Shown here: positions 1-56,124 of the stretch, piece after piece | Layout of the letters: every line of letters starts with the position of its first letter | Position numbering within the stretch: the first letter of the stretch is position 1 | Origin: Candidatus Moraniibacteriota bacterium | Lineage (GTDB): Bacteria; Patescibacteriota; Minisyncoccia; Moranbacterales; UBA11712 | DNA: 56,124 bases | Direction of reading: 5' to 3' | Assembly (NCBI GenBank): GCA_028695025.1 | Contig: JAQVJV010000004.1 | Location: 1-56,124, forward strand | Notes under the pieces: generated by a model | What the model saw: the letters and a program-made list of their open reading frames with translations, nothing else | Database searches by the model: none | Told to the model about the DNA's origin: nothing | Position numbers and translations under genes: made by a program

Positions 1-83
1 GCTTGATCGGCAGAAACATCGACTACAAAATGATGAATAATTTTTTTCAGTTGATAACTGCTGATTTTTGCCCATTTAATCAT
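1..83 (-). CDS. N-terminal fragment (runs off the window) of a possible IS1595/ISXO2-like transposase
   Basis: Reverse-strand ATG at 83..81 reads MIKWAKISSYQLKKIIHHFVVDVSADQ... This resembles the short HTH N-terminus of IS1595-family transposases. Only about 27 aa are visible. Confidence 0.3.
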   Translation of the reverse strand, partial: MIKWAKISSYQLKKIIHHFVVDVSADQ

Positions 84-86
84 ATT

Positions 87-120
87 TCTAGACTATCGAA
101 GAAAAATCTTCTAGTCTAGA
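87..120. repeat. Perfect 9-bp inverted repeat (tctagacta / tagtctaga) with a 16-nt spacer
   Basis: Read directly. It lies between the transposase-like start and the truncated-looking membrane ORF, so it could be an IS terminal structure or a terminator. Confidence 0.6.
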
Positions 121-161
121 GCCTTTTTATCTTTGGCTTTATTCCCTACATACTTGCGATT

Positions 162-644
162 TTGCGCGGTGAAACAAAACCGGCAAAGGCATCTTGGATT
201 ATTTGGGCGAGTCTTGACTACATTGTGTTCGCCGGGATGATCGCAGAGCACACGGTCAATGGTCAAATAATCGGCGCAGTAATTGGAGCAACGATCGTTA
301 TCGGCCTTGCCATGAAGTACGGCACTCCTGGCTGGACAAAAACTGACAAATTTTGCCTTGGTGGTGCATTACTCGGCATAGCGCTCTGGCTTGCTTTTAA
401 CAATCCCTCGTTTGGAATTATAACGAGTTGCGCTGTAGCATTTCTCGGGTCTATCCCTACATTTTTGTCAGCATGGAAAGATCCGAACCGCGAGGATAAG
501 TTGGCATGGACGATTTTCTGGATTTCGTGTATCTGCGCCGTTATCGCCATTCCGCAATGGAATCTAGCTAACGCCGCTCAACCGATTACTTTTTTCTCCA
601 TTGAGTCGATTGTAGTTTTTATTTTATACTTTCGCTCAAAATAA
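162..644 (+). CDS. Polytopic membrane protein of unknown family, possibly 5'-truncated
   Basis: 160-aa ORF with about 5 hydrophobic helices. The only start is TTG at 162. In-frame hydrophobic codons (SLFIFGFIPYILAI) continue upstream to a TAG at 117..119 with no ATG/GTG. Confidence 0.55.
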   Translation: MRGETKPAKASWIIWASLDYIVFAGMIAEHTVNGQIIGAVIGATIVIGLAMKYGTPGWTKTDKFCLGGALLGIALWLAFNNPSFGIITSCAVAFLGSIPTFLSAWKDPNREDKLAWTIFWISCICAVIAIPQWNLANAAQPITFFSIESIVVFILYFRSK

Positions 645-659
645 TAATGATGGTTCTAG

Positions 660-692
660 GGCGATCACAAACCAGCGTGATCGCCTTTTATA
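660..692 (+). terminator. Rho-independent terminator
   Basis: ggcgatcac / gtgatcgcc 9-bp stem with an 8-nt loop, followed by a T-rich tail (ttttat). Confidence 0.7.
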
Positions 693-731
693 ATTCCAAA
701 ATTTTAGATTCTGACTCGAATCAAGCAGGAC

Positions 732-760
732 TTGCCAAATTTTATATTACATTATATAAT
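732..760 (+). promoter_or_regulatory. Sigma70-type promoter for rpsA
   Basis: TTGCCA (732..737), 17-nt spacer, TATAAT (755..760). Confidence 0.55.
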
Positions 761-797
761 CCATAAGAATTAATTATTAATCTAACCATTAACCACC

Positions 798-2042
798 ATG
801 ATGGATAACATTTACGACACTCTAGCTCAAGAGGTCGACAAAATTTCAGAAGATAAAAAAGAGCCCAAACAAGACACAGTTGCCGAAGAATCCGAACCTA
901 CCTCGTCGGAAGACGAACAGTCGGTTTCCGGAACAACTGAACAGCCGACAACCATGTCGGATTTTTTGAACCAGCAAAAGATATCCTTCCCGCGCGTCGG
1001 CGACGTAATCGAGGGGAAAGTTGTCGCCATTGAATCAAGCGCGATATATCTCGATCTCGGCCTCTTCGGGACCGGAATCGTCCTCGGACGCGAAATCAAA
1101 GACGGACTCGGCGCCACCGACAAGCTCAAAATCGGCGACGCGGTTTCAGCGACCGTCACCGATCTTGAAAACGAAGACGGCTATGTCGAGCTTTCCGTCC
1201 GCGAAGCCTCAATCGAAAAAGCCTGGATAGACCTCGAAGAGAAACAAGCCGAAGAAGCAGTTTTCGCGGTGAAAATTTTGGACGCCAACAAGGGCGGGCT
1301 CATCGTTGAAGTGAACGGCATCACCGGATTCCTGCCGGTCTCCCAGCTTTCAAACGAACACTATCCGCGCGTGGAAGAAGGGGAAAAAAGCAAAATTTTG
1401 GAAAAATTGCGTTCATATATCGGAACCGAGATGCAAGTGAAAGTGATTGACACCGACCGCGAGAATGAAAAATTGATCGTGAGCGAAAAGGCGGCCTATA
1501 GCGACCAGGAGAAAAAAGCCGTGTCCGAGCTCCAAGTCGGCGACGTGATCGAAGGAGACGTGAGCGGCGTGGTTGACTTCGGCGCTTTCGTGAAATTCCT
1601 GCCGCCGAGCAAGGAAGACTCCGCCCGCGAAGAAGACAAGCTCGAGGGCCTGGTTCATATTTCCGAACTTGCCTGGCAACTCATCGACAACCCCCGCGAT
1701 ATCATCAAAACCGGAGACCGGGTCCGCGCCAAAATCATCGGCATCGACAATACCCGCGTTTCTCTTTCCGTGAAAGCGCTTGAAAAAGATCCTTGGGAGC
1801 AAGCCCCGAAAAAATATCAGGCCGGGGAAACCTACGACGGAGAAGTGCGGAAAATCAACCATTTTGGAGCCTTCGTATATCTTGACGAAGACATCCATGG
1901 ACTTGCCCACGTTTCCGAGCTTCTCGAAGCCAATCCGGGGAAAAACATCGAGGAAATCATCCAAGTCGGTGAAAAATACAAATGGAAAATTCTTTCCATT
2001 GAACCGAAGGAACACCGGATGGGCTTGGCGCTGGCAAAGTAA
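798..2042 (+). CDS. rpsA: 30S ribosomal protein S1 (short, 4 S1 domains, acidic N-terminal extension)
   Basis: Repeated S1-domain signatures (GDVIEGKVV..., GLIVEVNGITGFLP, GDVIEGDVSGVVDFGAFVKF, GETYDGEVRKINHFGAFVYL..HGLAHVSEL). Confidence 0.9.
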   Translation: MMDNIYDTLAQEVDKISEDKKEPKQDTVAEESEPTSSEDEQSVSGTTEQPTTMSDFLNQQKISFPRVGDVIEGKVVAIESSAIYLDLGLFGTGIVLGREIKDGLGATDKLKIGDAVSATVTDLENEDGYVELSVREASIEKAWIDLEEKQAEEAVFAVKILDANKGGLIVEVNGITGFLPVSQLSNEHYPRVEEGEKSKILEKLRSYIGTEMQVKVIDTDRENEKLIVSEKAAYSDQEKKAVSELQVGDVIEGDVSGVVDFGAFVKFLPPSKEDSAREEDKLEGLVHISELAWQLIDNPRDIIKTGDRVRAKIIGIDNTRVSLSVKALEKDPWEQAPKKYQAGETYDGEVRKINHFGAFVYLDEDIHGLAHVSELLEANPGKNIEEIIQVGEKYKWKILSIEPKEHRMGLALAK

Positions 2043-2079
2043 ATTCAAAATTAAAAGATCAAAATTCGAAAATAATCTT

Positions 2080-2637
2080 ATGATTATCTCTTTTAATGGC
2101 GATGAGGGTTCTGGAAAAAGCACAATCGCTAAAAAAATTGCTGAAGCCATAGAATATCCTAGATACTATATGGGCCAAATTTTTCGCGATATGGCCGCTA
2201 AAAGAAATATGACTTTGGTTGAATACTTGAAACTAGGCGAAACCGATCCAAGCGTCGATAAGGAAGTTGATGATCATCTCTTGAAACTTTCCAACGAACA
2301 GAAAGATTTTGTTATCGAGAGTCGGACAGCTTGGCATCTTATTCCAAATTCACTGAAAATTTATCTTTCCGTTGACGAAAAAGAAGGCGCAACCAGAATC
2401 TTCAAAGAACTCCAGGAGAAAAATTCAAGGAACGAAGATAGTCAGATTGATTCCATAGAAAATGTTCTGGCTAGCAATCGGCGAAGACGTGAAACGGATG
2501 ATCTTCGGTATAAAAAGTATTACGGCATCAATATTCGCGATCTGGGAAATTATGATTTTGTCCTGGATACCACAAATCTTTCTCCGAGTGAAGTTTTTGA
2601 AAAAACTCTGGCTTTCGTGAAAAGTAGATTGTCTTAA
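2080..2637 (+). CDS. cmk: Cytidylate kinase-family nucleotide kinase
   Basis: MIISFNGDEGSGKSTIAKKIA P-loop at the N-terminus. About 185 aa from the ATG at 2080. The longer ORF from 1780 overlaps rpsA and is not credible. Confidence 0.8.
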   Translation: MIISFNGDEGSGKSTIAKKIAEAIEYPRYYMGQIFRDMAAKRNMTLVEYLKLGETDPSVDKEVDDHLLKLSNEQKDFVIESRTAWHLIPNSLKIYLSVDEKEGATRIFKELQEKNSRNEDSQIDSIENVLASNRRRRETDDLRYKKYYGINIRDLGNYDFVLDTTNLSPSEVFEKTLAFVKSRLS

Positions 2638-2660
2638 CAACTCAAAAATATTTTTGAGTC

Positions 2661-3611
2661 ATGCAAAACCTTCTCAAAAAAATCCAGGAAAATATCTTTC
2701 GGCATGAATTGTTGGAGCGCGGGAACAAAATCATCGTGGGAATTTCCGGCGGCCCGGATTCGGTATGCCTTTTGGACATTTTCTCAAAGCTCCAAAAAAA
2801 TTATGGCTTGGAATTGGTCGTCGCTCACGTGAACTACGGCCTCCGCGGAAAAGATTCGGAAAAAGACGAGAAGCTTGTGAAAAAACTGGCCGAAAAATAT
2901 AAACTGCCTTGCGAAGTATTTCAAATTTCAAATTTCAAATTTCAAATTTCCGAGAACAATCTTCGCGATATCCGCTATAAATTCTTCGAAAAAATCAGCA
3001 AAAAACATGGATCCGACCGGCTTGCCCTCGCCCACAACCGGAACGACCAGGCTGAAACCGTGATGCTGCGCCTCTTGCGCGGATCAGGACTCCGCGGCCT
3101 TGGCGCCATGAAATTCCGAAATGAGAATATCATCCGGCCGCTTCTCAACATTTCCCGAAAAGAAATTTTGGAATATTTGCGTAAAAACAGAATTCCGTAC
3201 CGCACCGACAAATCCAACCTCAAAAACGATTTCACCCGCAACAAAGTCCGCAACCAGCTTTTTCCTTTCATCGAAAAAAATTTCAACCCGAATTTTCAAG
3301 AAGCGCTTTTCCATCTGGCCGCCGCTTCAAATGAAGACTACGGTTTCATCCGCCGCTATGCCGAAGAATGGCTCGGAAAAAAGAAAAATATACCCGTGAA
3401 AGAAATCGGTAATCTTCACCCGGCCATCCGGAACGAAGTTTTGCGCCAAGCCATCGGGAGAGAACTGGGAAATTTGCAGGAAGTGGAAAATTCCCACCTT
3501 GATGAAATTTTGAAGATTTTGAAAAGTACTAAAAATAAGCGGCAAAAATTATCCTTCAAGGGATTGAAAATTGAAAGGATTGGTGATAAGTTAGTAATTA
3601 GCAAGCTGTAA
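2661..3611 (+). CDS. tilS: tRNA(Ile)-lysidine synthase
   Basis: PP-loop motif GISGGPDSVCLL and typical TilS N-terminal domain architecture. Confidence 0.9.
   Translation: MQNLLKKIQENIFRHELLERGNKIIVGISGGPDSVCLLDIFSKLQKNYGLELVVAHVNYGLRGKDSEKDEKLVKKLAEKYKLPCEVFQISNFKFQISENNLRDIRYKFFEKISKKHGSDRLALAHNRNDQAETVMLRLLRGSGLRGLGAMKFRNENIIRPLLNISRKEILEYLRKNRIPYRTDKSNLKNDFTRNKVRNQLFPFIEKNFNPNFQEALFHLAAASNEDYGFIRRYAEEWLGKKKNIPVKEIGNLHPAIRNEVLRQAIGRELGNLQEVENSHLDEILKILKSTKNKRQKLSFKGLKIERIGDKLVISKL
2918..2950 (+). repeat. Heptanucleotide tandem repeat (ATTTCAA) x about 4.7 inside tilS
   Basis: atttcaa atttcaa atttcaa atttcaa atttcc, translated in frame as FQISNFKFQIS. Confidence 0.9.
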
Positions 3612-3638
3612 TTTGTAATCAGGATACCCGATATATTT

Positions 3639-5507
3639 ATGAAAAATTTTCTCAAAAACCTTGGCGTTGTTCTTCTTGTTTTTCTTGTCATTTCCGGAAT
3701 CGTGATGCTGTTCAACACCCCCGCGCCGAAAACCACCGATGTCACGCTCAATGAACTGGCAAGCCAAATAAACGACGGAAAAGTGAAATCCATCGAAGTG
3801 AACGGCGACAGCCTTTCCATCGCGTTGGACGACGATACTCAAGAAAAATCCCGGAAAGAAGCGGAAGCCGCCCTCACTGAATCACTCAAGAACTATGGAG
3901 TCGACCCGGTAGCGCTTCGCAATGTCAATGTCTCCATCAAAGATAGCACCACCACCGCTTTTTGGATCAACACGGTCATTCCGTTCCTCCTGCCATTCAT
4001 CATCATCGGCGTTTTTTTGTGGTATATGATGCGGTCGGCCCAGCGCGGCAACAACCAGGCCCTTTCTTTCGGACTTTCGAAAGCCCGCCTGGTTTCCCCG
4101 CAAAAAGGGAAGAAGAAAATTACATTTTCCGATGTTGCCGGAGCGGAAGAAGCCAAGGAAGAACTCAAAGAAATCGTCGAGTTTTTGAAGCACCCGAAAA
4201 AATTTCTTGATCTCGGCGCGCGCATTCCAAAAGGCGTACTTCTTCTCGGCCCTCCGGGAACCGGAAAAACCTTGATTTCAAAAGCAGTTGCCGGCGAAGC
4301 CAATGTTCCTTTTTTCAGCATTTCCGGATCGGAATTTGTGGAAATGTTCGTGGGAGTCGGAGCAAGCCGCGTCCGCGACCTTTTCAAGCAAGCTAAGAAA
4401 AGCGCTCCAGCCATTGTTTTCATCGATGAAATTGATGCCGTTGGCCGGCATCGGGGAGCAGGGCTCGGCGGGGGACACGACGAACGCGAACAAACCCTGA
4501 ACCAAATTTTGGTTGAAATGGACGGATTTGAAACGGATACCAACGTGATCGTGATTGCCGCCACCAACCGTCCCGATGTTCTTGACCCGGCCCTTCTTCG
4601 TCCCGGCCGCTTTGACCGTCGCGTAGTTTTGGATCTTCCCGACATCAAAGAGCGGGAAGCTATTCTCAAAATCCACTCAAAAAGCAAGCCTGTCGCCAAA
4701 GAAGTCGACCTCAAAAAAATTGCCGCGCGCACTCCGGGGTTTTCCGGCGCGGATATTGCCAATCTCGTGAACGAAGCGGCGATTCTCGCCGCCCGACGCG
4801 GAAAAAAGGTGATCGAGGATGATGAATTGCGCGTGTCCATTGAAAAAGTGATTCTGGGGCCGGAACGAAAGAGCAAGATATTGAACGTCAAAGAAAAAGA
4901 AGTGACAGCCTATCACGAAGCGGGGCACGCCCTCATTGCTTCAAGCCTCAAAGATGCTGATCCGGTACAGAAGGTTTCCATCATCTCGCGCGGACAAGCG
5001 GCGGGATACACTCTGAACGTTCCCCAGGAAGACAAGCGGCTATATACCCGCGCCTATTTCATCGATGAGCTGTCCGTGCTCCTCGGAGGATACGTGAGCG
5101 AGAAACTCACTTTCGGCGATGTCACTACCGGCGCTTCGAACGATTTGGAACGCGCGACCAATATCGCCCGTAATCTCGTGACAAGATACGGCATGAGCAA
5201 CCTGGGGCCGCGCACTTTCGGCCATAAGGAAGAACTCGTTTTCCTTGGGAAAGAAATCGGTGAAGACAAGAATTATTCAGAAGCCACCGCTAAAGAAATT
5301 GACGAGGAAGTTTCCCGATTCATGAGTGATGCCTACAAAACCTCCGAAAAAATCTTGACTGACAAGAAAGAAACCCTGGAACGAATTTCAAAAACACTTC
5401 TCGAAAAGGAAACGCTCGAACAGGAAGAATTCAACGAACTTCTTGAAAATCCCTCAAAAGAATCCTCCTCGAATCAAGAATCCGTTCAAAAAGAAGAAAA
5501 AAAATGA
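3639..5507 (+). CDS. ftsH: ATP-dependent zinc metalloprotease FtsH
   Basis: N-terminal TM pair, Walker A GPPGTGKT, second region of homology, and Zn site HEAGHA. Confidence 0.97.
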
Positions 5508-6475
5508 GCGAACAAAAAAAATCACCAAAAAAACAAATTCCGTTTGTCGAGATTTTGAAGGAAGCCGCTCGAATTGTCTGGAAAAACCGGTTCCTGGTTT
5601 GGTTCGGGCTGTTTCTCGCGCTCGGATCTCCCGGCAGTTTCAATATGGGAAGCAATAACTCCGACGAACTGGGAAGCCGGGGAGAATTTTTGAGGAATTA
5701 TTTTGAATCGCACTGGCAAATTGCTACTGCTTTAGCTGTTCTCATGATCATCATCGGGATCATATTACTCCTCTTGTCGCTCATCGCCAAAGCGGGACTT
5801 GTGAAATCCGTCCATCTCATTTCTCAAAACAAAAAAACTGGTTTTCAATCCGGATGGAAAACCGGAAAAAAATATTTTGGAAAACTTTTTCAACTTTCCG
5901 TCTTGTTTTTCCTGATCATCTTCGTTCTCGTCGTAGTGCTTGCCATTCCGGTTGTTTACCTTGCCCTTAACCATTCTTGGGTAGCCGCCATCCTGGTTGG
6001 TGTTCTTGCTTTTGCCATTTTTCTTCCGCTTATTTTCGTGTTCTCGCTCACCAAGGCCTACTCCGAGTTTTATATAATCCTCTCCAATCTCTCCATCCGC
6101 TCATCTATCGAAACCGGATATGATTTGCTCATCGGAAACCTCGGCAATTCAATTGTTTTTTCACTTCTCATTTTCGCCGTTTCAGCAGCCGCTTTCCTTG
6201 TTTTTCTTCCTGTCGCCGGAATATCCCTCTTGATCCTTTTCCCGGCAGGATTGCTGTTTTACTATCTCAACAAGATCGCCTTCGGGGCCTATGTCGCGCT
6301 GGCCGCTTTGCTGTTTCTGGGCCTCATCCTGTTCCTTTCGTCAATTTTCCAAACCTATAAAACCGCCGCTTGGACCCTATTCTTCCAGGAAATCGCCAAG
6401 GTGGAAAAGCCGGAGACAGCAGAAGCCGCCGAAGAAACGGAAAAATCCATTGCCGCCGCGCCGGAAAAGGCGTAA
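5504..6475 (+). CDS. Polytopic membrane protein, unknown function
   Basis: 323 aa with about 6-7 TM helices and an acidic/Ala-rich tail. Its start overlaps the ftsH stop (ATGA). Confidence 0.7.
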   Translation: MSEQKKSPKKQIPFVEILKEAARIVWKNRFLVWFGLFLALGSPGSFNMGSNNSDELGSRGEFLRNYFESHWQIATALAVLMIIIGIILLLLSLIAKAGLVKSVHLISQNKKTGFQSGWKTGKKYFGKLFQLSVLFFLIIFVLVVVLAIPVVYLALNHSWVAAILVGVLAFAIFLPLIFVFSLTKAYSEFYIILSNLSIRSSIETGYDLLIGNLGNSIVFSLLIFAVSAAAFLVFLPVAGISLLILFPAGLLFYYLNKIAFGAYVALAALLFLGLILFLSSIFQTYKTAAWTLFFQEIAKVEKPETAEAAEETEKSIAAAPEKA

Positions 6476-6495
6476 AGAATATTTTCTTCGAAATT

Positions 6496-6528
6496 AAAAA
6501 TCTTCGCAATACTAGCGAAGATTTTTTT
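6496..6528. terminator. Bidirectional terminator hairpin
   Basis: aaaaatcttcgc / gcgaagattttt 12-bp stem with a 7-nt loop. A-run and T-run flanks lie between the convergent + gene and the - strand tRNAs. Confidence 0.8.
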
Positions 6529-6540
6529 GTGTAAATCTAG

Positions 6541-6613
6541 TGGGCAATACAGGAATCGAACCTGTGACCTTTTCCATGTCAAGGAAACGCTCTAACCACT
6601 GAGCCAATTGCCC
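6541..6613 (-). tRNA. tRNA-Val (anticodon GAC)
   Basis: The reverse complement folds as a 73-nt cloverleaf: GGGCAAT/ATTGCCC acceptor, GCTC/GAGC D stem, TTTCC-TTGACAT-GGAAA anticodon arm, ACAGG-TTCGATT-CCTGT T arm. No encoded CCA. Confidence 0.93.
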
Positions 6614-6617
6614 GATG

Positions 6618-6689
6618 TGGGACTGGTAGGGATCGAACCTACGACCAAGCGGTTATGAGCCGCGCGCTCTGCCACTGAGCTACAGTCCC
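6618..6689 (-). tRNA. tRNA with CAT anticodon (elongator Met, or Ile2 if lysidinylated by TilS)
   Basis: 72-nt cloverleaf: GGGACTG/CAGTCCC acceptor, anticodon loop CTCATAA, GTAGG-TTCGATC-CCTAC T arm. The G1:C72 pair argues against an initiator. Confidence 0.88.
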
Positions 6690-6728
6690 GAAAAAATATT
6701 CTCATATAAGCGTAATAGATTAGCCGAG

Positions 6729-6756
6729 TTGCGTCAATGGTTTTGTTTGATATACT
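6729..6756 (+). promoter_or_regulatory. Sigma70-type promoter
   Basis: TTGCGT (6729..6734), 16-nt spacer, TATACT (6751..6756), upstream of the 6789 ORF. Confidence 0.45.
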
Positions 6757-6788
6757 AAATAATAGTTACTAAATACTTGATAACAATA

Positions 6789-7076
6789 ATGCCGGAGGAA
6801 AAAGAAAAAAAACTCACCAAAACCGAAGAGCAAAAACTACATATATTCTTCATCGAAAAAGTGATCACGCTCATAACCGGCGCGATGGGGCTTGTCGCGG
6901 CGCTCGCCTGGAATGACGCAATGCGAAAACTTTTCGAACGGGTTTTCGGCACGCAGGGAGGAGGCGACGTCACCGCGATGTTCATATACGCCATAATCGT
7001 CACCGCCGCCGTGGTCATGGTCACCTATCGCCTCACCCGCTTTTCGGAGAGGCTCAAGAAGAAGAACGGGAAATAA
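6789..7076 (+). CDS. Small two-helix membrane protein (AWNDA motif, DUF5654-like)
   Basis: MPEEKEKK...GLVAALAWNDAMRKLFERVFG...FIYAIIVTAAVVMVTY. ATG at 6789 within the 6777 ORF. Confidence 0.6.
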   Translation: MPEEKEKKLTKTEEQKLHIFFIEKVITLITGAMGLVAALAWNDAMRKLFERVFGTQGGGDVTAMFIYAIIVTAAVVMVTYRLTRFSERLKKKNGK

Positions 7077-7087
7077 ACCAGATTCTT

Positions 7088-7282
7088 ATGGAACACAAAA
7101 AAGCAAAAAAGGATAACGCCCAAAAAATTCAAGATGAGATTTTTCGAAAAATGCCGGTTGAAAAAAAGCTTGAAATGCTTAATGGTTTTTTTCGCTTCGC
7201 AAAGACACTAAACACCCTTGGAAAAAACAATGGAAGAAACAGAGCTTCTAAAAAAAGTTGCGGGAGTTTTGAGGCAGCTTAA
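7088..7282 (+). CDS. Small hypothetical protein (possible partner of the downstream nucleotidyltransferase)
   Basis: 64-aa basic ORF with no SD. Its 3' end overlaps the ATG (7230) of the pseudogene. Confidence 0.3.
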   Translation: MEHKKAKKDNAQKIQDEIFRKMPVEKKLEMLNGFFRFAKTLNTLGKNNGRNRASKKSCGSFEAA

Positions 7283-7807
7283 GATACCGCACCTTATCAC
7301 TTGGCGGCGTAGCTGTCACCGTTTGGGGCCGGCCGCGTTTTACGGCTGATATTGACATAATCCTTGAGATTCTGCCATCGAAAGCGGACGAACTCGTCCA
7401 AGAACTCCGCAAAATCGATAAAGATGTTTATATAAGTGATATTGCCGTTAACCAAGCGATATCCAGCCATGGTGAATTCAACCTTATTCACCCGGATGGA
7501 ATGAAAGTTGATTTTTGGGCCTTGCGAAACGATGCCTGCACCCGCTCCCGCCTGAAGCGAAAAATTTCAAAAAAAGTCTGGGGACAAAATATGTCTTTTC
7601 TTTCTCCGGAAGATCTCATTCTCGCAAAACTCGACTGGTTCAAAAAAAAGCCAGCCCACCCGGCATTTGGAAGATATTGAATCGGTCATCGCCATCCAAA
7701 AAAAACTGGACTGGAAATACATCCGCCGCTGGGCGAAAATTCAAGGCACGGAAAAATCTCTCGATATGGTTTTGAGAAATTACGAGAGATTGAAAAACAC
7801 GCTTTAG
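7230..7807 (+). pseudogene. Nucleotidyltransferase-fold gene broken by two +1 frameshifts
   Basis: Frame 0: MEETELLKKVAGVLRQLKIPHLIT. Frame +1 from about 7303: GGVAVTVWGRPRFTADIDIILEI...LAKLDWFKK. Frame +2 after the A8 run at 7642..7649: SQPTRHLEDIESVIAIQKKLDWKYIRRWAKIQG...LKNTL stop. Joined, they read as one coherent protein of about 190 aa. Confidence 0.7.
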
Positions 7808-7924
7808 CTTTTCAAACCTACCCTCTCCTTGAGAAGCCTCGCCTCTGGCGGAAAGAAGGAGGGATGAGGTCAAAAAAATAGAGCCCGGAAAATTTTCCGA
7901 GCTCGTTTTTTGCGCGCTACTTGG

Positions 7925-8491
7925 TTAGAATCCTGATATCTGGAACGCTATTTCGCTCGGAGACATCAACGTGAAATCTTCCCTTGGTTTTTGTGATAGC
8001 CGCGCCTTATCAGAGTCCAAAAAATCATCAAAAAGGATCTGGAATGCCCGGCAAATATCCTTACCCTTCAGAATATGCACTTTTCTTGTGAGCAATCTCG
8101 ATAGCGGCGCATGGGGCTCTTCAGCCAAAACAAGTCTATCGTCAATAATAACAAAATGCTGCGAAGCATCTTCAAGACGATACCGATAGAAGAGATTGAT
8201 AATTCCATCCTCCGCCAGATCCAATACCCCGGAGCTCCTTTCTTCCAAATCTTCCCCGGCTGGCCAAATTGACAATGCCGGTCCAGCTATGAAGTCAATT
8301 TTTATTCCAGCCGCTTTTTTCTGCCTAAGCGTATCCACAATAAATGGATGGGAATATAACATCCAATGCGCTACGCCGGAAAAAAATCTAATGCACCTAT
8401 CGGCCAGCATCAGAATTTCCCTTAATTTCCCGGCCACATCTTCGATAACATCGGGAGATTCCAGATATTGAAATTCATTGATGGGAAACAT
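7925..8491 (-). CDS. Hypothetical cytoplasmic protein
   Basis: 188-aa ORF preceded by a strong SD (aaggagg) 8 nt upstream of the ATG. QHFVIIDDRLVL faintly recalls a degenerate PLD-type HxK motif. Confidence 0.7.
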   Translation of the reverse strand: MFPINEFQYLESPDVIEDVAGKLREILMLADRCIRFFSGVAHWMLYSHPFIVDTLRQKKAAGIKIDFIAGPALSIWPAGEDLEERSSGVLDLAEDGIINLFYRYRLEDASQHFVIIDDRLVLAEEPHAPLSRLLTRKVHILKGKDICRAFQILFDDFLDSDKARLSQKPREDFTLMSPSEIAFQISGF

Positions 8492-8573
8492 GGCACAAAC
8501 CTCCTTTTTTAGGTACAGAATTTTGAATTAAGCCTATATTATAGAGAATTCATCGTCAATACGAAGGCGATAT

Positions 8574-9497
8574 TCACTTCCTCCTCTTCCCGTGAAACGC
8601 CTTGTGCACCTCTTTCAATTGCTTATTAGTAACATGGGTATAGATTTGCGTAGTTGTCACCGAAGAGTGCCCAAGCATCTCCTGAACGCTTCGGATATCA
8701 GCACCATTTTGAATTAAATCAGTCGCAAAAGAATGGCGAAGTGTATGCGGATGCACATCCTTCACGATCCCGGCCTTGGTCGCGTAGTGCTTCACGATCC
8801 GCTGGATCGAACGGGGCGTCAATCTCGAATTATCTCCCTTCCTGTTCTTCTCGATTTGCTTGAGACCGATGCGGACGAATACCGCCGGATCGATGTCGGG
8901 ACGCTTATCAAAATAGCGCTCAAGCGCCGATTTGGCCCGGTCGGAAATGAAAACCACCCGGATTTTCCCGCCTTTTCCGCGCACGCTGAATTCCTGGGTT
9001 TTGAGGTTCACCTGGTCGCGGTTGAGGCTCACGAGCTCTGAAACGCGAAGTCCTGAACTATAAAGAAGTTCCAAAATAGCTCGATCTCGCAGTGACTTGG
9101 GATCAGATCCTCCGGCTACCTGAAAAATCCTATCGATTTCTTCAGATTCCAAAAATTCAACTTCTTTACGCGCAGTTTTCCCAAGTTCTATTTTTTCCGC
9201 GGCAAGAGTTTTCTCATCGCGCTTGGCTAGGTATTTGAGGAAGTTGCGAAGGGCGATGACGTGGTAGTTCTGGGTGATTTTCTTGAGCGGATGGCCTTTC
9301 GCATCTACCGTACGATTGAGTTCCAGCCGGTATTTCCTCACCAGCTCATCCGTGATTTTTTCGGGAGAATTCACTTTCGCCCAACCAAAAAAACGGGTGA
9401 GATAATGGCCATAATTCTCAATCGTCTTCTGGGAACGGTCTTTTTCGATTTCGAGATATTCCAAATATTCGGTTTTCAGTTTTTTCAAGTCTGCCAT
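8574..9497 (-). CDS. xerC: Tyrosine site-specific recombinase XerC/XerD family
   Basis: 307 aa from MADLKKLKTEYLEYLEIEK. Has an SSGLRVSEL Arg box, HTLRHSFATDL and LGHSSVTTTQIYTHV catalytic motifs. TGgTATAAT promoter on the - strand at 9519..9527. Confidence 0.92.
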   Translation of the reverse strand: MADLKKLKTEYLEYLEIEKDRSQKTIENYGHYLTRFFGWAKVNSPEKITDELVRKYRLELNRTVDAKGHPLKKITQNYHVIALRNFLKYLAKRDEKTLAAEKIELGKTARKEVEFLESEEIDRIFQVAGGSDPKSLRDRAILELLYSSGLRVSELVSLNRDQVNLKTQEFSVRGKGGKIRVVFISDRAKSALERYFDKRPDIDPAVFVRIGLKQIEKNRKGDNSRLTPRSIQRIVKHYATKAGIVKDVHPHTLRHSFATDLIQNGADIRSVQEMLGHSSVTTTQIYTHVTNKQLKEVHKAFHGKRRK

Positions 9498-9801
9498 GCT
9501 TTTGCAATATATATTGAAATTATACCAAAATACCCAATTTTTTTGTATCCTGAAAATTTTCTTTATATAAGCTAAATCAAACCAATTTGCACAGTTCGTC
9601 CCCAACTCGTCTTGACAGGGGGAAATAGTATGATAATCTATTAGCCGAATCAAATAACTTTTAGGGATCAGATTCGGAATCGCTTCAGTTTTGATTTTTT
9701 CGAATATTTTCTCGGCCGACTGATCCAAGAGAAAGGCTAAACCTATTAGTAACCAATTCAACGATTTTTCTCGCCATTCTGGCCACAGAAGGAGAGGGAA
9801 G

Positions 9802-10992
9802 TTGCGGACTTTGCTAAAAGGAGATACCCTTCGAAACTTCGCTGGAAAAATCCAGTCTTCCCAGATAAATTTGGCTTCTTGCTTGCGAAAGAAACGTTCT
9901 GCTTGCTTTGTGGCTTCCTGGGTTAGGAAATACGCGGCCACTTTTGTGGTAGTCATTTGTGTTTTGCTGGTCGCCATGATCAACTTTTCTTCAGGAAAAG
10001 AAACGAACGGTAGCCTTTTCGACGTTCTTTCCGGAACCGACAACAGCCTCAATCCGATGAAAAACAAACTGGCCGCCGAAGCTTCCAAAAAGAGAAACCT
10101 GGCTACAGCGCCGTTGGTGAGCTTCAACACAACCATCGGAACTGACGGAGCCAGCAACGAAGATGAATATTATGCCGCTTCCGATTTTATGGATATGTAT
10201 CAGCCGGAGCCGACCATCGACAATCAAATTGTTCTGGCTTCCATCGGCCCCGAAGTGCGCGTCGCGAAGGAAAAAAGAGGCGCACGGACCTACGAAGTGA
10301 AAATGGGTGATACCGCGAGCTCAATCGCCGCCGCCAACGGCGTTTCCACCAGCACCATCCTTTACGCCAATAATCTGTCCGACACATCCCTCTTGAAACC
10401 CGGAGACAAACTCACAATTCTTCCAATCACCGGCGCCAGCTACAAAATCCAGAAAAACGATTCTTTGGTAGCCATTGCCAAGAAGTATAACGCCGATCCG
10501 GAAAAAATCATCGCCTATAACGACTTGCCGGCCGACGGACAATTGCGCGACGGACAAATCCTTCTCATTCCGGACGGATATATCGCGCCGACACCGACCG
10601 CGCCATCCCAAAGCGGAACCCAATTGGCTATTCCCGGAAGCAGTAGCGGATATGCCTCCTCTGCGATACGCTTATCCGGCGGGGGAACCGGACATCGCTT
10701 CCCGTACGGTTACTGCACCTGGTATGTCGCCCAGCGCCGCTATATCCCCTGGGCGGGAAACGCCATATCGTGGCTTTCCAATGCCCGGGCTTATGGAAAA
10801 GCCACAGGAAGAACCCCACAACCGGGAGCAATCATGGTTTCAACCGAATCCCGCTGGGGACACGTTGCTTTGGTTGAATCAGTGAGCGGTTCCAGCTTTA
10901 CTATTTCCGAAATGAACTACCGCGGTTTTGCCAGAAAATCCACCCGGACCCTTTCGGTGAATAGCGGGGTGATAAGAGGGTTTATCTACTAA
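9802..10992 (+). CDS. Secreted peptidoglycan hydrolase, 2x LysM + C-terminal CHAP domain
   Basis: TM anchor, two LysM repeats (YEVKMGDTASSIAAANGVS..., YKIQKNDSLVAIAKKYNAD...), CHAP Cys (YGYCTWYVA) and His (GHVALVESV). TTG start 9 nt after the SD aaggagaggg. Confidence 0.88.
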   Translation: MRTLLKGDTLRNFAGKIQSSQINLASCLRKKRSACFVASWVRKYAATFVVVICVLLVAMINFSSGKETNGSLFDVLSGTDNSLNPMKNKLAAEASKKRNLATAPLVSFNTTIGTDGASNEDEYYAASDFMDMYQPEPTIDNQIVLASIGPEVRVAKEKRGARTYEVKMGDTASSIAAANGVSTSTILYANNLSDTSLLKPGDKLTILPITGASYKIQKNDSLVAIAKKYNADPEKIIAYNDLPADGQLRDGQILLIPDGYIAPTPTAPSQSGTQLAIPGSSSGYASSAIRLSGGGTGHRFPYGYCTWYVAQRRYIPWAGNAISWLSNARAYGKATGRTPQPGAIMVSTESRWGHVALVESVSGSSFTISEMNYRGFARKSTRTLSVNSGVIRGFIY

Positions 10993-11023
10993 GCCTAAAA
11001 CGAAAACCGTAAACCTAAAAACT

Positions 11024-11050
11024 AAAAAACCCGCCGAAGCGGGATTTTTT
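11024..11050. terminator. Bidirectional terminator between convergent genes
   Basis: aaaaaa-cccgc-cgaa-gcggg-atttttt. Confidence 0.7.
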
Positions 11051-13167
11051 CATACCTTTTTGAGTTCCGCGAATTTGATGGAAATTTTTTTCACTCCCGC
11101 TTTTCGAAAAGCAATGGTGATAATATCATTCTCGGTCGAGATGACCACACCCTCGCCGAAAATTTTATGGCTCACGCGCTGGCCATCGGAAAAAGTTTCA
11201 AAGCTACTACTATTTTTACGCCCCGATGAAAACCGAGATATCTCACCTTGAGATGATTGTGTGGAGACTATTAATTCTTCCGGAATATCGTCCAAAAACC
11301 GCGACTCCACATTCACCCGCACCGAGCCGAAAATATTTCTTGTTTCCGCCCAAAGGAGATAAATCCTTCTCTTGGCCCGCGTAATTCCGACATAGGCGAG
11401 GCGCCTTTCCTCTTCCATCTCGCGCATATCAAGAAGGCTCCGCGAGTGGGGAAAGAGACCTTCTTCCATTCCCGCAATAAAAACCGTATCAAACTCAAGA
11501 CCCTTCGCCGCGTGCATCGTCATGAGATGCACCGCTCCCGACTCGGAATCAATATTGTCCGTCGAAGCCATGAGCGCCACTTCTTCCAAAAACAAGTCGA
11601 GCCCGTTTTTTTCCTGATTGTATTTTTCCGCCACTGTGAAAAGTTCCCGCACGTTTTCATACCTCGCTTGCCCAGCTTCGCCTTCGCTCAACAACAATTT
11701 CTGATAACCCGTTTCCGTGAGCACCGAATCCATGAAGTCTGTGAGCGGCACTCTTTGCGATTCTTCTCGGAGTCTTTTAATGAGATCGCTAAATTTAGCA
11801 ATCGCATCAAGCTTGGATGAATTCAGACCTGTATTATTTTCATCCTGCGTAATAGAAACAAGATCGACATTATTCTCCCTAGCCCAGCGAACCCATTTCG
11901 CAAGAGTCTTCGCTCCAATGCCTCGCGGCGGAAGATTGATGATCCGCGCAAGACCGATCTCATCACTAGGATTGTGGATGAATTTGAGAAAAGCGAGGAA
12001 ATCTTTTATTTCCTTCCGTTCATAAAACCTCACTCCGCCAATCACCCGATAGGGAAGCGCCGCTTCAAGAAAAGCCTCCTCGATCGCCCGGGATTGGGCA
12101 TTGGTTCGATAGAGTACCACAAAATCATTGTAGGTGAGAAGCTCGCTTTTCATGATTTTCCGGATTTCACGAATGATGAAGCTTGATTCTTCCTGCTCAT
12201 CGTTCATTTTTCGGACAACAATCCCGTGTTCGCCCTCATTGTCCGTCCAAAGTTTTTTGTCTTTTCGATGGATATTTTGGGAGATGATGCCATGAGCCGC
12301 ATCAAGAATTTTCTGGGTGGAACGATAGTTGCGTTCAAGCCGGATCACTCGCGCCTCGGGATAATCTTTTTCGAAATTGAGAATATTTCGCACATCCGCC
12401 CCCCGGAAGGAATAGATTGACTGCCAATCATCGCCCACCACGCACAAATTGCGATGCCGCTCAGCCAGAAGATTCACAAGAACATACTGGGCATGATTGG
12501 TATCCTGATATTCGTCAACCAGGATATATCGGAAAATATTTTGGTATTTCTCCAAAATATCGGGAAATTGGCGGAAAAGTTCCACCGTTTTTTGAAGAAT
12601 ATCGTCAAAATCAAGCGCGTTGTTTTCTTTGAGAGTTTTCTGATAGGCCTCATAAACCCGCGCCACCATCTCCTCAAAAAAACTTTCGCCGGAAATATAG
12701 TCTTCAACGCTCTGAAGCTCCCCCTTGGCTTTCGAAATGACCGAAAGCATCGCTCGGGGATTGAATTGGTCCTGGCTAATTTCTTTCTCTTTCATTATTT
12801 TCTTCACCAGCGCCAATTGGTCCGAATCGTCGTAGATAACGAAACTTTTTTTGTATCCAAATTTATCAATTTCTGCGCGCAAAATCCGCACTGAAATATG
12901 GTGAAAAGTTCCCATCCACGGCTCTTGGGTGTATTCGCTTCCCAGAAGATCCAGGACGCGCTCCTTCATTTCCTGGGCGGCCTTGTTGGTGAAAGTGACT
13001 GCCAGAATCCGGCGCGGGTTCACCCCTTTTTCCCGTATGAGATAGGCAATCCGATGGGTGAGAAGCCGCGTCTTTCCAGATCCTGCCCCCGCAATCACCA
13101 AAACCGGCCCTTCTGTCGCGAGAACCGCCTCTTTTTGTTCTTCGTTCAAGCCCTTGATTATTTCCAT
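11050..13167 (-). CDS. pcrA: ATP-dependent DNA helicase PcrA/UvrD
   Basis: MEIIKGLNEEQKEAV, Walker A AGAGSGKT, DEYQDTN, and a C-terminal Tudor-like tail. The ATG at 13167 is preferred over the ORF start at 13227. Confidence 0.95.
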   Translation of the reverse strand: MEIIKGLNEEQKEAVLATEGPVLVIAGAGSGKTRLLTHRIAYLIREKGVNPRRILAVTFTNKAAQEMKERVLDLLGSEYTQEPWMGTFHHISVRILRAEIDKFGYKKSFVIYDDSDQLALVKKIMKEKEISQDQFNPRAMLSVISKAKGELQSVEDYISGESFFEEMVARVYEAYQKTLKENNALDFDDILQKTVELFRQFPDILEKYQNIFRYILVDEYQDTNHAQYVLVNLLAERHRNLCVVGDDWQSIYSFRGADVRNILNFEKDYPEARVIRLERNYRSTQKILDAAHGIISQNIHRKDKKLWTDNEGEHGIVVRKMNDEQEESSFIIREIRKIMKSELLTYNDFVVLYRTNAQSRAIEEAFLEAALPYRVIGGVRFYERKEIKDFLAFLKFIHNPSDEIGLARIINLPPRGIGAKTLAKWVRWARENNVDLVSITQDENNTGLNSSKLDAIAKFSDLIKRLREESQRVPLTDFMDSVLTETGYQKLLLSEGEAGQARYENVRELFTVAEKYNQEKNGLDLFLEEVALMASTDNIDSESGAVHLMTMHAAKGLEFDTVFIAGMEEGLFPHSRSLLDMREMEEERRLAYVGITRAKRRIYLLWAETRNIFGSVRVNVESRFLDDIPEELIVSTQSSQGEISRFSSGRKNSSSFETFSDGQRVSHKIFGEGVVISTENDIITIAFRKAGVKKISIKFAELKKV

Positions 13168-13286
13168 AACATATGTATAATAAACCAATTGGACTGAAAT
13201 TCCAATATTTTCCCAATAATATTGCAAAAAAACCCGTTTTATACTATTATAAAAACGTTGAATAACTAACTAAACACATTATTGTT

Positions 13287-13556
13287 ATGACACTTACTAA
13301 GCAGAAAAAGACAAAGATTATTGAAACTTCAAAGACTCACGAAAAAGACACTGGATCTCCTGAAGTGCAGGTTTCCATTTTCACCGAGCAAATCAAAAAA
13401 CTTACCTCGCATCTCAAAAAGAACAAGAAAGACAACCACTCGAGACGGGGGCTTCTTAAAATGGTCTCGAAGCGCAAAAAACTTTTAAGTTACCTCAAAG
13501 GAAAAGATGCCAAGCGATATAAGAAATTAGTGACGAGCTTGGGATTGAAGGAGTAA
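13287..13556 (+). CDS. rpsO: 30S ribosomal protein S15
   Basis: 89 aa; [48 protein letters not shown]. Confidence 0.97.
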
Positions 13557-13575
13557 ATCTAAAAAAACCAAACAT

Positions 13576-14079
13576 ATGCCAATTGGCAAATTTTCAGATC
13601 AAAGGGTGGGAGTTTTGGTGGATATTCAAAATATGTATTACTCCGCCCGGGTTCTTTATAAGAAAAAAGTGAATTTCAAGGAAATTTTGAAAGCGGGTGT
13701 CGCCAACCGCAAACTCATCCGCGCCATTGCCTACGGAATCAAAACCACCGAAGGCCTTGAAAAAAATTTTTTCGACGCGCTCCAAAAATCAGGATATGAA
13801 GTTCGTACCAAAGATCTCCAGATCTTTCCCGGCGGCGCAAAGAAAGGGGACTGGGACGTTGGTATCACGGTGGATGCCATCAAATTGGCCGGACACTTGG
13901 ATGTGATTGTGCTGGTCACCGGGGACGGGGACTATATCCCACTGGTTGAATATCTCCAGAACACCAAAGGCTGCCGCGTGGAAGTGATCGCTTTTTCTGA
14001 ATCGGCTTCCGCAAAACTCATTGAATCCGCCGACGATTTCATCAACTTGAGCGATAGCAAGAAAAAGTTTTTGATATAA
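13576..14079 (+). CDS. NYN/LabA-like predicted ribonuclease
   Basis: VGVLVDIQNMYYSA...VIVLVTGDGDYIPLVEYL...VEVIAF. The acidic-residue pattern is typical of LabA/NYN domains. Confidence 0.8.
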   Translation: MPIGKFSDQRVGVLVDIQNMYYSARVLYKKKVNFKEILKAGVANRKLIRAIAYGIKTTEGLEKNFFDALQKSGYEVRTKDLQIFPGGAKKGDWDVGITVDAIKLAGHLDVIVLVTGDGDYIPLVEYLQNTKGCRVEVIAFSESASAKLIESADDFINLSDSKKKFLI

Positions 14080-14194
14080 TTCATAATTATTTTTTAAATC
14101 CAGCCACGTTCGAGCTGATAACACACAATTGTTTCAATAAATGTTGAATTAATTGCGTGTAATTTGCTTCTAGCGCTGTCTGGAAAATTTATCC

Positions 14195-16300
14195 ATGTCA
14201 GTGAAAAAATTTGAGACCGAAATCGCCGGAAGAAAACTCGTCCTCGAAACGGGCCTTTTGGCCGGACAAGCCAACGCTTCCATAACAGCCCGATACGGCG
14301 ACACCGTAGTCCTTGCCACCGCCGTGATGAGCCGCGCCGCCCGCGAGGGAATGAACTATTTTCCCTTGATGGTGGATTATGAAGAGAAATTCTACGCTTC
14401 CGGAAAAATCAAAGGGAGCCGCTTCATCAAGCGCGAAGGAAGGCCGACCGATGAAGCAGTGCTGAACGGACGCCTCATCGATCGGACATTGCGTCCGCTT
14501 TTCAACCAGCAAATGCGGAACGAGGTGCAAGTCATCATCACCGTCCTTTCCATCGACCAGGAAAATGATCCGGCGCTTGTCGGAACCATTGCCGCTTCCG
14601 CCGCCCTCGCCGTTTCCGATATTCCCTGGAACGGCCCGGTGGGAGCCGTCCGTATCGGAGAAAAAAACGGGGAGATCGTCATCAATCCTTTCAACGGGGA
14701 CCTTGCTTCAAGCGCTTATGACATTTTTGCCTGCGGAGTCGAAGGAAAAATAAACATGATTGAAACCGGCGCCCGAGAAGTTTCGGAAGAAAAAATCTTC
14801 GCCGCTTTTGTTGAAGCGCAAAAAGTCATTGACCAAATCGTCGCATTTATCAACGGCATCCAAAAAGAAATTGGAAAAACCAAGCGGGAAGCCATCATAA
14901 TCGCGCCCGACGAAGGCTTCAAAAAAGAGATTGTCGGTCAATTCTCGGAAAAAATTGCGCCGGCGCTATATCAAAAAGACCACAACATCCAAACCCAAAT
15001 GCAAAACGATCTTTTTGATGAAGTTGCCGCATATGTCAAGGAAAAATATCCGGAAGAAGCAAGCAACAAAAAAGAACTCGCCCTTGCCGCTGTTGACGCG
15101 GAAATGGAAAGGCTGTTCGAGGAAAATGTGCTTGAAAAAGACGAGCGGCCGGACGGACGGAAACTCGACGAGGTGCGCCCCATCTCCTGCCAAGCGGGGC
15201 TCCTTCCCCGCACGCACGGATCCGCGCTTTTCACCCGCGGGGAAACCCAGGTTCTTTCGGTTGTCACCCTCGGCGCTCCCGGAATGGAGCAAATTGTGGA
15301 CACGATGGAGCTCGACGAGAAGAAACGTTTCATGCATCACTATAATTTTCCGCCCTTCTCTGTCGGGGAGGTGCGGCCCATGCGCGGTCCGGGCCGGCGG
15401 GAAATCGGCCACGGAGCGCTCGCCGAAAAAGCGCTTGTTTCCGTTGCGCCTGATAAGGGCAAATTTCCCTATACCATCCGCGTTGTGAGCGAAGTCCTTT
15501 CTTCAAACGGTTCTTCTTCAATGGCCAGCACTTGCGCTTCGAATCTTGCCCTCATGGACGCGGGAGTCCCGACCAAAGCCGTCATCGGCGGAATCTCGGT
15601 CGGAATCGTGGTTGGGAGTGGCGGAAAATACAAACTCCTTTCCGATATCCAAGGGCCTGAAGACCATTTCGGCGGGATGGATTTCAAAATAACCGGGTCA
15701 AAAGAAGGCATCACCGCCATCCAGCTTGACGTGAAAGTCGACGGCCTCACAGCCGATATGATCCGCGATACTCTCGAACAATCCCGCAAAAATCGGATTG
15801 CAATCATCAACATCATGAACGAAACTATCGATGCGCCGCGAGCCGACCTTTCGCCGTATGCGCCGCGCGTCATCACCATCCGCATCAATCCCGACAAGAT
15901 CCGCGATGTCATCGGCCCGGGTGGAAAAGTGATCAACCAGATTATTGATGAAACCGGAGTGGAAATCGATATCGAAGACGACGGGCTTGTGTTCATCACT
16001 TCCGACAATAAAGAAGCGGGAGAAAAAGCTCTCCAGTGGGTGAAAAATCTCACCCATGAAGTTGTTGCCGGGGAAGAATTCAAGGGGCGCATCACTCGCA
16101 TACTCAACTTCGGCGCCTTTGCTGAAATCCTACCGGGACAGGAAGGGCTTGTTCATATTTCGGAAATATCGGAAAAAAGGATCGGGAAAGTGGATGATGT
16201 TCTCAAGGTTGGGCAAATCGTCAACGTGAAAGTGAAAGAGATCGACAATTTGGGAAGGATCAACCTCACTATGCGCGGACTCAAAAATAGTGTAGAATAG
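14195..16300 (+). CDS. pnp: Polyribonucleotide nucleotidyltransferase (PNPase)
   Basis: Two RNase PH domains plus KH (GPGGKVINQI) and S1 (GRITRILNFGAFAEILPGQEGLVHISE). Confidence 0.97.
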   Translation: MSVKKFETEIAGRKLVLETGLLAGQANASITARYGDTVVLATAVMSRAAREGMNYFPLMVDYEEKFYASGKIKGSRFIKREGRPTDEAVLNGRLIDRTLRPLFNQQMRNEVQVIITVLSIDQENDPALVGTIAASAALAVSDIPWNGPVGAVRIGEKNGEIVINPFNGDLASSAYDIFACGVEGKINMIETGAREVSEEKIFAAFVEAQKVIDQIVAFINGIQKEIGKTKREAIIIAPDEGFKKEIVGQFSEKIAPALYQKDHNIQTQMQNDLFDEVAAYVKEKYPEEASNKKELALAAVDAEMERLFEENVLEKDERPDGRKLDEVRPISCQAGLLPRTHGSALFTRGETQVLSVVTLGAPGMEQIVDTMELDEKKRFMHHYNFPPFSVGEVRPMRGPGRREIGHGALAEKALVSVAPDKGKFPYTIRVVSEVLSSNGSSSMASTCASNLALMDAGVPTKAVIGGISVGIVVGSGGKYKLLSDIQGPEDHFGGMDFKITGSKEGITAIQLDVKVDGLTADMIRDTLEQSRKNRIAIINIMNETIDAPRADLSPYAPRVITIRINPDKIRDVIGPGGKVINQIIDETGVEIDIEDDGLVFITSDNKEAGEKALQWVKNLTHEVVAGEEFKGRITRILNFGAFAEILPGQEGLVHISEISEKRIGKVDDVLKVGQIVNVKVKEIDNLGRINLTMRGLKNSVE

Positions 16301-16445
16301 AAACAACCTTTTTTCATAAACCACAAAAACAAAAAACGAAGCGCGATTCTTACGGAATTTCAAATCGACTCTTGTTAGTATAATTTTGTACATTCGTAAA
16401 GATTCGCCTGCCTGCCGATGAGACAGGTAATTCGTAGAGACCCAC

Positions 16446-17669
16446 ATGTTTCAATTCAAAAACGCAGGTCCCAATGCTCTCACTCCCAATATTCCCAACC
16501 AGGTAGCACCCAGCCCGCCGGCAAAAATAAGGACTTTCAAGGAGGATTTGGAAAATTTCCAAAAAACCGGAAAAACTGCTGGCGATGAAGAAATATCCGT
16601 TCCGATGAAAGAATCGAGAAGTACCGCCCAGGAAAATAAGCCGGCCATCCAGGAAAAACCGGAAGAAAAGCCAATGGCTGAAACCAGCTTGTTCAACCAG
16701 GCAAAAAGTGAGCTTCCGCCGGACAGCCCCTTTCAATCCGTTCCTGCTCCGCCGCCATCTTCTGCCATTGCTGGAAACAATGAACTGCCCCTTTCTCAAG
16801 ATAATGCCTCGTCTCAATCTTTCTTCGGAGAAAAACCTGCCGCAACGCCCAAAAGAGAAGATTTGGACAATATTGATATTTCCGGGGATAAGCCCAAAAA
16901 AAGCCACGCCGGCCTATTGTTGTTCATTTTTTTGGTCATGCTGGGCGCCGGAGCCTGCTATTATTGGTTTTTTATCGGGAACAATACTGTCTCCCTTTTT
17001 GGATACACAATCGGAAAAACCATTTCTTTGGAAAGTATCAATCCGGAGCCGGAATCGGAACAGGCGCAAACACCGGAAACGTCATCGACAACGACTGATG
17101 CTCCGGAAGCGCAAAATCAGAACTTCCGCAATTTGGTGGTTGATATGGGCGGAAATGAAAGCCAGCCGATTGCCGCCGCCGCCAAAAGATTTGCCGCTGA
17201 TTTTCTTGCTTCAGCCGAGGACGGCCAGTTGGTGGAAATAAAAGTATCCGGAAAAGACGGCCAGGCAATCGGAAAAGATGATTTTGTTTCCGGATCCAAA
17301 ATCACTGTCCCTGATGCTGTTTTTTCCAAATTGTCTGAAGATTATAGCCTTTTCGCCCGAAAAGAAGAGGATGTGGTGCGGATCGGACTGGTTTTCAAAA
17401 CGGTCACTTCTTCAGGGCTGGCGGAGGAAATGAAGCGATGGGAACCGACAATCGCCAGCAACCTGGAAAATCTTTATGTCGACAGGCCGTCGATTCCCGC
17501 GTCGACCACATTCAGCTCGACCCAATACAAAAGCGCCGACATCCGATATTTCAACTTTTCGAGCCCGAAAGACACCTCTCTTGATTATTCCGTGATTTCC
17601 AATTTCGTCATTATCGGAACATCCAAAGACACCATGCGCGCCATACTGGATTATATGTCGGCAAAATGA
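16446..17669 (+). CDS. Membrane-anchored hypothetical protein
   Basis: 407 aa. Pro/Ala/Ser-rich N-terminus, one TM (AGLLLFIFLVMLGAGACYYWFFI), and a 230-aa extracytoplasmic domain. Confidence 0.7.
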   Translation: MFQFKNAGPNALTPNIPNQVAPSPPAKIRTFKEDLENFQKTGKTAGDEEISVPMKESRSTAQENKPAIQEKPEEKPMAETSLFNQAKSELPPDSPFQSVPAPPPSSAIAGNNELPLSQDNASSQSFFGEKPAATPKREDLDNIDISGDKPKKSHAGLLLFIFLVMLGAGACYYWFFIGNNTVSLFGYTIGKTISLESINPEPESEQAQTPETSSTTTDAPEAQNQNFRNLVVDMGGNESQPIAAAAKRFAADFLASAEDGQLVEIKVSGKDGQAIGKDDFVSGSKITVPDAVFSKLSEDYSLFARKEEDVVRIGLVFKTVTSSGLAEEMKRWEPTIASNLENLYVDRPSIPASTTFSSTQYKSADIRYFNFSSPKDTSLDYSVISNFVIIGTSKDTMRAILDYMSAK

Positions 17670-17813
17670 TATGAATTCAAAGTTCAAAAATAAAAATGCA
17701 AAATGACAGTATAAAGTTGGAAGCTTATAAATGCTGAAATCATTTTAACATTCAATAAATTTTGCATTTTTAACTGTCATTTTTATTTTTTATTTTTACA
17801 TTTTCAATTTTAT

Positions 17814-17842
17814 TTGACCAATCCTTCAAAATCTGCTATACT
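17814..17842 (+). promoter_or_regulatory. Near-consensus sigma70 promoter with no ORF behind it
   Basis: TTGACC (17814..17819), exactly 17 nt, TATACT (17837..17842). Confidence 0.6.
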
Positions 17843-17868
17843 GTATATGTACCTTGAAAAAGCCAAAG

Positions 17869-17921
17869 GTTTACGAGTTCCAATCACAATTTCCCCCTAT
17901 TTGTGATTGGAACTCGTAAAC
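17869..17921 (+). ncRNA. Perfect 21-bp hairpin (candidate small RNA or palindromic element)
   Basis: gtttacgagttccaatcacaa (17869..17889), 11-nt loop tttccccctat, ttgtgattggaactcgtaaac (17901..17921). It starts about 20 nt downstream of the predicted TSS. Confidence 0.45.
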
Positions 17922-18039
17922 TTCCCTATATCTTTTCCCAACGCGGAAAGGGTTCGTCCTTACAATTGTGAGGATTCAAAAACAAAAATAAAAATTTTTG
18001 TCAAAAAATTTTTCAAAAATAAAAATCAAAATTAGGTTC

Positions 18040-18325
18040 CTTTTAAACCGTAGGGAGGTTATACGATAACGCTCGACATATACGCAAAATATATGCCACC
18101 GTATGTACTTGTTCGCGCACTCACCCGGCGCAACGGTTCTCGGTTGACATATTGGTATATGTCAAACACCGGGCGCTGCCGCCACTTAATATATTTTTGC
18201 GGGCGCTTGCGGCGCCCGGTATCAGATAACTTGCCCTGTTAAATTCCGCGTAGCGGAAATTTTTACAGAGTAAAATTATTTAACAGGGTGAATGAATAGA
18301 CAGCCTTCAAGGGCGGTTTTTTTGT
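18040..18325 (+). ncRNA. Unassigned structured RNA candidate (GC-rich core in an AT-rich spacer)
   Basis: 9-bp hairpin at 18144..18165. Mutually exclusive helices: 18168..18176 with 18212..18220, versus 18200..18206 with 18212..18218. Three-way junction with an 11-bp closing stem (18234..18244 / 18278..18288) around two hairpins. T7 tract at 18317..18323. Confidence 0.4.
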
Positions 18326-18333
18326 TGCCAAAA

Positions 18334-18361
18334 TTGACACGGTTTAACACATTGATATAAT
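18334..18361 (+). promoter_or_regulatory. Promoter placing the TSS on the ATG of the next ORF (leaderless)
   Basis: TTGACA (18334..18339), 16-nt spacer with TG, TATAAT (18356..18361). ATG at 18368, 6 nt after the -10. Confidence 0.6.
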
Positions 18362-18367
18362 GAGCGC

Positions 18368-18559
18368 ATGGAAGAAGTTTCGGAAAAATCAAAAGCCTAT
18401 TCAGAGATTGCGCGTGATATTGGTCAAGTATTCTTTGCTTCGATGTTTATCGGTCCCATAATTTCGAGCTCCGTAAATTTCACTTTGACATTTTATGGGT
18501 TAACGCTTTCTATTCTTGCTTGGTATTTGAGTATTTTGTTTATCAAAAATAATTTATGA
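18368..18559 (+). CDS. 63-aa two-helix membrane peptide
   Basis: MEEVSEKSKAYSEIARDIGQVFFASMFIGPIISS...LTLSILAWYLSILFIKNNL. Leaderless start. Confidence 0.5.
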   Translation: MEEVSEKSKAYSEIARDIGQVFFASMFIGPIISSSVNFTLTFYGLTLSILAWYLSILFIKNNL

Positions 18560-18654
18560 ATAATAATATAAACAATATTATGGCAACATTTTATATTTTA
18601 GGCGCCCTCGTCCTTATAATTCTTTTGCTAATGGCTATTTATAGCAAAAAATAA
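18556..18654 (+). CDS. 32-aa single-TM micro-peptide
   Basis: The ATG overlaps the previous stop (ATGA). MNNNINNIMATFYILGALVLIILLLMAIYSKK. Confidence 0.4.
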   Translation: MNNNINNIMATFYILGALVLIILLLMAIYSKK

Positions 18655-18658
18655 TATC

Positions 18659-18769
18659 GTGCAGTCGCTTTTCAACGCTCCAATTCAGCAATATATCATC
18701 GCCGCAATTCTTGTGGTCTTATTTGTTCTTGTTGTTATTTATTCCGAAAACCAGAGCAAGAAACCCTAA
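18659..18769 (+). CDS. 36-aa single-TM micro-peptide
   Basis: GTG start 4 nt after the previous stop. VQSLFNAPIQQYIIAAILVVLFVLVVIYSENQSKKP. Confidence 0.35.
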   Translation: MQSLFNAPIQQYIIAAILVVLFVLVVIYSENQSKKP

Positions 18770-18797
18770 AAATACCAAATTCTTTTCTTTGCGCATT

Positions 18798-18824
18798 AAA
18801 AAGCGGGCCATTCGGTCCGCTTTT
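18798..18824. terminator. Bidirectional terminator
   Basis: aaaaa-gcgggcc-attc-ggtccgc-tttt between convergent + peptides and - strand ORFs. Confidence 0.75.
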
Positions 18825-18827
18825 GAG

Positions 18828-19169
18828 TTAATCCTCTTTTAGTTTCTCGTCATCTGCAAAAATTATACAGAGCGAGGCTACAAATGCTATAAACAAAAGA
18901 AAAACCGGAATAATAACGAACCTCCCACATAGAAAATGAAGATTCATTAACCCTGAAGCGCTTATTTCAGTAACAGTCGGCTCTTCATGAAAAAATGTGC
19001 CGATGAATTCAGTATATCGCGCCGCAAACTTAATGGGACTGTCGCCAAGCGACAATTTTGATAAAAAATTAGCAAGAGCAGGCTGGGAACAGTCAACTCT
19101 TGTTAACTTTCTATCAAATTTCTTTCTTTTTGTTGGGTTTTCGCGTTTCCTTTTCGTTTTTGGACGCAA
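18828..19169 (-). CDS. Hypothetical protein with a basic N-terminus and a C-terminal TM helix (start uncertain)
   Basis: 113-aa ORF with only a TTG start, abutting the transposase stop. It could be a remnant, or a shorter peptide starting at MNLHFLCGRF... Confidence 0.3.
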   Translation of the reverse strand: MRPKTKRKRENPTKRKKFDRKLTRVDCSQPALANFLSKLSLGDSPIKFAARYTEFIGTFFHEEPTVTEISASGLMNLHFLCGRFVIIPVFLLFIAFVASLCIIFADDEKLKED

Positions 19170-20205
19170 TGCCCCCTAGGCGGGGCGAGTCTTGAGCGGC
19201 AGATTGAGGACCGCTTTTTTCAAATTGTGAGCCAAGGCTTCAAAGTAGCATTGCATCAACACTTTTACTTTTCCTTTGAACTTGGCTTTCTTTCTTAACT
19301 TGGAAAATGTTCCTTCGAAAGGCATCCGCATTTTCGATTTCCAGTAATCCAAATCTTTGTTTTTGGTTTTGTTTTTTCGTTTGCGGATGATTCCGCTGTG
19401 GCAACCTTTGCTTCGGAGAACGAATTCTGATTTCCGATTGTCGTAGAGTTTGTCCGCGAAAATCATGCAGTTCCGAGGGCAAATTTCTTCCAAGGTTTGA
19501 AAATCCAAAATGTTGGCGGGGGTAACGGTGAGTTTCTCAATCAATCCGAAACGCATGTCGACGGCCACGTGGTTTTTGTAGCCGAACCAGATGTTGGTTT
19601 TGGATTTGGCTCCCCAGCGAGCCTCTTTGTCCGCGGCGTAATCTTTCACATTGGCATTGTTCAGTTTTTCTTCTCCGTTTTCAATGGCCTTGTCCCTTTC
19701 TTTCCAGAGAGCGGTTTTGGAAACAATGGCCGAAGCGTCGATGAATTTGGAAACGTCTCCGAACAGGCCTTTACTTCTCAATGCCTCGTTCACTTCATTG
19801 AAAACGCGGGCGATGTTTTGGGTTCCCAGCCTTTTTCTCAATTTTCCGAAATACGAATGATCGGGAGTAACTTCCGCAAGGCCGAAACCGCAGAACCACC
19901 GAACGGCGATGTTTTCTTTCACGGCGTTTTCCATTTCCCGATCGGAGTAATCTTCCCAGAATTGGAGAAGAAGAGCCCTGAACCCTTTTTCAATGTCAAT
20001 TCCCATTGTTCCCGTTTCAGAGTAAAGATTCCTCAAGGGATTGGTCAACCCGGGAAAGTCAATCACTTCGTTGAGTTTTCTGAATGCGTGGTCTTTTTTT
20101 ACCAGGAGATTGAACACTTCTTCTTCCGTTCCGAAAAACATCTTGGTTGTTTTGTCTTTTAGAGGCTGCATTTTTGTTTTGTTTAAGGCTTAATCTGCCT
20201 TAATT
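19170..20205 (-). mobile_element. IS5-family insertion sequence (ends not resolved)
   Basis: Single transposase ORF. 7-bp palindrome ttaaggc/gccttaa at 20183..20203. Only a weak 10/11 inverted match (19198..19208 vs 20189..20199). No target duplication identified. Confidence 0.5.
19176..20171 (-). CDS. IS5-family DDE transposase
   Basis: 331 aa. N-terminal DUF772-like region (FRALLLQFWEDYSDREMENAVKENIAVRWFCGF) and a DDE domain (FIDASAI..., WFGYKNHVAVD..., ADKLYD). Confidence 0.88.
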   Translation of the reverse strand: MQPLKDKTTKMFFGTEEEVFNLLVKKDHAFRKLNEVIDFPGLTNPLRNLYSETGTMGIDIEKGFRALLLQFWEDYSDREMENAVKENIAVRWFCGFGLAEVTPDHSYFGKLRKRLGTQNIARVFNEVNEALRSKGLFGDVSKFIDASAIVSKTALWKERDKAIENGEEKLNNANVKDYAADKEARWGAKSKTNIWFGYKNHVAVDMRFGLIEKLTVTPANILDFQTLEEICPRNCMIFADKLYDNRKSEFVLRSKGCHSGIIRKRKNKTKNKDLDYWKSKMRMPFEGTFSKLRKKAKFKGKVKVLMQCYFEALAHNLKKAVLNLPLKTRPA

Positions 20206-20574
20206 TTAGCAAAAATGCGGTCTTTTTTCCATTGGTTTCAAGGTGCTATTCGGCGACAGTCCCTTAATCCCGTTCTTTTCCGTGACGTAGTAAGTGACCC
20301 GGTTTTCTTGGATGTAGATCTCGTGCTGATTGTTTGAGAACTCTTTTTTGTACAGCTCAAACGGAATCAGAACAATAGAATCGCTTCTGAATTCAATTAT
20401 CGGGTAATACTTTCCGTCAGAGGATGGATTTTTAATGACTGAATTCTCCGGCATCCAGAAAGAGTGTTGCTCATCAACCGGCCAGCCCAACCAAAGCAGG
20501 GGAATAATCAAAATGATCGATAACAGCGCCACAGCCCCGGCTTTTATTTTATCATCCATCGTTGATTCTTTCAT
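20206..20574 (-). CDS. Membrane-anchored hypothetical protein
   Basis: 122 aa with SD aaggagag upstream and an N-terminal TM (AGAVALLSIILIIPLLWLGW). Confidence 0.65.
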   Translation of the reverse strand: MKESTMDDKIKAGAVALLSIILIIPLLWLGWPVDEQHSFWMPENSVIKNPSSDGKYYPIIEFRSDSIVLIPFELYKKEFSNNQHEIYIQENRVTYYVTEKNGIKGLSPNSTLKPMEKRPHFC

Positions 20575-20664
20575 CGCTTTTCTCTCCTTGCTTGCGGGAA
20601 ATAGAGCAGGAGCAAGGTTGCACCTTGCTCCGCATTCAAAAAGTTTTAGGCTGAATTGTCTTGT

Positions 20665-20979
20665 TTACCATGATTCCCTGTCCTTACTTAGCCGTAATTC
20701 TATAAGGCACACAAAAAGAAGAAGATAAATGAGCCATGGTAAAAGAATGAAAACATCCATCCACTTTTGAAAATTAGGATTACAGGAATATCTTCTCCAA
20801 ACTTCACTCATAATCTCATGAAGTTTTGGAAACCAGGAAAATTCCGAATGGGTAAAAATATAAGCAATAACCGCCAAAACGATTGCTGGCATATAACCAT
20901 TGCGCATAAGCAAGCCGACTAAGCCCGGTAATACAAAACAAATCAAAAAACAAAGTAAATAGATCATCCAGTTTTCCAT
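20665..20979 (-). CDS. Small polytopic membrane protein
   Basis: 104 aa from MENWMIYLLCFLICFVLPG, with SD aaaaggagaaaag upstream of the ATG at 20979. Confidence 0.6.
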   Translation of the reverse strand: MENWMIYLLCFLICFVLPGLVGLLMRNGYMPAIVLAVIAYIFTHSEFSWFPKLHEIMSEVWRRYSCNPNFQKWMDVFILLPWLIYLLLFVCLIELRLSKDRESW

Positions 20980-20992
20980 CACTTTTCTCCTT

Positions 20993-21307
20993 TTATTTCC
21001 AAGTCTTAAAGCCATTTTTACAAAAGGTGCAAAACTTAGTGAATTGAATTTCCGGCCATTTATCCCTTCGCAAATCCAAATATTTATCAAGAGCATATAA
21101 AGGTAATCCGACAATAATCACAAATATGATCACTGATGCTGCAATAGCGGCAATAACGACAAACAAGGGCCAGCTTAACACAATCATAAGACCGCATTCT
21201 TTTGCGCCTCCATTGGGCGGCAAAAACCCCTCATTTTCAAGGCGACACATTATTCCCCATACAATAAAACCTATGGGCAAATATAGAATTGCGATTAGAT
21301 AGTTCAT
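20993..21307 (-). CDS. Small polytopic membrane protein
   Basis: 104 aa, MNYLIAILYLPIGFIVWGIM..., with SD aaaaggagggg upstream. Confidence 0.6.
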   Translation of the reverse strand: MNYLIAILYLPIGFIVWGIMCRLENEGFLPPNGGAKECGLMIVLSWPLFVVIAAIAASVIIFVIIVGLPLYALDKYLDLRRDKWPEIQFTKFCTFCKNGFKTWK

Positions 21308-21463
21308 TTTCCCCTCCTTTTATTCAATTTTCAAGGAACACTGCATTATAGGGTAGGGGAATTGAATATTCAATAATATCCGTCTTTTTTGGAATATTTA
21401 TTCCATTATATTGACATTTAAGCCAATATTATCTAAATTTAGAGTAGTCGGTTTTTTACGAAT

Positions 21464-21575
21464 AAATCCCCCTTAGTCCCCCTTTATGAAAGGGGGAAAC
21501 CGGACTCTCTCCCTTTCTTAAAGGGCCCGCTTCGCCAAAGCTACAGCGAGGTGAGAGAGATGGAGAGGGATTTTT
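21464..21575 (+). repeat. Double-hairpin repeat, copy 1 (carries a 28-nt internal insertion)
   Basis: aaatccccc...ccccctttatgaaagggggaaaccggactctctccctttcttaaaggg[cccgcttcgccaaagctacagcgaggtg]agagagatggagagggattttt. It ends 5 nt before the ATG at 21581. Confidence 0.8.
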
Positions 21576-21580
21576 ACAAT

Positions 21581-22324
21581 ATGACCCTCCAAAAAACCCT
21601 CGAAAACCTGGGGATTCACGAAAAAAAGGCGGAAGTATATCTCGCCTGTTTGGAGTTGGGAAGCGCGACGGCCTATCTCATCGCCAAAAAAGTGGGGCTC
21701 AAGCGCCCGACCGTCTATGACCTTGCGAACCAGCTCATGCGCGAGGGACTGCTCCATAAATCCATGCGCGGAAACGTCAAATATTTTTCACCCGCCGATC
21801 CGGAAAAACTGGTTCGGAGTTTGCGGGAAAAAGAACATCAAATCCGACGCGTTATGCCGGAACTTCAGAATCTCTACAACTCGCCGAAAGCCAAACCCTT
21901 GATCCGCTATTTCGAAGGGAAAGCGGGTATTATGGAAATGTATGAGGACAGCTTGCGATCGTGCAAAAAAGGCGACGAGATTTTGGCCTATGTCGGAGAG
22001 GATATTTTGCGGCACCTGCCTGAATATACCAAGGATTATGTCGCGCGAAGAGTAGAAAAAGGGATTGTGCTTCGCGGGATTTATAAAAATAATCAAGAAA
22101 TGGCCAAATATCTCGACAAAAGCGCTGGCCAGCTGCGGATTACCCGCATCCTTGACGAAAAAAATTTTCCGGTGAATAACGAAACGAATATATACAAAAA
22201 CAAAATCGCGATCGCAAGCTACGGGAAAGAAATGTTCGGAATGATTGTTGAGTCGGAAGAAATCGCCCGGTCGCAGAAAGCGATTTTCGAATTGGCTTGG
22301 AAAGGAGCGGGGAGAATTTCTTAA
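21581..22324 (+). CDS. TrmB-family transcriptional regulator
   Basis: N-terminal wHTH: LENLGIHEKKAEVYLACLELGSATAYLIAKKVGLKRPTVYDLANQLMREGLL. ATG at 21581 within the 21551 ORF. Confidence 0.8.
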   Translation: MTLQKTLENLGIHEKKAEVYLACLELGSATAYLIAKKVGLKRPTVYDLANQLMREGLLHKSMRGNVKYFSPADPEKLVRSLREKEHQIRRVMPELQNLYNSPKAKPLIRYFEGKAGIMEMYEDSLRSCKKGDEILAYVGEDILRHLPEYTKDYVARRVEKGIVLRGIYKNNQEMAKYLDKSAGQLRITRILDEKNFPVNNETNIYKNKIAIASYGKEMFGMIVESEEIARSQKAIFELAWKGAGRIS

Positions 22325-22392
22325 ATCCCCTTTATTAAAAAGGGAAACCGGTCGCTCTCCCTTTCTTAAAGGGAGAGATGGAGAGGGATTTA
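22323..22392 (+). repeat. Double-hairpin repeat, copy 2 (intact)
   Basis: aaatcccctttattaaaaagggaaaccggtcgctctccctttcttaaagggagagatggagagggattt. Contains a 10-bp perfect stem ctctcccttt/aaagggagag. It ends 7 nt before the ATG at 22400. Confidence 0.8.
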
Positions 22393-22399
22393 AAAAAAT

Positions 22400-22792
22400 A
22401 TGCCAACTGAACAAATAAAAACCATCGGCCAGATCGGCGAGCGGATTGCCGCGAACTACTTCAAGGCTCGGGGATGTGAAGTCCTTGAAATGAATTTCGA
22501 AAACCAGGTTGGATATCGCTTGGGAGAAATCGACGTCGTTGCCCGCGATCCAAAAAATGATGAAATTATTTTCATCGAAGTGAAAACAAGAAAAAAGGGA
22601 GGATATAATTCCGAAGCCCCTGAACTGGCCATCAGCCGGGGAAAATATCACAAACTCAAAAAAATAATCTCGACTTATCTCCGCAAAAATAATCTTCTCG
22701 ATTCCAGCTATCGCCTCGACGCGATTGCCATTGAGCTTGATATGGAAACCCGAAAAGCGGATCTCCGGCACTTGAAATATATTTATTACTAG
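22400..22792 (+). CDS. yraN: YraN-family (UPF0102) endonuclease-like protein
   Basis: GERIAANYFKARGCEVLEMNF...GEIDVVARD...IIFIEVKTR. Confidence 0.88.
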   Translation: MPTEQIKTIGQIGERIAANYFKARGCEVLEMNFENQVGYRLGEIDVVARDPKNDEIIFIEVKTRKKGGYNSEAPELAISRGKYHKLKKIISTYLRKNNLLDSSYRLDAIAIELDMETRKADLRHLKYIYY

Positions 22793-22860
22793 TGTTATAC
22801 TTAATCTTGCCACAAAGTTCAAATACTATATACAAAATACTAAATACTAGATACAAATTT

Positions 22861-23217
22861 ATGATCGACCAAGCCATAATGGAGGAACTCAAACAAAAAC
22901 TGCTTGCAGAAAAAGCGCGTCTTGAGAAAAATCTTTCCCAAACAGAAACCGAAAATCCGGAAGCCGACCGCGAATATGAAACAAAATTTCCCGAAGTGGA
23001 CCGCGACGAAGAGGAAAATGCCGATGAAATGGAAATGTATGAGAGCAACCTCGCCGCCGACGAGACTATGAAAGGGGAGCTCGAAAAAATCGAAAAGGCA
23101 TTAGCCTCTATGGAAAACGACACTTATGGATTTTGCGCCAATTGCCAAAAAGAAATTCCGCTTGAGCGTTTGCGCGCCTATCCCCAAGCCGATACTTGCC
23201 TTGATTGCGAGAAATAG
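22861..23217 (+). CDS. DksA/TraR-family C4 zinc-finger protein
   Basis: Coiled-coil N-terminus and CANCQKEIPLERLRAYPQADTCLDCEK. ATG at 22861 within the 22792 ORF. Confidence 0.8.
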   Translation: MIDQAIMEELKQKLLAEKARLEKNLSQTETENPEADREYETKFPEVDRDEEENADEMEMYESNLAADETMKGELEKIEKALASMENDTYGFCANCQKEIPLERLRAYPQADTCLDCEK

Positions 23218-23295
23218 GATTTTGAAAAAGTCTAAATTAAAAAGGCTAAATTATTTCACCCTGGTCTTTAGAAATTAGCCTTTAGTCTTCCTAAA

Positions 23296-23694
23296 ATGAA
23301 AATAAACATAAAACTTTTTTTTGTTTTTCTTTTTCTCATTTCCCTCGACCAAATTGCCAAATATTTTTCCACTTCCCCATACTGCAATAAAAATCTCGCT
23401 TGGAACATCCCTGTCTCCGGCGAGATTTTTTATATCTTGTGGATTTTAATTATGTCCTATTTTCTTTATCTGCTTATAAAAACAAAAAAATATTCCGAAA
23501 AAATATTTTTAACAGTCATTTTTTCCGGCGCAGTATCAAATACCATTGACCGGTTGAGATTCGGGTGCGTAATTGATTACGTAAACCTGAAAATATTTCC
23601 TGTTTTTAATCTGGCTGACATTTATATCACCATTGGCATATTTTTACTTTTAATTGGAATTATAAAAAATAAAAGTCGCGAAGCAACACCTTAA
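23296..23694 (+). CDS. lspA: Lipoprotein signal peptidase II
   Basis: DQIAKY, NLAWNIPV, GAVSNTIDRL, VIDYV..FPVFNLADIYITIG. Confidence 0.9.
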   Translation: MKINIKLFFVFLFLISLDQIAKYFSTSPYCNKNLAWNIPVSGEIFYILWILIMSYFLYLLIKTKKYSEKIFLTVIFSGAVSNTIDRLRFGCVIDYVNLKIFPVFNLADIYITIGIFLLLIGIIKNKSREATP

Positions 23695-23730
23695 TTTTTC
23701 ATTTTTCACTTTAAATTTTTAACTTTTTTT

Positions 23731-25257
23731 ATGTCTTCAAAAGTCCTCTCCGCCACAACATTGGGATTAACCAGCCACCTCGTCGAGGTTGAAGCCGACA
23801 CCCATCCCGGCATGTATGTTTTTTCAATCGTTGGACTCCCGGACACCACCGTGAAAGAATCCAAAGACCGGGTGAACGCCGCCATCAAAAATTGTTCCTT
23901 CAAGCCGCCGCATATGTGCGGGCACGTGACGGTGAACCTGGCTCCCGCCGACATCCGGAAAGAAGGGCCGCTCTACGACCTTCCGATCGCTCTCGGCTTT
24001 TTGCTGACAACCAAGCAAATTGACTTTGATGTCTCGAAAAAATTGTTCGTCGGCGAGCTCTCTCTTGATGGAAAAATCCGGCCCGTGAACGGAGTCCTTC
24101 CAATCGCCATCATGGCCAAGGAAAAAAATATGGAAGAAATTTTTGTTCCGGCCGGGAACGCGCCCGAAGCCGGAATCGTGAAAGGCCTCTGTGTCATCCC
24201 GGTTGAGAATCTCAAAGAACTGGCGGACCACCTCTCGGGGCGGAAAAAAATCGACCCGTTTCCCGAACAAAACCTCGATGATATTTTCGCGCCGCAAAAA
24301 CATCCGCTTGACATGTCCCACGTGAAAGGCCAGGAACACGCCAAGCGCGCGCTTGAAATCGCCGCCGCGGGCGCCCACAATTGTCTTTTTTCCGGGCCTC
24401 CCGGATCGGGAAAAACGCTCCTTGCCAAAACTTTCCCCTCCATCCTGCCGCCGCTCACTTTCGAAGAAGCGCTTGAAATCACCAAGATATTCTCCATCGC
24501 CGGCAAATTGCCGCGCGACGTCGCCCTCGTTTCCCAAAGACCCTTCCGTTCGCCCCATCACAGCGCTTCGGCTGTTTCTCTTGTCGGCGGGGGACAATTT
24601 CCGCGCCCGGGAGAAATCAGCCTCGCTCATCGCGGCGTCTTGTTTCTTGACGAATTTCCCGAATTTTCCCGGATGGTACTTGAGAATTTGCGCCAGCCTT
24701 TGGAAGATGGAAATATTTCCGTTTCCCGCGCCCAAGCCACCCTTTCTTTTCCGGCGCGTTTCACTTTGATCGCCGCCATGAATCCGTGCCCGTGCGGAAA
24801 CGCGACCGATCCGGAGAAAATGTGCTCTTGCAATCCCTCAAGCATCATCCGCTATCAACGAAAAATTTCCGGGCCTATTCTCGACCGCATTGATATCCAT
24901 ATCGAGGTGCCCCGCATGAAATTTGATAAGCTCGCAAGCGAAAAAACGGGGGAACCGAGCGCTTCCGTCCGCGAACGTGTCATCGCGGCAAGAGAAAAAC
25001 AGCACCGGCGCTTCAAAAACATCGACGGCGTGATCACTAATTCCGAAATGACGAGCCAGCAGATGAAGGAATTTTGCAAACTGGGGGAAAAAGAACTTGA
25101 GCTTTTGAAAAAGGCAGTCACCCAGCTCCAGCTTTCCGCGAGGGCTTATCATCGTATCATTAAAATCGCCCGCACCATCGCCGACCTTGCCGGGAGCGAC
25201 GAAATAATGCTCCCGCACCTGGCGGAAGCGATCCAATATCGGCAGAAACAGGCATAG
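23731..25257 (+). CDS. comM: Mg-chelatase-like AAA+ protein YifB/ComM
   Basis: Lon-like N-domain, Walker A GPPGSGKT, GVLFLDEFPEF, and a C-terminal HTH-like tail. Confidence 0.95.
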   Translation: MSSKVLSATTLGLTSHLVEVEADTHPGMYVFSIVGLPDTTVKESKDRVNAAIKNCSFKPPHMCGHVTVNLAPADIRKEGPLYDLPIALGFLLTTKQIDFDVSKKLFVGELSLDGKIRPVNGVLPIAIMAKEKNMEEIFVPAGNAPEAGIVKGLCVIPVENLKELADHLSGRKKIDPFPEQNLDDIFAPQKHPLDMSHVKGQEHAKRALEIAAAGAHNCLFSGPPGSGKTLLAKTFPSILPPLTFEEALEITKIFSIAGKLPRDVALVSQRPFRSPHHSASAVSLVGGGQFPRPGEISLAHRGVLFLDEFPEFSRMVLENLRQPLEDGNISVSRAQATLSFPARFTLIAAMNPCPCGNATDPEKMCSCNPSSIIRYQRKISGPILDRIDIHIEVPRMKFDKLASEKTGEPSASVRERVIAAREKQHRRFKNIDGVITNSEMTSQQMKEFCKLGEKELELLKKAVTQLQLSARAYHRIIKIARTIADLAGSDEIMLPHLAEAIQYRQKQA

Positions 25258-25350
25258 AAATCCGGAAACGAAAAGAACGTTTTGCAATAAAAAGCTTCCG
25301 CCGGGAAAATTATCCGCGACGGAAGCGTGAGCGGTTGAGGATAACTGGGT

Positions 25351-25470
25351 TCACCGTCCGCAACCAGGGATCCGAAAAATCCGGCAACCACCAAAAGCTT
25401 CCCAAATGGAAAGCACAATGGCCGCAAAGACTCCAGCCGCATAAAGAAAAAAATTTTTGATAACTTTCAT
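25351..25470 (-). CDS. 39-aa membrane micro-peptide (tentative)
   Basis: SD aaggagg 7 nt upstream of the ATG at 25470. MKVIKNFFLYAAGVFAAIVLSIWEAFGGCRIFRIPGCGR. Confidence 0.35.
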   Translation of the reverse strand: MKVIKNFFLYAAGVFAAIVLSIWEAFGGCRIFRIPGCGR

Positions 25471-25500
25471 CGCGAGAACCTCCTTAGCCTTGGTTTATTT

Positions 25501-25671
25501 TCATAAAAAATCCCTGTATTTTTTAGCGGCTCTAAATAACAAGCCCCTGTTTATCCCTTTGCTAATTAAATTGCCCGGACTGGAAACAATAGCCAGAAAT
25601 CCAAGTCCAACTATAGAAAGAGCAACCATTAAAGTTTCCCAACTGGTTGGTTTTTTTAATTTTTTGAACAC
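25501..25671 (-). CDS. 56-aa single-TM protein (tentative)
   Basis: SD aaaggagga upstream of the GTG at 25671. VFKKLKKPTSWETLMVALSIVGLGFLAIVSSPGNLISKG... Confidence 0.35.
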   Translation of the reverse strand: MFKKLKKPTSWETLMVALSIVGLGFLAIVSSPGNLISKGINRGLLFRAAKKYRDFL

Positions 25672-25803
25672 TTCCCTTGTATCCTCCTTTCTTCAATTTT
25701 TCAGGTGCTGGTGAATATTACTACGCTCACAAAAAATTTGCAACTCCCTTTATCTTTTCGGCGTAATGCTGTATAGTATACAGCTAGCTAGAGCTGACCC
25801 ATT

Positions 25804-26739
25804 ATGAAACGAAAACTGGCCATATCCGTCCTCATACTCGCCATTTTGATATCTCTCTATTTCATCCTCTTTCCGCACAAAAGACGCTTCAACCTTCAGC
25901 CTCCTTTTTCCGTTACGCTCACGGATGGCGGAAAATTTTTTCCGGTTTTCACTTCCGCCCAAACCGTTTCCGATTTTTTGGGCGAACAGAAAATATCCAT
26001 CGCTGAAAAAGACTACATTTTCCCCGCGTTGGACGCAAAAATTTTTCCGGGAGAGAATATCTTCATCCGTCGCGCTATTCCCGTGAAAATCGCGGCAGAC
26101 GGAGGTAAAATAGAAGTGGACACCCTGGGAACAACCGTCCGGGACGCCGTCAATGAAGCAAGCATAACCCTGTCCCATGCCGACAAAATAAGTCCGGAAC
26201 TGGACAGTTTGCTCCAGCCGGATTTGGATATCGTCGTCACGAGAATAAATTTCGAAGAGATTTCGGTCGAGGAAGACATCCTCTTTGAAACCGTCGAAAA
26301 AGAAGACAGCGCTGTCATGTGGCGGAAAAGAGAGACCAAGCAGAAAGGGGAAAACGGAACCCGGGAGAAAACGTACAAAATCACCTACACCAACGGCAAA
26401 GAAACCAGCCGCACGCTTCTGGGATCAAAAATAACCAAACAGCCGACCAGCCAAATTGAAGTTGTCGGCACCAAGATCGTCGTTGGAAAAACCCAAACCG
26501 GGGACGCCACCTGGTACGTGAACGGGAGCGACATGACCTGCGCCAGCCTTGATTTTCCTTTCGGGACATATCTTCGCGTGACGAACAAATCCAACGGAAA
26601 ATCGGTGATCGTCCAAGTGAACGACTCCGGCCCGTACGGAAAAGGCCGCGTCATCGACCTCAACAAAAAAGCCTTCCAAAAAATCGCCGGCATCGGAGCG
26701 GGAGTGGTGAAAGTGAAAGTTGAGGAGATACTTAATTGA
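25804..26739 (+). CDS. Cell-wall protein: DUF348-like + G5 + RlpA/3D (double-psi beta-barrel) domain
   Basis: Signal anchor, a G5-like segment (ETKQKGENGTREKTYKITYTNGKE...VVGTK), and a C-terminal GDATWY...VIVQVNDSGPYGKGRVIDL. Confidence 0.85.
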   Translation: MKRKLAISVLILAILISLYFILFPHKRRFNLQPPFSVTLTDGGKFFPVFTSAQTVSDFLGEQKISIAEKDYIFPALDAKIFPGENIFIRRAIPVKIAADGGKIEVDTLGTTVRDAVNEASITLSHADKISPELDSLLQPDLDIVVTRINFEEISVEEDILFETVEKEDSAVMWRKRETKQKGENGTREKTYKITYTNGKETSRTLLGSKITKQPTSQIEVVGTKIVVGKTQTGDATWYVNGSDMTCASLDFPFGTYLRVTNKSNGKSVIVQVNDSGPYGKGRVIDLNKKAFQKIAGIGAGVVKVKVEEILN

Positions 26740-26747
26740 CAGCTCGC

Positions 26748-26860
26748 TGTCATCTCGAGCGTAGTCGAGAGATCTGCGTTCATAGACAATTGCACGCCAT
26801 TGCTAACACATCTAGATTTCTCCGCTCATCCCGATGAATCGGGATTCGGTCGAAATGACA
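26748..26860. repeat. About 110-bp imperfect palindromic element (MITE/REP-like)
   Basis: Left arm tgtcatctcgagcgtagtcgagagatct. Right arm agatttctccgctcatcccgatgaatcgggattcggtcgaaatgaca. The ends tgtcatctcgagc / ggtcgaaatgaca are inverted (11/13). Inner hairpin atcccga-tgaa-tcgggat. Confidence 0.7.
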
Positions 26861-26867
26861 AAAAAAT

Positions 26868-27710
26868 ATGCCTACTAAACTCGGCCAAAATTTTCTTACC
26901 GACGAATCAGTGGCAAAAAAAATCGTCGAATCCGCCAAATTGTCAAAAAAAGATAACGTTCTTGAAGTTGGTCCCGGAAAGGGTATTTTGACGAAATATC
27001 TGGCCGAAAAAGCGGGAAGGATCTTAGCGGTGGAAATAGATGAAAAATTGGCAGAAAAGTTACTCGCCCGATTTTGTCATTCCTGCGCAAACAGGAATCC
27101 GGAAAAATTCAAGTTATCTCAAAATCCCTGGATCCCGGGCTTGGCCCGGGATGGCAAGATAAAAATAATCACTGGCGATATTTTGAAAATAAACTTGCCG
27201 GAAACGATTGAAAGCAACAATTTCGGATCATACAAAGTCGTCGCCAACCTGCCTTATTACATCACTTCGAAAATCATCCGCCTGTTTCTCGAAACAAAAT
27301 ATCCGCCGCGCGAAATGATTTTTATGATCCAAAAAGAGGTCGCCGAAAGAATCGTAGCTCTCGACAAAAAAGAAAGTATTTTGTCGATCTCAGTAAAGTT
27401 TTACGCCGATCCGGAAATTGTTTTTTACGTTCCCAAGGAAAAATTCAAACCGATTCCAGAAGTCGATTCCGCTGTAATCAAACTGAAAAGAAAAAATAAA
27501 ATCCCAAATATTGACACGAAGATTTTTTTTCACTTGGTCCGAACCGGATTCAGCTCAAAACGAAAAAAACTCATTAATAATCTTTCCTCTGGGCTTCATT
27601 TACCAAAGGAAGAAATTTCGGGAATATTAAAAAAATCCGGAATTGATCCGGAAGTACGGGCAGAGAAGTTAAGTATTGAAAATTGGATTAAATTGGCTGA
27701 TTTTTTTTGA
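26868..27710 (+). CDS. rsmA: 16S rRNA (adenine1518/1519-N6)-dimethyltransferase RsmA/KsgA
   Basis: LGQNFL, SAM site VLEVGPGKGILT, AVEID, NLPYYITS. Carries an extra segment of about 20 aa between EID and GD. Confidence 0.92.
   Translation: MPTKLGQNFLTDESVAKKIVESAKLSKKDNVLEVGPGKGILTKYLAEKAGRILAVEIDEKLAEKLLARFCHSCANRNPEKFKLSQNPWIPGLARDGKIKIITGDILKINLPETIESNNFGSYKVVANLPYYITSKIIRLFLETKYPPREMIFMIQKEVAERIVALDKKESILSISVKFYADPEIVFYVPKEKFKPIPEVDSAVIKLKRKNKIPNIDTKIFFHLVRTGFSSKRKKLINNLSSGLHLPKEEISGILKKSGIDPEVRAEKLSIENWIKLADFF
27075..27153 (+). repeat. Palindromic repeat words embedded in frame in rsmA
   Basis: tgtcattcctgcgcaaacaggaatccgg (7-bp stem attcctg/caggaat) and ggatcccgggcttggcccgggatgg (8-bp stem). 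They begin with the same tgtcat word as the element at 26748. Confidence 0.7.
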
Positions 27711-27712
27711 AA

Positions 27713-29335
27713 TTATTTTATTGCTGGCCAAAATAAAAACCAAAAAATAAAGAAAACATAGATACATAAAAATCCAAATACCCAAATATGCACCCGGCGG
27801 GTGCTTATTTTTTTCACCTGCATTATCCAAAAAGAAAGGGCGCCAAAAAGCATCGCCGGCAGGAACAAAATTTTGGCGTTGAGCCAAATGACGCTCAAGG
27901 CGTACGACACGAAAATCCCCAGCCCGATGGCAAAGCGCGCCCAACTTTCACCCAAAAGGACGGGGATAGTATAAACCTGGTTGGCGCGATCACCCTTGAT
28001 ATCTTTCAAGTCTTTGATGGGAAGAGAAATCGTGAAAGCGATGACCAAAAGCCAAAAAACCTGATGGGGGAGATGATTGATATTTTGCCCGTCGGCAAGA
28101 AGCATAAAGCCCGATGAAAAAAGAAGCGTGAGGGCGAGCGCCGAGAAAAAACTGGCGGCGAGCGGAAAACGTTTGAGGCGATACGGCCACGCGGAATAAG
28201 CCCAGCCGATGGCTTGATAGGCGAGCGCTATCAGAAAAAACTTCGGCCCGACCGTGAGCGAGAGGATCAATGAAAAAATAAAAAATACCCAAAATAACTG
28301 GGAATATTGGGCATACTCAAGCCTTCCCGTAACAAGAGGCCGGCTTTGATTCGTCACCTTGTCAATTTCAAAATCCACCTGGTCATTGAGAAAAACGGAG
28401 GCCAGCCAGGCGCAAACCGCCGCCAAAACCAGGTTGGCCAAAGCCAAAAGAGAAAATATATTAATATTCAGGTTGGCCGGGAAATAAAAAGCTCCCAAAC
28501 CCGCTCCGGCCATCACCAGGCCTCCATGGATCAGGATTTGGATCCAGCGAATGTTTTTTGTAATATCCCAAAATTTTTCTTTATATTCAAGCCAAAAAAA
28601 CAGGGCTACAAGCCAAAAAAACAAGAAAGCGTAGGCTAAGTTCATCTTGATATTGAGGACGTTGACATAGTCCGTCTCTGAAACCGAGAATAATTGTACG
28701 GGTGTGAGAAAAAGTCCGGCTATATCAGTATTTGCAACTGAAAAAAGGCTTTTTTTCGGCAAAAAATAGAGGTACGCAAGCCAAGATGGAAAAGAGCCGA
28801 GGATGAAAAGAATGACATAAGCGAAAAACGAGGTTAGAATCGCTTTCACTGCTTTTTTTTGCTTTATATAAGCATAAATTCCAACAAAAATGACGGCAAG
28901 GGCCACCTCCACCCGCACTCCGTAGGTAATTCCAATTTGGGCGTTGTTTCCAAAAAAGGTCAGGAAGCGCCAAAAAAGACCATGGAAGCTGTCGAAATTA
29001 TAAAAACTCCAGCAAAAGTTCTGCCCGCACCAGATTTTGTCGACAACCGGCGGGAAAACCGCCAGCCAAAATCCCCAAAGAAGAATATTGGCAATTTTTC
29101 GGACGCTTTCTTCCAGCCAAAAGGCAAGGAAAATAAGAACAATGAGATACGAAAAAGCAAAAAAAAGCCAGGCGGCAAGGGCTGATCCGATGAAATAGGA
29201 AAGGCTTTTGTCTTGAAATCCGGACAAGAGATGTTCGCCCAGCATCCGGACAGCTATGAGTGCAGAAAAAGCCGTGAGCCAACCAGTGAAGGTAAGGGGA
29301 TAAGATTCTATTTTTTGAATTATTTTTTTTATCAT
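27713..29335 (-). CDS. UbiA-family prenyltransferase fused to a polytopic N-terminal domain of about 300 aa
   Basis: C-terminal half has NDQVDFEIDKVTNQSRPL and KDLKDIKGDRA motifs. The ATG at 29335 is preferred because 29350..29376 forms a 10-bp hairpin inside the longer ORF. Confidence 0.8.
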   Translation of the reverse strand: MIKKIIQKIESYPLTFTGWLTAFSALIAVRMLGEHLLSGFQDKSLSYFIGSALAAWLFFAFSYLIVLIFLAFWLEESVRKIANILLWGFWLAVFPPVVDKIWCGQNFCWSFYNFDSFHGLFWRFLTFFGNNAQIGITYGVRVEVALAVIFVGIYAYIKQKKAVKAILTSFFAYVILFILGSFPSWLAYLYFLPKKSLFSVANTDIAGLFLTPVQLFSVSETDYVNVLNIKMNLAYAFLFFWLVALFFWLEYKEKFWDITKNIRWIQILIHGGLVMAGAGLGAFYFPANLNINIFSLLALANLVLAAVCAWLASVFLNDQVDFEIDKVTNQSRPLVTGRLEYAQYSQLFWVFFIFSLILSLTVGPKFFLIALAYQAIGWAYSAWPYRLKRFPLAASFFSALALTLLFSSGFMLLADGQNINHLPHQVFWLLVIAFTISLPIKDLKDIKGDRANQVYTIPVLLGESWARFAIGLGIFVSYALSVIWLNAKILFLPAMLFGALSFWIMQVKKISTRRVHIWVFGFLCIYVFFIFWFLFWPAIK

Positions 29336-29488
29336 TGAAAAACAGAAGTCCCAACCTTCGGCCTCTGAAGGTTGGGCCTTCCAAGCCATAATCTTGCATC
29401 TAGATTATCAATTCTAAATTCCATCTCCAACCTACCACACAATCCCTCGACTTATCAACATTTTTTCTTTGTTGGCGAATCCGATTTG

Positions 29489-29497
29489 TGGTATAAT
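29489..29497 (+). promoter_or_regulatory. Extended -10 promoter (TGgTATAAT), leaderless geometry
   Basis: tgtggtataat. The ATG at 29505 lies 7 nt after the -10. Confidence 0.5.
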
Positions 29498-29504
29498 CAA
29501 GCCG

Positions 29505-30578
29505 ATGCGACAAGCAAAAAACAAACTCAAAATCATAGCATTTCTGGCTGTGAGTTTCGTTGTATTCGCGACGACGTTTTTTGCTATGGCGGAGAACAAA
29601 AATGGTAATTCTCTTTTTCTCGACACCGACCAAGACGGCCTCACTGATCAGGAAGAGCGCATGCTCGGCACCGATCCGCGCAACCCCGACACGGACGGCG
29701 ACGGATACTCCGACGGGAAAGAAGTGGAAAGCGGATACGACCCCCTGAAACCCGCTCCGGGAGACAAAGTGGTGGCCGAAACAGCTTCCAACGCCACAGC
29801 CAAAACAGCTGAAAAAACGGATCCGCTTAATCAAACGGCTTCGGCATCATCAGGCTCATTGAGCGACGAATCTCTTTCCGGTTATTCTTTCGGGACAGAC
29901 AGCTCCAACCTCACCGACCAAATGATCGGCCAGCTGATGCAAGTTACCACCGACAAAGTATCCGCCGACAGCAACTTCGTTAATAATCCTGACTATTCCG
30001 CCGAAGATTATTCCCAAATCGTCCAAAACGCCCTCCAAGGCGCCGAGGTTTCCACAGATCTTCCGGAAATATCCGACGATGATATGAAAATCCTTCCCGA
30101 AGTGGATGGGGAAAATATGACCGACGACGAAGTGAAGGCTGAAGAAAAAACGCAGATTGAAAAATATCTCTCCCAAGTCGCTTTCGTTTTCGCTTCCAAC
30201 TCTCCTTTCCCGGTAAAAGATGTGAGCAACCTGCAAACCAGCCTCGATTCGGAAAGCACCAATTTGATTTCCGCGCTTTCCAGCGGGGACTCGAGCGCGA
30301 TCGAAAGCTACGCCGAAAAAGCCCAGGCGGGAATCGACCAGCTCAAAGAAATTGAAACGCCATACCTCCTCAAGGACATCCACAAGTCAATGCTCCAACT
30401 TTCGATATATACCCTCGGCCTCAAGGACAGCGTCGTTCCCGATGCCACCGACCCGATGAAAAGCCTGGTCGGCCTTTCCACCCTCCAATCCGTCGCCGAA
30501 AAAGCGAGTGAAACCCAGGCTGAACTCACAGATATTCTCGATGAATACGGAATAGACTATATAAATTTCACGGAATAG
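29505..30578 (+). CDS. Secreted protein with thrombospondin-type-3-like Ca-binding repeats
   Basis: Signal peptide KLKIIAFLAVSFVVFATTFFAMA. Contains DTDQDGLTDQEE...DPRNPDTDGDGYSDGKEV and an acidic/helical C-terminal half. Confidence 0.75.
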   Translation: MRQAKNKLKIIAFLAVSFVVFATTFFAMAENKNGNSLFLDTDQDGLTDQEERMLGTDPRNPDTDGDGYSDGKEVESGYDPLKPAPGDKVVAETASNATAKTAEKTDPLNQTASASSGSLSDESLSGYSFGTDSSNLTDQMIGQLMQVTTDKVSADSNFVNNPDYSAEDYSQIVQNALQGAEVSTDLPEISDDDMKILPEVDGENMTDDEVKAEEKTQIEKYLSQVAFVFASNSPFPVKDVSNLQTSLDSESTNLISALSSGDSSAIESYAEKAQAGIDQLKEIETPYLLKDIHKSMLQLSIYTLGLKDSVVPDATDPMKSLVGLSTLQSVAEKASETQAELTDILDEYGIDYINFTE

Positions 30579-30629
30579 AAATCCTGATTTTCGATAAATT
30601 TTTCGATTTTAGATTTCAGTTTTTAGATA

Positions 30630-31523
30630 ATGTTATCCAGCAAATACAAAAAACTGATCGCGCTTGTCCTGATTGTATCCGTATTTTTTGTCGCGCGGCC
30701 GAAGCCCGCCCAAGCCGGAGAATGGGGCGGGGCGATGATGGCCGCCATTTGGAAACAGTCGGTGGAAACAATGGTGAAGTCCATCCAGGATACGCTTCTT
30801 GCCAACGTCAAAATGGCCGCCATGCGCGTCATCCAGAACCGGATGTTGAGCCTTCTCAAAACAAGTTCCGGATCATCCTCCCAGGGCCTTGCCGGCATGC
30901 TTATTGCCAACTGGCAAAGCTTTGTTTACAGCACCGCCCAAAACTACGCCACCACCGTCACCAGCGACTTCTTCACCAATTTGAACACATCCGCCAACAA
31001 CTACACCAAGCAATATATCCTCACCCCCGCAAGCAACGCTCTCACCGAAAATGTTTTCGAGCAAGTGCCGGATATCCAGGAATACATCGACGACCCGACC
31101 TACATCTTCAAATCGAACAGCCCTGTGGATTGGAAAATCTGGATCAAAGCCGCCGAACCGCAAAATGATCTCGCGACGACATACCTCAAAGCCGAAGCTC
31201 TGAAACAAGCCGCCTACCAGCAAAAAATCCAGACTCAGATGGCGGAGGGCCTTGCCGGAAGCGGATACGCGAGCAAGAAAAAAACATCTTCGGACTCAAA
31301 AACAAGCAAATACGGATCCAGCCGCTCCAGTTCCGGGAAAGACGAAGAAATTTCACTCCCCGGCGCGATGCTCAACAATTTTCTCAACGAAACACAGAGC
31401 ATGGGCATCAAGCTCGTCACCTATGCGAAATCCATTCCGGAAGTGGTGGCGAACATGGTCACCACCTCGATCACCCAGATGGTGAATCAGGGGATCACCG
31501 ATACATTTTCAAAGATAAAATAA
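30630..31523 (+). CDS. Secreted hypothetical protein (helical; possible minor pilus/T4SS component)
   Basis: Signal peptide ending AQAGEW. 297 aa, no recognisable motif. Confidence 0.65.
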   Translation: MLSSKYKKLIALVLIVSVFFVARPKPAQAGEWGGAMMAAIWKQSVETMVKSIQDTLLANVKMAAMRVIQNRMLSLLKTSSGSSSQGLAGMLIANWQSFVYSTAQNYATTVTSDFFTNLNTSANNYTKQYILTPASNALTENVFEQVPDIQEYIDDPTYIFKSNSPVDWKIWIKAAEPQNDLATTYLKAEALKQAAYQQKIQTQMAEGLAGSGYASKKKTSSDSKTSKYGSSRSSSGKDEEISLPGAMLNNFLNETQSMGIKLVTYAKSIPEVVANMVTTSITQMVNQGITDTFSKIK

Positions 31524-31528
31524 AAAAC

Positions 31529-31548
31529 GAACCCCCTTGCGGGGGTTC
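31529..31548 (+). other. GC-rich stem-loop (possible terminator or processing site)
   Basis: gaaccccc-ttgc-gggggttc. An A-run precedes it and no clear T-run follows. Confidence 0.4.
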
Positions 31549-31623
31549 TCGGAGGCCGAAGCCCATTTTCGATATAATACTATAACTTGAAGTTTTTTGC
31601 CAATAGCCGATTAAAAATATGGT

Positions 31624-31809
31624 ATGCAAGTTTATAAAACAAAAGCAAAAAAGTTTTCCGGAACAGATTTTCATGAAGTGCACCGCTTCTATGGCACTTC
31701 CGCGGAAAATGAACTGTTTTGTGTCCAAATCAAAGAAAATATGAAGAACAAACAAAAATATCTGATCTCTGTTTTCCCAACCGAAGGCCCGAATATATGG
31801 GACGCATAA
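31624..31809 (+). CDS. 61-aa hypothetical protein
   Basis: MQVYKTKAKKFSGTDFHEVHRFYGTSAENELFCVQIKENMKNKQKYLISVFPTEGPNIWDA. Flanked by a duplicated segment of about 60 bp. Confidence 0.3.
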   Translation: MQVYKTKAKKFSGTDFHEVHRFYGTSAENELFCVQIKENMKNKQKYLISVFPTEGPNIWDA

Positions 31810-31962
31810 AAACCAAAAAAGGACCTTCCGCTAAGTGTGGTGTATAAACCACGGCCGAAGGACCTTTCTATGAATAATACTACCAAAATCCAGACTTTCT
31901 GTCAATAGCCGAAAAGGGCAAACTTTAGCTAAATTTTTCAAAAAATTTTCAATACCTAAAAA

Positions 31963-34146
31963 ATGCTTGGGATAAATAAAAACAAAAAAACAGGATATGA
32001 CACGGGAGCAAGGAACATGTCCGGGAAACCCAGGAGTTTTTTTGCAATCCGGTGGCGTTGGAAGAAAATGATGGTTTTCATTTTTTTTCTTTTTTCTATT
32101 TTCTTTTTTTCTGCAAAAAATTCTTTTGCCCTTACCTATGCAGACACCCAAAGAAGCACCCTTAAGAGTTATGCAGGATACAGCGATAGTCAAATAGATA
32201 AGCTACAGGCATCAGGCACATCATATATCTCTATAATAACCGCCATAGAAGAACTAGTAAGTAATAAATGGGGAATAACAGATGCTGCAAATTATGTATA
32301 CAATAATCAAACAACAACAAGCGATGCAGCAGGAGCATATTCAGAAAATGAAAATGTCAGCATCTCATCCGCTCTTAGGGGTCTTGCTGAGGGAGGTCTT
32401 GCTGTCATATTTCAAGCAGTTGTAGGAGTTTTATCGATACTAGTTTTTTTCCTGAAATGGCTGATAATTTATGCCGCTCGGACGCTTGATTTAGCCCTTA
32501 GCCCAAATTTATACAATTTTTCCAACAGTGAAATGGTGGTTCAGGGATGGACAGTTGTGCGCGATGTTTGTAATTTATTCTTCTTATTGATTCTTCTCTT
32601 TATTGCCATTTGCACCATTCTTAAGATTGAAAAATATCATGCCAAGAAAACTTTGCTTTGGGTGGTTTTGATGGCGCTTCTTATCAATTTTTCGAAGCCC
32701 ATCGCCGTATTCATTTTTGATGGATCACAGCTTCTTATGAACATATTCCTTTCTCAAATGGGAACCTATGGAACCGGGGAGGAGTCTACTTCGACCATTA
32801 TAGCAAAGTCAGCAAAGATAGCGGAAATAATATACAAATCCTTACCAAATGGTTTTACTATATCGGAAACAAATACAAGGGCCGCATATATATCCATTCA
32901 GTATCTTTTTGCCGTAATCTTTCTCTTCATGCTGGGAGTAGCTTATTTAGTAATGGCAATTTTTTTAATTATTCGAATTGTTGCTATTATGATACTGATT
33001 ATTGTCTCTCCTTTGGCTTTCTTCGCGATAATCATTCCTGATTTTTCCAAGATGTCTTCAAAATGGTGGTCAGCCCTTTTTGAATATTCTTATTACGGCC
33101 CAGCTGCCGCTTTTTTTCTTTTACTTACAACAAAGTTATCAAGTGCCCTCCCTGAAGTTTCTCCTGTAAAAGACGGCACGAATATAGAAGACACAATTAC
33201 TAATATTGTTCACTACCTCACGACTATCATTTTTCTATACGCTTCAATCTTCATGGCCAAGCAATTCGGAGGAGGAGCAGGAGCAACAATTGTCGGAAAC
33301 GCGAACAAGTTCATGAAATGGGGAGCAGGAATGACCAAAGGCGGAGGCATGTGGGGAGCCGCGGTGAGACTCCCTGAAAAAGTTCCTATCGCGGGGAATT
33401 ATTATAAAGGTATGAAGAGCGGCATCGCACAAAGACGCGGCTGGAGAATTTTGAATAAAGAAGGCCGCGCAGAGATGGCAAAAGATGCTCAGGAGACGGG
33501 AAAATCAATAACTGCACCGTTTAATATTGCCAATGTTAAGAAAAAGGCTAAGGAAAGAGAAAACGACTCCGAAGCATCTATTGTTAGTGATGCCCTCAAG
33601 GGAGATTCGGCTGCTATTATGGTTGCATCACAAATGGGATACACAAAAGACGCAAATGGAAACGACATCTGGACAAGTCCGAAACTTGTCAAAGCCCTTG
33701 CAAATGACGATGTTCGAAAATCAGTGTACGGAAACCTTCGCAAGAAAGGAAAAGCCAGCAGTGTCATTGATGCAGAAACTGTGCGCCAGGGAGCCACTGG
33801 CAACACTGAAGCAATAACAAAATTATATAACGATGAGCTCGGTGGATTGTCACCAAGCGACTTTGGTAAGCAGGATCTAGGAAATCTTTCGAGGAATGCG
33901 ACTGGACGACAATGGATACTTAGCAAACTAAAAAATTATGAAAACACGGATCAACGTTTGATTACAAACATACTATCAGGCGGCCATGCAAAAAATATTG
34001 AATTCATTAGAAATCTTCGCAATAATGGAGATTTGAACAATAGCCAACAAGGCTCAGCCGGACAAACTGGTTCAATTCATACCGCTACAGACTATCGCTC
34101 GCGCGGAAGGACTGTTTATGATTCGAATGGACGGCCAGTTACTTAA
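31963..34146 (+). CDS. VirB6/TrbL-like polytopic membrane protein with a soluble C-terminal domain of about 250 aa
   Basis: Signal-like N-terminus, at least 6 TM helices (e.g. CNLFFLLILLFIAICTIL, IVAIMILIIVSPLAFFAIII), and a Gly-rich segment. Sits upstream of prgI/virB4-like genes. Confidence 0.55.
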   Translation: MLGINKNKKTGYDTGARNMSGKPRSFFAIRWRWKKMMVFIFFLFSIFFFSAKNSFALTYADTQRSTLKSYAGYSDSQIDKLQASGTSYISIITAIEELVSNKWGITDAANYVYNNQTTTSDAAGAYSENENVSISSALRGLAEGGLAVIFQAVVGVLSILVFFLKWLIIYAARTLDLALSPNLYNFSNSEMVVQGWTVVRDVCNLFFLLILLFIAICTILKIEKYHAKKTLLWVVLMALLINFSKPIAVFIFDGSQLLMNIFLSQMGTYGTGEESTSTIIAKSAKIAEIIYKSLPNGFTISETNTRAAYISIQYLFAVIFLFMLGVAYLVMAIFLIIRIVAIMILIIVSPLAFFAIIIPDFSKMSSKWWSALFEYSYYGPAAAFFLLLTTKLSSALPEVSPVKDGTNIEDTITNIVHYLTTIIFLYASIFMAKQFGGGAGATIVGNANKFMKWGAGMTKGGGMWGAAVRLPEKVPIAGNYYKGMKSGIAQRRGWRILNKEGRAEMAKDAQETGKSITAPFNIANVKKKAKERENDSEASIVSDALKGDSAAIMVASQMGYTKDANGNDIWTSPKLVKALANDDVRKSVYGNLRKKGKASSVIDAETVRQGATGNTEAITKLYNDELGGLSPSDFGKQDLGNLSRNATGRQWILSKLKNYENTDQRLITNILSGGHAKNIEFIRNLRNNGDLNNSQQGSAGQTGSIHTATDYRSRGRTVYDSNGRPVT

Positions 34147-34169
34147 ATAAAATCATAACAAGCCAAAAA

Positions 34170-35357
34170 ATGCCTAGTTTTCAAACTATTGATTCCGAAC
34201 AACAAATTTTTGTTTCAACAACGCCTTTTTTTGTTCCTGTTAATCAGGATTTAAGCCAGGAATCACTGGAGCAAAATAGGGAAATAAGTTTAAAATTCTC
34301 CAAGTTGGAAAAAAACATCAGATATAGACTGGCATCAACCGAAACTTCCCAAAAAATCCAAGCAATCGGCCGGAAATACGGCTTTGAGCTTGAGCGGCTG
34401 GCCAACATCACGCGGCTTATCCGCGAATACTATTTCGGAGAAGTGCGGTTCGAAGATTTTCCGAAAGAAATCGAAAGCCGGATGGGAGTGAGCCTGCTCA
34501 CCGCGCAGGAAATCACAAGATACATCCAACATGAAATCATCGACTGGGATCCGTGGGGGGAATATCTGGCAAGCCTCCCCAAACTCACCGCGCGCGAAAT
34601 CGTCGAACGCCGCCCGAAACTGGCTGGCCTTGAAATCACCGGCGGATATATCGAATCGCAAAATTCAGATGAGTTGGAAGACCCGACCATCAAAAATTGG
34701 ATCCACGATTATGTCTCCCGGCTCGGCTATGCCCGGCACACCCAGATGCAGCGCACGGAATATCTTTTCCGAAGCGCCAACGGCGTGAACCTGGATTCGC
34801 CGGATCGGGAAAAATTGAGTATAATAATAAGGTCCTTTGATGAAAATATCCCTCTTCCGGTGGATGAGGAAAACGGGGAAATCATCTTTGACAGTGAACA
34901 GCGAGCGGGAAACAAAGATCAACGATCAAAGATCAACGATCAATCGGTTGCGCAGGTTCCTTTTCGGGAAGAGCGAGGCGTTTCTCAAATACCTGCCAAA
35001 CCTGTTTTCAAGCCTCAACCTCAACCAGCTAAACCTGCATTCATTCCAAAACCCCAACCCGCTCCTCAAAAAGAAACTGCTTTCGTGAGGTCATACAGTC
35101 CGCCGGCACCGCCGCCAACCCCTCAAGTTCCAAGTCCCGCTCCGGCCAATTTTGTCACCGACCTCCATCCTGATTTTTCCGCAAAGAGCGACGAACCGCC
35201 CGTGCGGATCAAGAGCATCACGAGCCGCAACGGATTTCGCCCATCCCAACCCGACAACCGCAACCGCCCGAAACATATCATTTATGACCCGATAAGCGAC
35301 GACGGCTTGCCTGAACCGAAACTGGAAGGAAACGTGGTGGACCTTCGGGGAGAATGA
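34170..35357 (+). CDS. Hypothetical protein with a Pro-rich C-terminal half
   Basis: 395-aa ORF. C-terminus has PAKPVFKPQPQPAKPAFIPKPQPAPQ...NVVDLRGE. Contains GATC heptamer repeats in frame. Confidence 0.65.
   Translation: MPSFQTIDSEQQIFVSTTPFFVPVNQDLSQESLEQNREISLKFSKLEKNIRYRLASTETSQKIQAIGRKYGFELERLANITRLIREYYFGEVRFEDFPKEIESRMGVSLLTAQEITRYIQHEIIDWDPWGEYLASLPKLTAREIVERRPKLAGLEITGGYIESQNSDELEDPTIKNWIHDYVSRLGYARHTQMQRTEYLFRSANGVNLDSPDREKLSIIIRSFDENIPLPVDEENGEIIFDSEQRAGNKDQRSKINDQSVAQVPFREERGVSQIPAKPVFKPQPQPAKPAFIPKPQPAPQKETAFVRSYSPPAPPPTPQVPSPAPANFVTDLHPDFSAKSDEPPVRIKSITSRNGFRPSQPDNRNRPKHIIYDPISDDGLPEPKLEGNVVDLRGE
34927..34954 (+). repeat. Heptanucleotide tandem repeat (GATCAAM) x4 giving four GATC sites at an exact 7-bp period
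   Basis: gatcaac gatcaaa gatcaac gatcaat, preceded by cagtgaacagcg (34902..34913). That word is the reverse complement of the cgctgttcactg word at 35759..35770. Confidence 0.9.
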
Positions 35358-35381
35358 CCAACGAACAAAGAGCAAAGATCA

Positions 35382-35744
35382 ATGAATGGCAAGGGTATAT
35401 TGAAACAAAAAGCTGACAAGCTGGCACATAAAGGATATGATTTGACACAAAAATTTCCCAGGGAAGAATTATACGGATTAATCTCTCAAATACGACGCGC
35501 CCTGTTCTCTGTTCCAGCGAATATAATAGAAGGTTATTCAAAAAACAGAAGCCGCATATTCCTGCATCATCTCGAGATTGCCTATGCATCGCTTGCAGAA
35601 GCAAAATATTTCATGAATTTCGCCTGTAAAAGAAATTATATTTCTAAAGTCGAATACCTGGATTTTTATAAAAACGCCGAAGAAGTAAGCAAGATGCTTT
35701 GGTCAAACATAAATACAATATCCAATAAAATAAATCGAGAATAA
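35382..35744 (+). CDS. Four-helix-bundle protein (23S rRNA intervening-sequence protein family)
   Basis: FPREELYGLISQIRRALFSVPANIIEGYSKNRSRIFLHHLEIAYASLAEAKYF. Confidence 0.85.
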   Translation: MNGKGILKQKADKLAHKGYDLTQKFPREELYGLISQIRRALFSVPANIIEGYSKNRSRIFLHHLEIAYASLAEAKYFMNFACKRNYISKVEYLDFYKNAEEVSKMLWSNINTISNKINRE

Positions 35745-35782
35745 TTTTGATCATTGACCGCTGTTCACTGATCACTGAAAAA
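35745..35782 (+). repeat. GATC-rich repeat word block (right flank of the four-helix-bundle gene)
   Basis: ttttgatcattgaccgctgttcactgatcactgaaaaa. Related blocks occur at 34902..34954 (inverted), 35371..35384, 36196..36213, 36921..36938 and 38745..38822. Confidence 0.8.
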
Positions 35783-36196
35783 ATGTACGCCGGAGTTCCC
35801 CAATTTATCGACATCGAAGACAAAATCGCTTTCGGGCTCACCGGGAAACAGCTTCTGTGGCTCGGCGCGGGAGTGGCTCTTCTTGTGGTGGCCTACACCG
35901 CTTTCGACAGCCAGCTCTTCCTCGTCATCGGACTGTTCATCGCTGTCATTTTTGGCGGATTCGCCTTCTGGCGTCCCCAGGGAGTCCCTCTTGTCACTTT
36001 CGTCGGATACACATTCCAATATTTCGCGAAGCCCCGAAAATATATCTGGAAACGGGTATACCGGGATGACAGCCTGGAACGGAAGAAAGCCGCCCTCGCG
36101 CAATCAAAAAATGCCGCTCCGCCGACGCCCGTGAAACACCTGCCCGCCCGGGGCCAGCTGAAACGGATTGCGTGGGAACTGGACACGAGAAAGTAA
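35783..36196 (+). CDS. PrgI-family (VirB3-like) T4SS membrane protein
   Basis: MYAGVPQFIDIEDKIAFGLTGKQLLWLGAGVALLVV followed by a second TM. ATG at 35783 within the 35747 ORF. Confidence 0.75.
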   Translation: MYAGVPQFIDIEDKIAFGLTGKQLLWLGAGVALLVVAYTAFDSQLFLVIGLFIAVIFGGFAFWRPQGVPLVTFVGYTFQYFAKPRKYIWKRVYRDDSLERKKAALAQSKNAAPPTPVKHLPARGQLKRIAWELDTRK

Positions 36197-36213
36197 CAAC
36201 GATCACTGAAATT

Positions 36214-36909
36214 ATGGAAACATTACATTCCAAAAATTTGACCAAAGACAATTCCGCCGGAAAAGCCGTCCAGTCTTTTGTCGATATCGCCGAAATCAAA
36301 GACGGAGTGGTGATCCTCAAAAACGGGACTTTGCGGGCGGTCCTTATGGTCTCGTCCATCAACTTCGACCTCAAATCCAGCCAGGAGCAGGAAGCAATTG
36401 TCGCCAACTACCAAAGCTTCCTCAATTCAGTCGACTTTCCGATCCAAATTGTCGTTAGTTCCCGAAAAATGGATATCAACCCGTATCTCGAGACATTGAG
36501 CATCAAAGAGAAAGAACAGCCCAACGAGCTTCTCCGTTTCCAGATCGCCGAATACCGGGATTTCGTGAAAAATATGGTCGACGCTTCAAACATAATGGCC
36601 AAATCTTTTTTCATCATCATCCCTTTTGCCCTCACTGAAGCCAAAAAAGAAGGTTTTGTCGACCGGATCCGGGTGGCGCTCAATCCGCAACAGATCATGC
36701 TCGAGAAAAAAATGGAATTTGAGAACTACAAAAGCCAGCTCTGGCAAAGGGTCGACCATGTGATGGCCGGGCTCGGCGGAACCGGGATCCGCATGGCTCC
36801 GCTTTCAACGGAAGAGCTGATCGAATTGTATTATAATTCCTACAACCCGGGAGTGACGGAGAACACGGATATGATAAGCACGGACGAACTCAATATCTCG
36901 GCAGTCTAA
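36214..36909 (+). CDS. virB4: VirB4-class ATPase, N-terminal region encoded as a separate ORF
   Basis: QSFVDIAEIKDGVVILKNGTLRAVLMVSSINFDLKSSQEQEAIVANYQSFLNSVDFPIQIVV matches the characteristic N-terminal block of Gram-positive VirB4 proteins (Tn916 Orf16 / TcpF type). Confidence 0.7.
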   Translation: METLHSKNLTKDNSAGKAVQSFVDIAEIKDGVVILKNGTLRAVLMVSSINFDLKSSQEQEAIVANYQSFLNSVDFPIQIVVSSRKMDINPYLETLSIKEKEQPNELLRFQIAEYRDFVKNMVDASNIMAKSFFIIIPFALTEAKKEGFVDRIRVALNPQQIMLEKKMEFENYKSQLWQRVDHVMAGLGGTGIRMAPLSTEELIELYYNSYNPGVTENTDMISTDELNISAV

Positions 36910-36938
36910 AAAATATTTTGCAACGATCGCTGAATCCT

Positions 36939-38741
36939 ATGTTTAGTTTCACCAAAAAAAAACCAGCCCCAAAATTGTCCAACCAGCCCGACAAAGAAAC
37001 GGAGAAGCTATATCATGAAGGGCTCGCCTCCGTGATTGATCTCATCGCGCCGGCGGCAATCGACGTCACCGCTTCCCATGTCCGCATCGGAGATACTTTT
37101 GCCAAGACCATTTTCACGACCACTTATCCCAAGTTTCTCCAATCGGGATGGTTTTCGCCGATCATAAACCTCGACAAACCGATGGACATCGCCATGTTCA
37201 TCCACCCGATCGATACAAGCGTCATCATGAAAAGTTTGCGCCGGAGCGTCACCCAGGTGGAATCCCAGATCCACCTTGAACAGGAAGCCGGGAAAGTGCG
37301 CGACCCGATCTTGGAATCCGCCCTCCAAAACATCGAGGAATTGCGCGACAAGCTCCAGCAGGGAACCGAGCGTTTTTTCCACTTCGGCCTTTATATGACC
37401 CTCTACGGAAAATCAAAAGAAGACATCGACAAAACCGCCATGTTCATCGAGTCCCTTCTTGAATCGCGCCTGGTTTATGTAAAGGAGGCGATTTTCCGCG
37501 CCGAACAGGGATTCTGCTCCACCTTGCCGCTCGCCAATGACGAGCTCGCTGTTTCCAACAACTTGAACAGCTCGCCGCTCGCCACCACTTTCCCCTTCGT
37601 TTCTTCGGATCTGTCTTCGAATTCCGGGATACTTTACGGCATCAACCTCCACAACAACAGCTTGGTCCTTTTTGACCGTTTCCAAATGGAGAACGCCAAC
37701 ATGGTCATCTTCGCGAAATCAGGCGCCGGGAAAAGCTATGCCGTGAAGCTCGAAATCTTGCACTCGCTCATGATGGGGACGGAAGTGATCGTCCTTGATC
37801 CGGAAAATGAGTATCAATATTTATGCGAAGCTGTCGGCGGGAGCTTCATCAATATTTCGCTCAACTCGGACTATCATCTCAACCCTTTCGACCTTCCCAA
37901 TATTCCCGAGGACGAAGATCCGCGCGACGTCCTCCGCAACAACATCGCGAACCTCATCGGGCTCCTCCACATCATGCTCGGAAACATCACGCCGGAAGAA
38001 GATTCGATCCTTGACCGCGCCATCACGGAAACATATGAGATAAAAGACATCACTCCGGAAAGCAACTTGCGCGCTTTCACCCGCGAGCAGTTTCCTACCA
38101 TGTCGGACCTTTACAACGTCCTCCAAAGCATGGAAGGGGCGGAAGATCTGGCCGTCCGTCTTGAAAAATACACAACGGGAATTTTTTCCGGATTCCTCAA
38201 CAACTTGTCCAACGTGAACCTTTCCAACCACATGGTGGTTTTCAACTTGCGCGATATGCAGGAAGAGTTGCGGCCGATCGCCATGTACGTGGTCCTCCAT
38301 TTCATCTGGAACGAGATCCGCTCGCGCATGAAGAAGCGCATGATTGTCGTGGACGAAGCTTGGGTGATGATGCAGTACGAAGACGCCGGATCATTCATGT
38401 TCGGGATCGCCAAGCGCTGCCGGAAATACTTCGCCGGACTCACCACCATCACGCAGGATATCGGTGACTTCCTGGCTTCGAAATACGGGAAGCCGATCGT
38501 CACCAACTCTTCCATCCAACTGCTCTTGAAACAGTCTCCGGCCGCCATCGACACCATCGGCGACACTTTTTTCCTCACCGACCAGGAACGCTTCATGCTT
38601 CTTGAAGCCAATGTGGGGGAGGGAATTTTCTTTGCCGGAACGAAACACGTCGCCATCCAGGTCGTTGCATCGCGCTCCGAAGACCAGCTTGTTACCTCAA
38701 ACCCCGCCCAGCTTCTCGAGCGGGAAGAAAACAAAGACTAG
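36939..38741 (+). CDS. virB4: VirB4-class T4SS ATPase, middle and C-terminal ATPase region
   Basis: IAPAAIDVTASHVRIGDTFAKTIFTTTYP, Walker A FAKSGAGKSYAVK, Walker B MIVVDEAW, TTITQD. A TTG at 36918 is an alternative start. Confidence 0.88.
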   Translation: MFSFTKKKPAPKLSNQPDKETEKLYHEGLASVIDLIAPAAIDVTASHVRIGDTFAKTIFTTTYPKFLQSGWFSPIINLDKPMDIAMFIHPIDTSVIMKSLRRSVTQVESQIHLEQEAGKVRDPILESALQNIEELRDKLQQGTERFFHFGLYMTLYGKSKEDIDKTAMFIESLLESRLVYVKEAIFRAEQGFCSTLPLANDELAVSNNLNSSPLATTFPFVSSDLSSNSGILYGINLHNNSLVLFDRFQMENANMVIFAKSGAGKSYAVKLEILHSLMMGTEVIVLDPENEYQYLCEAVGGSFINISLNSDYHLNPFDLPNIPEDEDPRDVLRNNIANLIGLLHIMLGNITPEEDSILDRAITETYEIKDITPESNLRAFTREQFPTMSDLYNVLQSMEGAEDLAVRLEKYTTGIFSGFLNNLSNVNLSNHMVVFNLRDMQEELRPIAMYVVLHFIWNEIRSRMKKRMIVVDEAWVMMQYEDAGSFMFGIAKRCRKYFAGLTTITQDIGDFLASKYGKPIVTNSSIQLLLKQSPAAIDTIGDTFFLTDQERFMLLEANVGEGIFFAGTKHVAIQVVASRSEDQLVTSNPAQLLEREENKD

Positions 38742-38744
38742 CTT

Positions 38745-38822
38745 TTGCGATGATCAATGAAGAAGGATCAATATGTTGGAAATATTGTTCGCTGTTCTTT
38801 GATCACTGTTCACTGTTCGCAT
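38745..38822 (+). repeat. Gene-less (solo) copy of the GATC-rich flank pair
   Basis: ttgcgatgatcaatgaagaaggatcaatatgttggaaatattgttcgctgttctttgatcactgttcactgttcgc. It carries the left word gatcaatgaa and the right word cgctgttc..tgatcactg, with no gene between them. Confidence 0.7.
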
Positions 38823-39560
38823 ATGCCTACATCAAATTTCCGGGACGGGGCCCGCGTTTCCAATTTTCCCAAAGATCATCGGGAAAGCCCCAAGCGTCCC
38901 GAAGCCAATCCCGCTGAAAACTTCATCGAAAGAAGCCGGCGCCTCCGGTCCGGCGCTTTTTCGGTCAATCCCCAAACAAAAGGAAGAGAACCGCAACAAG
39001 AAAGCGACTACAAAAACCAACTGAAACAGCTCCGGCAAAATGTCCCTTCCGTCTTGCCGGATCCCGCCAAAGCGGGGAAACTTCGAACGGTTTTTTCCAC
39101 CGGCAGAGCCGTTTATAAAAAAATTGACATGTCCCGCGATTGGCTTTTCTTTTTCCTGCTCACCTTTGCCATGCTGAAAGACATTTTCGATATCGCCTTC
39201 ATGGCAGTGGGAACAGGAACGTCGTCTTTGCTAAACCTAGTCCCCGTAGCCGGCCAAATCGCCACCGCGACCATGGGCGCGATCGGGATGACCATCACTT
39301 TCGTAAGCGACTTGATGTTTCTCATCCTCACCGTAACCGTCCTGGTTTTGGCGGGAGAAAAACTCGCCAACCGCGGATTTGCCAAATATATTATGGGAAT
39401 CGCCGTCGAATTCATGGCCGAAGCCCTCCCGGGAATATCCCTCCTGCCCTGGACGGTCATTTATGTTTTTGTTTTGTATCTCTGCGTCCTTTATGACCGC
39501 GGAAAAAATGAGTCCGGTGAAGGAAATTCGACTTCCAACCCGGCCAGCGCAACTACCTGA
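38823..39560 (+). CDS. Membrane protein, unknown function (cluster component)
   Basis: Basic, disordered N-terminus of about 100 aa, then 4 TM helices. ATG at 38823 within the 38757 ORF. Confidence 0.65.
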   Translation: MPTSNFRDGARVSNFPKDHRESPKRPEANPAENFIERSRRLRSGAFSVNPQTKGREPQQESDYKNQLKQLRQNVPSVLPDPAKAGKLRTVFSTGRAVYKKIDMSRDWLFFFLLTFAMLKDIFDIAFMAVGTGTSSLLNLVPVAGQIATATMGAIGMTITFVSDLMFLILTVTVLVLAGEKLANRGFAKYIMGIAVEFMAEALPGISLLPWTVIYVFVLYLCVLYDRGKNESGEGNSTSNPASATT

Positions 39561-39565
39561 TTATT

Positions 39566-40237
39566 ATGGCCCTCAAATACATAGACACAAGAAAAAAAAC
39601 TTGGAAAAACCGCCGTGAGTGGCTGATCGGATTTTCAGCGCTTCTCATCTTTCTCGTGAGTTTTTTCTTCCCGCAAAAATTATTCGGCGATCCTTTCTGG
39701 CTTTCATTTTTTTTGTACGCGTCTTTTCCGGTTGCTATCATGATCTTCGTCCTGAAAGAACCTTTGCAAAACTTCGGTTTTGGAGCGGGGAAAAAGTTTT
39801 GGGGGATCGCGCTTGGCATCATTTTCACCATCGCTTTCGTTGCCGGGCACTATTTTCTCGTCTTCCATTCTCCTTGGGCCGGACAAATTCCCGTCGCGCG
39901 CGTCCTTGTTTCCGGGTTTTTAAACTTCTTGCTGTATGAGATATTTTTTTCACTGCCTTTCCAATTTTTTTCCGAAGTTTTTTTTCGGGGATTCCTGCAA
40001 TTGGGGCTTGAGAAAAAGCTGGGGATTTTTTCATTGCTTCTCGCCGCGCTTTTGCAGACTGTTCCGTACGCGCGGACGAATTGGGCCGTCCTGGCGCTTG
40101 TCGGTTGCTCATCCCTTGCCGCCGGAATCATCGTCCGCCAGGGCCGGTCGATATATTACAGCGCCATCGCCATGTGGATAATTTCCGCCAGTTTGGATAT
40201 AATGATCATAAAAGTAATCAACCAAAGCAGATTTTAG
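39566..40237 (+). CDS. CPBP-family (CAAX-like) intramembrane protease homolog, motifs partly degenerate
   Basis: 6-7 TM helices. FSEVFFRGFLQ resembles the EExxxR motif with only one Glu. The downstream His motifs are not obvious. Confidence 0.5.
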   Translation: MALKYIDTRKKTWKNRREWLIGFSALLIFLVSFFFPQKLFGDPFWLSFFLYASFPVAIMIFVLKEPLQNFGFGAGKKFWGIALGIIFTIAFVAGHYFLVFHSPWAGQIPVARVLVSGFLNFLLYEIFFSLPFQFFSEVFFRGFLQLGLEKKLGIFSLLLAALLQTVPYARTNWAVLALVGCSSLAAGIIVRQGRSIYYSAIAMWIISASLDIMIIKVINQSRF

Positions 40238-40240
40238 GCT

Positions 40241-43180
40241 ATGCGCAAAAACGAAACAAAAATATTTTCTGTCGCAGTTATAATCGGACTTTTTATAAAC
40301 CTTTCTTTTCCGGCAATCACCTTGGCTTATTCTTTCAGCGTTCCCTACGGGGCTCTCACTATCGACAGCTCCCAAATGGTTTCCATGGCCAATGAGCTTA
40401 TGCAAAACACGGAAAGCCGCTACGGATTCACTTCCGACATCCTTCGCACTGCCGACCGGAAATATTCCGCCCCCGTGGCCGAACTTTCCTTTGACAATAC
40501 CAATCCGAAACCGGGGGAGAAAGTCACCGCCTATGCCCTCCCGGAATTTTTCAAAAACGATCCACAAAACCTTTATTATACCTGGTATATCATCCATACC
40601 AAAAACGGAAAACCCGAAACCGCCACCAACACCATCCGGGAAGGAAAGATTGAAGCCGCCAAAATAATGGCTCATGGTGACTATGATCCGGAACTCGACG
40701 GCCAGGATTATGCCGGCCAGGACAAAGACCCGGACAACGACGGTTGGCCGGACGTCGATTCGAACAGCTATGATGCCGACAAAGACCAGGCTCCGATGGG
40801 GGGATCGGACGGAAAAGGCGGACTCACTGAAGACAGCGACAATTTCGATGCCAGCCTCTCGGAATATTGCGGATCCGAACCGGCACCGTCAAGCTGCAAC
40901 CTCTATACGGAAAAGAGCGCTTTTGAATCGTATTATCAATTGCAAAGCTCCCAAAACAATTCCTATTGCTCGTCATGCGCCGCTGATACCCTGTCCTGGG
41001 GAACCCTTTCTTCCGACAACCAATGCTGCTATCTGGTGCTGAACCCGACCGACACGGGTTATTCCGGATACGACAGCGGAACAGATTATTGCCCGTCCAG
41101 TTACAACCAAAATTATGAAAGTTGTTTTGGTTATACTGCTCTTCAATCAACCAATGAATCCGTCATCCAATCTTGCCTCGATACCTACTATTCCGTTTGC
41201 TCCACTGAATACGATTCGCTTCATACCAGCACAAATTTCTCCACGGGCTCGAATGATACCGACTATTCCCGCTGTTTCCGGCACAGTTTCGGCGTGAGCA
41301 ACGACGCTTATGGATTTCAAGGGTATAGCGGATCGTCCAACAGCTATGACAACGACACCTCCGGATTGGATTATAACATCGCCTGCAAACACAAATGGGT
41401 AAACGCCAAAGGATATACCAGCGGATCGGGAAAATTCACCACCGGCGAGGAGGAATATTGGAAAACCGACCCGACTGATCCCGATACGGACGGCGACGGT
41501 TTTTCGGACGGCGCCGATGTGATCGGACTCGGCCAGCAGGATTTTACCTGGACATACCGGTCCGGCGACCGGGTAGGGGTCGTCATTGAAGGCACCTCCA
41601 TGCTTCCCACCGACGAAGAAAACGCTTACTACAAAATAATGTGGGGATACCTTGGCGTTTGCGATTCGACCAAGGCGGGGCTCATGAGCAACGATGAGTG
41701 CGACAGTTCCGACGACTACGGCTTCGGGTACCTTGCCACCCAAGCGCCCGGCGAAGAAGGGGACGCAAAACTCCAACTATCGCTCGCTTATAGTCCGGAT
41801 GATCCTATTGCCGATCCGTCAAACGCCAACGCGGACAATATTTCAGGGGACGGAAGCATTTCCAACGCGGATAAAATCACCGTGAACTCGTCGCTTGATA
41901 ACACCGACCTCGATCCGGGAAATCTCTATTATGCTTGGTATATCCAAAAAGGAGATCTGGAAGACGAAGACAGTTGGAAAAAAATGGATATCGCCGACAA
42001 TTTTGACACAGATACCGTTTCAAGCGGCTTGGGCCTTTCCAGTTTTTCTTTCACCCCCAAAACTTCAGCTATGTCAGGAAACGACGACCTGCAGTATTTC
42101 AAAGTGACGGTTACCGCCTCGCGCTCATCCGGGACCGCTTCGAAACGCGGAAGAGCAAGCGTTGTCATTCCCGTAAACAAAAAAGGGATCCGCCTCCAAT
42201 TCTTCCAGGTCGATACGGCAAGCGGAAAAGCAACTCTCGGAAAAGAGGTTTGCAATGGCGCCACCTATTGCCCCGTAGTTAAAAATCAATTGCTAGCCGC
42301 CAAAGTTTCCTCGAGCGGTTATGATGTTTCCGGAAGCGAATTTTCTTGGAACATTAATGGGACAGATTATCCCACCCCATCCGATCCGTCCGACCTGTTT
42401 TCCGGATGGGATGATGCAACCACTTTTTTTGGAATTGTTGAAAATGCCGGAGAGACCCTTGACATAACCGTGAAAGCCACTCCGAAAGACGCGCTTGAGC
42501 CGGTGGCTGGCACGCGGCAACTCATCGTAGTTGATCCATCGGCATACATATTCTCAACAAACCCAAACAGCCGTCCGACCACTTATTCCGTCGATGACGA
42601 GAATACCCGGGACCTTTCTTACGAATTGTCGAGCAGTCATGTTTTTGAAGCCGATACGGGAAGCGACGTCGCTTATACTGTCGGCCTTTCTCCGGATTAT
42701 CTTTTTAGCGGGAGCGAAAACGCTGAAATTGACTGGAAAATCAACGGCACGAGCATCGCTGATTCGGATTTTGATCCGGAAACTTTCGGCATATCCGATG
42801 TAGCAACCGATGATAGCGGGAAAACTCTCGCGTTCAAAACCGGGGACGCCGAAGGCGCCAGCTATACCATTGAAGCCGACGTGAAGCGGTATTGGAGCGC
42901 GGACGAAAAAAATATTCTGGGCACGGCTTGGGATATCACGCCCTCCACACTGCTTGCAAGCTCGAGCATTGACATCACCACCGTCGCCGCTCCGCTTGAC
43001 GCCGAAGATGCGACGTCGCTCGGCCATCCGGGACAGATCCTGGCGGCCATCAGCACCCATCTGCCGCATTATTTCATGTATCTTTTGCGCCTTGTCATCA
43101 CTGTCTCCGTGATGTTCATAATGAGCGCCGGTTTTTACGGGCTTAGCCAAAGCTTAGGTTTCAAAAACGATGAAGACTGA
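40241..43180 (+). CDS. Large (979 aa) secreted surface protein with Ca-binding Asp-rich repeats and a C-terminal TM anchor
   Basis: Signal peptide. DKDPDNDGWPDVDSNSYDADKDQ and DPTDPDTDGDGFSDGADV. Duplicated NLYY[TA]WYI motif. C-terminal helix LLRLVITVSVMFIMSAGFYGL. Confidence 0.8.
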   Translation: MRKNETKIFSVAVIIGLFINLSFPAITLAYSFSVPYGALTIDSSQMVSMANELMQNTESRYGFTSDILRTADRKYSAPVAELSFDNTNPKPGEKVTAYALPEFFKNDPQNLYYTWYIIHTKNGKPETATNTIREGKIEAAKIMAHGDYDPELDGQDYAGQDKDPDNDGWPDVDSNSYDADKDQAPMGGSDGKGGLTEDSDNFDASLSEYCGSEPAPSSCNLYTEKSAFESYYQLQSSQNNSYCSSCAADTLSWGTLSSDNQCCYLVLNPTDTGYSGYDSGTDYCPSSYNQNYESCFGYTALQSTNESVIQSCLDTYYSVCSTEYDSLHTSTNFSTGSNDTDYSRCFRHSFGVSNDAYGFQGYSGSSNSYDNDTSGLDYNIACKHKWVNAKGYTSGSGKFTTGEEEYWKTDPTDPDTDGDGFSDGADVIGLGQQDFTWTYRSGDRVGVVIEGTSMLPTDEENAYYKIMWGYLGVCDSTKAGLMSNDECDSSDDYGFGYLATQAPGEEGDAKLQLSLAYSPDDPIADPSNANADNISGDGSISNADKITVNSSLDNTDLDPGNLYYAWYIQKGDLEDEDSWKKMDIADNFDTDTVSSGLGLSSFSFTPKTSAMSGNDDLQYFKVTVTASRSSGTASKRGRASVVIPVNKKGIRLQFFQVDTASGKATLGKEVCNGATYCPVVKNQLLAAKVSSSGYDVSGSEFSWNINGTDYPTPSDPSDLFSGWDDATTFFGIVENAGETLDITVKATPKDALEPVAGTRQLIVVDPSAYIFSTNPNSRPTTYSVDDENTRDLSYELSSSHVFEADTGSDVAYTVGLSPDYLFSGSENAEIDWKINGTSIADSDFDPETFGISDVATDDSGKTLAFKTGDAEGASYTIEADVKRYWSADEKNILGTAWDITPSTLLASSSIDITTVAAPLDAEDATSLGHPGQILAAISTHLPHYFMYLLRLVITVSVMFIMSAGFYGLSQSLGFKNDED

Positions 43181-43583
43181 AGATAGAAAAAAAGCCATCA
43201 GTTTTTTAAAAATTGCTATTTTTGCTTTTTGTTTTTTGCTTCTATTCATTCTTTCGAATAAAACCCTGGCCGACACTGACAGTTATAAAAACCAAGAAAA
43301 AATTCCGGGAGCAAGCCAGACTACCGGTAATTTCATCCAGTATATGCAAGACGTGATCACGTTCGGATATAACATCATCGGGATCCTCGCCATCTTCATG
43401 CTTCTCATCGGCGCCTATCAATATCTCATCGGCTCAACCACGGGAAATGTTTCGGGAGCGAAAGAAACCATTGTTTCCGCCCTCATCGGCCTTATCCTCG
43501 GCCTTTGCGCCTATATCATACTGAATAAGATCAATCCGGATTTGGTAAGTTTCCGGAGCATCACGCAAATAACCGGCAAATAA
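43170..43583 (+). CDS. TrbC/VirB2-like T4SS pilin
   Basis: 137 aa. Signal peptide ending TLADTDSY, then two hydrophobic helices (IIGILAIFMLLIGAYQYL; ALIGLILGLCAYIIL). Confidence 0.7.
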   Translation: MKTEDRKKAISFLKIAIFAFCFLLLFILSNKTLADTDSYKNQEKIPGASQTTGNFIQYMQDVITFGYNIIGILAIFMLLIGAYQYLIGSTTGNVSGAKETIVSALIGLILGLCAYIILNKINPDLVSFRSITQITGK

Positions 43584-43604
43584 GAAAATCAAAATATTTT
43601 TCAA

Positions 43605-44510
43605 ATGAAATACAAAAAGAAAATTTCCGTTTTTTTTCTGGCTGTAATTTTTTTCACAGCTTTTTTTTCATTTTTTCATCCGGTTCTCGCTGATTCAAGC
43701 AGTTATAAAAACCAGGAAAAAATTCCGGGATCGGAGCAAACCGGCGATTTTATCCAATACATGAAAGACATAATCAATTTCGGGTACGCGATAATCGGAA
43801 TTCTCGCCCTCTTCATGCTCATCATCGCCGCGTACCAATACCTCATCGGATCGACCACGGGAAATGTTTCCGGCGCCAAGGAGACGGTAGGATCGGCGAT
43901 TTTGGGGCTTGTCCTCGGCCTTTGCGCCTATATTATCCTCAACACCATCAATCCGGATCTCGTGAGTTTCCGCAGCATCACCCAGATCAAAGGCGTCGAC
44001 CAGCCAATCACCGTTTATCCAAATACCACAGGCGTATCTGAAATTTATGGAGCCAAGACTGCTGTCAGTCCCGCTCCAACTACTGCGGCGAGAGTTTTAC
44101 AATACTTGCCACTAGCCCAGGCCGCTCATGAAAAAAATCCGATTGTGCCAGTCTCCCTAATATTGGCAATGATTGATCAAGAAAGCCAAGGGAATCCCAA
44201 TGCTGTCAGCCCTAAGGGAGCTGTCGGCCTGATGCAAATAATGCCTAAATATTGGGCGGCTGATTATGGCGTTACTACCGAACAACTCAAAGATCCAGAA
44301 ACAAGCATTACGGTTGGAACAAATATTATAGCTAATCTTATAAACAAGTATAACGGCAATATAAACTTAGCCCTTGCCGCCTATAACGCTGGGACAGGAA
44401 ATGTAGATAAGTATGGAGGAATCCCTCCTCTTAAAGAAACACAAGAGTATGTTCCTAAGGTTACTGCAAAAGAAGCTTATTATGCGCAAAAAATAAGCGC
44501 AAGCCAGTAA
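43605..44510 (+). CDS. VirB2-like pilin paralog fused to a C-terminal soluble lytic transglycosylase (VirB1-like) domain
   Basis: The N-terminal 130 aa parallels the previous ORF (DSSSYKNQEKIPG, LIGSTTGNVSGAKET, LGLCAYIILN, INPDLVSFRSITQI). SLT motifs IDQESQGNPNAVSPKGAVGLMQIMP and AAYNAG. Confidence 0.8.
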   Translation: MKYKKKISVFFLAVIFFTAFFSFFHPVLADSSSYKNQEKIPGSEQTGDFIQYMKDIINFGYAIIGILALFMLIIAAYQYLIGSTTGNVSGAKETVGSAILGLVLGLCAYIILNTINPDLVSFRSITQIKGVDQPITVYPNTTGVSEIYGAKTAVSPAPTTAARVLQYLPLAQAAHEKNPIVPVSLILAMIDQESQGNPNAVSPKGAVGLMQIMPKYWAADYGVTTEQLKDPETSITVGTNIIANLINKYNGNINLALAAYNAGTGNVDKYGGIPPLKETQEYVPKVTAKEAYYAQKISASQ

Positions 44511-44549
44511 TTTTTTTTAAAACTTTTGTTATCTTGCTATAATACCCGC

Positions 44550-45149
44550 ATGAACACCCCCTCAAAAAATATCTACCTCGTCGCGTTCGTCTTCATCGTC
44601 GCCATTGCCATCGTGGCTTGGCTTTATGTTGTCAATAAAAACAATCCGATCCAAACATCCCTCTTGAATCCAAGCGGAGAATCCGCCACGGATACCGTTC
44701 CCGGCCAACTTCCCTCCGCCCAGCCCGCCCGGAACCAAAACGCCGACACGGTCCAGGAACTGCCGGAACCCCCTTCGATCCCGGGACAAAAAATCGACGC
44801 GCCCGAAATCTCCGAAAAATACGGGCAATACGCTTTCGAAACCTTTGAAAAAGATTCGGACCTTGTTGGAAAAATAAAAAGCGTCTATCCCGCTTTCAAA
44901 ACCGAACTGATGTATGTTTCATTCCCGTCCCAGGCCTACAAAATGGATGACGGAAAAGAATATCTCGCCCTTGGCGGATGCACCGAACATGACTGCGGAG
45001 GAACCGGAATGGTCGCGCTCTACAACCTCACCGACGACAAGACATATCTTGCCAAAGAAAGCACATCCCAGATCGGCTTCGAAAAATATTACGGCAACCC
45101 CAGCGAAGACGAGGAAAACATAATGCTTAATTATTATCTGTCCAAATAA
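44550..45149 (+). CDS. Membrane-anchored Ivy-like (inhibitor of vertebrate lysozyme family) protein
   Basis: EYLALGGCTEHDCGGTGMVALY parallels the E. coli Ivy loop YQVMSACKPHDCGSQRIAVMW. TGcTATAAT sits 6 nt upstream of the ATG at 44550. Confidence 0.55.
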   Translation: MNTPSKNIYLVAFVFIVAIAIVAWLYVVNKNNPIQTSLLNPSGESATDTVPGQLPSAQPARNQNADTVQELPEPPSIPGQKIDAPEISEKYGQYAFETFEKDSDLVGKIKSVYPAFKTELMYVSFPSQAYKMDDGKEYLALGGCTEHDCGGTGMVALYNLTDDKTYLAKESTSQIGFEKYYGNPSEDEENIMLNYYLSK

Positions 45150-45154
45150 ACCTC

Positions 45155-46351
45155 ATGCCTAAAAAGATTTTTGCCATTTCCACCCTTGTTTTGATGCTCA
45201 CCATCGCCATTATTTTTGCCTATAACTACGCTTTCAAAAAAACGGATTCTTCGGCGTCATCCCAAACCGCCGCCAAATCAACCGCAGAGGGAAAAACCGA
45301 AAACGCTTCAAGCGCTTCAGAAAATACGGCTCCGGCCAATTCTGTTTCCGCTGAAGCTACGGCGAGCAAGCAAACAATTTCCGCGGTTTCCGACCAACCG
45401 GCCTTTGGCGCCGTTCTCGCGCCGGACAACGCCTCGATCTACTATTTTTCCGCCGATAACGGCCAGCTCAACCAGATGGATTTCAACGGCAAGCTGGAGA
45501 AAGTCGTCTCCACGGAAGGCTTCAAGGATATCCAAAAAGTAGCTTGGAACAAATCAAGGAACACAGCCATCATCAAGCGCGCCGACGGAAAAAGCGGGTC
45601 AAAATTCCTCATCCTTGACCTCGCGGAGAAAAAAGTTTCAGCGCTCAAAAACAGCGTTGACAGCGCGGCCTGGTCGAACTTGGGAGACAAAATTATCTAC
45701 AAATATTACGACTCAAAAACCGGGAAGCGGACCGTGAATGTTTCCGACCCGGACGGAGGCAATTGGCGGAAAGTCGCCGACACAAGTTTCGTCGATCTGG
45801 AAATCGCCGCCGTTCCGGGGCTCGCCGCTATTTCTTTCTGGCCGATGCCAGATGCCTATACCGCTACTTCCGTGGACTTGGTGAATTTCAGCGGAGAAAA
45901 CGATAAGGAAATCTTGAAAGGCCGCTACGGCGCCGACCTTCTCTGGTCGCCGGACGGAAAATCAGCGGCTGTGAGCTACACTGACCAGAAAGGCGGAAAA
46001 AAAACAGACCTCGCCATCATGAATTCCGACGGCGGGCAATTCCACTCCCTCAATTTTCCCACTTTCACCAAAAAATGCGCTTGGTCATCCGATTCAAAAC
46101 ATCTCTTCTGCGCCATGCCGGGAAATATTTCCGAAAATTCGACCCTTCCCGACGACTGGCAGGAAGGAAAATTCCAAACCGCCGACACTTTTTGGAAAAT
46201 TGAAGTGGCCACCGGAAAAAAAGACCGCCTTGTTGAAGTGGAAAAAATCGACGATTCCTACGACGTCCTCAATCCTTTTCTTTCCGCCGATGAAAAAACC
46301 TTGTTTTTTATAAACAAGGCCGACGGAAAGCTGTATAAGTTAAGCTTTTAG
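45155..46351 (+). CDS. Membrane-anchored TolB-like beta-propeller protein
   Basis: N-terminal TM. Repeated WSPDGK / SDSKHLFC / SADEKTLFF-type PD40-like blades. Confidence 0.7.
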   Translation: MPKKIFAISTLVLMLTIAIIFAYNYAFKKTDSSASSQTAAKSTAEGKTENASSASENTAPANSVSAEATASKQTISAVSDQPAFGAVLAPDNASIYYFSADNGQLNQMDFNGKLEKVVSTEGFKDIQKVAWNKSRNTAIIKRADGKSGSKFLILDLAEKKVSALKNSVDSAAWSNLGDKIIYKYYDSKTGKRTVNVSDPDGGNWRKVADTSFVDLEIAAVPGLAAISFWPMPDAYTATSVDLVNFSGENDKEILKGRYGADLLWSPDGKSAAVSYTDQKGGKKTDLAIMNSDGGQFHSLNFPTFTKKCAWSSDSKHLFCAMPGNISENSTLPDDWQEGKFQTADTFWKIEVATGKKDRLVEVEKIDDSYDVLNPFLSADEKTLFFINKADGKLYKLSF

Positions 46352-46356
46352 AAAAA

Positions 46357-47589
46357 TTATTTTTTGCTTTTGGCTGGACTACCGTTAGATAAATAATAAT
46401 TTGCAAAAACAACCGCCCAAAAAACCACCGCCAAATCATTCCGCCAATAAGTCGTGTCAACCAGGCCGTGGGCGAGAATATAGGCCATGACTGCCGAAAA
46501 TAATATCCCCAAATCTCGGTCCTTTTGGATCGAGATTTTATTGTCCCGAAAAAAAAGAAAACTTACCCAAACAAATCCGGCAAACCCCAAAATTCCCGAT
46601 TCCAGCCAAAAAGCGAGAAATATATTGTGCGGTTGAGGAACCGACCATTCAAGATACGGCGGAAAATATTTTTGATATTCGAGATACTTCTCCTGAAAAT
46701 TTCCCGGCCCGATCCCGAAAAACGGATTTTTTTGGGCCATCAACCCCGCCGATTTCCCGATCATGATCCGAGAGGCCAGCGAAGATCGCCCGCCCATTTT
46801 TTGAATAGCCTGAAACTTGCTCACTCCCGCCCAAGATAATAAAGCTGTGATTATCAATCCAACCAAAAATACATTTTTTATTTTTACTTTATTTTTTAGT
46901 TCAAACACCAGCCAGACAAGAAGAGAGATCCCCAAGGCCAGCCAGGCTCCGTACGACTTCGTGAAAAAAAGGGCAAGTGCTGTCAAAATCAAACCGGAGT
47001 AAAAAAATTCTCGTTTCTCGTTTCTCGTTTCACGTTTCGCAAAATACACGCCGACCAAAAACGGAACCGCGAGATACATCGCCAATTGGTTGGGCGAGCT
47101 CCAAAAAGCCGCGAGGCGTCCGTCGTAAGTGGTAGCACCCGAAATTTCATAAGCCAAACCGACTGCTGAAACCGCCACTCCCGAACAAAACAAAGCCGCC
47201 AGGGACCGCTCCAGCAATTTTTTGTCTTTTTTCATCCCATCATAAAAAACGATTCCGAACAAGATCGGAAAAAAGAACCAGCCCTTGATGGCGCCCAAGC
47301 CTGAATGGAAATTTTTGTTCGCAATGACCGATAAGATCAGGCCGGTGAAGATAAGGGAAATTGGAACGAAATATTTTGTATTTTGTCTGGCTACGCCAGA
47401 TCTGGAAAAGCCAGATATCTCGTATATTATATCTTTATTAAAAAACCAAATTAAAAAAAGACCGAGAATTAACAGCTCCAGAACGTTAAAAGAAATCCGG
47501 CCTGGTTTTATTTTTATTAAATAAGCCGGCAATAAAAACAATATCGCTATGATCAAAAAGTTTTTAATTTTACGCTGTAGTTTTTCCAT
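46357..47589 (-). CDS. O-antigen ligase (Wzy_C) family membrane protein
   Basis: 10+ TM helices, TKSYGAWLALGISLL, PQPHNIFLAFWLESGILGF. Confidence 0.8.
   Translation of the reverse strand: MEKLQRKIKNFLIIAILFLLPAYLIKIKPGRISFNVLELLILGLFLIWFFNKDIIYEISGFSRSGVARQNTKYFVPISLIFTGLILSVIANKNFHSGLGAIKGWFFFPILFGIVFYDGMKKDKKLLERSLAALFCSGVAVSAVGLAYEISGATTYDGRLAAFWSSPNQLAMYLAVPFLVGVYFAKRETRNEKREFFYSGLILTALALFFTKSYGAWLALGISLLVWLVFELKNKVKIKNVFLVGLIITALLSWAGVSKFQAIQKMGGRSSLASRIMIGKSAGLMAQKNPFFGIGPGNFQEKYLEYQKYFPPYLEWSVPQPHNIFLAFWLESGILGFAGFVWVSFLFFRDNKISIQKDRDLGILFSAVMAYILAHGLVDTTYWRNDLAVVFWAVVFANYYLSNGSPAKSKK
47008..47040. repeat. Heptanucleotide tandem repeat (TTCTCGT) x3 plus degenerate units, inside the ligase-like gene
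   Basis: ttctcgt ttctcgt ttctcgt ttcacgt ttcgc. Read on the - strand it encodes AKRETRNEKRE. Confidence 0.85.
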
Positions 47590-48862
47590 TTTCGATTTTA
47601 GTTTTTAGATTTAATGGAGATAATCCCAGAGCAATTACTACCAGGAGCAATGCGAGCGCCTGCGGCGAATATAGCGCCGTGTCAAAAACAGAATGGATCA
47701 AAAAACCGGCCAGTCCCGCCGCAATCCCCAGCCCGAGCATATTCCCGCTTTTCACGCCTCGCCAGACTGAAAAGAGAAGCAAGCCAAAAAAAACTATTGC
47801 ATTCAGAATTCCGGTTTCCGCCGCAATGTCCAAAAACAAGTTATGGGCATAAATTGACGACCTCGTGCCGGATTCCGGATCAATTGTCCTTGCATAGTTT
47901 CCAAGTCCGACACCCGACAGAGGATAATCCCGGACCATATCCATTGCTTGGTTCCAATTTTCGATGCGCTCCGCATTGGAACCCTCGCGCAAATTGAATG
48001 ATGATGCCAAGCGCTTCACGACCGTTTGTGAATTGAAAACGGTGATCCCGACAATGAATATAAAAACTGCCAGCATTGCCTTTCCTAAGAGATTGGCCCT
48101 TTTAAGATACACTGCCGCAAAAAAGAAACCGCCGGCGATGAGGCCCAGATAACCGCCCCGGGAAAAAGAGAGGATCGACGCCAGGAGAGCAAGAGCCGCT
48201 GAAATTGCCAAAAATATTTTTTGGCTCTTTTCCTTCGCAACAAAAAAACAGCCAAGAGCGGTAAAAAAAGAAAGATTGATGAAAAAAGCGAAGTTATGCG
48301 GATCCGGGAAGAAGCCGAAAGCCCGCATGATGGTCTCGCCCCGCACATTTACAAGCCAGCTCGAATTTCCCGCCACCAATTTTCCAAAAGACTGCCCGAG
48401 AAAAACCGGCGCCATATTTTCCCAAATTTTGACCACTTTCCCGATTCCAAGAAAAAAGGGAAGCGCAAACTGAAAAAGCGCGACGACCGCCGCTAAAAGC
48501 CCGCCGGCCGCAACTGCCTGCGCCCCATATTCTTTCCATCTCTTTCCCTGAAAAACATCTGCTGCTACAAAGAAAATTGGAAAAATCGAGAGAAAATAGA
48601 CCAATTTCCGAAATCCGGCGCTTGCGTCCCGGCCCAAAAAAAGAGAAAGCGCGGATAAAAAAAGAAAAACCGCAACCAGCCACGGCTCCACTTTGTCGGG
48701 AATTTCTATTTTCTTGCGGGCTAACCCCCGCGCCAGCCAAAAAAGAAAGAGGAGCGGAACCAAAACCCGCGTCGTCACCAGATCAAAACCGTCGCCGATA
48801 TTCAAGGCGAATTGAAGAGGAAGGGAGAGGATCATGATAAGCAAAAAATATTCCGTTATCAT
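47570..48862 (-). CDS. O-antigen ligase (Wzy_C) family membrane protein (paralog)
   Basis: FSRGGYLGLIAGGFFF, IYAHNLFLDIAAETGILN. The ATG at 48862 overlaps the GT2 stop (ATGA). Confidence 0.8.
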   Translation of the reverse strand: MITEYFLLIMILSLPLQFALNIGDGFDLVTTRVLVPLLFLFWLARGLARKKIEIPDKVEPWLVAVFLFLSALSLFLGRDASAGFRKLVYFLSIFPIFFVAADVFQGKRWKEYGAQAVAAGGLLAAVVALFQFALPFFLGIGKVVKIWENMAPVFLGQSFGKLVAGNSSWLVNVRGETIMRAFGFFPDPHNFAFFINLSFFTALGCFFVAKEKSQKIFLAISAALALLASILSFSRGGYLGLIAGGFFFAAVYLKRANLLGKAMLAVFIFIVGITVFNSQTVVKRLASSFNLREGSNAERIENWNQAMDMVRDYPLSGVGLGNYARTIDPESGTRSSIYAHNLFLDIAAETGILNAIVFFGLLLFSVWRGVKSGNMLGLGIAAGLAGFLIHSVFDTALYSPQALALLLVVIALGLSPLNLKTKIENGKTTA

Positions 48863-49677
48863 ATTATTTTTCTGAAAAAAAAACTGGCATTCTTTACATA
48901 CAAAGGGAGCCTTAAAATTTTCATGGCCGCCGCCCAAACCGGACCGAAATGTTTTTGGTGATAATAATCCTGAGAAGCATAGTAATATTTTTTCTTTTCC
49001 CGTTCGCTTTCAAAACTTTTTCCTCCCGCATGAAAAACGCGGGCCCGCGGGACAACCGCGATTTTGTACCCAGCGTTTTTCGCCCGCAAACAGAGATCCA
49101 CATCCTCGAAATACATGAAAAAATTCTCGTCAAAACCGCCGAGCGATTCGAACATATTTTTTCGGACGCACATCGCCCCGCCGCTCACCCAATCAGCCTC
49201 AAAAATATTTTCTTCTTGAAAAATATCTTCCGGAAAAGACAAAATTTTTCCAAAAATGGTCGAGAGCGGCGTCCTTTTTTCTCCAAAATTGCCTGCTTGA
49301 ATTTTTCCGGCGGCATCGATCAAAAAGGGGCTGGCAATTCCAATTTTTTCATCACTTAAGAAAACATTTATGATTTCCTCAAAAAATCCGGGAAGAATTT
49401 TTGCGTCCGGATTGAGGAATAAAACATACTCTCCCGAAGAATTTTGAAAAGCCGTGTTATGCGCCCGTCCAAAACCGATATTTCTCTTCATTTCAATCAC
49501 TCGCAATGTTATTCGCGGCCCGAAATCCGGCAAAGAAGGAGCGATTTCATTTTCGTCGTTATTCACAACGATAATCTCGACATCAAGATCAGCCGGCAAA
49601 TTTTCCAATATCGAAAAAAGGCACTCTTTGAGATAGTGCCGGCTGCGATAATTCACAATTTGAATCGTGAGTTGCAT
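48859..49677 (-). CDS. Family 2 glycosyltransferase
   Basis: QIVNYRSRHYL..., VVNNDENE, FLNPDA, FFMYFEDVDLCLRAKNAGYKI. Confidence 0.9.
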   Translation of the reverse strand: MQLTIQIVNYRSRHYLKECLFSILENLPADLDVEIIVVNNDENEIAPSLPDFGPRITLRVIEMKRNIGFGRAHNTAFQNSSGEYVLFLNPDAKILPGFFEEIINVFLSDEKIGIASPFLIDAAGKIQAGNFGEKRTPLSTIFGKILSFPEDIFQEENIFEADWVSGGAMCVRKNMFESLGGFDENFFMYFEDVDLCLRAKNAGYKIAVVPRARVFHAGGKSFESEREKKKYYYASQDYYHQKHFGPVWAAAMKILRLPLYVKNASFFFRKII

Positions 49678-49679
49678 AT

Positions 49680-51131
49680 TTATGCAATCGGCTCAAACTC
49701 CGCCGGCTCGCCGTTTTGCTTATTTATCAAACTTCGCACCTCTTCAAGGCTGATCGCCCGGAACAGCCAAAGGAGGAGGAAATATACAACCACCCCCGAA
49801 ACGGCTTGCAGAGGAAAACTCAAATTTTGGAAACTGTGAAAAACAAAGGCCATTCCCGCTCCGGAAACCAGTATGGGAATGATTTTCGAAAAAGAAGGAA
49901 CGTATTGAAGATTTCTCCACGCCGCCCAAAAAGAAAGGATCGCCACCAAGCCTTCGGTCAGGCTGGACGTCAGCGCCGCTCCCATATAGGAAAAGCGGGG
50001 GATCAGGAATAGATTCAAAGAGATGTTGAAAACGGCGCAAAAAAGGAGGATGCCCAGCATTTTTTTCTGGAGGCTTCCGGCGATTATCACATTAGTAAAA
50101 AAGTTTCCGAAGAAAATGAACACCATCGCCGCCGAGAGAAGCCGAAGCACCGGAACCGATTCGGAGAACCCCGCCCCGCCGATAAGCCGGATTATGCCGC
50201 CCGCCAAAAAAACCGTGCCGATGAAGAGAGGAACAGTCAGGATCAAGAAAACTTTGAAGGTATTGTCGGCCACAATTTCGAATTTCTTCCGCTCATGGAA
50301 AATATAGCGCGACATGATCGGCATCACGAGCCCCACGAACATGGAAGGGAAAAAGGAAATGTTTTCAAGGACTTTATAGGCCGCGTTATAAATCCCCACA
50401 TCGGCGCTTGTTTTCATCACGGACAGCAAAATCGTATCCAGCTTGAAATAGGCAAACACAATAATCGCGGAAATTCCCACCGGATATGATTCCTTGAGAA
50501 ATTTCTTCCAGGCGGAAAAATCAAAGGCGGGGGAGAATTTGATATAGCGCCGCGACCAAACATACACGATAAAAAAACTCACCAACATATTGAGAAAGAG
50601 CGTCCCAATGATTGCAAGAAATCCAAGGTTATATTTCACCGCAAGGACGATCGCCGACACCTGGACTATTTTCCCCGCCAATTCCCCGGTGGCCACCTTG
50701 TCCATGGCCAGCCTTTTTTGAAAAAGCCCGATAAGGACGGAATAGCCGGAAGAAAAAACATAAGCAAGCGCCGAAATGATGATCCCAAGCTTCACCGGCT
50801 CCGGGTAGGGAAGGAAAATAACTATCAAAAAAGAAACGAGAACGATGAAAAGCGATGAGGCCAGCCGGATCGAAAAAACATTTCCGAGGATTTCCTTTTC
50901 ATCGCTTCCCGGACGGGAAATTTCCCGGGTGGAAATGGTATAAAGCCCCAAATCAGCAAGCGCTCCGAAAAAGAAAAAAAAGGCGAGCACGGTGGAATAA
51001 TCACCGAACCCGTCTTTTCCCAAATAGCGCGTGATGAATCCGATCCCGACCAGCGCCAAAACCGTTCCCGTCATTTTGGCGGCGGCGGAGAAAACGGCAT
51101 TATACGCAATTTTTCTTGGAACGGAAGACAT
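49680..51131 (-). CDS. Wzx/MOP-family polysaccharide flippase
   Basis: 483 aa with about 12-14 TM helices and a typical N-terminus (NAVFSAAAKMTGTVLALVGIGFITRYLGKDGFGDY). Confidence 0.85.
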   Translation of the reverse strand: MSSVPRKIAYNAVFSAAAKMTGTVLALVGIGFITRYLGKDGFGDYSTVLAFFFFFGALADLGLYTISTREISRPGSDEKEILGNVFSIRLASSLFIVLVSFLIVIFLPYPEPVKLGIIISALAYVFSSGYSVLIGLFQKRLAMDKVATGELAGKIVQVSAIVLAVKYNLGFLAIIGTLFLNMLVSFFIVYVWSRRYIKFSPAFDFSAWKKFLKESYPVGISAIIVFAYFKLDTILLSVMKTSADVGIYNAAYKVLENISFFPSMFVGLVMPIMSRYIFHERKKFEIVADNTFKVFLILTVPLFIGTVFLAGGIIRLIGGAGFSESVPVLRLLSAAMVFIFFGNFFTNVIIAGSLQKKMLGILLFCAVFNISLNLFLIPRFSYMGAALTSSLTEGLVAILSFWAAWRNLQYVPSFSKIIPILVSGAGMAFVFHSFQNLSFPLQAVSGVVVYFLLLWLFRAISLEEVRSLINKQNGEPAEFEPIA

Positions 51132-51165
51132 TTTATTGATTTTTCAAGCCAGCCCGTGAAAAAAT

Positions 51166-51669
51166 TTATTGGGTGGCGTTTTCCAATTTTTCAAGATCGC
51201 CCACCGGACGCACCACCACTTTCCGATTCTCCCCCTCACCGATACTTTCGGTTTTCACGTTTTCATTTCCGGAAAGCTCCAAGTGGACCAGGCGTCGTTC
51301 ATAGGCGCTCATGGGGCGCAGAACAACCGGCTTTCTTTCGTTTATGGCTTGCTTGGCCGCTTCAACGGCGATTTCCGCAATGGAACCGGTCTTTTGCTGG
51401 AGATAATTGTTGACATCGACCAAAAATTTGAACCGTTCTTCTGTTCTTCGCCGGACCAGAAGGCGCAAAATATGCTGAAGGGCGGAAAGGGTGATCCCGT
51501 ATTGCCCGATAAGAAGGTTTGATTCCGGAGTTTCGATATTCACGAAAAAATTTTCCCCATCTTCTCCGCCCTCAACCTGAAGATTGATTTTGAAATCCCG
51601 GAAGGTCATTTTCTCGAGAGTTTCTTCGGTTATTTTTTCAAGCATCTCTGCTTTTTCTTGGCTGTTCAT
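51166..51669 (-). CDS. jag: Jag/KhpB RNA-binding protein (KH + R3H)
   Basis: LIGQYGITLSALQHIL (KH) and YERRLVHLEL (R3H). Conserved position next to yidC. Confidence 0.9.
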   Translation of the reverse strand: MNSQEKAEMLEKITEETLEKMTFRDFKINLQVEGGEDGENFFVNIETPESNLLIGQYGITLSALQHILRLLVRRRTEERFKFLVDVNNYLQQKTGSIAEIAVEAAKQAINERKPVVLRPMSAYERRLVHLELSGNENVKTESIGEGENRKVVVRPVGDLEKLENATQ

Positions 51670-51689
51670 ATATTTTCAAATTTTACCAA

Positions 51690-52409
51690 TTAGCTTGTTG
51701 TCTTCCCGCTTTTTCGGGTTATCCAATATTGCTGGGCAATCATGAAAAGGGTCATTACCAGCCAATAAAGCGGCAAGCCGGCCGGAAATTTCGCGCCGAT
51801 GAAAAGGGTAAGAATCGGCCCCAGATAAAGCATCTGTTTGTTCATCACTTGGGTGAAATCTGCTTTGTCGCCAGCCGGGCTGGAGCTTGGCGCCGCTCCC
51901 ATCATCATTTTGGTTTGCCAATACTGGGCTCCGGCCGCAACAGCCGCAAGGATGATGTTCGGCTTGGCAAGGTCCATAATTCCCAAAAATCCGGTAGCAA
52001 TTTTCCCCGGACAAGTTATGAAAGAATAAATATCGGTACACTGCGAAAAATTGATTCCCGCTTCCAAGGCTCGATAAAGAGCAATAATGAAAACGATCTG
52101 GACGACAAGAGGGAGGCATCCCGAAGCAGGATTCACTTTTTTTTCTTTATACAAATTCATGAGCTCCCGCCCCTGCTTTTCCTTGTCGCTTTTGTATTTC
52201 TCCTGGATCCGCTTGATCTCCGGCTGGAGTTCCTGCATTTTTTTCTGCGATTCGATCTGCTTTTGGGAAAGGGGATAAAGAATCGCCCGGATAAGGATGG
52301 TAAGCAGAATTATTGCCACGCCCAAATCGTGACCCGGGATGATATTATAAAAAAATATCAAAGCGTTGAAGATGGGCTGGTAGACAAATGTATGGAATAA
52401 CTGGCTCAT
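51690..52409 (-). CDS. yidC: Membrane protein insertase YidC (short form)
   Basis: AIILLTILIRAILYPL, KMQELQPEIKRIQEKYK, NPASGCLP, FPAGLPLYW. Confidence 0.95.
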   Translation of the reverse strand: MSQLFHTFVYQPIFNALIFFYNIIPGHDLGVAIILLTILIRAILYPLSQKQIESQKKMQELQPEIKRIQEKYKSDKEKQGRELMNLYKEKKVNPASGCLPLVVQIVFIIALYRALEAGINFSQCTDIYSFITCPGKIATGFLGIMDLAKPNIILAAVAAGAQYWQTKMMMGAAPSSSPAGDKADFTQVMNKQMLYLGPILTLFIGAKFPAGLPLYWLVMTLFMIAQQYWITRKSGKTTS

Positions 52410-52774
52410 GAAATTGGATTCTCGATTGGATAAATTTTGGCTTTCTTAAGTAAATTTTCGACTTTTTCCTCGATCAGGGTAAGGCTCAATCCGTCTTTCG
52501 GAAAACGGGGATTAACCAGAAAAACGATATTCTTCCCGAATTGAACTTGCTTGATTTTTCCACGGACCGCCTCCCGCATCCAGCGCTTCACCCGGTTGCG
52601 CTCAACCGCTTTTTTGGAGAATTTCACTCCAACGGCAAAACCGAAGTGCGATGCTTCACCGGCTTTTCCCGATCCCACCTTCATCAGCAAAACATCGTTG
52701 GAGAAAGTTTGCCCGCCGCGAAAGAGGGCATTAAACTCTTTTTTATCTTTAAGGCGATGCCTGGCGGAAAGCAT
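52406..52774 (-). CDS. rnpA: Ribonuclease P protein component
   Basis: MLSARHRLKDKKEFNALFRGG...AVERNRVKRWMREA. Overlaps the yidC start. Confidence 0.92.
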   Translation of the reverse strand: MLSARHRLKDKKEFNALFRGGQTFSNDVLLMKVGSGKAGEASHFGFAVGVKFSKKAVERNRVKRWMREAVRGKIKQVQFGKNIVFLVNPRFPKDGLSLTLIEEKVENLLKKAKIYPIENPIS

Positions 52775-52790
52775 GTAGATAAAGTAAAAA

Positions 52791-52928
52791 CTAAACCGCG
52801 AGTTTTTTTCTCCCTTTTTGGCGGCGCCGTTTCAAAACTTCCTGGCCGTCTTTCGTCGCCATGCGTTTTCTGAATCCGTGCCGGCTCACCCTTCTCTTTT
52901 TCTTGGGTTGATAGGTTCTTTTTGGCAT
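52791..52928 (-). CDS. rpmH: 50S ribosomal protein L34
   Basis: Hand translation: [45 protein letters not shown] (45 aa). Too short to appear in the ORF track. Confidence 0.95.
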
Positions 52929-53100
52929 ATTTTTCTTAATTTAACTCCCTTGAGTTTACCAATAAAACCCAAAATGGTCAATTATCCCGCCATCTTGCCA
53001 TTCAGGAGAAAATCCACTATTCTTTCAACAGGTTATCAACAGATATATCCCCATATATTATCAACCTCCTTTTAGGCTCGTGGTATAATACTCTCAATAT
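52929..53100 (+). promoter_or_regulatory. rpmH-dnaA spacer: dnaA promoter plus degenerate DnaA-box-like sites
   Basis: TGgTATAAT at 53081..53089, 11 nt before the ATG. Box-like sites: TTATCAACA 53033..53041, TTATCAACC 53058..53066, AAATCCACT 53010..53018, TTATCCCGC 52982..52990. Confidence 0.55.
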
Positions 53101-54495
53101 ATGGATAAAATGACAAATAATGAAATTTGGCAGGCCGTCCTTGGAGAAATTGAGCTTTCCGTGTCTCCCGCCAATTTCGTCACCTGGTTCAAAAACACTT
53201 CCATAATCTCAATCAGCCAGGGAAAAGTGAATATCCGCGTCCCCAACGGGTTCGCCAAAGAATGGCTGGAAAATAAATACAACCGCTATATTTTGAACGC
53301 GCTTCGCAATTTCATCAAAGATGTTCGCGAGATTTCCTGCTCCGTCGTGGCCGTTGCACCAGAAGAGGCTACTCCAAAAGTGGTCGATTCGGCTGCTTCA
53401 ACCAGCCCAGCCGCCCAACCCGGCCCCATCCATCAAAAAATCAGCCACGAAAGCTTGAGTTTGCGGGCCAATCTTAACCCCCGATACACTTTTGACAGCT
53501 TCGTCGTCGGCGCCAATAATGAACTAGCTCACGCGGCTTGCGAAGCCATCGCCAAAAACCCGGGAAACGCCTATAACCCGCTTTTTATATACGGGGGCGT
53601 AGGCCTTGGAAAGACCCACCTCCTGCAATCGGTCGGAAACGCGCTCCTTGCTGAAAATCCGGACACCAAAATCATCTACGCCACCGCCGAATATTTCACC
53701 AATCAATATGTTGACATGGTGAAAAACAAGCAGGCCCATGAGTTCAAGCGGGCCTACCTCGACTCCGACCTGCTCCTCATTGACGACATCCAATTCATCG
53801 GCGGAAAAGAAAAAACCCAGGAAGAATTTTTTCACGTCTTCAACACCCTCCATCAAACCGGAAAACAAATCGTCCTCACAAGCGACCGGCCTCCCAAAGC
53901 CATCGCTATGCTTGAAGAGCGCCTACGCTCCCGCTTTGAAGGCGGCATGATTGCCGATGTTTCCCGGCCGGATGTGGAAACCCGCATTGCCATCCTCCAA
54001 AACAAACTGGTCGAGAAAAAAGTTTCCCTGGAAATAGGCAATGAGGTGTTGAGCTACATCGCCAGCAATATCCAACACAACATCCGCGAATTGGAAGGAG
54101 CTCTCAACCGGGTGATCGCCGCTTGCGAACTCAACCAATCCGAACCAAACCTAACCAACGTCAAAAAAATTCTAGGGGACATCATCCATTCCGGAAAGAA
54201 AAAAGGGGTGAATTTCAAGCAAATTATCCAAGCTGTAGCTGAATATTACGACATTGCCACAAGCGACCTCGTGAACCGCTGCCGGCGCCGAGACATCGTG
54301 AAACCGCGCCAAATCGCCATGTATCTTATGCGTTCCGAACTTCAAGCCTCCTATCCGGGAATAGGCGAGCAATTGGGCGGACGGGATCACACCACTGCCA
54401 TGCACGCTTTTGAAAAAATTTCCAAAGAACTCGAAAAAGAAGAATCCCTTGAACAGGAAATAAACATAATCAAAAGCAAAATTTATTCCGAGTAA
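53101..54495 (+). CDS. dnaA: Chromosomal replication initiator DnaA
   Basis: NPLFIYGGVGLGKTHLL, LLLIDDIQF, a C-terminal DNA-binding domain (PRQIAMYLMR...GGRDHTTAMHA). Confidence 0.98.
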   Translation: MDKMTNNEIWQAVLGEIELSVSPANFVTWFKNTSIISISQGKVNIRVPNGFAKEWLENKYNRYILNALRNFIKDVREISCSVVAVAPEEATPKVVDSAASTSPAAQPGPIHQKISHESLSLRANLNPRYTFDSFVVGANNELAHAACEAIAKNPGNAYNPLFIYGGVGLGKTHLLQSVGNALLAENPDTKIIYATAEYFTNQYVDMVKNKQAHEFKRAYLDSDLLLIDDIQFIGGKEKTQEEFFHVFNTLHQTGKQIVLTSDRPPKAIAMLEERLRSRFEGGMIADVSRPDVETRIAILQNKLVEKKVSLEIGNEVLSYIASNIQHNIRELEGALNRVIAACELNQSEPNLTNVKKILGDIIHSGKKKGVNFKQIIQAVAEYYDIATSDLVNRCRRRDIVKPRQIAMYLMRSELQASYPGIGEQLGGRDHTTAMHAFEKISKELEKEESLEQEINIIKSKIYSE

Positions 54496-54756
54496 GTTGG
54501 TGAAAAGTTGTGGCTAAGTTATATATAAACAGCAAGTTAACTCCAAAAATTACTGTGCATACAATTGGGATAAAAAAATAAATTAATTTTCAAAAATTAT
54601 TGTCCACATTTTTATCCAATCCAGCATTCACCTTATGCACATTTACCCCTACTCACTTTACCCAATTAAATCATAGCGTTTTACCACTCATCCCCACTAT
54701 CCACAGCCCTAATAATAAACAACAATTAAAAATAATATATTAATTACTATATTTAT
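54496..54756. other. Putative oriC (DnaA-box cluster plus AT-rich unwinding region)
   Basis: TTGTCCACA 54600..54608, TTATCCAAT 54612..54620, TTATGCACA 54633..54641, CTATCCACA 54697..54705. Inverted boxes tgtggctaa 54509..54517 and tgtgcatac 54554..54562. Almost pure A/T at 54711..54756. Confidence 0.7.
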
Positions 54757-55932
54757 ATGAAAGCGCTTTGCACTTCAGAAAACCTAAAGAAAGGAGTTTT
54801 GTCAGCTGAAAAAATTATCGGGAAAAGTCTGACTCTTCCTATCCTCTCGAATATCCTTCTTGAAGTGGAAAAGGGCGGAATCAGGATTTCTGCCACGAAT
54901 TTGGAAATTGGCCTGGTGGCAAAAATCCGGGCCAAAGTGGAAAAAGAAGGGAAGGTTGCCATTCCCGGAAGGATTGCTGGGGGGATTCTTTCTCAATTGA
55001 GCGACGGAGGTAAGATTAATCTTGAGGAAAATAATAATACTCTCAAATTTATCTATAATGGCAATTCAGCGGCAATAAAGGGGATGGACGCGAAAGATTT
55101 TCCTATTATTCCAAAACCGCAATCCGCGCCCCTTTTTGAAATTTCAGCGGATGATTTTCAAAAAAAAGTGGGGAGCATCCTGGTTTCGGCGGCAACCTCC
55201 GACACGCGTCAGGAACTCACGGGGGTGTATATGGAATTTTCCGAAAACAAGATTATTTTTGCCACAACGGACAGTTTTCGCCTGGCGGAGGCGGTGTTGA
55301 AACTGAAAAAGGAGGATATAGCCGAGGATTATAAGCACTACTTGGCAAAAAATAAGTCGGTCATCATTCCGGCGAGAACCATTTCGGAGGTTATCCGGGC
55401 GATTTCCATGGAAGACGGGAAAATAAAAGTGTATCTTGAGGAAAATCAAATATTCTTTGAATCACCCGATATTTTGGTTGTTTCCCGGCTTATTGACGGG
55501 AAATACCCAGAATATAAACAAGTTATCCCCAAGGAGTTTATGACAAAGGTGATTTTAAAAAAAGAAGACTTATTGAAAGCGACCCGGCTGGCGGGAGTGT
55601 TTTCTGATTCCAAGAGCCGGGAAGTGAAGCTCAAAATTAGTGATGGAAAAGGGGCTTCCGCGGAAGAATATCATCCGGGGAAAATGACGGTCTTTGCGGA
55701 ATCGGTCGAGGCGGGGGAGGGATCCTGGAGCGTGGACTGCGCGGTGAGCGGACAGGGGGGGGTTGAAGTGGCTTTCAATAACCGTTATCTGGTGGACGGG
55801 TTGAATTCTCTGGGGATGGAAGATGTTTCGCTTGAGCTCAACGATTCTTTCGGGCCGGTGATGTTCCGGGAAATCGCCGGAGGAAAACCAAAAGCGGATT
55901 ATTTCCATATCGTCATGCCTATCCGAAGCTAG
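54757..55932 (+). CDS. dnaN: DNA polymerase III beta sliding clamp
   Basis: Position after dnaA. LTLPILSNILLEV, ISATNLEIG, ATDSFRLA, VVSRLIDGKYPEYKQVIP, FNNRYLVDGL. Confidence 0.95.
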   Translation: MKALCTSENLKKGVLSAEKIIGKSLTLPILSNILLEVEKGGIRISATNLEIGLVAKIRAKVEKEGKVAIPGRIAGGILSQLSDGGKINLEENNNTLKFIYNGNSAAIKGMDAKDFPIIPKPQSAPLFEISADDFQKKVGSILVSAATSDTRQELTGVYMEFSENKIIFATTDSFRLAEAVLKLKKEDIAEDYKHYLAKNKSVIIPARTISEVIRAISMEDGKIKVYLEENQIFFESPDILVVSRLIDGKYPEYKQVIPKEFMTKVILKKEDLLKATRLAGVFSDSKSREVKLKISDGKGASAEEYHPGKMTVFAESVEAGEGSWSVDCAVSGQGGVEVAFNNRYLVDGLNSLGMEDVSLELNDSFGPVMFREIAGGKPKADYFHIVMPIRS

Positions 55933-55975
55933 GGCCTAAAAACACAAAATAAAACCTTTTCGCGTATAAAAAATC

Positions 55976-56124
55976 ATGGGCATTGCCGCAAAAAGAATAA
56001 TAATTTATGCTTCCTTGTCTGCTTTGGCGGCGGCTGTTTTTTACTATAAGCCCTATCTTGAAGATTTTTATTCGCTGTCCAAGGAAAAAGTTGCCAGTTT
56101 CGAATCAGTGCTTTCCGATTCCGT
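55976..56124 (+). CDS. N-terminal part of a membrane-anchored hypothetical protein (runs off the window)
   Basis: MGIAAKRIIIYASLSALAAAVFYYKPYLEDF... Confidence 0.35.
   Translation, partial: MGIAAKRIIIYASLSALAAAVFYYKPYLEDFYSLSKEKVASFESVLSDS

Follow-up and report, generated by a model that had tools for sequence, protein, structure and literature searches.

The window analysed here, a stretch of 56,124 nucleotides from a Candidatus Moraniibacteriota bacterium, holds at 17670-18367 a spacer of about 700 bp that contains the gene of a structured non-coding RNA; its predicted ends place the transcript on the + strand from about 17848 to 18324, a length of about 480 nt. The initial annotation had seen no credible open reading frame in this interval, and this stands: the ORF scan found none longer than 49 aa, and the alignment with relatives shows insertions and deletions of lengths not divisible by three. 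Nearly all of the features it listed were confirmed to be present where it had placed them. Folded as a transcript of 483 nt, the RNA reaches a minimum free energy (MFE) of -170.1 kcal/mol, compared with -112.3 +/- 5.8 for shuffled sequences (z = -9.9), and with the covariance model R1 the + strand reaches 167.9 bits vs 18.2 for the - strand. The features of the locus are as follows.

17814-17842, + strand: sigma-70-type promoter, with -35 TTGACC (17814-17819), a 17-bp spacer and extended -10 TGcTATACT (17834-17842)
17849-17868, + strand: 5' leader with GUACCUUGAAAAA, read from the sequences
17869-17921, + strand: hairpin P1, 21 perfect base pairs (100% complementary)
17922-17929, + strand: tail after P1, UUCCCUAU, pairing with 18050-18057
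17932-17974, + strand: two small hairpins of the MFE fold
17975-18034, + strand: A-rich linker, AAAAACAAAAAUAAAAA...CAAAAAUAAAAAUCAAAA, with repeats spaced by about 6 nt
18035-18049, + strand: small hairpin GGUU-CCUUUUA-AACC of the MFE fold
18050-18066, + strand: segment SD, GUAGGGAGGUUAUACGA, pairing with 17914-17929 and competing with strand S5 for 17914-17921
18076-18162, + strand: long-range helix P-A, 16 pairs, 18076-18086 and 18091-18096 with 18146-18162, bulged on the 5' strand
18115-18131, + strand: loop-2 hairpin, a 4-bp stem (18115-18118 with 18128-18131) and a loop (18119-18127) containing UCACCCG
18168-18220, + strand: helix X, 12 bp, 18168-18179 with 18209-18220
18234-18288, + strand: lineage-specific insertion that folds as a three-way junction, outside the conserved core
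18303-18324, + strand: probable 3' end, in which GG and a T7 tract follow the weak hairpin GCC-UUCAA-GGC

The gene order around the RNA is conserved as rpsO, an NYN-domain gene, pnp, a membrane protein gene, the RNA, yraN and a dksA-like gene, and in nearly all loci PNPase, the membrane protein of about 390 aa, the RNA, UPF0102/YraN and the DksA/TraR zinc-finger protein follow one another on one strand. In the window an insertion of about 4 kb, with an IS5-like transposase inside it, stands between the RNA and the yraN and dksA-like genes that normally adjoin it and that lie here at 22400-23217; the RNA itself is intact despite this. The transposase is 0.9 kb downstream of the RNA. Pfam has no match for either the upstream membrane protein or the three tiny ORFs. 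The initial annotation had noted that the spacer directly precedes an operon of tiny membrane peptides. A functional link between the two is not supported: these ORFs are part of the insertion and have a consensus promoter of their own, a 12/12 match with TG at 18334-18361 that the initial annotation had not listed. Promoter-like sequences also stand ahead of the downstream genes in homologues.

A 19-mer probe from the P1 loop region recovered 110 metagenome stretches, against a rough chance expectation of about 10, and these collapse to 76 non-redundant sequences. The RNA is conserved in over 100 genomes and metagenome contigs of uncultured Patescibacteria (CPR), Moraniibacteria included, and belongs to a subset of the phylum. 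In two genomes with PNPase 74-79% identical, identity across roughly 400 nt of the region is 67-70%, and by a crude estimate the RNA measures roughly 370-710 nt in relatives. A distant homologue in the genome L017 lies 1.9 kb downstream of pnp, lacks the 19-mer and has a different P1 loop; its helix X runs directly into a U-run and yraN does not adjoin it. L017 was also the only match when the neighbourhood of pnp was searched in 78 further genomes, among which were labelled CPR lineages and Firmicutes. No match was found in viral contigs, and a literature search that included the loop sequences themselves returned neither a description of this RNA nor any published lineage-specific non-coding RNA of CPR.

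The promoter proposed earlier, TTGACC-17-TATACT, is well supported: the promoter scan gives it 10 of 12 consensus positions plus the extended -10 TG, the alignment finds it invariant in the relatives L001 and L002, and 47 of the 76 non-redundant homologues have a TTGAC(C/T)-17-TG-n-TATA(A/C)T promoter scoring at least 10 of 13 within the 90 nt examined upstream. AT-rich repeats flank it, and the predicted transcription start falls at about 17848-17850. A second promoter, at about 17998-18026, could not be upheld; it matches only 9 of 12 positions, lies inside the A-rich linker and has hexamers that are not conserved. The leader contains GUACCUUGAAAAA, which in homologues reads GAACUUUAACAA or GUUCUUUCAAAA, and which by eye, at 17849-17861 and at the equivalent place in homologues, resembles the boxA of rRNA operon leaders. 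At the other end, the T7 tract described after the three-way junction is present. GGCGGUUUUUUUGUUG is an invariant block of the 3' end within the closest clade and other clades carry canonical intrinsic terminators at this position; the terminator scan made no call at 18303-18324, where the stem has fewer than 5 pairs. The conserved promoter, the separate promoters of the downstream genes and the survival of the RNA beside a 4-kb insertion together argue that the RNA is its own transcription unit.

The RNA is best modelled as a 5' domain built on P1 and a 3' domain consisting of P-A with loop 2 and then helix X, joined by A-rich single-stranded linkers, and covariation supports four helices (P1, P-A, the loop-2 hairpin and helix X). 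Hairpin P1, which the initial annotation did not include, is the most conserved element of the spacer. Its upper stem, 12 bp between 17878-17889 and 17901-17912, is nearly invariant, and its 11-nt loop UUUCCCCCUAU (17890-17900) is invariant among the collected homologues, partly as a selection effect since these were gathered by exact match to that loop. The lower stem, in which S5 (17869-17877) pairs with S3 (17913-17921), is variable and covaries, with 100% of cells paired and a compensatory change in eight of nine pairs. Over the whole of P1, 89.6% of cells are paired and 157 are compensatory, vs 36 in shuffles that ignore kinship.

The 3' strand of lower P1 has a further partner. The best duplex with segment SD recurs at a steady position across about 70 homologues, and its long-range helix is 94% paired, with compensatory changes in 11 of 16 pairs; where the tail 17922-17929 meets 18050-18057 (alignment columns 61-68 with 93-100), CG pairs change to UA. 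When strands are paired with those of their own sequence rather than of another, S5:S3 reaches -15.5 vs -7.7 kcal/mol and SD:S3 -18.8 vs -10.2, the sequence's own partner being better in 65 of 66 cases for each. The two pairings share about 10.6 nt. The S3 strand has two mutually exclusive partners, S5 or SD, and both complementarities co-evolve. The initial annotation was right that mutually exclusive structure exists in this spacer, but it lies here in the 5' domain and not at the GC-rich core where it had been seen. In the MFE fold of the window, full P1 coexists with the tail part only of the long-range SD helix, and so the 5' 'toggle' could represent a step in folding and not a switch under regulation. 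A pairing of loop 1 with an internal GUAGGGAGG was rejected, that segment covarying with the tail after P1 instead. I also rejected a GTTT...AAAC hairpin as a CRISPR repeat and anti-repeat; the window has no copies of the arm other than the two that make up the hairpin itself.

Between these strands, the small hairpin at 17932-17951 has a CAACGC loop whose sequence recurs in many homologues, and the second one, ending near 17974, is variable. Within the linker the blocks AAAACAAAAACAAAAA and AAAAUAAAAAUAAAAAAUAAAAAG are conserved in homologues. The segment 18035-18049 reads GUUCUUUCAAAC... in other clades, and its conserved GUUCYUU motif served as an alignment anchor.

In the 3' domain, P-A encloses the loop-2 subdomain (RNAalifold) and has 95% of cells paired and a compensatory change in all 16 pairs. 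The 9-bp hairpin noted earlier at 18144-18165 does occur in the MFE fold, but covariation favours the long-range P-A pairing of this segment with 18076-18096, and the local hairpins 18077-18095 and 18145-18164 were rejected at 81-84% paired vs 95% for P-A. Loop 2, UCACCCGG, is near-invariant: in the 66 sequences of alignment A2, for which it was not a selection criterion, C65, C66 and G68 are invariant and T62, C63, A64, C67 and G69 are at least 90% conserved. Its stem occurs with GC, CG, AU and UA pairs and has 61% of cells paired in the MAFFT register. A pseudoknot between loop 2 (UCACCC) and a GGGUGA in the 3' tail is present in some subclades only.

Helix X extends a pairing of 18168-18176 with 18212-18220 that had been recognized in the GC-rich core, and is longer than described. 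It is 92-94% paired, with many GC to CG and UA to CG swaps, and own strands pair at -24.6 vs -13.3 kcal/mol for exchanged ones (better in 66 of 66). Inside it, a CGCC/GGCG helix (18180-18183 with 18202-18205) with an AU-rich cap loop is 73% paired and mostly invariant. For P-A and helix X together, 89.2% of cells are paired and 377 are compensatory, vs 108 in shuffles; none of 500 shuffles, which ignore kinship, is as high, and slid controls reach 28-47%. The switch proposed for 18212-18220, between 18168-18176 and 18200-18206, did not survive: the local pairing of 18200-18206 with 18212-18218 is possible in every homologue but averages -12.7 kcal/mol vs -24.6 for helix X, and own and exchanged strands differ little (-12.7 vs -11.6), a local alternative without co-evolution. 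The three-way junction at 18234-18288 is real in MFE folds, but BLAST finds a counterpart in none of 190 loci, and the alignment shows the insertion to be missing from L001 and L002.

The earlier impression that the spacer matches no known RNA family is borne out. Rfam 15 (4227 models, with RNase P, SRP, 6S, tmRNA, riboswitches and the large orphan RNAs among them) at gathering thresholds returned just two tRNAs elsewhere in the window and nothing but tRNAs in 15 homologue loci; at E<=10 the region 17400-18900 gave nothing beyond sub-threshold miRNA and small-RNA matches (best E = 0.39), and 17 homologue loci at E<=5 likewise gave nothing above threshold. ARAGORN found no genes in 17000-19000, and neither the window nor the 15 homologue loci contain an SSU, LSU or 5S rRNA match. 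Alignment of homologous spacers shows the region to be conserved, with covarying helices. The recurrent weak similarities are LhrC (RF00616) at 17858-17937 with 21.7 bits and E = 2.1, against a gathering threshold of 110, and RsaE/RoxS (RF01820) in the P1 region of two homologues (28.4 and 26.6 bits, 61 and 161 nt, threshold 79), the latter having no match in the window at E<=10.

The reading I consider probable is an uncatalogued, single-copy, stand-alone family of structured non-coding RNA in part of the Patescibacteria, acting in trans and bearing a 5' toggle. P1 would fold first, during transcription; SD would then dock on the 8-nt tail 17922-17929 as a toehold and displace S5 by branch migration, which would free the 5' leader with its boxA-like sequence, and this exchange of S5 and SD might serve as a conformational or maturation toggle. 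The two C-rich apical loops may be where a conserved cellular partner, whether protein or G-rich RNA, recognizes the molecule, and it is from these putative sites that action in trans is suggested: the RNA would be a stable regulatory RNA or part of an RNA-protein particle, not the leader of the adjoining genes. More tentatively, and with rather less than even confidence, the RNA could be the founder of a new class of large housekeeping-type RNA in part of the CPR, an RNA-protein particle or a catalytic or regulatory RNA that lacks a functional counterpart in the known families, with a 5' toehold strand-exchange switch and C-rich loops that would engage some core machine of the cell, for example the ribosome or the RNA-decay machinery encoded nearby.

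What other explanations would account for such a locus? The CCCCC loop, invariant in the homologues collected, and the near-invariant CACCC loop are both exposed and C-rich; they could be seeds for G-rich, Shine-Dalgarno-like mRNA sites in a base-pairing regulatory RNA of the RoxS/RsaE or LhrC kind, and these two small RNAs with C-rich loops are the sole recurrent weak similarities in Rfam. However, these scores do not come near the thresholds of 110 and 79 bits, such small RNAs are less complex and four to five times smaller, and the 56-kb window shows no enrichment of sites that could pair with loop 1 (30 vs 24.7 expected). For loop 2 there are 25 vs 14.7 expected, a count as high in one of 100 shuffles and of little weight, two of the 25 being inside the RNA itself. 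I regard this explanation as unlikely, but base pairing could also be the trans mode of the stand-alone RNA favoured above and not an exclusive alternative to it. An extremely diverged housekeeping RNA (6S, RNase P, SRP or tmRNA) beyond current models would suit a single-copy gene with a strong promoter, conserved across divergent lineages in a neighbourhood of RNA metabolism (rpsO, the NYN-domain gene, pnp and yraN), and 6S RNAs are poorly conserved in sequence. It is nonetheless improbable: neither the window nor the 17 homologue loci give even a weak Rfam match to these RNAs at the permissive cutoffs, ARAGORN sees no tmRNA, and none of the other labelled CPR lineages that were sampled showed the RNA beside pnp. 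Its two hairpin-capped domains, A-rich linkers and unpaired ends are also unlike the 6S rod of about 180-200 nt, with its paired 5' and 3' ends and large central bubble, and unlike the RNase P RNA with its P4 pseudoknot core; 6S itself was rejected on the two separate domains, the unpaired ends and the lack of an Rfam 6S match.

A cis-acting leader, attenuator or riboswitch, in which alternative pairing of the GC-rich 3' domain controls the downstream genes, would explain why 18212-18220 has two possible upstream partners in each homologue, why helix X in L017 is followed directly by a terminator-like U-run, and why the order of the RNA, yraN and the dksA-like gene is conserved. Yet the local alternative does not co-evolve and falls short of helix X by about 12 kcal/mol even with the inner nested helix left out of the count, the downstream genes have their own promoters past the T-tract, the RNA is intact with 4 kb inserted before yraN and exists in L017 away from that gene, and 400-600 nt is very large for a leader. 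I therefore rejected an attenuator or riboswitch for the downstream operon, on the pairing and the promoters, and hold any cis-acting role to be quite improbable. An rRNA operon leader, prompted by the boxA-like motif, was likewise rejected, as no rRNA follows in the window or the 15 homologue loci. A DNA-level element, whether a palindromic operator, a replication origin or the remnant of a mobile element, could be read into the nearly invariant, perfect 12-bp inverted repeat of upper P1, the AT-rich repeats around the promoter and the nearby IS5-like transposase. It is scarcely credible against compensatory changes and G-U pairs specific to the + strand, a single-copy, syntenic locus in many lineages, most of them without a transposase among the flanking ORFs, an invariant palindrome spacer and a cumulative GC skew with no turning point at the locus.

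How does this RNA compare with known systems? The large orphan structured non-coding RNAs of bacteria (OLE, GOLLD, ROOL, HEARO and raiA) share with it a length of several hundred nt, many covarying helices, invariant loops, confinement to particular lineages and a stand-alone gene, and they too were found by comparative analysis before they had a known function. The present RNA differs in lacking any match to them in the Rfam 15 scans, in its Patescibacteria hosts and in its long A-rich linkers and covarying, exclusive 5' pairing. RoxS/RsaE RNAs are short, with C-rich motifs plus a terminator; they and LhrC, of the Firmicutes, resemble it in the C-rich run of a hairpin loop, and their weak matches fall on P1, but at 21.7-28.4 bits vs thresholds of 79-110, and the CPR RNA comes from an unrelated phylum, is four to five times as long and possesses a distinct conserved 3' domain. 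Like the boxA leaders of rRNA operons, it begins with a strong extended -10 promoter followed at once by a boxA-like sequence (by eye) in a long untranslated transcript; unlike them, it ends after about 480 nt with no rRNA following, and a second, similar motif lies internally in a hairpin. Attenuators and riboswitch platforms also have exclusive helices with one common strand and a GC-rich helix near a T-tract, whereas here the covarying alternative belongs to the 5' domain, with about 400 nt between it and the T-tract further downstream. There is also no match to an aptamer family, and each downstream unit is preceded by a promoter separate from that of the RNA.

The CPR/Patescibacteria account for much of the diversity of bacteria; their genomes are tiny and hardly any of them have been cultured. 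In genomes undergoing strong reduction, the persistence of the gene position, the promoter and the two loop sequences across lineages whose PNPase shares only some 55-60% identity implies that the RNA has an important function. With its co-evolving exclusive helices it offers a natural example of a layout like that of a toehold strand-displacement device. An Rfam entry for the RNA would improve the annotation of many CPR genomes, and the RNA gives metatranscriptomics, structure probing, cryo-EM and pull-down work a concrete subject.

The features that the initial annotation had listed in the spacer at 17670-18367 are real and far beyond chance. No ORF there exceeds 49 aa in an ORF scan, in keeping with its description as non-coding, and the first promoter (TTGACC-17-TATACT, 17814-17842) scored 10/12 with a TG extended -10. 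The second promoter proposed there does match in the scan but scores only 9/12, and a perfect one (12/12 with TG) was overlooked at 18334-18361, directly 5' of the first tiny ORF, which starts at 18368. A repeat finder also returned an unmentioned, perfect 21-bp inverted repeat (17869-17889/17901-17921). For the predicted transcript (17848-18330) the folding energy is -170.1 kcal/mol versus -112.3 +/- 5.8 in dinucleotide shuffles (z = -9.9); the GC helix, T-tract and three-way junction described previously all appear in this fold, but the junction is wholly missing from the relatives L001 and L002. Between the stop codon of the upstream membrane-protein gene and the RNA promoter lies an AT-rich imperfect inverted repeat (17674-17809; 55-nt arms, 73% complementary, with a perfect 14-nt pair TAAAAATGCAAAAT/ATTTTGCATTTTTA at 17691-17704 and 17759-17772), which could be that gene's terminator or a UP-like/regulatory element.

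Relatives show both conservation and covariation. The upstream gene at 14195-16300 encodes PNPase, whose nearest counterparts among one-per-species genomes are in L001, a Candidatus Moraniibacteriota MAG (79% identity), and L002, a second MAG (74%); in both, the spacer has a counterpart that is 67-70% identical across ~400 nt. In the three-way alignment the promoter and a 41-nt hairpin core are invariant, the 3' end GGCGGTTTTTTTGTTG is kept, and compensatory changes occur in the base of the hairpin (GUUUAC/GUAAAC to GCCAAU/AUUGGC) and in the GC helix (CCGGGCGC/GCGCCCGG to CCGGCGGGC/GCCCGCCGG). The indels are not multiples of three, and thus the region is non-coding.

A scan of a metagenome collection with the 19-mer ACAATTTCCCCCTATTTGT (loop 1, at 17890-17900 in the 5' hairpin P1, plus four closing pairs either side) returned 110 stretches, versus ~10 by chance on my own rough estimate; 76 sequences were left once near-duplicates were dropped. 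Because these homologues were gathered with the loop sequence, the invariance of loop 1 is partly by construction. All but 2 of the 110 stretches have in common a promoter ~50 nt upstream, a short boxA-like motif, and a long hairpin whose lower stem varies among clades with pairing kept. The 19-mer was absent from all viral contigs in which it was sought.

Downstream blocks shared by the metagenome homologues
Block 1: small hairpins
Block 2: AAAACAAAAACAAAAA
Block 3: CUUUUU...AAAAAG hairpin with an A-rich loop
Block 4: GUUCUUUCAAAC
Block 5: CAUGUAYAC...GUAUACAUG element
Block 6: GCCUUCACCCGGGCUA
Block 7: GC-rich helix with an AU-rich loop
Blocks 8-9: variable tail, then terminator

For the 3' domain (66 non-redundant sequences, alignment A2), RNAalifold predicted two helices, the long-range P-A (18076-18096 : 18146-18162) and the GC helix. 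In the manually completed structure 89.2% of cells are paired, compared with 28-47% in slid-partner controls, and 377 cells are compensatory versus 108 +/- 12 in column shuffles (0/500 as high); the shuffle controls make no correction for phylogeny, whereas the slid-partner and cross-sequence controls retain relatedness. P-A is 95% paired with compensatory change in 16/16 pairs. The two local hairpins that could replace P-A, one of them the hairpin that had been drawn at 18144-18165, are no more than 81-84% paired and have many fewer compensatory changes, and covariation favours P-A. In helix X (18168-18179 : 18209-18220) 92-94% of cells pair, and swaps from GC to CG and from UA to CG are frequent. 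A covarying 4-bp stem (18115-18118 : 18128-18131) displays loop 2, and the positions of its core, UCACCCGG, are either invariant or conserved to 90% or more in sequences that were not chosen by the loop-2 motif.

The GC core had been proposed as a switch or attenuator in which the strand 18212-18220 pairs either with 18168-18176 or with 18200-18206. The alternative hairpin (18200-18206 : 18212-18218) can form in all homologues because there are two copies of GGGCG, but its mean energy is -12.7 kcal/mol versus -24.6 for helix X, and it barely distinguishes its own sequence from strands of divergent sequences (-12.7 versus -11.6), whereas helix X does so strongly (-24.6 versus -13.3; own better in 66/66). 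Since the alternative is weak and not co-evolving, I read the GC core as one nested hairpin rather than a switch. In the 3' tail, GGGUGA (18286-18291) is complementary to UCACCC of loop 2 (18121-18126), and this pairing could be a pseudoknot. Some subclades have a comparable element, ACGGGUGAA or ACCGGG, in their tails and others lack it; in the window GGGUGA overlaps the stem of the three-way junction, which is lineage-specific. The 3' hairpin of the RNA is weak in the window's clade.

The 5' domain contains two pairings that compete for one strand. The 3' strand of lower P1 (S3, 17913-17921, opposite S5, 17869-17877) and the nucleotides after it are complementary, over 17914-17929, to 18050-18066 (segment SD), which directly follows a small GGUU...AACC hairpin. 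In ~70 homologues the best equivalent duplex lies at a consistent position and differs completely in sequence among clades.

Duplexes formed by the shared strand
Window, 17914-17929 with 18050-18066, plus strand: CUCGUAAACUUCCCUAU with GUAGGGAGGUUAUACGA
Homologue, example 1: CGCUUCUCACUGUUC with GAACGGUAGAAGC
Homologue, example 2: UCCUUCCCCUGUCCUAU with AUAGGACGGCUGAAGG

Self versus cross energies are -15.5 versus -7.7 kcal/mol for S5:S3 and -18.8 versus -10.2 for SD:S3, the own sequence being better in 65/66 for each; S5 and SD therefore both track S3, of which a mean 10.6 nt is used by both pairings. In the closest clade (21 sequences, alignment A4) lower P1 is 100% paired (compensatory change in 8/9 pairs) and the long-range helix 94% (11/16 pairs, overlap segment included); across the full set of 69 sequences, 89.6% of P1 cells are paired and compensatory cells number 157 versus 36 in shuffles. 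As both overlapping pairings covary, two helices unable to coexist are each maintained. An 8-nt non-overlapping tail adjoins the contested 8-9 nt, an arrangement that would match a toehold strand-displacement device.

The initial annotation could not match the RNA to RNase P, tmRNA, SRP, 6S or riboswitch consensus sequences, and known-family tests and literature searches gave no match either; Rfam at gathering level found nothing in the whole 56-kb window beyond two adjoining tRNA genes (6541-6689, minus strand, 75 and 69 bits). The best similarities are weak: RsaE/RoxS reached 28.4 and 26.6 bits versus a gathering score of 79, and LhrC 21.7 versus 110, the similarity falling on the C-rich-loop hairpin in each case. 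In the closest clade, AACCGUAGGGAGGUU (18046-18060) of the long-range pairing segment resembles AACCGUAGGGGAACC of helix 45 in the 3' minor domain of 16S rRNA, a region where loop 1 (CCCCCUAU) would complement GUAGGGG.

R1, a covariance model built for the 3' domain, scored the window at 167.9 bits on the plus strand versus 18.2 on the minus strand, and picks up divergent clades excluded from its alignment. Across 78 PNPase loci of other species it found only one extra homologue, 1.9 kb downstream of pnp in the Patescibacteria MAG L017, where the first hairpin loop differs but the A-rich block, long-range complementarity, helix X and dksA-like neighbour are retained. This distant homologue (L017, 9780-10200; first hairpin and loop GUUUCCCCAGAAUUAAAUUGGAGAAAU) has no yraN beside it, and its helix X runs straight into a U-run followed by a promoter for the dksA-like gene; it would help in delimiting the minimal family core. 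Firmicutes, Chloroflexi and other labelled CPR lineages showed no R1 match or motif cluster beside pnp. The PNPases of other RNA-bearing clades are ~55-61% identical to the Moraniibacteria enzyme.

Nearly all loci keep one same-strand order: PNPase, a single-pass membrane protein of ~380-410 aa without a Pfam match, the RNA, UPF0102/YraN and a DksA/TraR-type zinc-finger protein, with rpsO and an NYN-domain gene upstream of pnp. The window (at 13576-17669) and locus L191 both hold the conserved cluster rpsO (S15), NYN-domain protein, PNPase and ~400-aa membrane protein. In the window yraN (22400-22792) and the dksA-like gene (~22849-23217) lie far away, and therefore ~4 kb was inserted after the RNA (18330-22380).

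Contents of the insert
18368-18769: tiny membrane ORFs of 63, 32 and 36 aa, own promoter at 18334-18361
19176-20171, minus strand: IS5-like transposase
20206-21307, minus strand: further small hydrophobic ORFs

A homologue of the 63-aa ORF likewise lies downstream of the RNA at locus L168. The RNA does directly precede the tiny-peptide operon, as had been pointed out, but that operon has its own promoter inside the insert, and thus the two are not functionally tied. A leader or attenuator role is unlikely, because each flanking gene has a promoter of its own and the RNA has survived the 4-kb insertion. It is possible that the C-rich loops act by RoxS-like seed pairing, although the small target sample at hand does not support this.

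Comparative sequence analysis establishes the locus as a new family of predicted structured RNA that is stand-alone, single-copy and multi-domain. Its strong conserved promoter, untranslated length and two conserved C-rich apical loops on covarying stems suggest a stable, trans-acting RNA, which probably works with protein partners. The A-rich linkers and neighbouring RNA-metabolism genes would fit a connection with RNA decay or with the ribosome.

Follow-up and report, generated by a model that had tools for sequence, protein, structure and literature searches.

A Candidatus Moranbacteria version of the Patescibacteria type IV secretion/pilus cluster, with no linked relaxase or coupling protein

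A cluster of 15 co-directional open reading frames (ORFs) in a 56-kb contig of a Candidatus Moraniibacteriota bacterium (the window, that is the whole stretch of 56,124 nucleotides analysed) is the Moranbacteria copy of a published chromosomal, relaxase-less type IV secretion system (T4SS)/pilus cluster of Patescibacteria, and not a new kind of system. Because neither a coupling protein nor a relaxase lies alongside it, the cluster probably represents, to judge from its genes, an organelle of host contact and pilus formation, and not machinery for conjugating DNA. An earlier sequence-only reading of this DNA had held that it did not look like an ordinary conjugative element and could be an organelle for contact, uptake or delivery, and the literature concludes likewise (PMC10633639, PMC12102498, PMC12857230).

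Layout and inheritance of the locus

The 15 ORFs occupy bases 29469-46351, all on the plus strand (first likely ATG 29505), and are separated by -25 to +51 nt with the sole exception of a 439-nt gap (31523-31963), at which the earlier description of short or overlapping junctions breaks down. A GC-rich hairpin opens this gap, with a T-run on the minus-strand reading only; hairpin and gap may mark an operon break or an internal promoter region. The features of the locus, and two upstream genes relevant to mobility, are as follows.

8574-10157, strand not given: Xer-type recombinase, XerC/D-type (255 bits to XerD), 19 kb upstream of the cluster
19176-20171, strand not given: IS5-like transposase, 9 kb upstream of the cluster
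29469..30578, +: g01, signal-anchored protein with bacterial thrombospondin type-3 (TSP3, Ca-binding) repeats; likely ATG 29505
30630..31523, +: g02, protein of 297 aa, largely helical, secreted or anchored, no family match
31529..31548, no strand: GC-rich hairpin GAACCCCC-TTGC-GGGGGTTC, right after the g02 stop
31963..34146, +: g03, VirB6/TrbL-like polytopic membrane protein, extended at the C-terminus by ~300 hydrophilic aa
34170..35357, +: g04, conserved cytoplasmic protein, predicted to be all-helical over residues 1-245, then a disordered tail rich in Pro
35382..35744, +: g05, 23S-rRNA-IVP/bAvd-like four-helix bundle
35747..36196, +: g06, small PrgI/VirB3-like protein with two transmembrane (TM) segments; likely ATG 35783
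36172..36909, +: g07, TrsD/TraD-like, a detached VirB4 N-terminal part; likely ATG 36214
36918..38741, +: g08, VirB4-class ATPase, TrsE/PrgJ-like; likely ATG 36939
38757..39560, +: g09, membrane protein; N-terminal part basic and cytoplasmic, 3-4 TM segments towards the C-terminus
39566..40237, +: g10, CPBP/Rce1-like polytopic membrane protein, active site degenerate
40241..43180, +: g11, anchored surface protein of 979 aa, with signal peptide, string of Ig-like domains and C-terminal TM anchor
43170..43583, +: g12, VirB2-like T4SS pilin, with signal peptide and two hydrophobic helices
43605..44510, +: g13, pilin module with C-terminal SLT lytic transglycosylase domain (VirB2-like and VirB1-like in one)
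44526..45149, +: g14, signal-anchored Ivy-like protein
45155..46351, +: g15, signal-anchored TolB-like beta-propeller with an N-terminal TM segment

Eleven of the 15 products carry a hydrophobic anchor or TM segments, which points to the cell envelope. The nearest relatives are metagenome-assembled genomes of Ca. Moranbacteria and Parcubacteria, members of the CPR; the earlier guess at a reduced, host-attached cell was correct. The cluster is flanked by ksgA/UbiA on one side and by two Wzy genes on the other, with dnaA/dnaN ~7 kb downstream. The order ksgA-UbiA-(g01...g15)-Wzy-Wzy recurs in many Moranbacteria genomes, and the gene order within the cluster is kept across dozens of independent genomes of Ca. 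Moranbacteria and Parcubacteria, which shows that the arrangement is not due to chance and argues for vertical inheritance rather than for an integrative conjugative element (ICE).

That the cluster is nevertheless an intact or decayed ICE, with its relaxase, coupling protein and integrase located beyond the contig or lost in the recent past, is highly improbable. The VirB4 protein does fall in a family named after conjugal transfer ATPases, and the transposase and tyrosine recombinase lie upstream; but the recombinase is of the XerC/D type, and both flanks and gene order stay constant among genomes in which VirB4 identity declines from 88% to 66%. Divergence moreover follows that of the housekeeping gene KsgA (r=0.74, n=22), VirB4 being the more conserved of the two in every case. 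The GC content of the cluster lies inside the range of the window, with no compositional break; no att-like bounding direct repeats, whole-cluster presence/absence polymorphism between close strains, or linked relaxase were seen; and relaxases are rare in Patescibacteria, with 109 in the whole dataset of PMC12102498. On these comparative grounds the cluster is best described as chromosomal and vertically inherited, and not as an ICE.

The secretion core and the search for conjugation genes

The presence counts out of 80 given below refer to a set of 80 related loci. The PrgI/VirB3-like protein proposed earlier at 35783..36196 (g06) matches Pfam PrgI (PF12666) with 41.2 bits (curated cutoff 27), has hydrophobic segments within residues 31-77, and is found in 73 of the 80 loci, immediately upstream of the TrsD/VirB4 genes. 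The VirB4-class ATPase was rightly classed but is not the single gene at 36214..38741 that had been proposed: two ORFs in different frames, the first ending at a TAA codon (36907-36909), account for this region. The best match of g07 is to NCBIfam TrsD (NF041427, E 1.5e-10), and it also aligns to positions 11-119 of the 752 in the CD1110 VirB4 model and to the N-terminal parts of other VirB4 models. The CD1110 model (NF045971, conju_CD1110, a VirB4-like conjugal transfer ATPase) is matched by g08 over positions 177-734 with 367.7 bits (cutoff 325). All 75 of the 75 related loci compared keep g07 and g08 as distinct ORFs, and by this comparison the split of VirB4 is a conserved trait. Matches of g08 to Pfam P-loop_TraG (100 bits) and AAA_10, and to the VirB4 C-terminal domain structure 4AG5 (E 4.5e-48; TrwK 2e-6), against only 14.9 bits to HerA, place it with VirB4 rather than with FtsK/HerA. 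The translation contains both nucleotide-binding strings reported earlier, GAGKSY (Walker A, in AKSGAGKS at residue 266) and VVDEAW (Walker B).

The assignment of g03 as a VirB6/TrbL-like protein stands by way of its close homologues and not by any direct match. It has at least five hydrophobic segments in the stretch of residues 33-364, and is present in 60 of 80 loci; the protein itself gave no Pfam match and an empty PDB profile search. Homologues with 44-52% identity do match TrbL (PF04610), covering positions 24-210 of its 215-position profile, one of them (P0074) with 39.5 bits (cutoff 25.9), and the putative VirB6 identity of g03 is thus transitive. Between this gene and PrgI lies g04 (61/80 loci), a protein free of TM segments whose helical domain is predicted by AF2 with pLDDT >90. 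No known fold was matched in a Foldseek search of the PDB (best E-value 0.54), and all 72 homologues are annotated as 'hypothetical', none with a Pfam match. Four ORFs had been read as belonging to no family, but one of them, g05, matches Pfam 23S_rRNA_IVP with 102.9 bits; it occurs in only 4 of 80 loci and is probably a sporadic insert outside the machine. Searches of Pfam, NCBIfam and PDB profiles with g02 gave no match; alignment with nine positional orthologues shows it to be shorter than its relatives by ~35 C-terminal residues. The TM segments of g09 fall within residues 129-247, its match to DUF4112 is sub-threshold, and BLAST detects it in just 7-8 of the closest loci. A VirB8-like component, as found in characterised monoderm T4SSs, was not detected, g02, g04 and g09 having given no matches.

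No coupling protein, VirB11 or relaxase is encoded in the 56-kb contig, in which the P-loop ORFs of at least 120 aa and all other sizeable ORFs beyond the cluster are housekeeping genes. This agrees with the sequence-only reading, which had seen no VirD4/TraG, VirB11, relaxase or adjacent integrase; a relaxase with coupling protein just outside the cluster was likewise looked for across the contig and not found, the recombinase and transposase lying well away. The absence of the coupling protein holds for the present contig only. Coupling-protein homologues are present in most Patescibacteria genomes, usually distant from virB4 (PMC12102498), and a lack of substrate transfer therefore cannot be deduced from a single contig.

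Pilins, peptidoglycan hydrolase and surface proteins

The two VirB2-like pilins of the earlier reading were borne out: g12 matches Pfam T4SS_pilin (PF18895) with 35 bits (cutoff 26.6), alongside weak matches to TrbC and to a Mycoplasma ICE pilin-like family, and the pilin module of g13 (residues 56-115, T4SS_pilin 21.7 bits) is 79% identical to g12. In profile searches, then, PrgI and one pilin exceed the curated Pfam cutoffs. The VirB1-like lytic transglycosylase domain lies within g13 (SLT, PF01464, 100.8 bits, residues 175-281), where ES, GLMQ and AYNAG motifs are seen. The same fusion of pilin and SLT is found in loci L002, L005 and L062, and at least 15 cluster representatives have it.

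Directly downstream of the SLT domain, g14 was correctly read as Ivy-like, although the assignment is marginal: Pfam Ivy scores 22.1 bits against a cutoff of 21, and the only PDB matches at E<=10 are the Ivy structures 4PS6 and 1UUZ. Like Ivy it would be extracytoplasmic, and its Cys-bracketed CTEHDCG aligns with the Ivy inhibitory loop CKPHDCG; it differs in having an N-terminal TM anchor and a long linker, in a monoderm CPR bacterium, and in that the loop His and Asp are not kept in its two orthologues (CTPHFC, CQPRNC). By BLAST the gene is confined to two of 80 loci, L002 and L005, both of which also carry the pilin-SLT fusion. Ivy, an inhibitor of vertebrate lysozyme from E. coli and P. 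aeruginosa, is reported to inhibit lytic transglycosylases too, and g14 is a candidate for inhibiting or regulating the neighbouring SLT domain.

The surface protein g11 (52-58 of 80 loci) is anchored, as read earlier, with TM segments at residues 5-32 and 943-969. Its AF2 model (mean pLDDT 79) gave 201 Foldseek matches in the PDB at E<=1e-3; the 50 listed are all multidomain and largely beta-sandwich, most being tandem Ig-like, cadherin or adhesin stalks, and the matches include SiiE and the Ig-like domains of PrgB (8BEG, E 1e-7). The model thus suggests an adhesin-like stalk of Ig-like domains. Of two secreted Ca-binding-repeat proteins proposed, only g01 stands alone (Pfam TSP3_bac, E 1.5e-12, two stretches; one N-terminal hydrophobic segment; matching position in 19 related loci), the second TSP3-type motif lying in the Cys-rich N-terminal region of g11. 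The CPBP-like protease (g10) survives as a marginal family member (Pfam Rce1-like, 22.1 bits, cutoff 22.4; NCBIfam CPBP MrtA, 22.5 bits, full length) but not as an intact protease: across 22 orthologues motif 1 keeps E137 and R141, whereas other residues stand in place of the His of motif 2 and of motif 3 (Q160, D211). At the cluster end in 24-25 loci, g15 is confirmed as TolB-like by a profile of 25 orthologues, which matches the TolB propeller 7MX5 (E 1.5e-4) and about ten more TolB chains near E 0.01.

Relation to known systems and possible function

T4SSs of Patescibacteria, which are very small and depend on hosts, were published in 2023-2025 (Wang 2023, PMC10633639; Quiñonero-Coronel 2025, PMC12102498), and are derived from monoderm conjugation machinery of the MPF-FATA type. 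PMC12102498 describes VirB4, TrsD, PrgI, VirB6, arrays of VirB2 and, in Paceibacteria, VirB1, with no relaxase and close to dnaA and ksgA. The present locus shares with these, including S. epibionticum SEML1_0006-0019, a VirB4 of MPF-FATA ancestry with adjacent TrsD, PrgI/VirB3, VirB6-like protein and VirB2-like pilins, a nearby peptidoglycan hydrolase, the lack of a near relaxase or coupling protein, the dnaA/ksgA neighbourhood and the host phylum (PMC10633639, PMC12102498). It differs in having only two pilin modules, 79% identical and one of them fused to SLT, where the published arrays hold 2-11 pilins of mean 25% identity (PMC12102498), and in its additional genes. In the text and two supplements of PMC12102498, the Ivy-like gene, g11 with its CPBP-like neighbour, the TSP3 protein, the TolB-like propeller and g04 were not found described; the lineage details not found described are the recurrent pilin-hydrolase fusions, the Ivy-like partner, the Ig-repeat g11 beside g10, and g04.

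Among monoderm conjugative systems, pGO1/pSK41/pIP501 (trsC-trsD-trsE) and pCF10 (prgH-prgI-prgJ-prgK) have the same order of VirB3-like, TrsD and VirB4 genes; a VirB6-like protein, a lytic transglycosylase and a monoderm envelope logic with no VirB7/9/10 outer-membrane core are shared, and PrgB of pCF10 is a surface adhesin analogous in fold to g11. Those systems reside on plasmids or ICEs and are without VirB2-like pilins, whereas the Moranbacteria cluster has such pilins at a fixed chromosomal locus, and no relaxase, coupling protein, oriT or recognisable VirB8-like protein. Bordetella Ptl, Brucella VirB and Helicobacter ComB are likewise non-conjugative and free of a coupling protein, but they belong to the diderm MPF-T type, which has a VirB7/9/10 core, and only generic VirB4, VirB3, VirB6 and VirB2 homology links them to the present cluster.

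An import device like ComB or the Ced system of Sulfolobales, through which the reduced cell would obtain DNA, nucleotides or further macromolecules of its host that it cannot make, is an unlikely reading. Uptake T4SSs do run without a coupling protein, of which the contig has none, uptake has been proposed for Saccharibacteria (PMC11665869, PMC12857230), and ComM-like and PcrA genes lie within the window, though these are general housekeeping genes. However, likeness to CedB and CedD is at a generic VirB4 level (58 and 21 bits, cutoffs 700 and 600), none of the cluster's products was recognised as DNA-binding or as a nuclease, and competence in S. epibionticum needs type IV pili and ComEC (PMC12857230). 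In that organism comEC is dispensable, while epibiotic growth cannot proceed without the homologous T4SS cluster and its pilins (PMC10633639, PMC12857230); essentiality is known for this Saccharibacterial homologue only.

Export of protein effectors, for instance toxins or enzymes that degrade the wall, to the surface or interior of the host bacterium, through a coupling protein encoded elsewhere or with substrates passing first via Sec, is also doubtful. Effector delivery has been speculated upon (PMC10633639, PMC11665869), coupling-protein homologues are common elsewhere in these genomes (PMC12102498), many related clusters fuse SLT, SLT_3, M23 or CHAP hydrolase domains to pilin modules, and the Ivy-like gene adjoining SLT is a candidate for self-protection. 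Against this, beyond SLT and the Ivy-like protein there is no recognisable effector/immunity pair, and no coupling protein in the 56 kb; an SLT domain beside a T4SS fits what VirB1 ordinarily does, which is to open the wall of its own cell, and the Ivy-like gene is restricted to a small sub-lineage.

In Agrobacterium, pilus biogenesis requires the VirB proteins but not VirD4. The present data show core homology, conserved synteny and a contig free of conjugation genes, in favour of an organelle for contact and pilus formation; the mechanistic steps are all inferred. The split VirB4 (g07 and g08) would be docked at the membrane through g06 and g03, and its use of ATP would drive extraction of the pilin g12 from the membrane to form a pilus or short conduit. 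The pilin-anchored transglycosylase g13, restrained by g14, would open the peptidoglycan for this structure, and possibly the host wall too, while contact with the host cell may be made or stabilised by g11, g01 and g15.

Layout, flanks and inheritance of the cluster

ORF calling on the window places 15 ORFs on the + strand between 29469 and 46351, as the sequence-only reading had described in claiming a co-directional + strand cluster. Its further claim of short or overlapping junctions holds for spacings of -25 to +51 nt throughout, except for a gap of 439 nt that lies 3' of position 31523 and starts with a GC hairpin (31529-31548). The genes of the cluster, and two chromosomal markers that flank it, are as follows.

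Genes of the cluster and flanking markers, with positions in the window and, in brackets, the number of 80 related loci in which each was detected (many of these loci are truncated)
26868-27710, ksgA, upstream of the cluster
29469-30578, + strand, g01, TSP3 protein (19/80)
30630-31523, + strand, g02, protein of no recognised family (10-11/80)
31963-34146, + strand, g03, VirB6/TrbL-like protein (60/80)
34170-35357, + strand, g04, conserved cytoplasmic protein (57-61/80)
35382-35744, + strand, g05, 23S-rRNA-IVP/bAvd-like protein (4/80)
35747-36196, + strand, g06, PrgI/VirB3 (73/80)
36172-36909, + strand, g07, TrsD-like protein (77/80)
36918-38741, + strand, g08, VirB4 ATPase
38757-39560, + strand, g09, membrane protein (7-8/80)
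39566-40237, + strand, g10, CPBP/Rce1-like protein (35/80)
40241-43180, + strand, g11, 979-aa anchored protein (52-58/80)
43170-43583, + strand, g12, pilin (pilin, 29/80)
43605-44510, + strand, g13, pilin-SLT fusion
44526-45149, + strand, g14, Ivy-like protein (2/80)
45155-46351, + strand, g15, TolB-like propeller (24-25/80)
53101-54495, dnaA, downstream, about 7 kb from the cluster

The 80 related loci were obtained by a scan of one genome per species, and their VirB4 relatives are 54-89% identical to that of the window. Most of these 80 best genome matches are titled Ca. Moranbacteria/Moraniibacteriota, Parcubacteria or Patescibacteria, and the rest bear generic or apparently wrong taxon names. 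Several loci (L080, L070, L005-L007 and others) with the same cluster order, and with VirB4 up to 88% identical, have been deposited as Bathyarchaeia archaeon, Caldithrix sp., Bdellovibrionales or Micavibrio; mis-binning or mislabelling of MAG contigs is the likeliest explanation.

Comparison of the loci by tblastn and blastp gave an order common to many genomes: ksgA, UbiA (- strand), the TSP3 protein (TSP3 repeats were found in g01 by profile search), g02, the VirB6-like protein, g04, PrgI, the TrsD-like protein, VirB4, in some cases g09, the CPBP-like protein, the 979-aa protein, one or more pilins, the propeller, and two Wzy genes on the - strand. In the window the genes upstream of the cluster encode S1, cmk, TilS, FtsH, tRNAs, an Xer-type recombinase, PcrA, S15, PNPase, a ComM-like protein, an RpfB-like protein, KsgA and a UbiA-type prenyltransferase; those downstream encode two Wzy-type proteins, a glycosyltransferase, a flippase, Jag, YidC, RnpA, DnaA and DnaN. 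The VirB4 and KsgA identities are correlated (r=0.74, n=22), VirB4 being always the more conserved of the two, and there is no break in GC content at the cluster.

The possibility that the cluster is an ICE was weighed against these data. P-loops in the contig are confined to FtsH, PcrA, the ComM-like protein, VirB4, DnaA and cmk. A coupling protein, VirB11 and relaxase had been said to be absent, and no ORF of the 56-kb contig matches such a family, the search for relaxase, VirD4/TcpA and VirB11 families covering its sizeable ORFs. The contig does contain one recombinase, the Xer-type enzyme, but this lies 19 kb from the cluster, whose boundaries are without an integrase. The conserved flanks, the divergence that tracks KsgA, and the lack in the 56-kb contig of relaxase, T4CP or boundary integrase are grounds for rejecting an ICE and bear out the view that this is not an ordinary conjugative element: the cluster is a vertically inherited chromosomal locus.

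Several features of the neighbourhood deserve separate mention. The recombinase (8574-10157, - strand) is a tyrosine recombinase of XerC/D type, scoring 255 bits to XerD, whose N-terminus is extended, unusually, by about 220 aa. The stretch 17670-21500, which is unconnected with the T4SS cluster, is AT-rich and low in coding content; within it lie several short ORFs for hydrophobic products, an IS5-like transposase (19176-20171, DUF772 and DDE_Tnp_1) and a perfect 21-nt inverted repeat (17869-17921) with 11 nt between its arms. Abutting the cluster end are two tandem genes for polytopic Wzy_C (O-antigen-ligase-like) proteins (46357-48937, - strand); because they are kept there in some 19 related loci, they may be functionally linked surface-glycan genes. 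Within the cluster, g02 is some 35 residues shorter at its end than its orthologues and is followed by the 439-nt non-coding, AT-rich gap (window 30630-31962), the equivalent of which in one related locus, L004, is only 27 nt; there may have been local truncation or rearrangement, or this may be an internal promoter region. An Rfam scan of the gap and elsewhere in the window found no RNAs besides two tRNAs at 6.5 kb, and a promoter and terminator scan was not informative, its counts being near the shuffled expectation. Finally, the four-helix-bundle gene g05 (35382-35744), of the 23S-rRNA-intervening-sequence/bAvd-like kind, lies between g04 and PrgI; among the four related loci that have it, it occupies the same position in L009 and L029 and is upstream of the VirB6-like gene in L002. 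It appears to be a small gene acquired by sporadic insertion.

The VirB4 ATPase and its partners

The interval 36214-38741 had been read as a single VirB4 ATPase. The class assignment stands: g08 scores 367.7 bits against the NCBI curated cutoff of 325 for NF045971 (CD1110-family VirB4-like conjugal transfer ATPases), the next matches being Mycoplasma ICE VirB4 and then TraC and the VirB4_CagE family. Pfam searches (36918-38741) gave P-loop_TraG at 100.6 bits together with AAA_10, and in a PDB profile search 4AG5, the C-terminal domain of VirB4, was the closest solved relative (E 4.5e-48), and TrwK came next. Grouping with FtsK or HerA is rejected, since the VirB4 families score 138-368 bits, HerA reaches 14.9 bits against a cutoff of 970, and FtsK is unmatched. 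By these family matches, g08 is a VirB4 of the monoderm (MPF-FATA) type.

The single-gene interval did not survive, however, for it holds two ORFs: a TAA at 36907-36909 and a change of frame part the 245-aa g07 from the 607-aa ATPase g08. The top family match of g07 is TrsD/TraD (NF041427, E 1.5e-10). Positions 11-119 of the CD1110 VirB4 model are matched by g07 and positions 177-734 by g08, and because these matches to the same model are collinear and non-overlapping, the two proteins together span one ancestral VirB4. A frameshift or pseudogene would also part the gene in two, but the TrsD-like protein and VirB4 are separate ORFs in 75/75 related loci and fused in none, which, with the collinear matches, rules out that explanation; on this comparison g07/g08 is to be regarded as a conserved split and not a sequencing error. 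The same kind of VirB4 split is seen in trsC-trsD-trsE of pGO1-type plasmids. The PrgI/VirB3 protein g06, whose identification was confirmed (PF12666, 41.2 bits against a cutoff of 27), adjoins virB4, and was found in 73 of the 80 loci.

The evidence for a VirB6/TrbL-like protein is less direct. The 727-aa polytopic g03 itself found no match in Pfam, NCBIfam or PDB-profile searches, so that the assignment previously made is carried by its homologues. TrbL is matched by homologues of 44-52% identity and TrbL/VirB6 by 3/15 positional orthologues, and many of 226 database homologues bear precomputed PF04610 or PF19590 annotation. When five homologues (35-49% identical; four of them 44-49%) were scanned directly, TrbL positions 24-210/215 aligned with the polytopic region in four, and one of the five exceeded the TrbL cutoff, at 39.5 bits. 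Transitively, then, g03 is supported as a putative VirB6/TrbL-like protein.

Between the VirB6-like protein and PrgI, g04 (34170-35357) is present in about 60 loci and has no TM segment. Its AlphaFold model shows an all-helical domain of about 245 residues (pLDDT >90, residues 1-245) and a disordered Pro-rich tail; the predicted fold is helical, not NTF2-like, and Foldseek against the PDB gave no significant fold match (best E 0.54). The protein is a candidate new cytoplasmic T4SS component. No VirB8-like (PrgL/TraM) match was found among g02, g04 and g09 by Pfam, NCBIfam or PDB profiles, nor does profile search support a VirB5- or VirB8-like role for g02. For direct identification of g02, g03, g04, g09 and g11, searches of Pfam, NCBIfam and PDB-sequence profiles were empty or insignificant.

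Pilins, hydrolase fusions and surface proteins

Two VirB2-like pilins and a VirB1-like SLT domain had been proposed, and all three were recovered. The product of g12 (43170-43583) matches T4SS_pilin PF18895 at 35 bits against a cutoff of 26.6; g13 (43605-44510) combines a second pilin module, 79% identical to that of g12, with a C-terminal SLT domain (100.8 bits) that has ES, GLMQ and AYNAG motifs. Such fusions recur. Among 30 long pilin-module ORFs in related loci, 23 match T4SS_pilin, and their C-terminal parts include SLT (7), SLT_3 (3), Lysozyme_like (2), Peptidase_M23 (1), CHAP (1) and DUF2272 (1). In a representative library of 1.84 billion proteins, at least 15 of the best 150 matches span both the pilin and the hydrolase parts, and no mention of a pilin-hydrolase fusion was found in a 2025 survey (PMC12102498). 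ORFs that begin with a pilin module may be very long, as in L079:5371-10800 (1809 aa), L078:621-2726 (701 aa), L077:12232-13572 (446 aa) and L077:14948-16270 (440 aa). It may be that diverse extracellular domains are generally anchored or carried by an N-terminal pilin module.

Directly downstream of g13, g14 makes a marginal match to Ivy (PF08816, 22.1 bits against a cutoff of 21), so that the earlier Ivy-like label is retained in a guarded form. At E<=10 the PDB yields Ivy structures and no others, and CTEHDCG in g14 aligns with the inhibitory loop CKPHDCG. BLAST found orthologues in two loci only, L002 and L005, each with an SLT fusion, and a search for a wider Ivy-like family among the related loci (HMM and C..HDC motif scan) returned these same two. 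Because the orthologue loops read CTPHFC and CQPRNC, we would only hypothesise that g14 inhibits the adjacent lytic transglycosylase.

In the model of g11 (mean pLDDT 79) beta-sandwich domains follow one another between a Cys-rich head and a C-terminal TM anchor. Foldseek gave 201 matches at E<=1e-3; among the matches listed, stalks of tandem Ig-like, cadherin or adhesin type predominate, and SiiE and the Ig-like domains of PrgB, the adhesin of pCF10, are included. Judged by its predicted fold, g11 is adhesin-like, and is not thereby a PrgB homologue. A conserved motif, A..PHY..F.LR, is found in its C-terminus where the TM helix starts. Its upstream neighbour g10 had been called a CPBP-like protease. 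Its CPBP/Rce1 profile scores are at or below cutoff (Rce1, 22.1 against 22.4 bits), which gives the likeness marginal support, but both His motifs are absent: compared with the CPBP motifs EExxxR, FxxxH and HxxxN/D, motif 1 keeps one Glu and the Arg only, and the His positions of motifs 2 and 3 are Q160 and non-His in 22 orthologues. The product of g10 is CPBP-like in fold, with doubtful protease activity. In the region corresponding to window 39566-43180, g10 is always followed by g11, an arrangement that seems to resemble the sorting-enzyme/sorting-signal pairs of other families. The description of g15 as TolB-like is supported, if weakly, because a profile of 25 orthologues matches TolB beta-propellers (7MX5, E 1.5e-4).

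Relation to known Patescibacteria systems and possible function

A T4SS cluster with pilin genes, SEML1_0006-0019, is essential in the Saccharibacterium S. epibionticum, and neither a relaxase nor a coupling protein can be recognised in it (Wang et al. 2023, PMC10633639). A survey of Patescibacteria found a monophyletic VirB4 clade related to MPF-FATA, with TrsD the most abundant companion and PrgI/VirB3, VirB6 and VirB2-like pilin arrays also present; VirB1 is associated with virB4 mainly in Paceibacteria, relaxases are rare, T4CP homologues usually lie at a distance from virB4, and the clusters are commonly located close to dnaA, dnaN, rnpA and ksgA (Quiñonero-Coronel et al. 2025, PMC12102498). 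The window shows the same layout, with a VirB4 of MPF-FATA type, a separate TrsD-like protein, PrgI/VirB3, VirB2-like pilin(s), no relaxase nearby and a chromosomal location near dnaA/ksgA. The sequence-only reading is thus correct in its interpretation but not new, because these two papers describe the same system and layout; it is nothing categorically new, but a Moranbacteria example of the known Patescibacteria T4SS. No mention of the window's accessory Pfam families was found in the text of PMC12102498 or its two text supplements.

Analogues of VirB1, B2, B3 and B4, and probably of B6, are present, and the contig is without a T4CP. In MPF-T systems a pilus can be built with this VirB1/B2/B3/B4/B6 subset, whereas the recruitment of cytoplasmic substrates takes more. 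We infer that the cluster encodes a T4SS-derived pilus and contact organelle, in which PrgI/VirB3 and the VirB6-like platform would anchor the split VirB4 as it assembles the VirB2-like pilin; the pilin-anchored SLT would open peptidoglycan, and the anchored surface proteins would mediate contact with the host. The analysis itself shows sequence relationship, a conserved gene order, the predicted localisation of the products and a contig without conjugation genes. Conjugation is rejected; essentiality has been shown only for the Saccharibacterial homologue. Import through the system and export of effectors through it are both retained as rivals to the contact pilus. A 2025 review (PMC12857230) and a PNAS perspective (PMC11665869), which call the function unknown, speculate on effector delivery or uptake via a pilus-like conduit.

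A bolder proposal, which we consider improbable, is that in Moranbacteria and relatives the pilin module serves as a delivery handle, so that pilin-SLT/SLT_3/M23/CHAP fusions in or on the pilus cut host peptidoglycan at the contact site, while the Ivy-like inhibitor protects the producer, and g11, its CPBP-like partner and the novel-fold g04 are lineage-specific parts of the machine. If true, this would make the fusion a pilus-borne muralytic weapon or feeding port, not a VirB1-type housekeeping hydrolase.

Few machines are known to be essential to these mostly uncultured and very abundant bacteria in their life as epibionts, and the Patescibacteria T4SS is one of them. The window offers a clean and complete Moranbacteria example with conserved lineage-specific parts, namely the pilin-hydrolase fusions, the Ivy-like gene, the adhesin-like anchored protein and the cytoplasmic protein without a fold match. 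Its accessory genes are testable leads, and these parts could steer experiments on how the cells breach or grip their hosts.

What the first reader, a model, noticed from the sequence alone, without database searches (positions are those of the whole stretch)
43170..44510. Tandem pilin paralogs, the second fused to a lytic transglycosylase
The two adjacent ORFs share long identical peptide stretches (SYKNQEKIPG, LIGSTTGNVSGAKET, LGLCAYIILN, INPDLVSFRSITQI). Their DNA is visibly parallel over about 300 bp (43278..43578 vs 43699..43997). The second copy continues into an SLT domain (ESQGNPNAVSPKGAVGLMQIMP, AYNAG). A VirB2-like pilin covalently joined to a VirB1-like wall-cutting enzyme is an unusual architecture. 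It would tether muralytic activity to the pilus/channel subunit itself, or be cleaved (a CPBP-like protease is encoded 3.4 kb upstream).
Basis: partly seen in the sequence, partly recalled or inferred. Interest (0 to 1): 0.62.

Follow-up and report, generated by a model that had tools for sequence, protein, structure and literature searches.

The report
Pilin-anchored wall-cutting enzyme with Ivy inhibitor
In the secretion-system gene cluster of an ultra-small Moranbacteria (CPR) bacterium, a pilin-like membrane protein sits next to a copy of itself that carries a cell-wall-cutting enzyme, and the next gene encodes a likely inhibitor of that enzyme; the fusion is real and recurs in relatives, but I found no paper that describes it.

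Summary
ORF A (43170-43583, 137 aa) and ORF B (43605-44510, 301 aa) share 79% identity over 107 residues. A is a Pfam T4SS_pilin (PF18895). B has the same hairpin, a disordered linker of about 30 residues, and a high-confidence SLT lytic transglycosylase with its catalytic Glu-Ser intact.

The fusion is not an assembly artefact. Dozens of database proteins from independent assemblies share the architecture. It sits at the same position in the dnaA-proximal Patescibacteria type IV secretion locus of several Candidatus Moranbacteria genomes.

- **Ivy partner.** The next gene (44550-45149) is a membrane-anchored Ivy-family lysozyme/transglycosylase inhibitor. It directly follows the pilin-SLT gene in 10 of 16 loci.
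- **Domain swapping.** Sister species carry the same pilin module with a different lysozyme-like domain (SLT_3, or a weak GH73-like match). The SLT_3 type is followed by its own partner family.

The most likely function is a VirB1 equivalent tethered outside the membrane by a VirB2-like anchor and held in check by the Ivy-like protein. A host-directed, pilus-displayed enzyme with an immunity protein is not excluded.

Verdict: a new variant of a known kind, of moderate interest.

The parts
43170..43583 (+). Free VirB2-like pilin (137 aa): signal peptide ending ...KTLA|D, conserved mature N-terminus YKNQEKIPG, and a two-helix membrane hairpin. Its start overlaps the stop of the 979-aa gene by 11 nt.
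   Evidence: Pfam PF18895 at 35 bits (cut-off 26.6); TrbC PF04956 weak at 17.5 bits. 79% identical to ORF B.
43605..44510 (+). Pilin-SLT fusion (301 aa). It is the only PF01464 match in the 984-kb genome.
   Evidence: AF2 mean pLDDT 82.4. Full-length homologues with PF18895+PF01464.
43605..43691 (+). Signal peptide of the fusion (aa 1-29, ...HPVLA|D). The Ala at -1 is nearly invariant in 40 homologues.
   Evidence: Alignment A3; AF2 helix 2-22. The cleavage site is inferred, not predicted with a dedicated tool.
43692..43982 (+). Pilin-like domain of the fusion (aa 30-126): YKNQEKIPG motif and helices 49-85 and 89-115.
   Evidence: PF18895 at 21.7 bits by hmmscan and 26.3 bits (26.6 with its neighbours in the frame) in the genome search. 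AF2 pLDDT about 82. dN/dS 0.09 against ORF A.
43983..44075 (+). Flexible linker (aa 127-157).
   Evidence: AF2 pLDDT below 50 for residues 127-147. Length and sequence vary among homologues.
44076..44507 (+). SLT (family-1, GH23-type) lytic transglycosylase domain. Catalytic Glu193-Ser194 are at 44181-44186; GLMQ and AYNAG motifs are present.
   Evidence: PF01464 at 100.8 bits. pLDDT about 95. Foldseek top hits are Slt70, P. aeruginosa Slt, MltC, MltE, MltD and LtgA. E193, S194, G208 and Q211 are invariant in 40 fusions.
44516..44543 (+). Promoter-like site (TTTAAA, 16 nt, TG-TATAAT) ending 6 nt before the ATG of the Ivy-like gene. This could give it separate, leaderless expression.
   Evidence: Consensus scan only; not evidence of function.
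44550..45149 (+). Membrane-anchored Ivy-family inhibitor homologue (199 aa from ATG 44550; the ORF listing starts it at TTG 44526). It has an N-terminal TM helix, a disordered Pro/Ser-rich linker and an Ivy domain with a C-T-E-H-D-C loop at 44979-44996.
   Evidence: Pfam Ivy PF08816 at 22.1 bits (cut-off 21). Profile A2 hits the Ivy structures 4PS6 and 1UUZ at E = 2e-4, with the loop aligned on CKPHDC. AF2 plus Foldseek: top six hits are all Ivy, TMt 0.54-0.64. NCBI names the G002 orthologue 'Ivy family c-type lysozyme inhibitor'.
40241..43180 (+). 979-aa surface protein with a C-terminal TM helix, encoded just upstream of the pilin genes. It is syntenic in relatives.
   Evidence: No Pfam hit.
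39566..40237 (+). CPBP/Rce1-like polytopic membrane protein (borderline match).
   Evidence: PF02517 at 22.1 bits against a cut-off of 22.4. The same gene is seen in a relative's locus.
35747..38741 (+). T4SS core genes: PrgI/VirB3-like (35747-36196), a 245-aa ORF (36172-36909) and a VirB4-like ATPase (36918-38741).
   Evidence: PF12666, PF19044 and PF03135. Relatives show the same order, with a separate TraC-like gene before VirB4.
45155..46351 (+). TM-anchored beta-propeller-like protein (PD40/Tricorn-like), the last gene of the co-directional block. It is syntenic in all relatives examined.

Best explanation
This is the cell-wall-opening component of the chromosomal, dnaA-proximal type IV secretion system of a Candidatus Moranbacteria (Patescibacteria) bacterium. 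It is built in an unusual way.

ORF A is a free VirB2-like pilin. ORF B is its paralogue: the same signal peptide and two-helix hairpin, then a disordered linker of about 30 residues, then an intact family-1 lytic transglycosylase.

Inferred mechanism:
- Both proteins are inserted by Sec and the signal peptide is cut after Ala.
- The hairpin then has both ends outside the membrane. The SLT domain therefore hangs on the outer face of the membrane, under the peptidoglycan of this single-membrane cell.
- The pilin-like anchor places the enzyme among the free pilin subunits at the T4SS assembly site. There it cuts glycan strands locally, so that the pilus or channel and the giant surface protein can pass the wall. 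This is the VirB1 role.
- The next gene encodes an Ivy-family inhibitor tethered to the same face of the membrane by its own TM helix and linker. It keeps the only SLT enzyme of the cell from causing autolysis.

Shown: the domain identities, conservation, synteny and co-occurrence. Inferred: topology, co-assembly, the target wall and inhibition.
For: - **Domains.** PF18895 in A; SLT at 100.8 bits in B. AF2 shows a signal helix, a hairpin (pLDDT about 82), a disordered linker and an SLT domain (pLDDT about 95). Foldseek top hits are all family-1 lytic transglycosylases. Glu193-Ser194 are invariant in 40 fusions.
- **Context.** PrgI/VirB3-like and VirB4-like genes lie upstream, with dnaA and dnaN downstream. 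This matches the published Patescibacteria T4SS locus (PMC12102498).
- **Recurrence.** Many proteins carry PF18895+PF01464. The order surface protein, (free pilin), pilin-SLT, beta-propeller recurs in G001, G003, G011, G014, G017, L009, L036, L037, L043, L044, L045 and the P0002 and P0021 loci.
- **Constraint on the anchor.** dN/dS is 0.09 between the two copies. The fused copy has the shorter branch in the pilin tree: 0.057 against 0.14.
- **Only SLT.** ORF B is the single PF01464 match in the genome.
- **Ivy partner.** Pfam, PDB-profile and fold evidence agree. The gene lies directly downstream of the pilin-SLT gene in 10 of 16 loci. Its presence clusters on the SLT tree: 2 changes against 6-7 in shuffles. 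Within the 19-genome family, 7 of 10 genomes with the SLT fusion have Ivy, against 1 of 9 without. My own Fisher arithmetic gives p of about 0.02, not corrected for phylogeny.
- **Precedent.** Ivy proteins inhibit the lytic transglycosylase MltB in vitro (Clarke et al. 2010, as cited in PMC10139938). VirB1 homologues of Gram-positive systems are membrane-anchored enzymes outside the membrane (PMC12857230).
Against: - No experiment exists for any protein of this family, and no pilus has been seen.
- ORF B alone scores below the PF18895 gathering cut-off by hmmscan (21.7 against 26.6). Both ORFs are below cut-off for TrbC/VirB2.
- A profile of these pilins finds no solved VirB2 or TraA structure by sequence.
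- Six of 16 pilin-SLT loci have no Ivy-like gene (L009, L037, L045, G007, G016, G004), so the inhibitor is not obligatory.
- E. coli Ivy is only a weak lytic-transglycosylase inhibitor in vitro and has no in vivo effect (PMC10139938).
- The catalytic domain is swapped between species of one genus. That fits a fast-evolving host-interaction factor better than a housekeeping assembly factor.
- Charged residues around the hairpin do not by themselves fix the topology.
Confidence: 0.6

Rival explanations
1. Host-directed weapon. The fusion is a minor pilin that is built into, or at the tip of, the T4SS filament made of the free pilin. It displays the transglycosylase outside the cell to breach the wall of the host bacterium on which the epibiont lives. 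The Ivy-like protein is an immunity protein against self and kin. The locus then behaves like a polymorphic effector-immunity system.
For: - Within one genus (g10), the same pilin module at the same position carries SLT (G017, G016), SLT_3 (G013, G009) or a weak GH73-like domain (G018).
- The pilin-domain tree does not sort by C-terminal domain type.
- The downstream small gene co-varies with the domain. SLT is followed by Ivy-like. SLT_3 is followed by a different family whose members match each other at E = 1e-17 to 1e-81 and are unrelated to Ivy.
- G002 keeps an 'orphan' Ivy-like gene behind an SLT_3 fusion and that fusion's own partner.
- A promoter-like site lies just before the Ivy-like gene.
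- The Patescibacteria T4SS is essential for epibiotic growth and lacks a relaxase (PMC10633639; PMC12102498).
- From my own knowledge: in F-type pili both pilin termini face the outside of the filament, so a C-terminal domain could be displayed.
Against: - A 170-residue domain on every subunit would clash in a VirB2-type helical filament, so incorporation would have to be sparse. That is untested.
- Six of 16 loci have no immunity-like gene.
- All the alternative domains are wall glycosidases, which an assembly role also needs.
- There is no evidence that any of these proteins leaves the producer's membrane.
Confidence: 0.22
2. Precursor that is cleaved. The fusion is processed in the disordered linker, by the CPBP-like protease of the locus or another peptidase. 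This yields an ordinary pilin plus a soluble, VirB1*-like transglycosylase.
For: - The linker at residues 127-147 is disordered and variable.
- A CPBP/Rce1-like gene is conserved in the locus.
- From my own knowledge: Agrobacterium VirB1 is processed to VirB1*.
Against: - The CPBP hit is below the Pfam cut-off (22.1 against 22.4).
- No conserved cleavage motif is visible in the linker across 40 homologues.
- A free pilin gene already exists next door in many genomes.
- This reading is compatible with the main explanation rather than opposed to it.
Confidence: 0.12
3. Housekeeping autolysin. The protein is simply the cell's general lytic transglycosylase for growth and division. The pilin-like hairpin is only a membrane anchor, and the position next to T4SS genes is incidental.
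For: - It is the only PF01464 match in a 984-kb genome.
- Ivy-type control of housekeeping lytic transglycosylases has been proposed for Gram-negative bacteria.
Against: - The gene sits strictly inside the T4SS block in every relative examined.
- Sister species replace SLT with other domains or lack it, so SLT chemistry is not indispensable.
- The anchor is a close paralogue (79%) of the adjacent pilin and is under strong purifying selection.
Confidence: 0.05
4. Assembly or sequencing artefact, or a pseudogene made by loss of a stop codon.
For: None was found.
Against: - At least 40 full-length homologues from independent NCBI, JGI, ENA and Logan assemblies have the same architecture and invariant catalytic residues.
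- Synteny is conserved.
- The AF2 model is confident.
Confidence: 0.01

Closest known systems
Patescibacteria-clade type IV secretion system with VirB2-like pilins (Quinonero-Coronel et al. 2025, PMC12102498; Wang et al. 2023, PMC10633639)
   Same: The locus is chromosomal and next to dnaA/dnaN. It has PrgI/VirB3-like and MPF-FATA-like VirB4 genes, PF18895 pilins near virB4, tandem pilin paralogs, and no relaxase in view.
   Different: The paper reports pilin arrays with at most 54% identity within an array and says most genomes with VirB2 lack VirB1. It does not mention a pilin-enzyme fusion; 'fusion' and 'fused' occur only for VirB3-VirB4. Here the two pilin domains are 79% identical, and the VirB1-type domain is part of one of them.
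Membrane-anchored VirB1-like hydrolases of Gram-positive T4SSs: TraG of pIP501 (SLT+CHAP) and PrgK of pCF10 (LytM+muramidase+CHAP)
   Same: These are wall-cutting enzymes of a single-membrane T4SS. They are held at the outer face of the membrane by an N-terminal membrane segment, and their glycosidase chemistry varies (SLT or muramidase) (PMC12857230).
   Different: Their anchor is a plain TM segment, not a VirB2-like hairpin paralogous to a neighbouring pilin. They carry a CHAP or LytM domain, which is absent here. No dedicated Ivy-type inhibitor gene is described for them; PrgK is described as self-regulating (title of Sun et al. 2024, cited in PMC12102498).
Ivy family (E. coli Ivy, P. aeruginosa Ivyp1/Ivyp2) as inhibitors of lysozyme and of the lytic transglycosylase MltB
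   Same: Same fold (Foldseek top hits). The disulfide-bounded C-x-x-H-x-C loop aligns with CKPHDC. Both lie in the same compartment as a lytic transglycosylase.
   Different: Classical Ivy is a soluble periplasmic protein of Gram-negative bacteria and is not encoded next to its proposed target. Here it is TM-anchored in a single-membrane CPR bacterium and is encoded 40 bp after an SLT gene in 10 loci. Sequence similarity is low (14-18% in the structural alignments).
Pfam architecture T4SS_pilin (PF18895) + SLT_3 (PF18896) in uncharacterised Patescibacteria proteins
   Same: The same N-terminal module is joined to a lysozyme-superfamily domain. It is found here in sister species at the same position.
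   Different: The window's protein carries the classical SLT PF01464 domain and pairs with Ivy. The SLT_3 type pairs with another small protein family.
Polymorphic effector-immunity loci, for example the peptidoglycan-hydrolase effectors and immunity proteins of the Xanthomonas bacteria-killing T4SS (from my own knowledge)
   Same: A conserved N-terminal module carries interchangeable C-terminal wall-degrading domains. The downstream small gene co-varies with the domain, and there is one orphan partner gene.
   Different: No secretion signal of the Xanthomonas type is present. The N-terminal module is an integral membrane hairpin. Killing has not been shown, and a third of the loci lack a partner gene.

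Membership tests
Pfam T4SS_pilin (PF18895), the VirB2-like pilins of Patescibacteria | Score at or above the Pfam gathering cut-off (26.6 bits) | tested here: met
   ORF A scores 35.0 bits. ORF B scores 21.7 bits by hmmscan and 26.3 bits (26.6 with its neighbours in the frame) in the genome search. B is 79% identical to A. All 11 related pilins match.
Pfam T4SS_pilin (PF18895), the VirB2-like pilins of Patescibacteria | Signal peptide followed by a two-helix hydrophobic hairpin | tested here: met
   AF2 helices 2-22, 49-85 and 89-115. Ala at -1 is nearly invariant.
Pfam T4SS_pilin (PF18895), the VirB2-like pilins of Patescibacteria | Encoded near virB4 in a T4SS locus | tested here: met
   The VirB4-like gene at 36918-38741 lies 4.4 kb upstream on the same strand. 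Relatives show the same.
Pfam T4SS_pilin (PF18895), the VirB2-like pilins of Patescibacteria | Polymerises into a pilus | not testable with these tools
   No structural or microscopy data exist for this family. The literature calls a pilus a possibility (PMC12857230).
TrbC/VirB2 (PF04956) | Score at or above the gathering cut-off (27.9 bits) | tested here: not met
   17.5 bits (A) and 20.7 bits (B). Seven of 11 related pilins give sub-threshold hits, best E = 1.8e-6. No PDB VirB2 or TraA hit by profile. I therefore call it VirB2-like and do not file it as a member.
SLT / family-1 lytic transglycosylase (PF01464, GH23) | Profile match above cut-off and the lysozyme-like fold | tested here: met
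   100.8 bits against a cut-off of 21.3. Foldseek hits to Slt70, Slt, MltC, MltE and MltD with probability 1.00.
SLT / family-1 lytic transglycosylase (PF01464, GH23) | Catalytic Glu in the E-S motif, plus GLMQ and AYNxG motifs | tested here: met
   E193-S194, G208-L-M-Q211 and AYNAG are present. E193, S194, G208 and Q211 are invariant in 40 fusions.
SLT / family-1 lytic transglycosylase (PF01464, GH23) | Forms 1,6-anhydro-MurNAc products | not testable with these tools
   This needs an enzyme assay.
VirB1-type T4SS wall hydrolase | [quoted passage not shown] | tested here: met
VirB1-type T4SS wall hydrolase | Match to CONJScan VirB1/TrsG/CD419 profiles; needed for T4SS biogenesis | not tested
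The requirement for biogenesis is an experiment.
Ivy (PF08816), for the downstream gene | Profile match above cut-off (21 bits) | tested here: met
   22.1 bits for the window protein and 25.4 bits for the L036 orthologue. Five of 7 orthologues match. The profile hits PDB Ivy at E = 2e-4. The margin is small.
Ivy (PF08816), for the downstream gene | Disulfide-bounded inhibitory loop C-K-P-H-D-C with a central His | tested here: met
   The loop is CTEHDC. Both Cys are invariant and the His is present in 90% or more of the 10 aligned sequences (Arg in G003). It aligns with CKPHDC of 1UUZ and 4PS6.
Ivy (PF08816), for the downstream gene | Ivy fold | tested here: met
   The AF2 domain has pLDDT about 90-96. 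Foldseek ranks 1-6 and 8 are Ivy structures, TMt 0.46-0.64, best E = 0.011. The E-values are modest.
Ivy (PF08816), for the downstream gene | Binds and inhibits a lysozyme or lytic transglycosylase | not testable with these tools
   This needs binding and inhibition assays. Complex prediction was not possible with the single-chain tool.
Polymorphic effector-immunity system | Conserved N-terminal module with interchangeable C-terminal domains, and a co-varying gene immediately downstream | tested here: inconclusive
   Domain swapping within genus g10 and two distinct enzyme-partner pairs were seen. However, 6 of 16 SLT loci have no partner gene. The sample is small and phylogenetically related.
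Polymorphic effector-immunity system | Toxicity to a target cell that the partner neutralises | not testable with these tools
   This is an experiment.

The most novel reading that the evidence does not exclude
The VirB2-like hairpin of Moranbacteria may be a carrier that mounts interchangeable wall-degrading 'heads' (SLT, SLT_3, GH73-like) on a pilus built by a single-membrane T4SS. The epibiont would use these heads to open the host bacterium's peptidoglycan. Each head would come with its own membrane-tethered immunity protein, Ivy-like for SLT. That would make this a polymorphic effector-immunity system delivered on a pilus, and it would give the Ivy family a primary role in bacterial lytic-transglycosylase immunity rather than defence against animal lysozyme.
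Probability: 0.2. Interest if true: 0.85.

Novelty: new variant of a known kind. Interest (0 to 1): 0.5.

Why it matters
**The wall-crossing problem.** The Patescibacteria T4SS is essential for epibiotic growth in the one genetically tractable species. It is the only T4SS of a single-membrane bacterium with VirB2-like pilins. How such a structure crosses a wall, and what it does to the host, is open (PMC12857230, PMC10633639). A wall-cutting enzyme built onto a pilin paralogue is a concrete, testable candidate for the wall-crossing step. It also explains why surveys find 'no VirB1' next to many of these pilins: the VirB1-type domain can be part of a pilin gene.

**The Ivy question.** The physiological target of Ivy-family inhibitors has long been puzzling. 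They sit in the periplasm, away from animal lysozyme, and in vivo evidence for lytic-transglycosylase control is lacking (PMC10139938). Here an Ivy homologue is encoded right after an SLT gene in ten loci. Several close relatives come from aquifer, groundwater or lake metagenomes, judging by their record names. That is genomic evidence for an enzyme-inhibitor pair, and two small recombinant domains would be enough to test it.

Tried and rejected
- **Sequence link to solved VirB2/TraA pilins.** A profile of 11 pilins against PDB gave only spurious TM-helix hits.
- **Recent duplication or recent gene conversion.** Rejected as the cause of the 79% identity. Synonymous sites are near saturation (pS 0.65, dS about 1.5), so the identical peptides are held by selection. 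The copies still cluster by genome in three lineages. I cannot say whether this reflects old conversions, independent duplications or co-evolution of interacting helices.
- **Identity of the third C-terminal domain type (G018, G004, L036).** Only a sub-threshold Glucosaminidase hit (21.2 bits against 30.2) and nothing in PDB.
- **C-terminal domain of the 335-aa pilin fusion on contig C9.** No Pfam or PDB match.
- **Ivy-like genes next to SLT in other phyla.** The two Verrucomicrobia loci found (L034, L035) have no adjacent SLT or pilin.
- **Pilin-SLT outside the Moranbacteria order.** In 251 genomes of the class, the listed matches (listing truncated) cover almost only the pilin part. A few separate SLT-only matches appear, and no clear single hit spans both parts.
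- **Literature searches for a described pilin-transglycosylase fusion.** These returned nothing.

Full report
**1. The observation.** ORF A (43170-43583, 137 aa) and ORF B (43605-44510, 301 aa) lie 21 nt apart on the + strand.
- BLASTP aligns residues 30-136 of A with residues 25-130 of B at 79% identity, E = 1e-59.
- The DNA is parallel over the mature domain: 82% mean column identity and 75% over the 102 aligned codons.
- The signal peptides have diverged to 38% aa identity.
- The C-terminal half of B matches Pfam SLT at 100.8 bits.

**2. What the parts are.**
- A scores 35 bits on Pfam T4SS_pilin PF18895 (cut-off 26.6). B scores 21.7 bits by hmmscan and 26.3 bits in the genome search. Both give only sub-threshold hits to TrbC/VirB2.
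- An AlphaFold2 model of B, built on 40 full-length homologues, has mean pLDDT 82. It shows a signal helix (2-22), a helical hairpin (49-85, 89-115), a disordered linker (127-147, pLDDT below 50) and a compact domain (158-300, pLDDT about 95).
- The nearest solved structures to that domain are Slt70, P. aeruginosa Slt, MltC, MltE, MltD and LtgA.
- Glu193-Ser194, Gly208 and Gln211 are invariant in the 40 fusions.
- A cleaved signal peptide followed by two membrane passes puts both ends of the mature protein outside the membrane. The enzyme would then face the peptidoglycan. This topology is inferred, not measured.

**3. Context and organism.**
- The genes sit in a co-directional block: PrgI/VirB3-like, VirB4-like ATPase, a borderline CPBP-like membrane protein, a 979-aa surface protein, the two pilin genes, a 199-aa gene and a TM-anchored beta-propeller-like protein. 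A glycan module and then rnpA/yidC-type genes and dnaA/dnaN follow.
- The genome is 984 kb. Its nearest relatives are named Candidatus Moranbacteria or Moraniibacteriota.
- This is the chromosomal, dnaA-proximal, relaxase-less T4SS described for Patescibacteria (PMC12102498). In Ca. S. epibionticum that system is essential for epibiotic growth (PMC10633639; PMC12857230).

**4. The fusion is real and recurrent.**
- A search of 5.8 billion proteins returned dozens of proteins of 275-385 aa that carry PF18895 and PF01464 together. They come from NCBI, JGI, ENA and Logan assemblies.
- In the 19 species genomes of the same family, 10 carry a pilin-SLT gene.
- Wherever the contig allows, the gene follows the giant surface-protein gene.
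- The free pilin directly precedes the fusion in the window, G001, G011, G014, G017, L036 and the P0002 locus. It is absent at that spot in G003, G007, L009, L043 and L045.
- B is the only PF01464 match in the window's genome.
An artefact is nevertheless excluded for practical purposes.

**5. History of the two copies.**
- In a tree of 22 pilin domains, the free and fused copies of one genome cluster together in the window (support 100/99), G017 (98/96) and L036 (92/92). In genus g2 they form two separate orthologous clades.
- Between the window's copies, synonymous sites are almost saturated (pS 0.65, dS about 1.5). dN is 0.14 and dN/dS is 0.09.
- The similarity is therefore old and maintained by selection, not a recent duplication. 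The stretch LIGSTTGNVSGAKET is specific to this lineage yet identical in both copies, while its codons differ at many synonymous positions.
- The fused copy has the shorter branch (0.057 against 0.14), so its hairpin is not a decaying anchor.
- I cannot separate old gene conversion, independent duplications and co-evolution of subunits that must fit each other.

**6. The next gene is an Ivy homologue.**
- The ORF after B most likely starts at ATG 44550, because that Met is invariant in orthologues. It hits Pfam Ivy just above the cut-off (22.1 bits against 21).
- A profile of seven orthologues finds the P. aeruginosa Ivy structures at E = 2e-4. The CTEHDCGG stretch aligns with Ivy's inhibitory loop CKPHDCG.
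- Both Cys residues are invariant and the His is nearly so.
- The AF2 model shows an N-terminal TM helix, a disordered linker and a domain whose six best PDB matches are all Ivy.
- NCBI already names one orthologue 'Ivy family c-type lysozyme inhibitor'.
- The gene lies directly downstream of the pilin-SLT gene in 10 loci and is missing in 6.
- Its presence is clustered on the SLT-domain tree: 2 changes against 6-7 in shuffles.
- In the family, 7 of 10 genomes with the SLT fusion have it, against 1 of 9 without. My own Fisher arithmetic gives p of about 0.02, uncorrected for relatedness.
- Ivy proteins inhibit the lytic transglycosylase MltB in vitro, but an in vivo link has been lacking (PMC10139938).

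**7. The enzyme head is interchangeable.**
- At the same position in sister species, the same pilin module carries either a Cys-rich SLT_3 (PF18896) lysozyme-like domain (G013, G009, G002) or a domain with weak Glucosaminidase similarity (G018, G004, L036).
- All three head types occur within one genus (g10). The pilin tree does not sort by head type.
- The SLT_3 type is followed by its own small TM-anchored protein family, which is unrelated to Ivy.
- G002 has an SLT_3 fusion, that partner, and then an Ivy-like gene with no SLT.
- Across 251 genomes of the class, the pilin domain is found in 179 genomes. It often lies in open frames of 300-580 aa.

**8. Mechanism.** My best explanation (0.6) has four parts.
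- B is the VirB1 equivalent of this T4SS.
- It is tethered on the outer face of the membrane by a VirB2-like anchor, which places it among the free pilins at the assembly site.
- It cuts the producer's wall locally so that the apparatus can pass.
- The membrane-tethered Ivy homologue restrains it.

The main rival (0.22) is that the fusion is a minor pilin displayed on the filament to open the host's wall, with Ivy as immunity. Head swapping, co-varying partner genes and the orphan Ivy favour this reading. Steric limits on a 170-residue head and the loci without a partner count against it. Cleavage in the linker (0.12) is compatible with either reading. A pure housekeeping role (0.05) fits poorly with the strict T4SS synteny and with head replacement.

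**9. Comparison with what is known.**
- The locus is a member of the published Patescibacteria T4SS.
- The enzyme works like the membrane-anchored VirB1 homologues of Gram-positive systems (TraG of pIP501, PrgK of pCF10). It differs in its anchor, in lacking CHAP or LytM domains, and in having a separate Ivy-type partner.
- I do not file the pilin domain under TrbC/VirB2 PF04956, because that cut-off is not met.
- Pfam holds the sibling families PF18895 and PF18896, and PGAP annotates these proteins generically.
- The papers I could search do not mention a pilin-enzyme fusion.
- Earlier notes of this scan report the same theme in other Patescibacteria genomes. They are leads that agree with this report, not independent evidence.

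**10. Verdict.** It is a new variant of a known kind. What this window adds is a close free paralogue next to the fusion, the syntenic Ivy-family partner, and the co-variation of enzyme head and partner gene. Interest is moderate (0.5). It would be high if the pilus-displayed effector-immunity reading proved true.

Noticed in passing
own genome contig C9:3478-7288 (loci L001-L006): A second pilin cluster holds six PF18895 domains. It includes a 222-aa ORF with two pilin domains in tandem, three pilins of about 120 aa, and a 335-aa pilin with a Cys-rich C-terminal domain that has no Pfam or PDB match. That last gene is followed by a 267-aa TM-anchored protein.
   Followed up: partly
window 35382-35744 (+): A 120-aa '23S rRNA intervening sequence protein' / bAvd-like four-helix-bundle gene (PF05635, 103 bits) is inserted between T4SS genes. 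Relatives such as L009 have no gene there. No reverse transcriptase was seen nearby.
   Followed up: no
window 36172-36909 and 36918-38741 (+): The VirB4 region is two ORFs: 245 aa, then a 607-aa P-loop protein. The relative L009 has the same two-gene layout (a 217-aa TraC-like PF26593 gene, then a 602-aa gene). This looks like a conserved split rather than a frameshift.
   Followed up: partly
window 25804-26739 (+): A DUF348-G5-DPBB_1 (RlpA/YabE-like 'lytic transglycolase' fold) protein. It is a second potential wall-cleaving enzyme of this genome, outside the T4SS block.
   Followed up: no
L028 (G002:C28) 23-1815: An SLT_3-type pilin fusion is followed by its own 180-aa partner and then by an Ivy-like gene with no SLT gene present. 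This is an 'orphan' inhibitor arrangement.
   Followed up: partly
proteins P0144, P0145: Metagenomic proteins of 309-377 aa match the Ivy-like profile and carry Pfam PF07007 (DUF1311/YecT). From my own knowledge, that family includes the lysozyme inhibitor LprI, so these may be double-inhibitor fusions.
   Followed up: no
L034 and L035 (Verrucomicrobia MAG contigs): TM-anchored Ivy-like proteins with the same GC-x-x-H-x-CGGT loop occur in Verrucomicrobia, without an adjacent SLT or pilin gene.
   Followed up: partly
window 44516-44543 (+): An extended -10 promoter-like site ends 6 nt before the ATG of the Ivy-like gene. This would give a leaderless transcript independent of the pilin operon. 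It is a consensus match only.
   Followed up: no
L015 (G009:C2) about 2030-2095: A run of masked or unknown bases (translated as X) interrupts the second pilin gene of this relative. Its apparent two overlapping ORFs are therefore an assembly gap, not biology.
   Followed up: no
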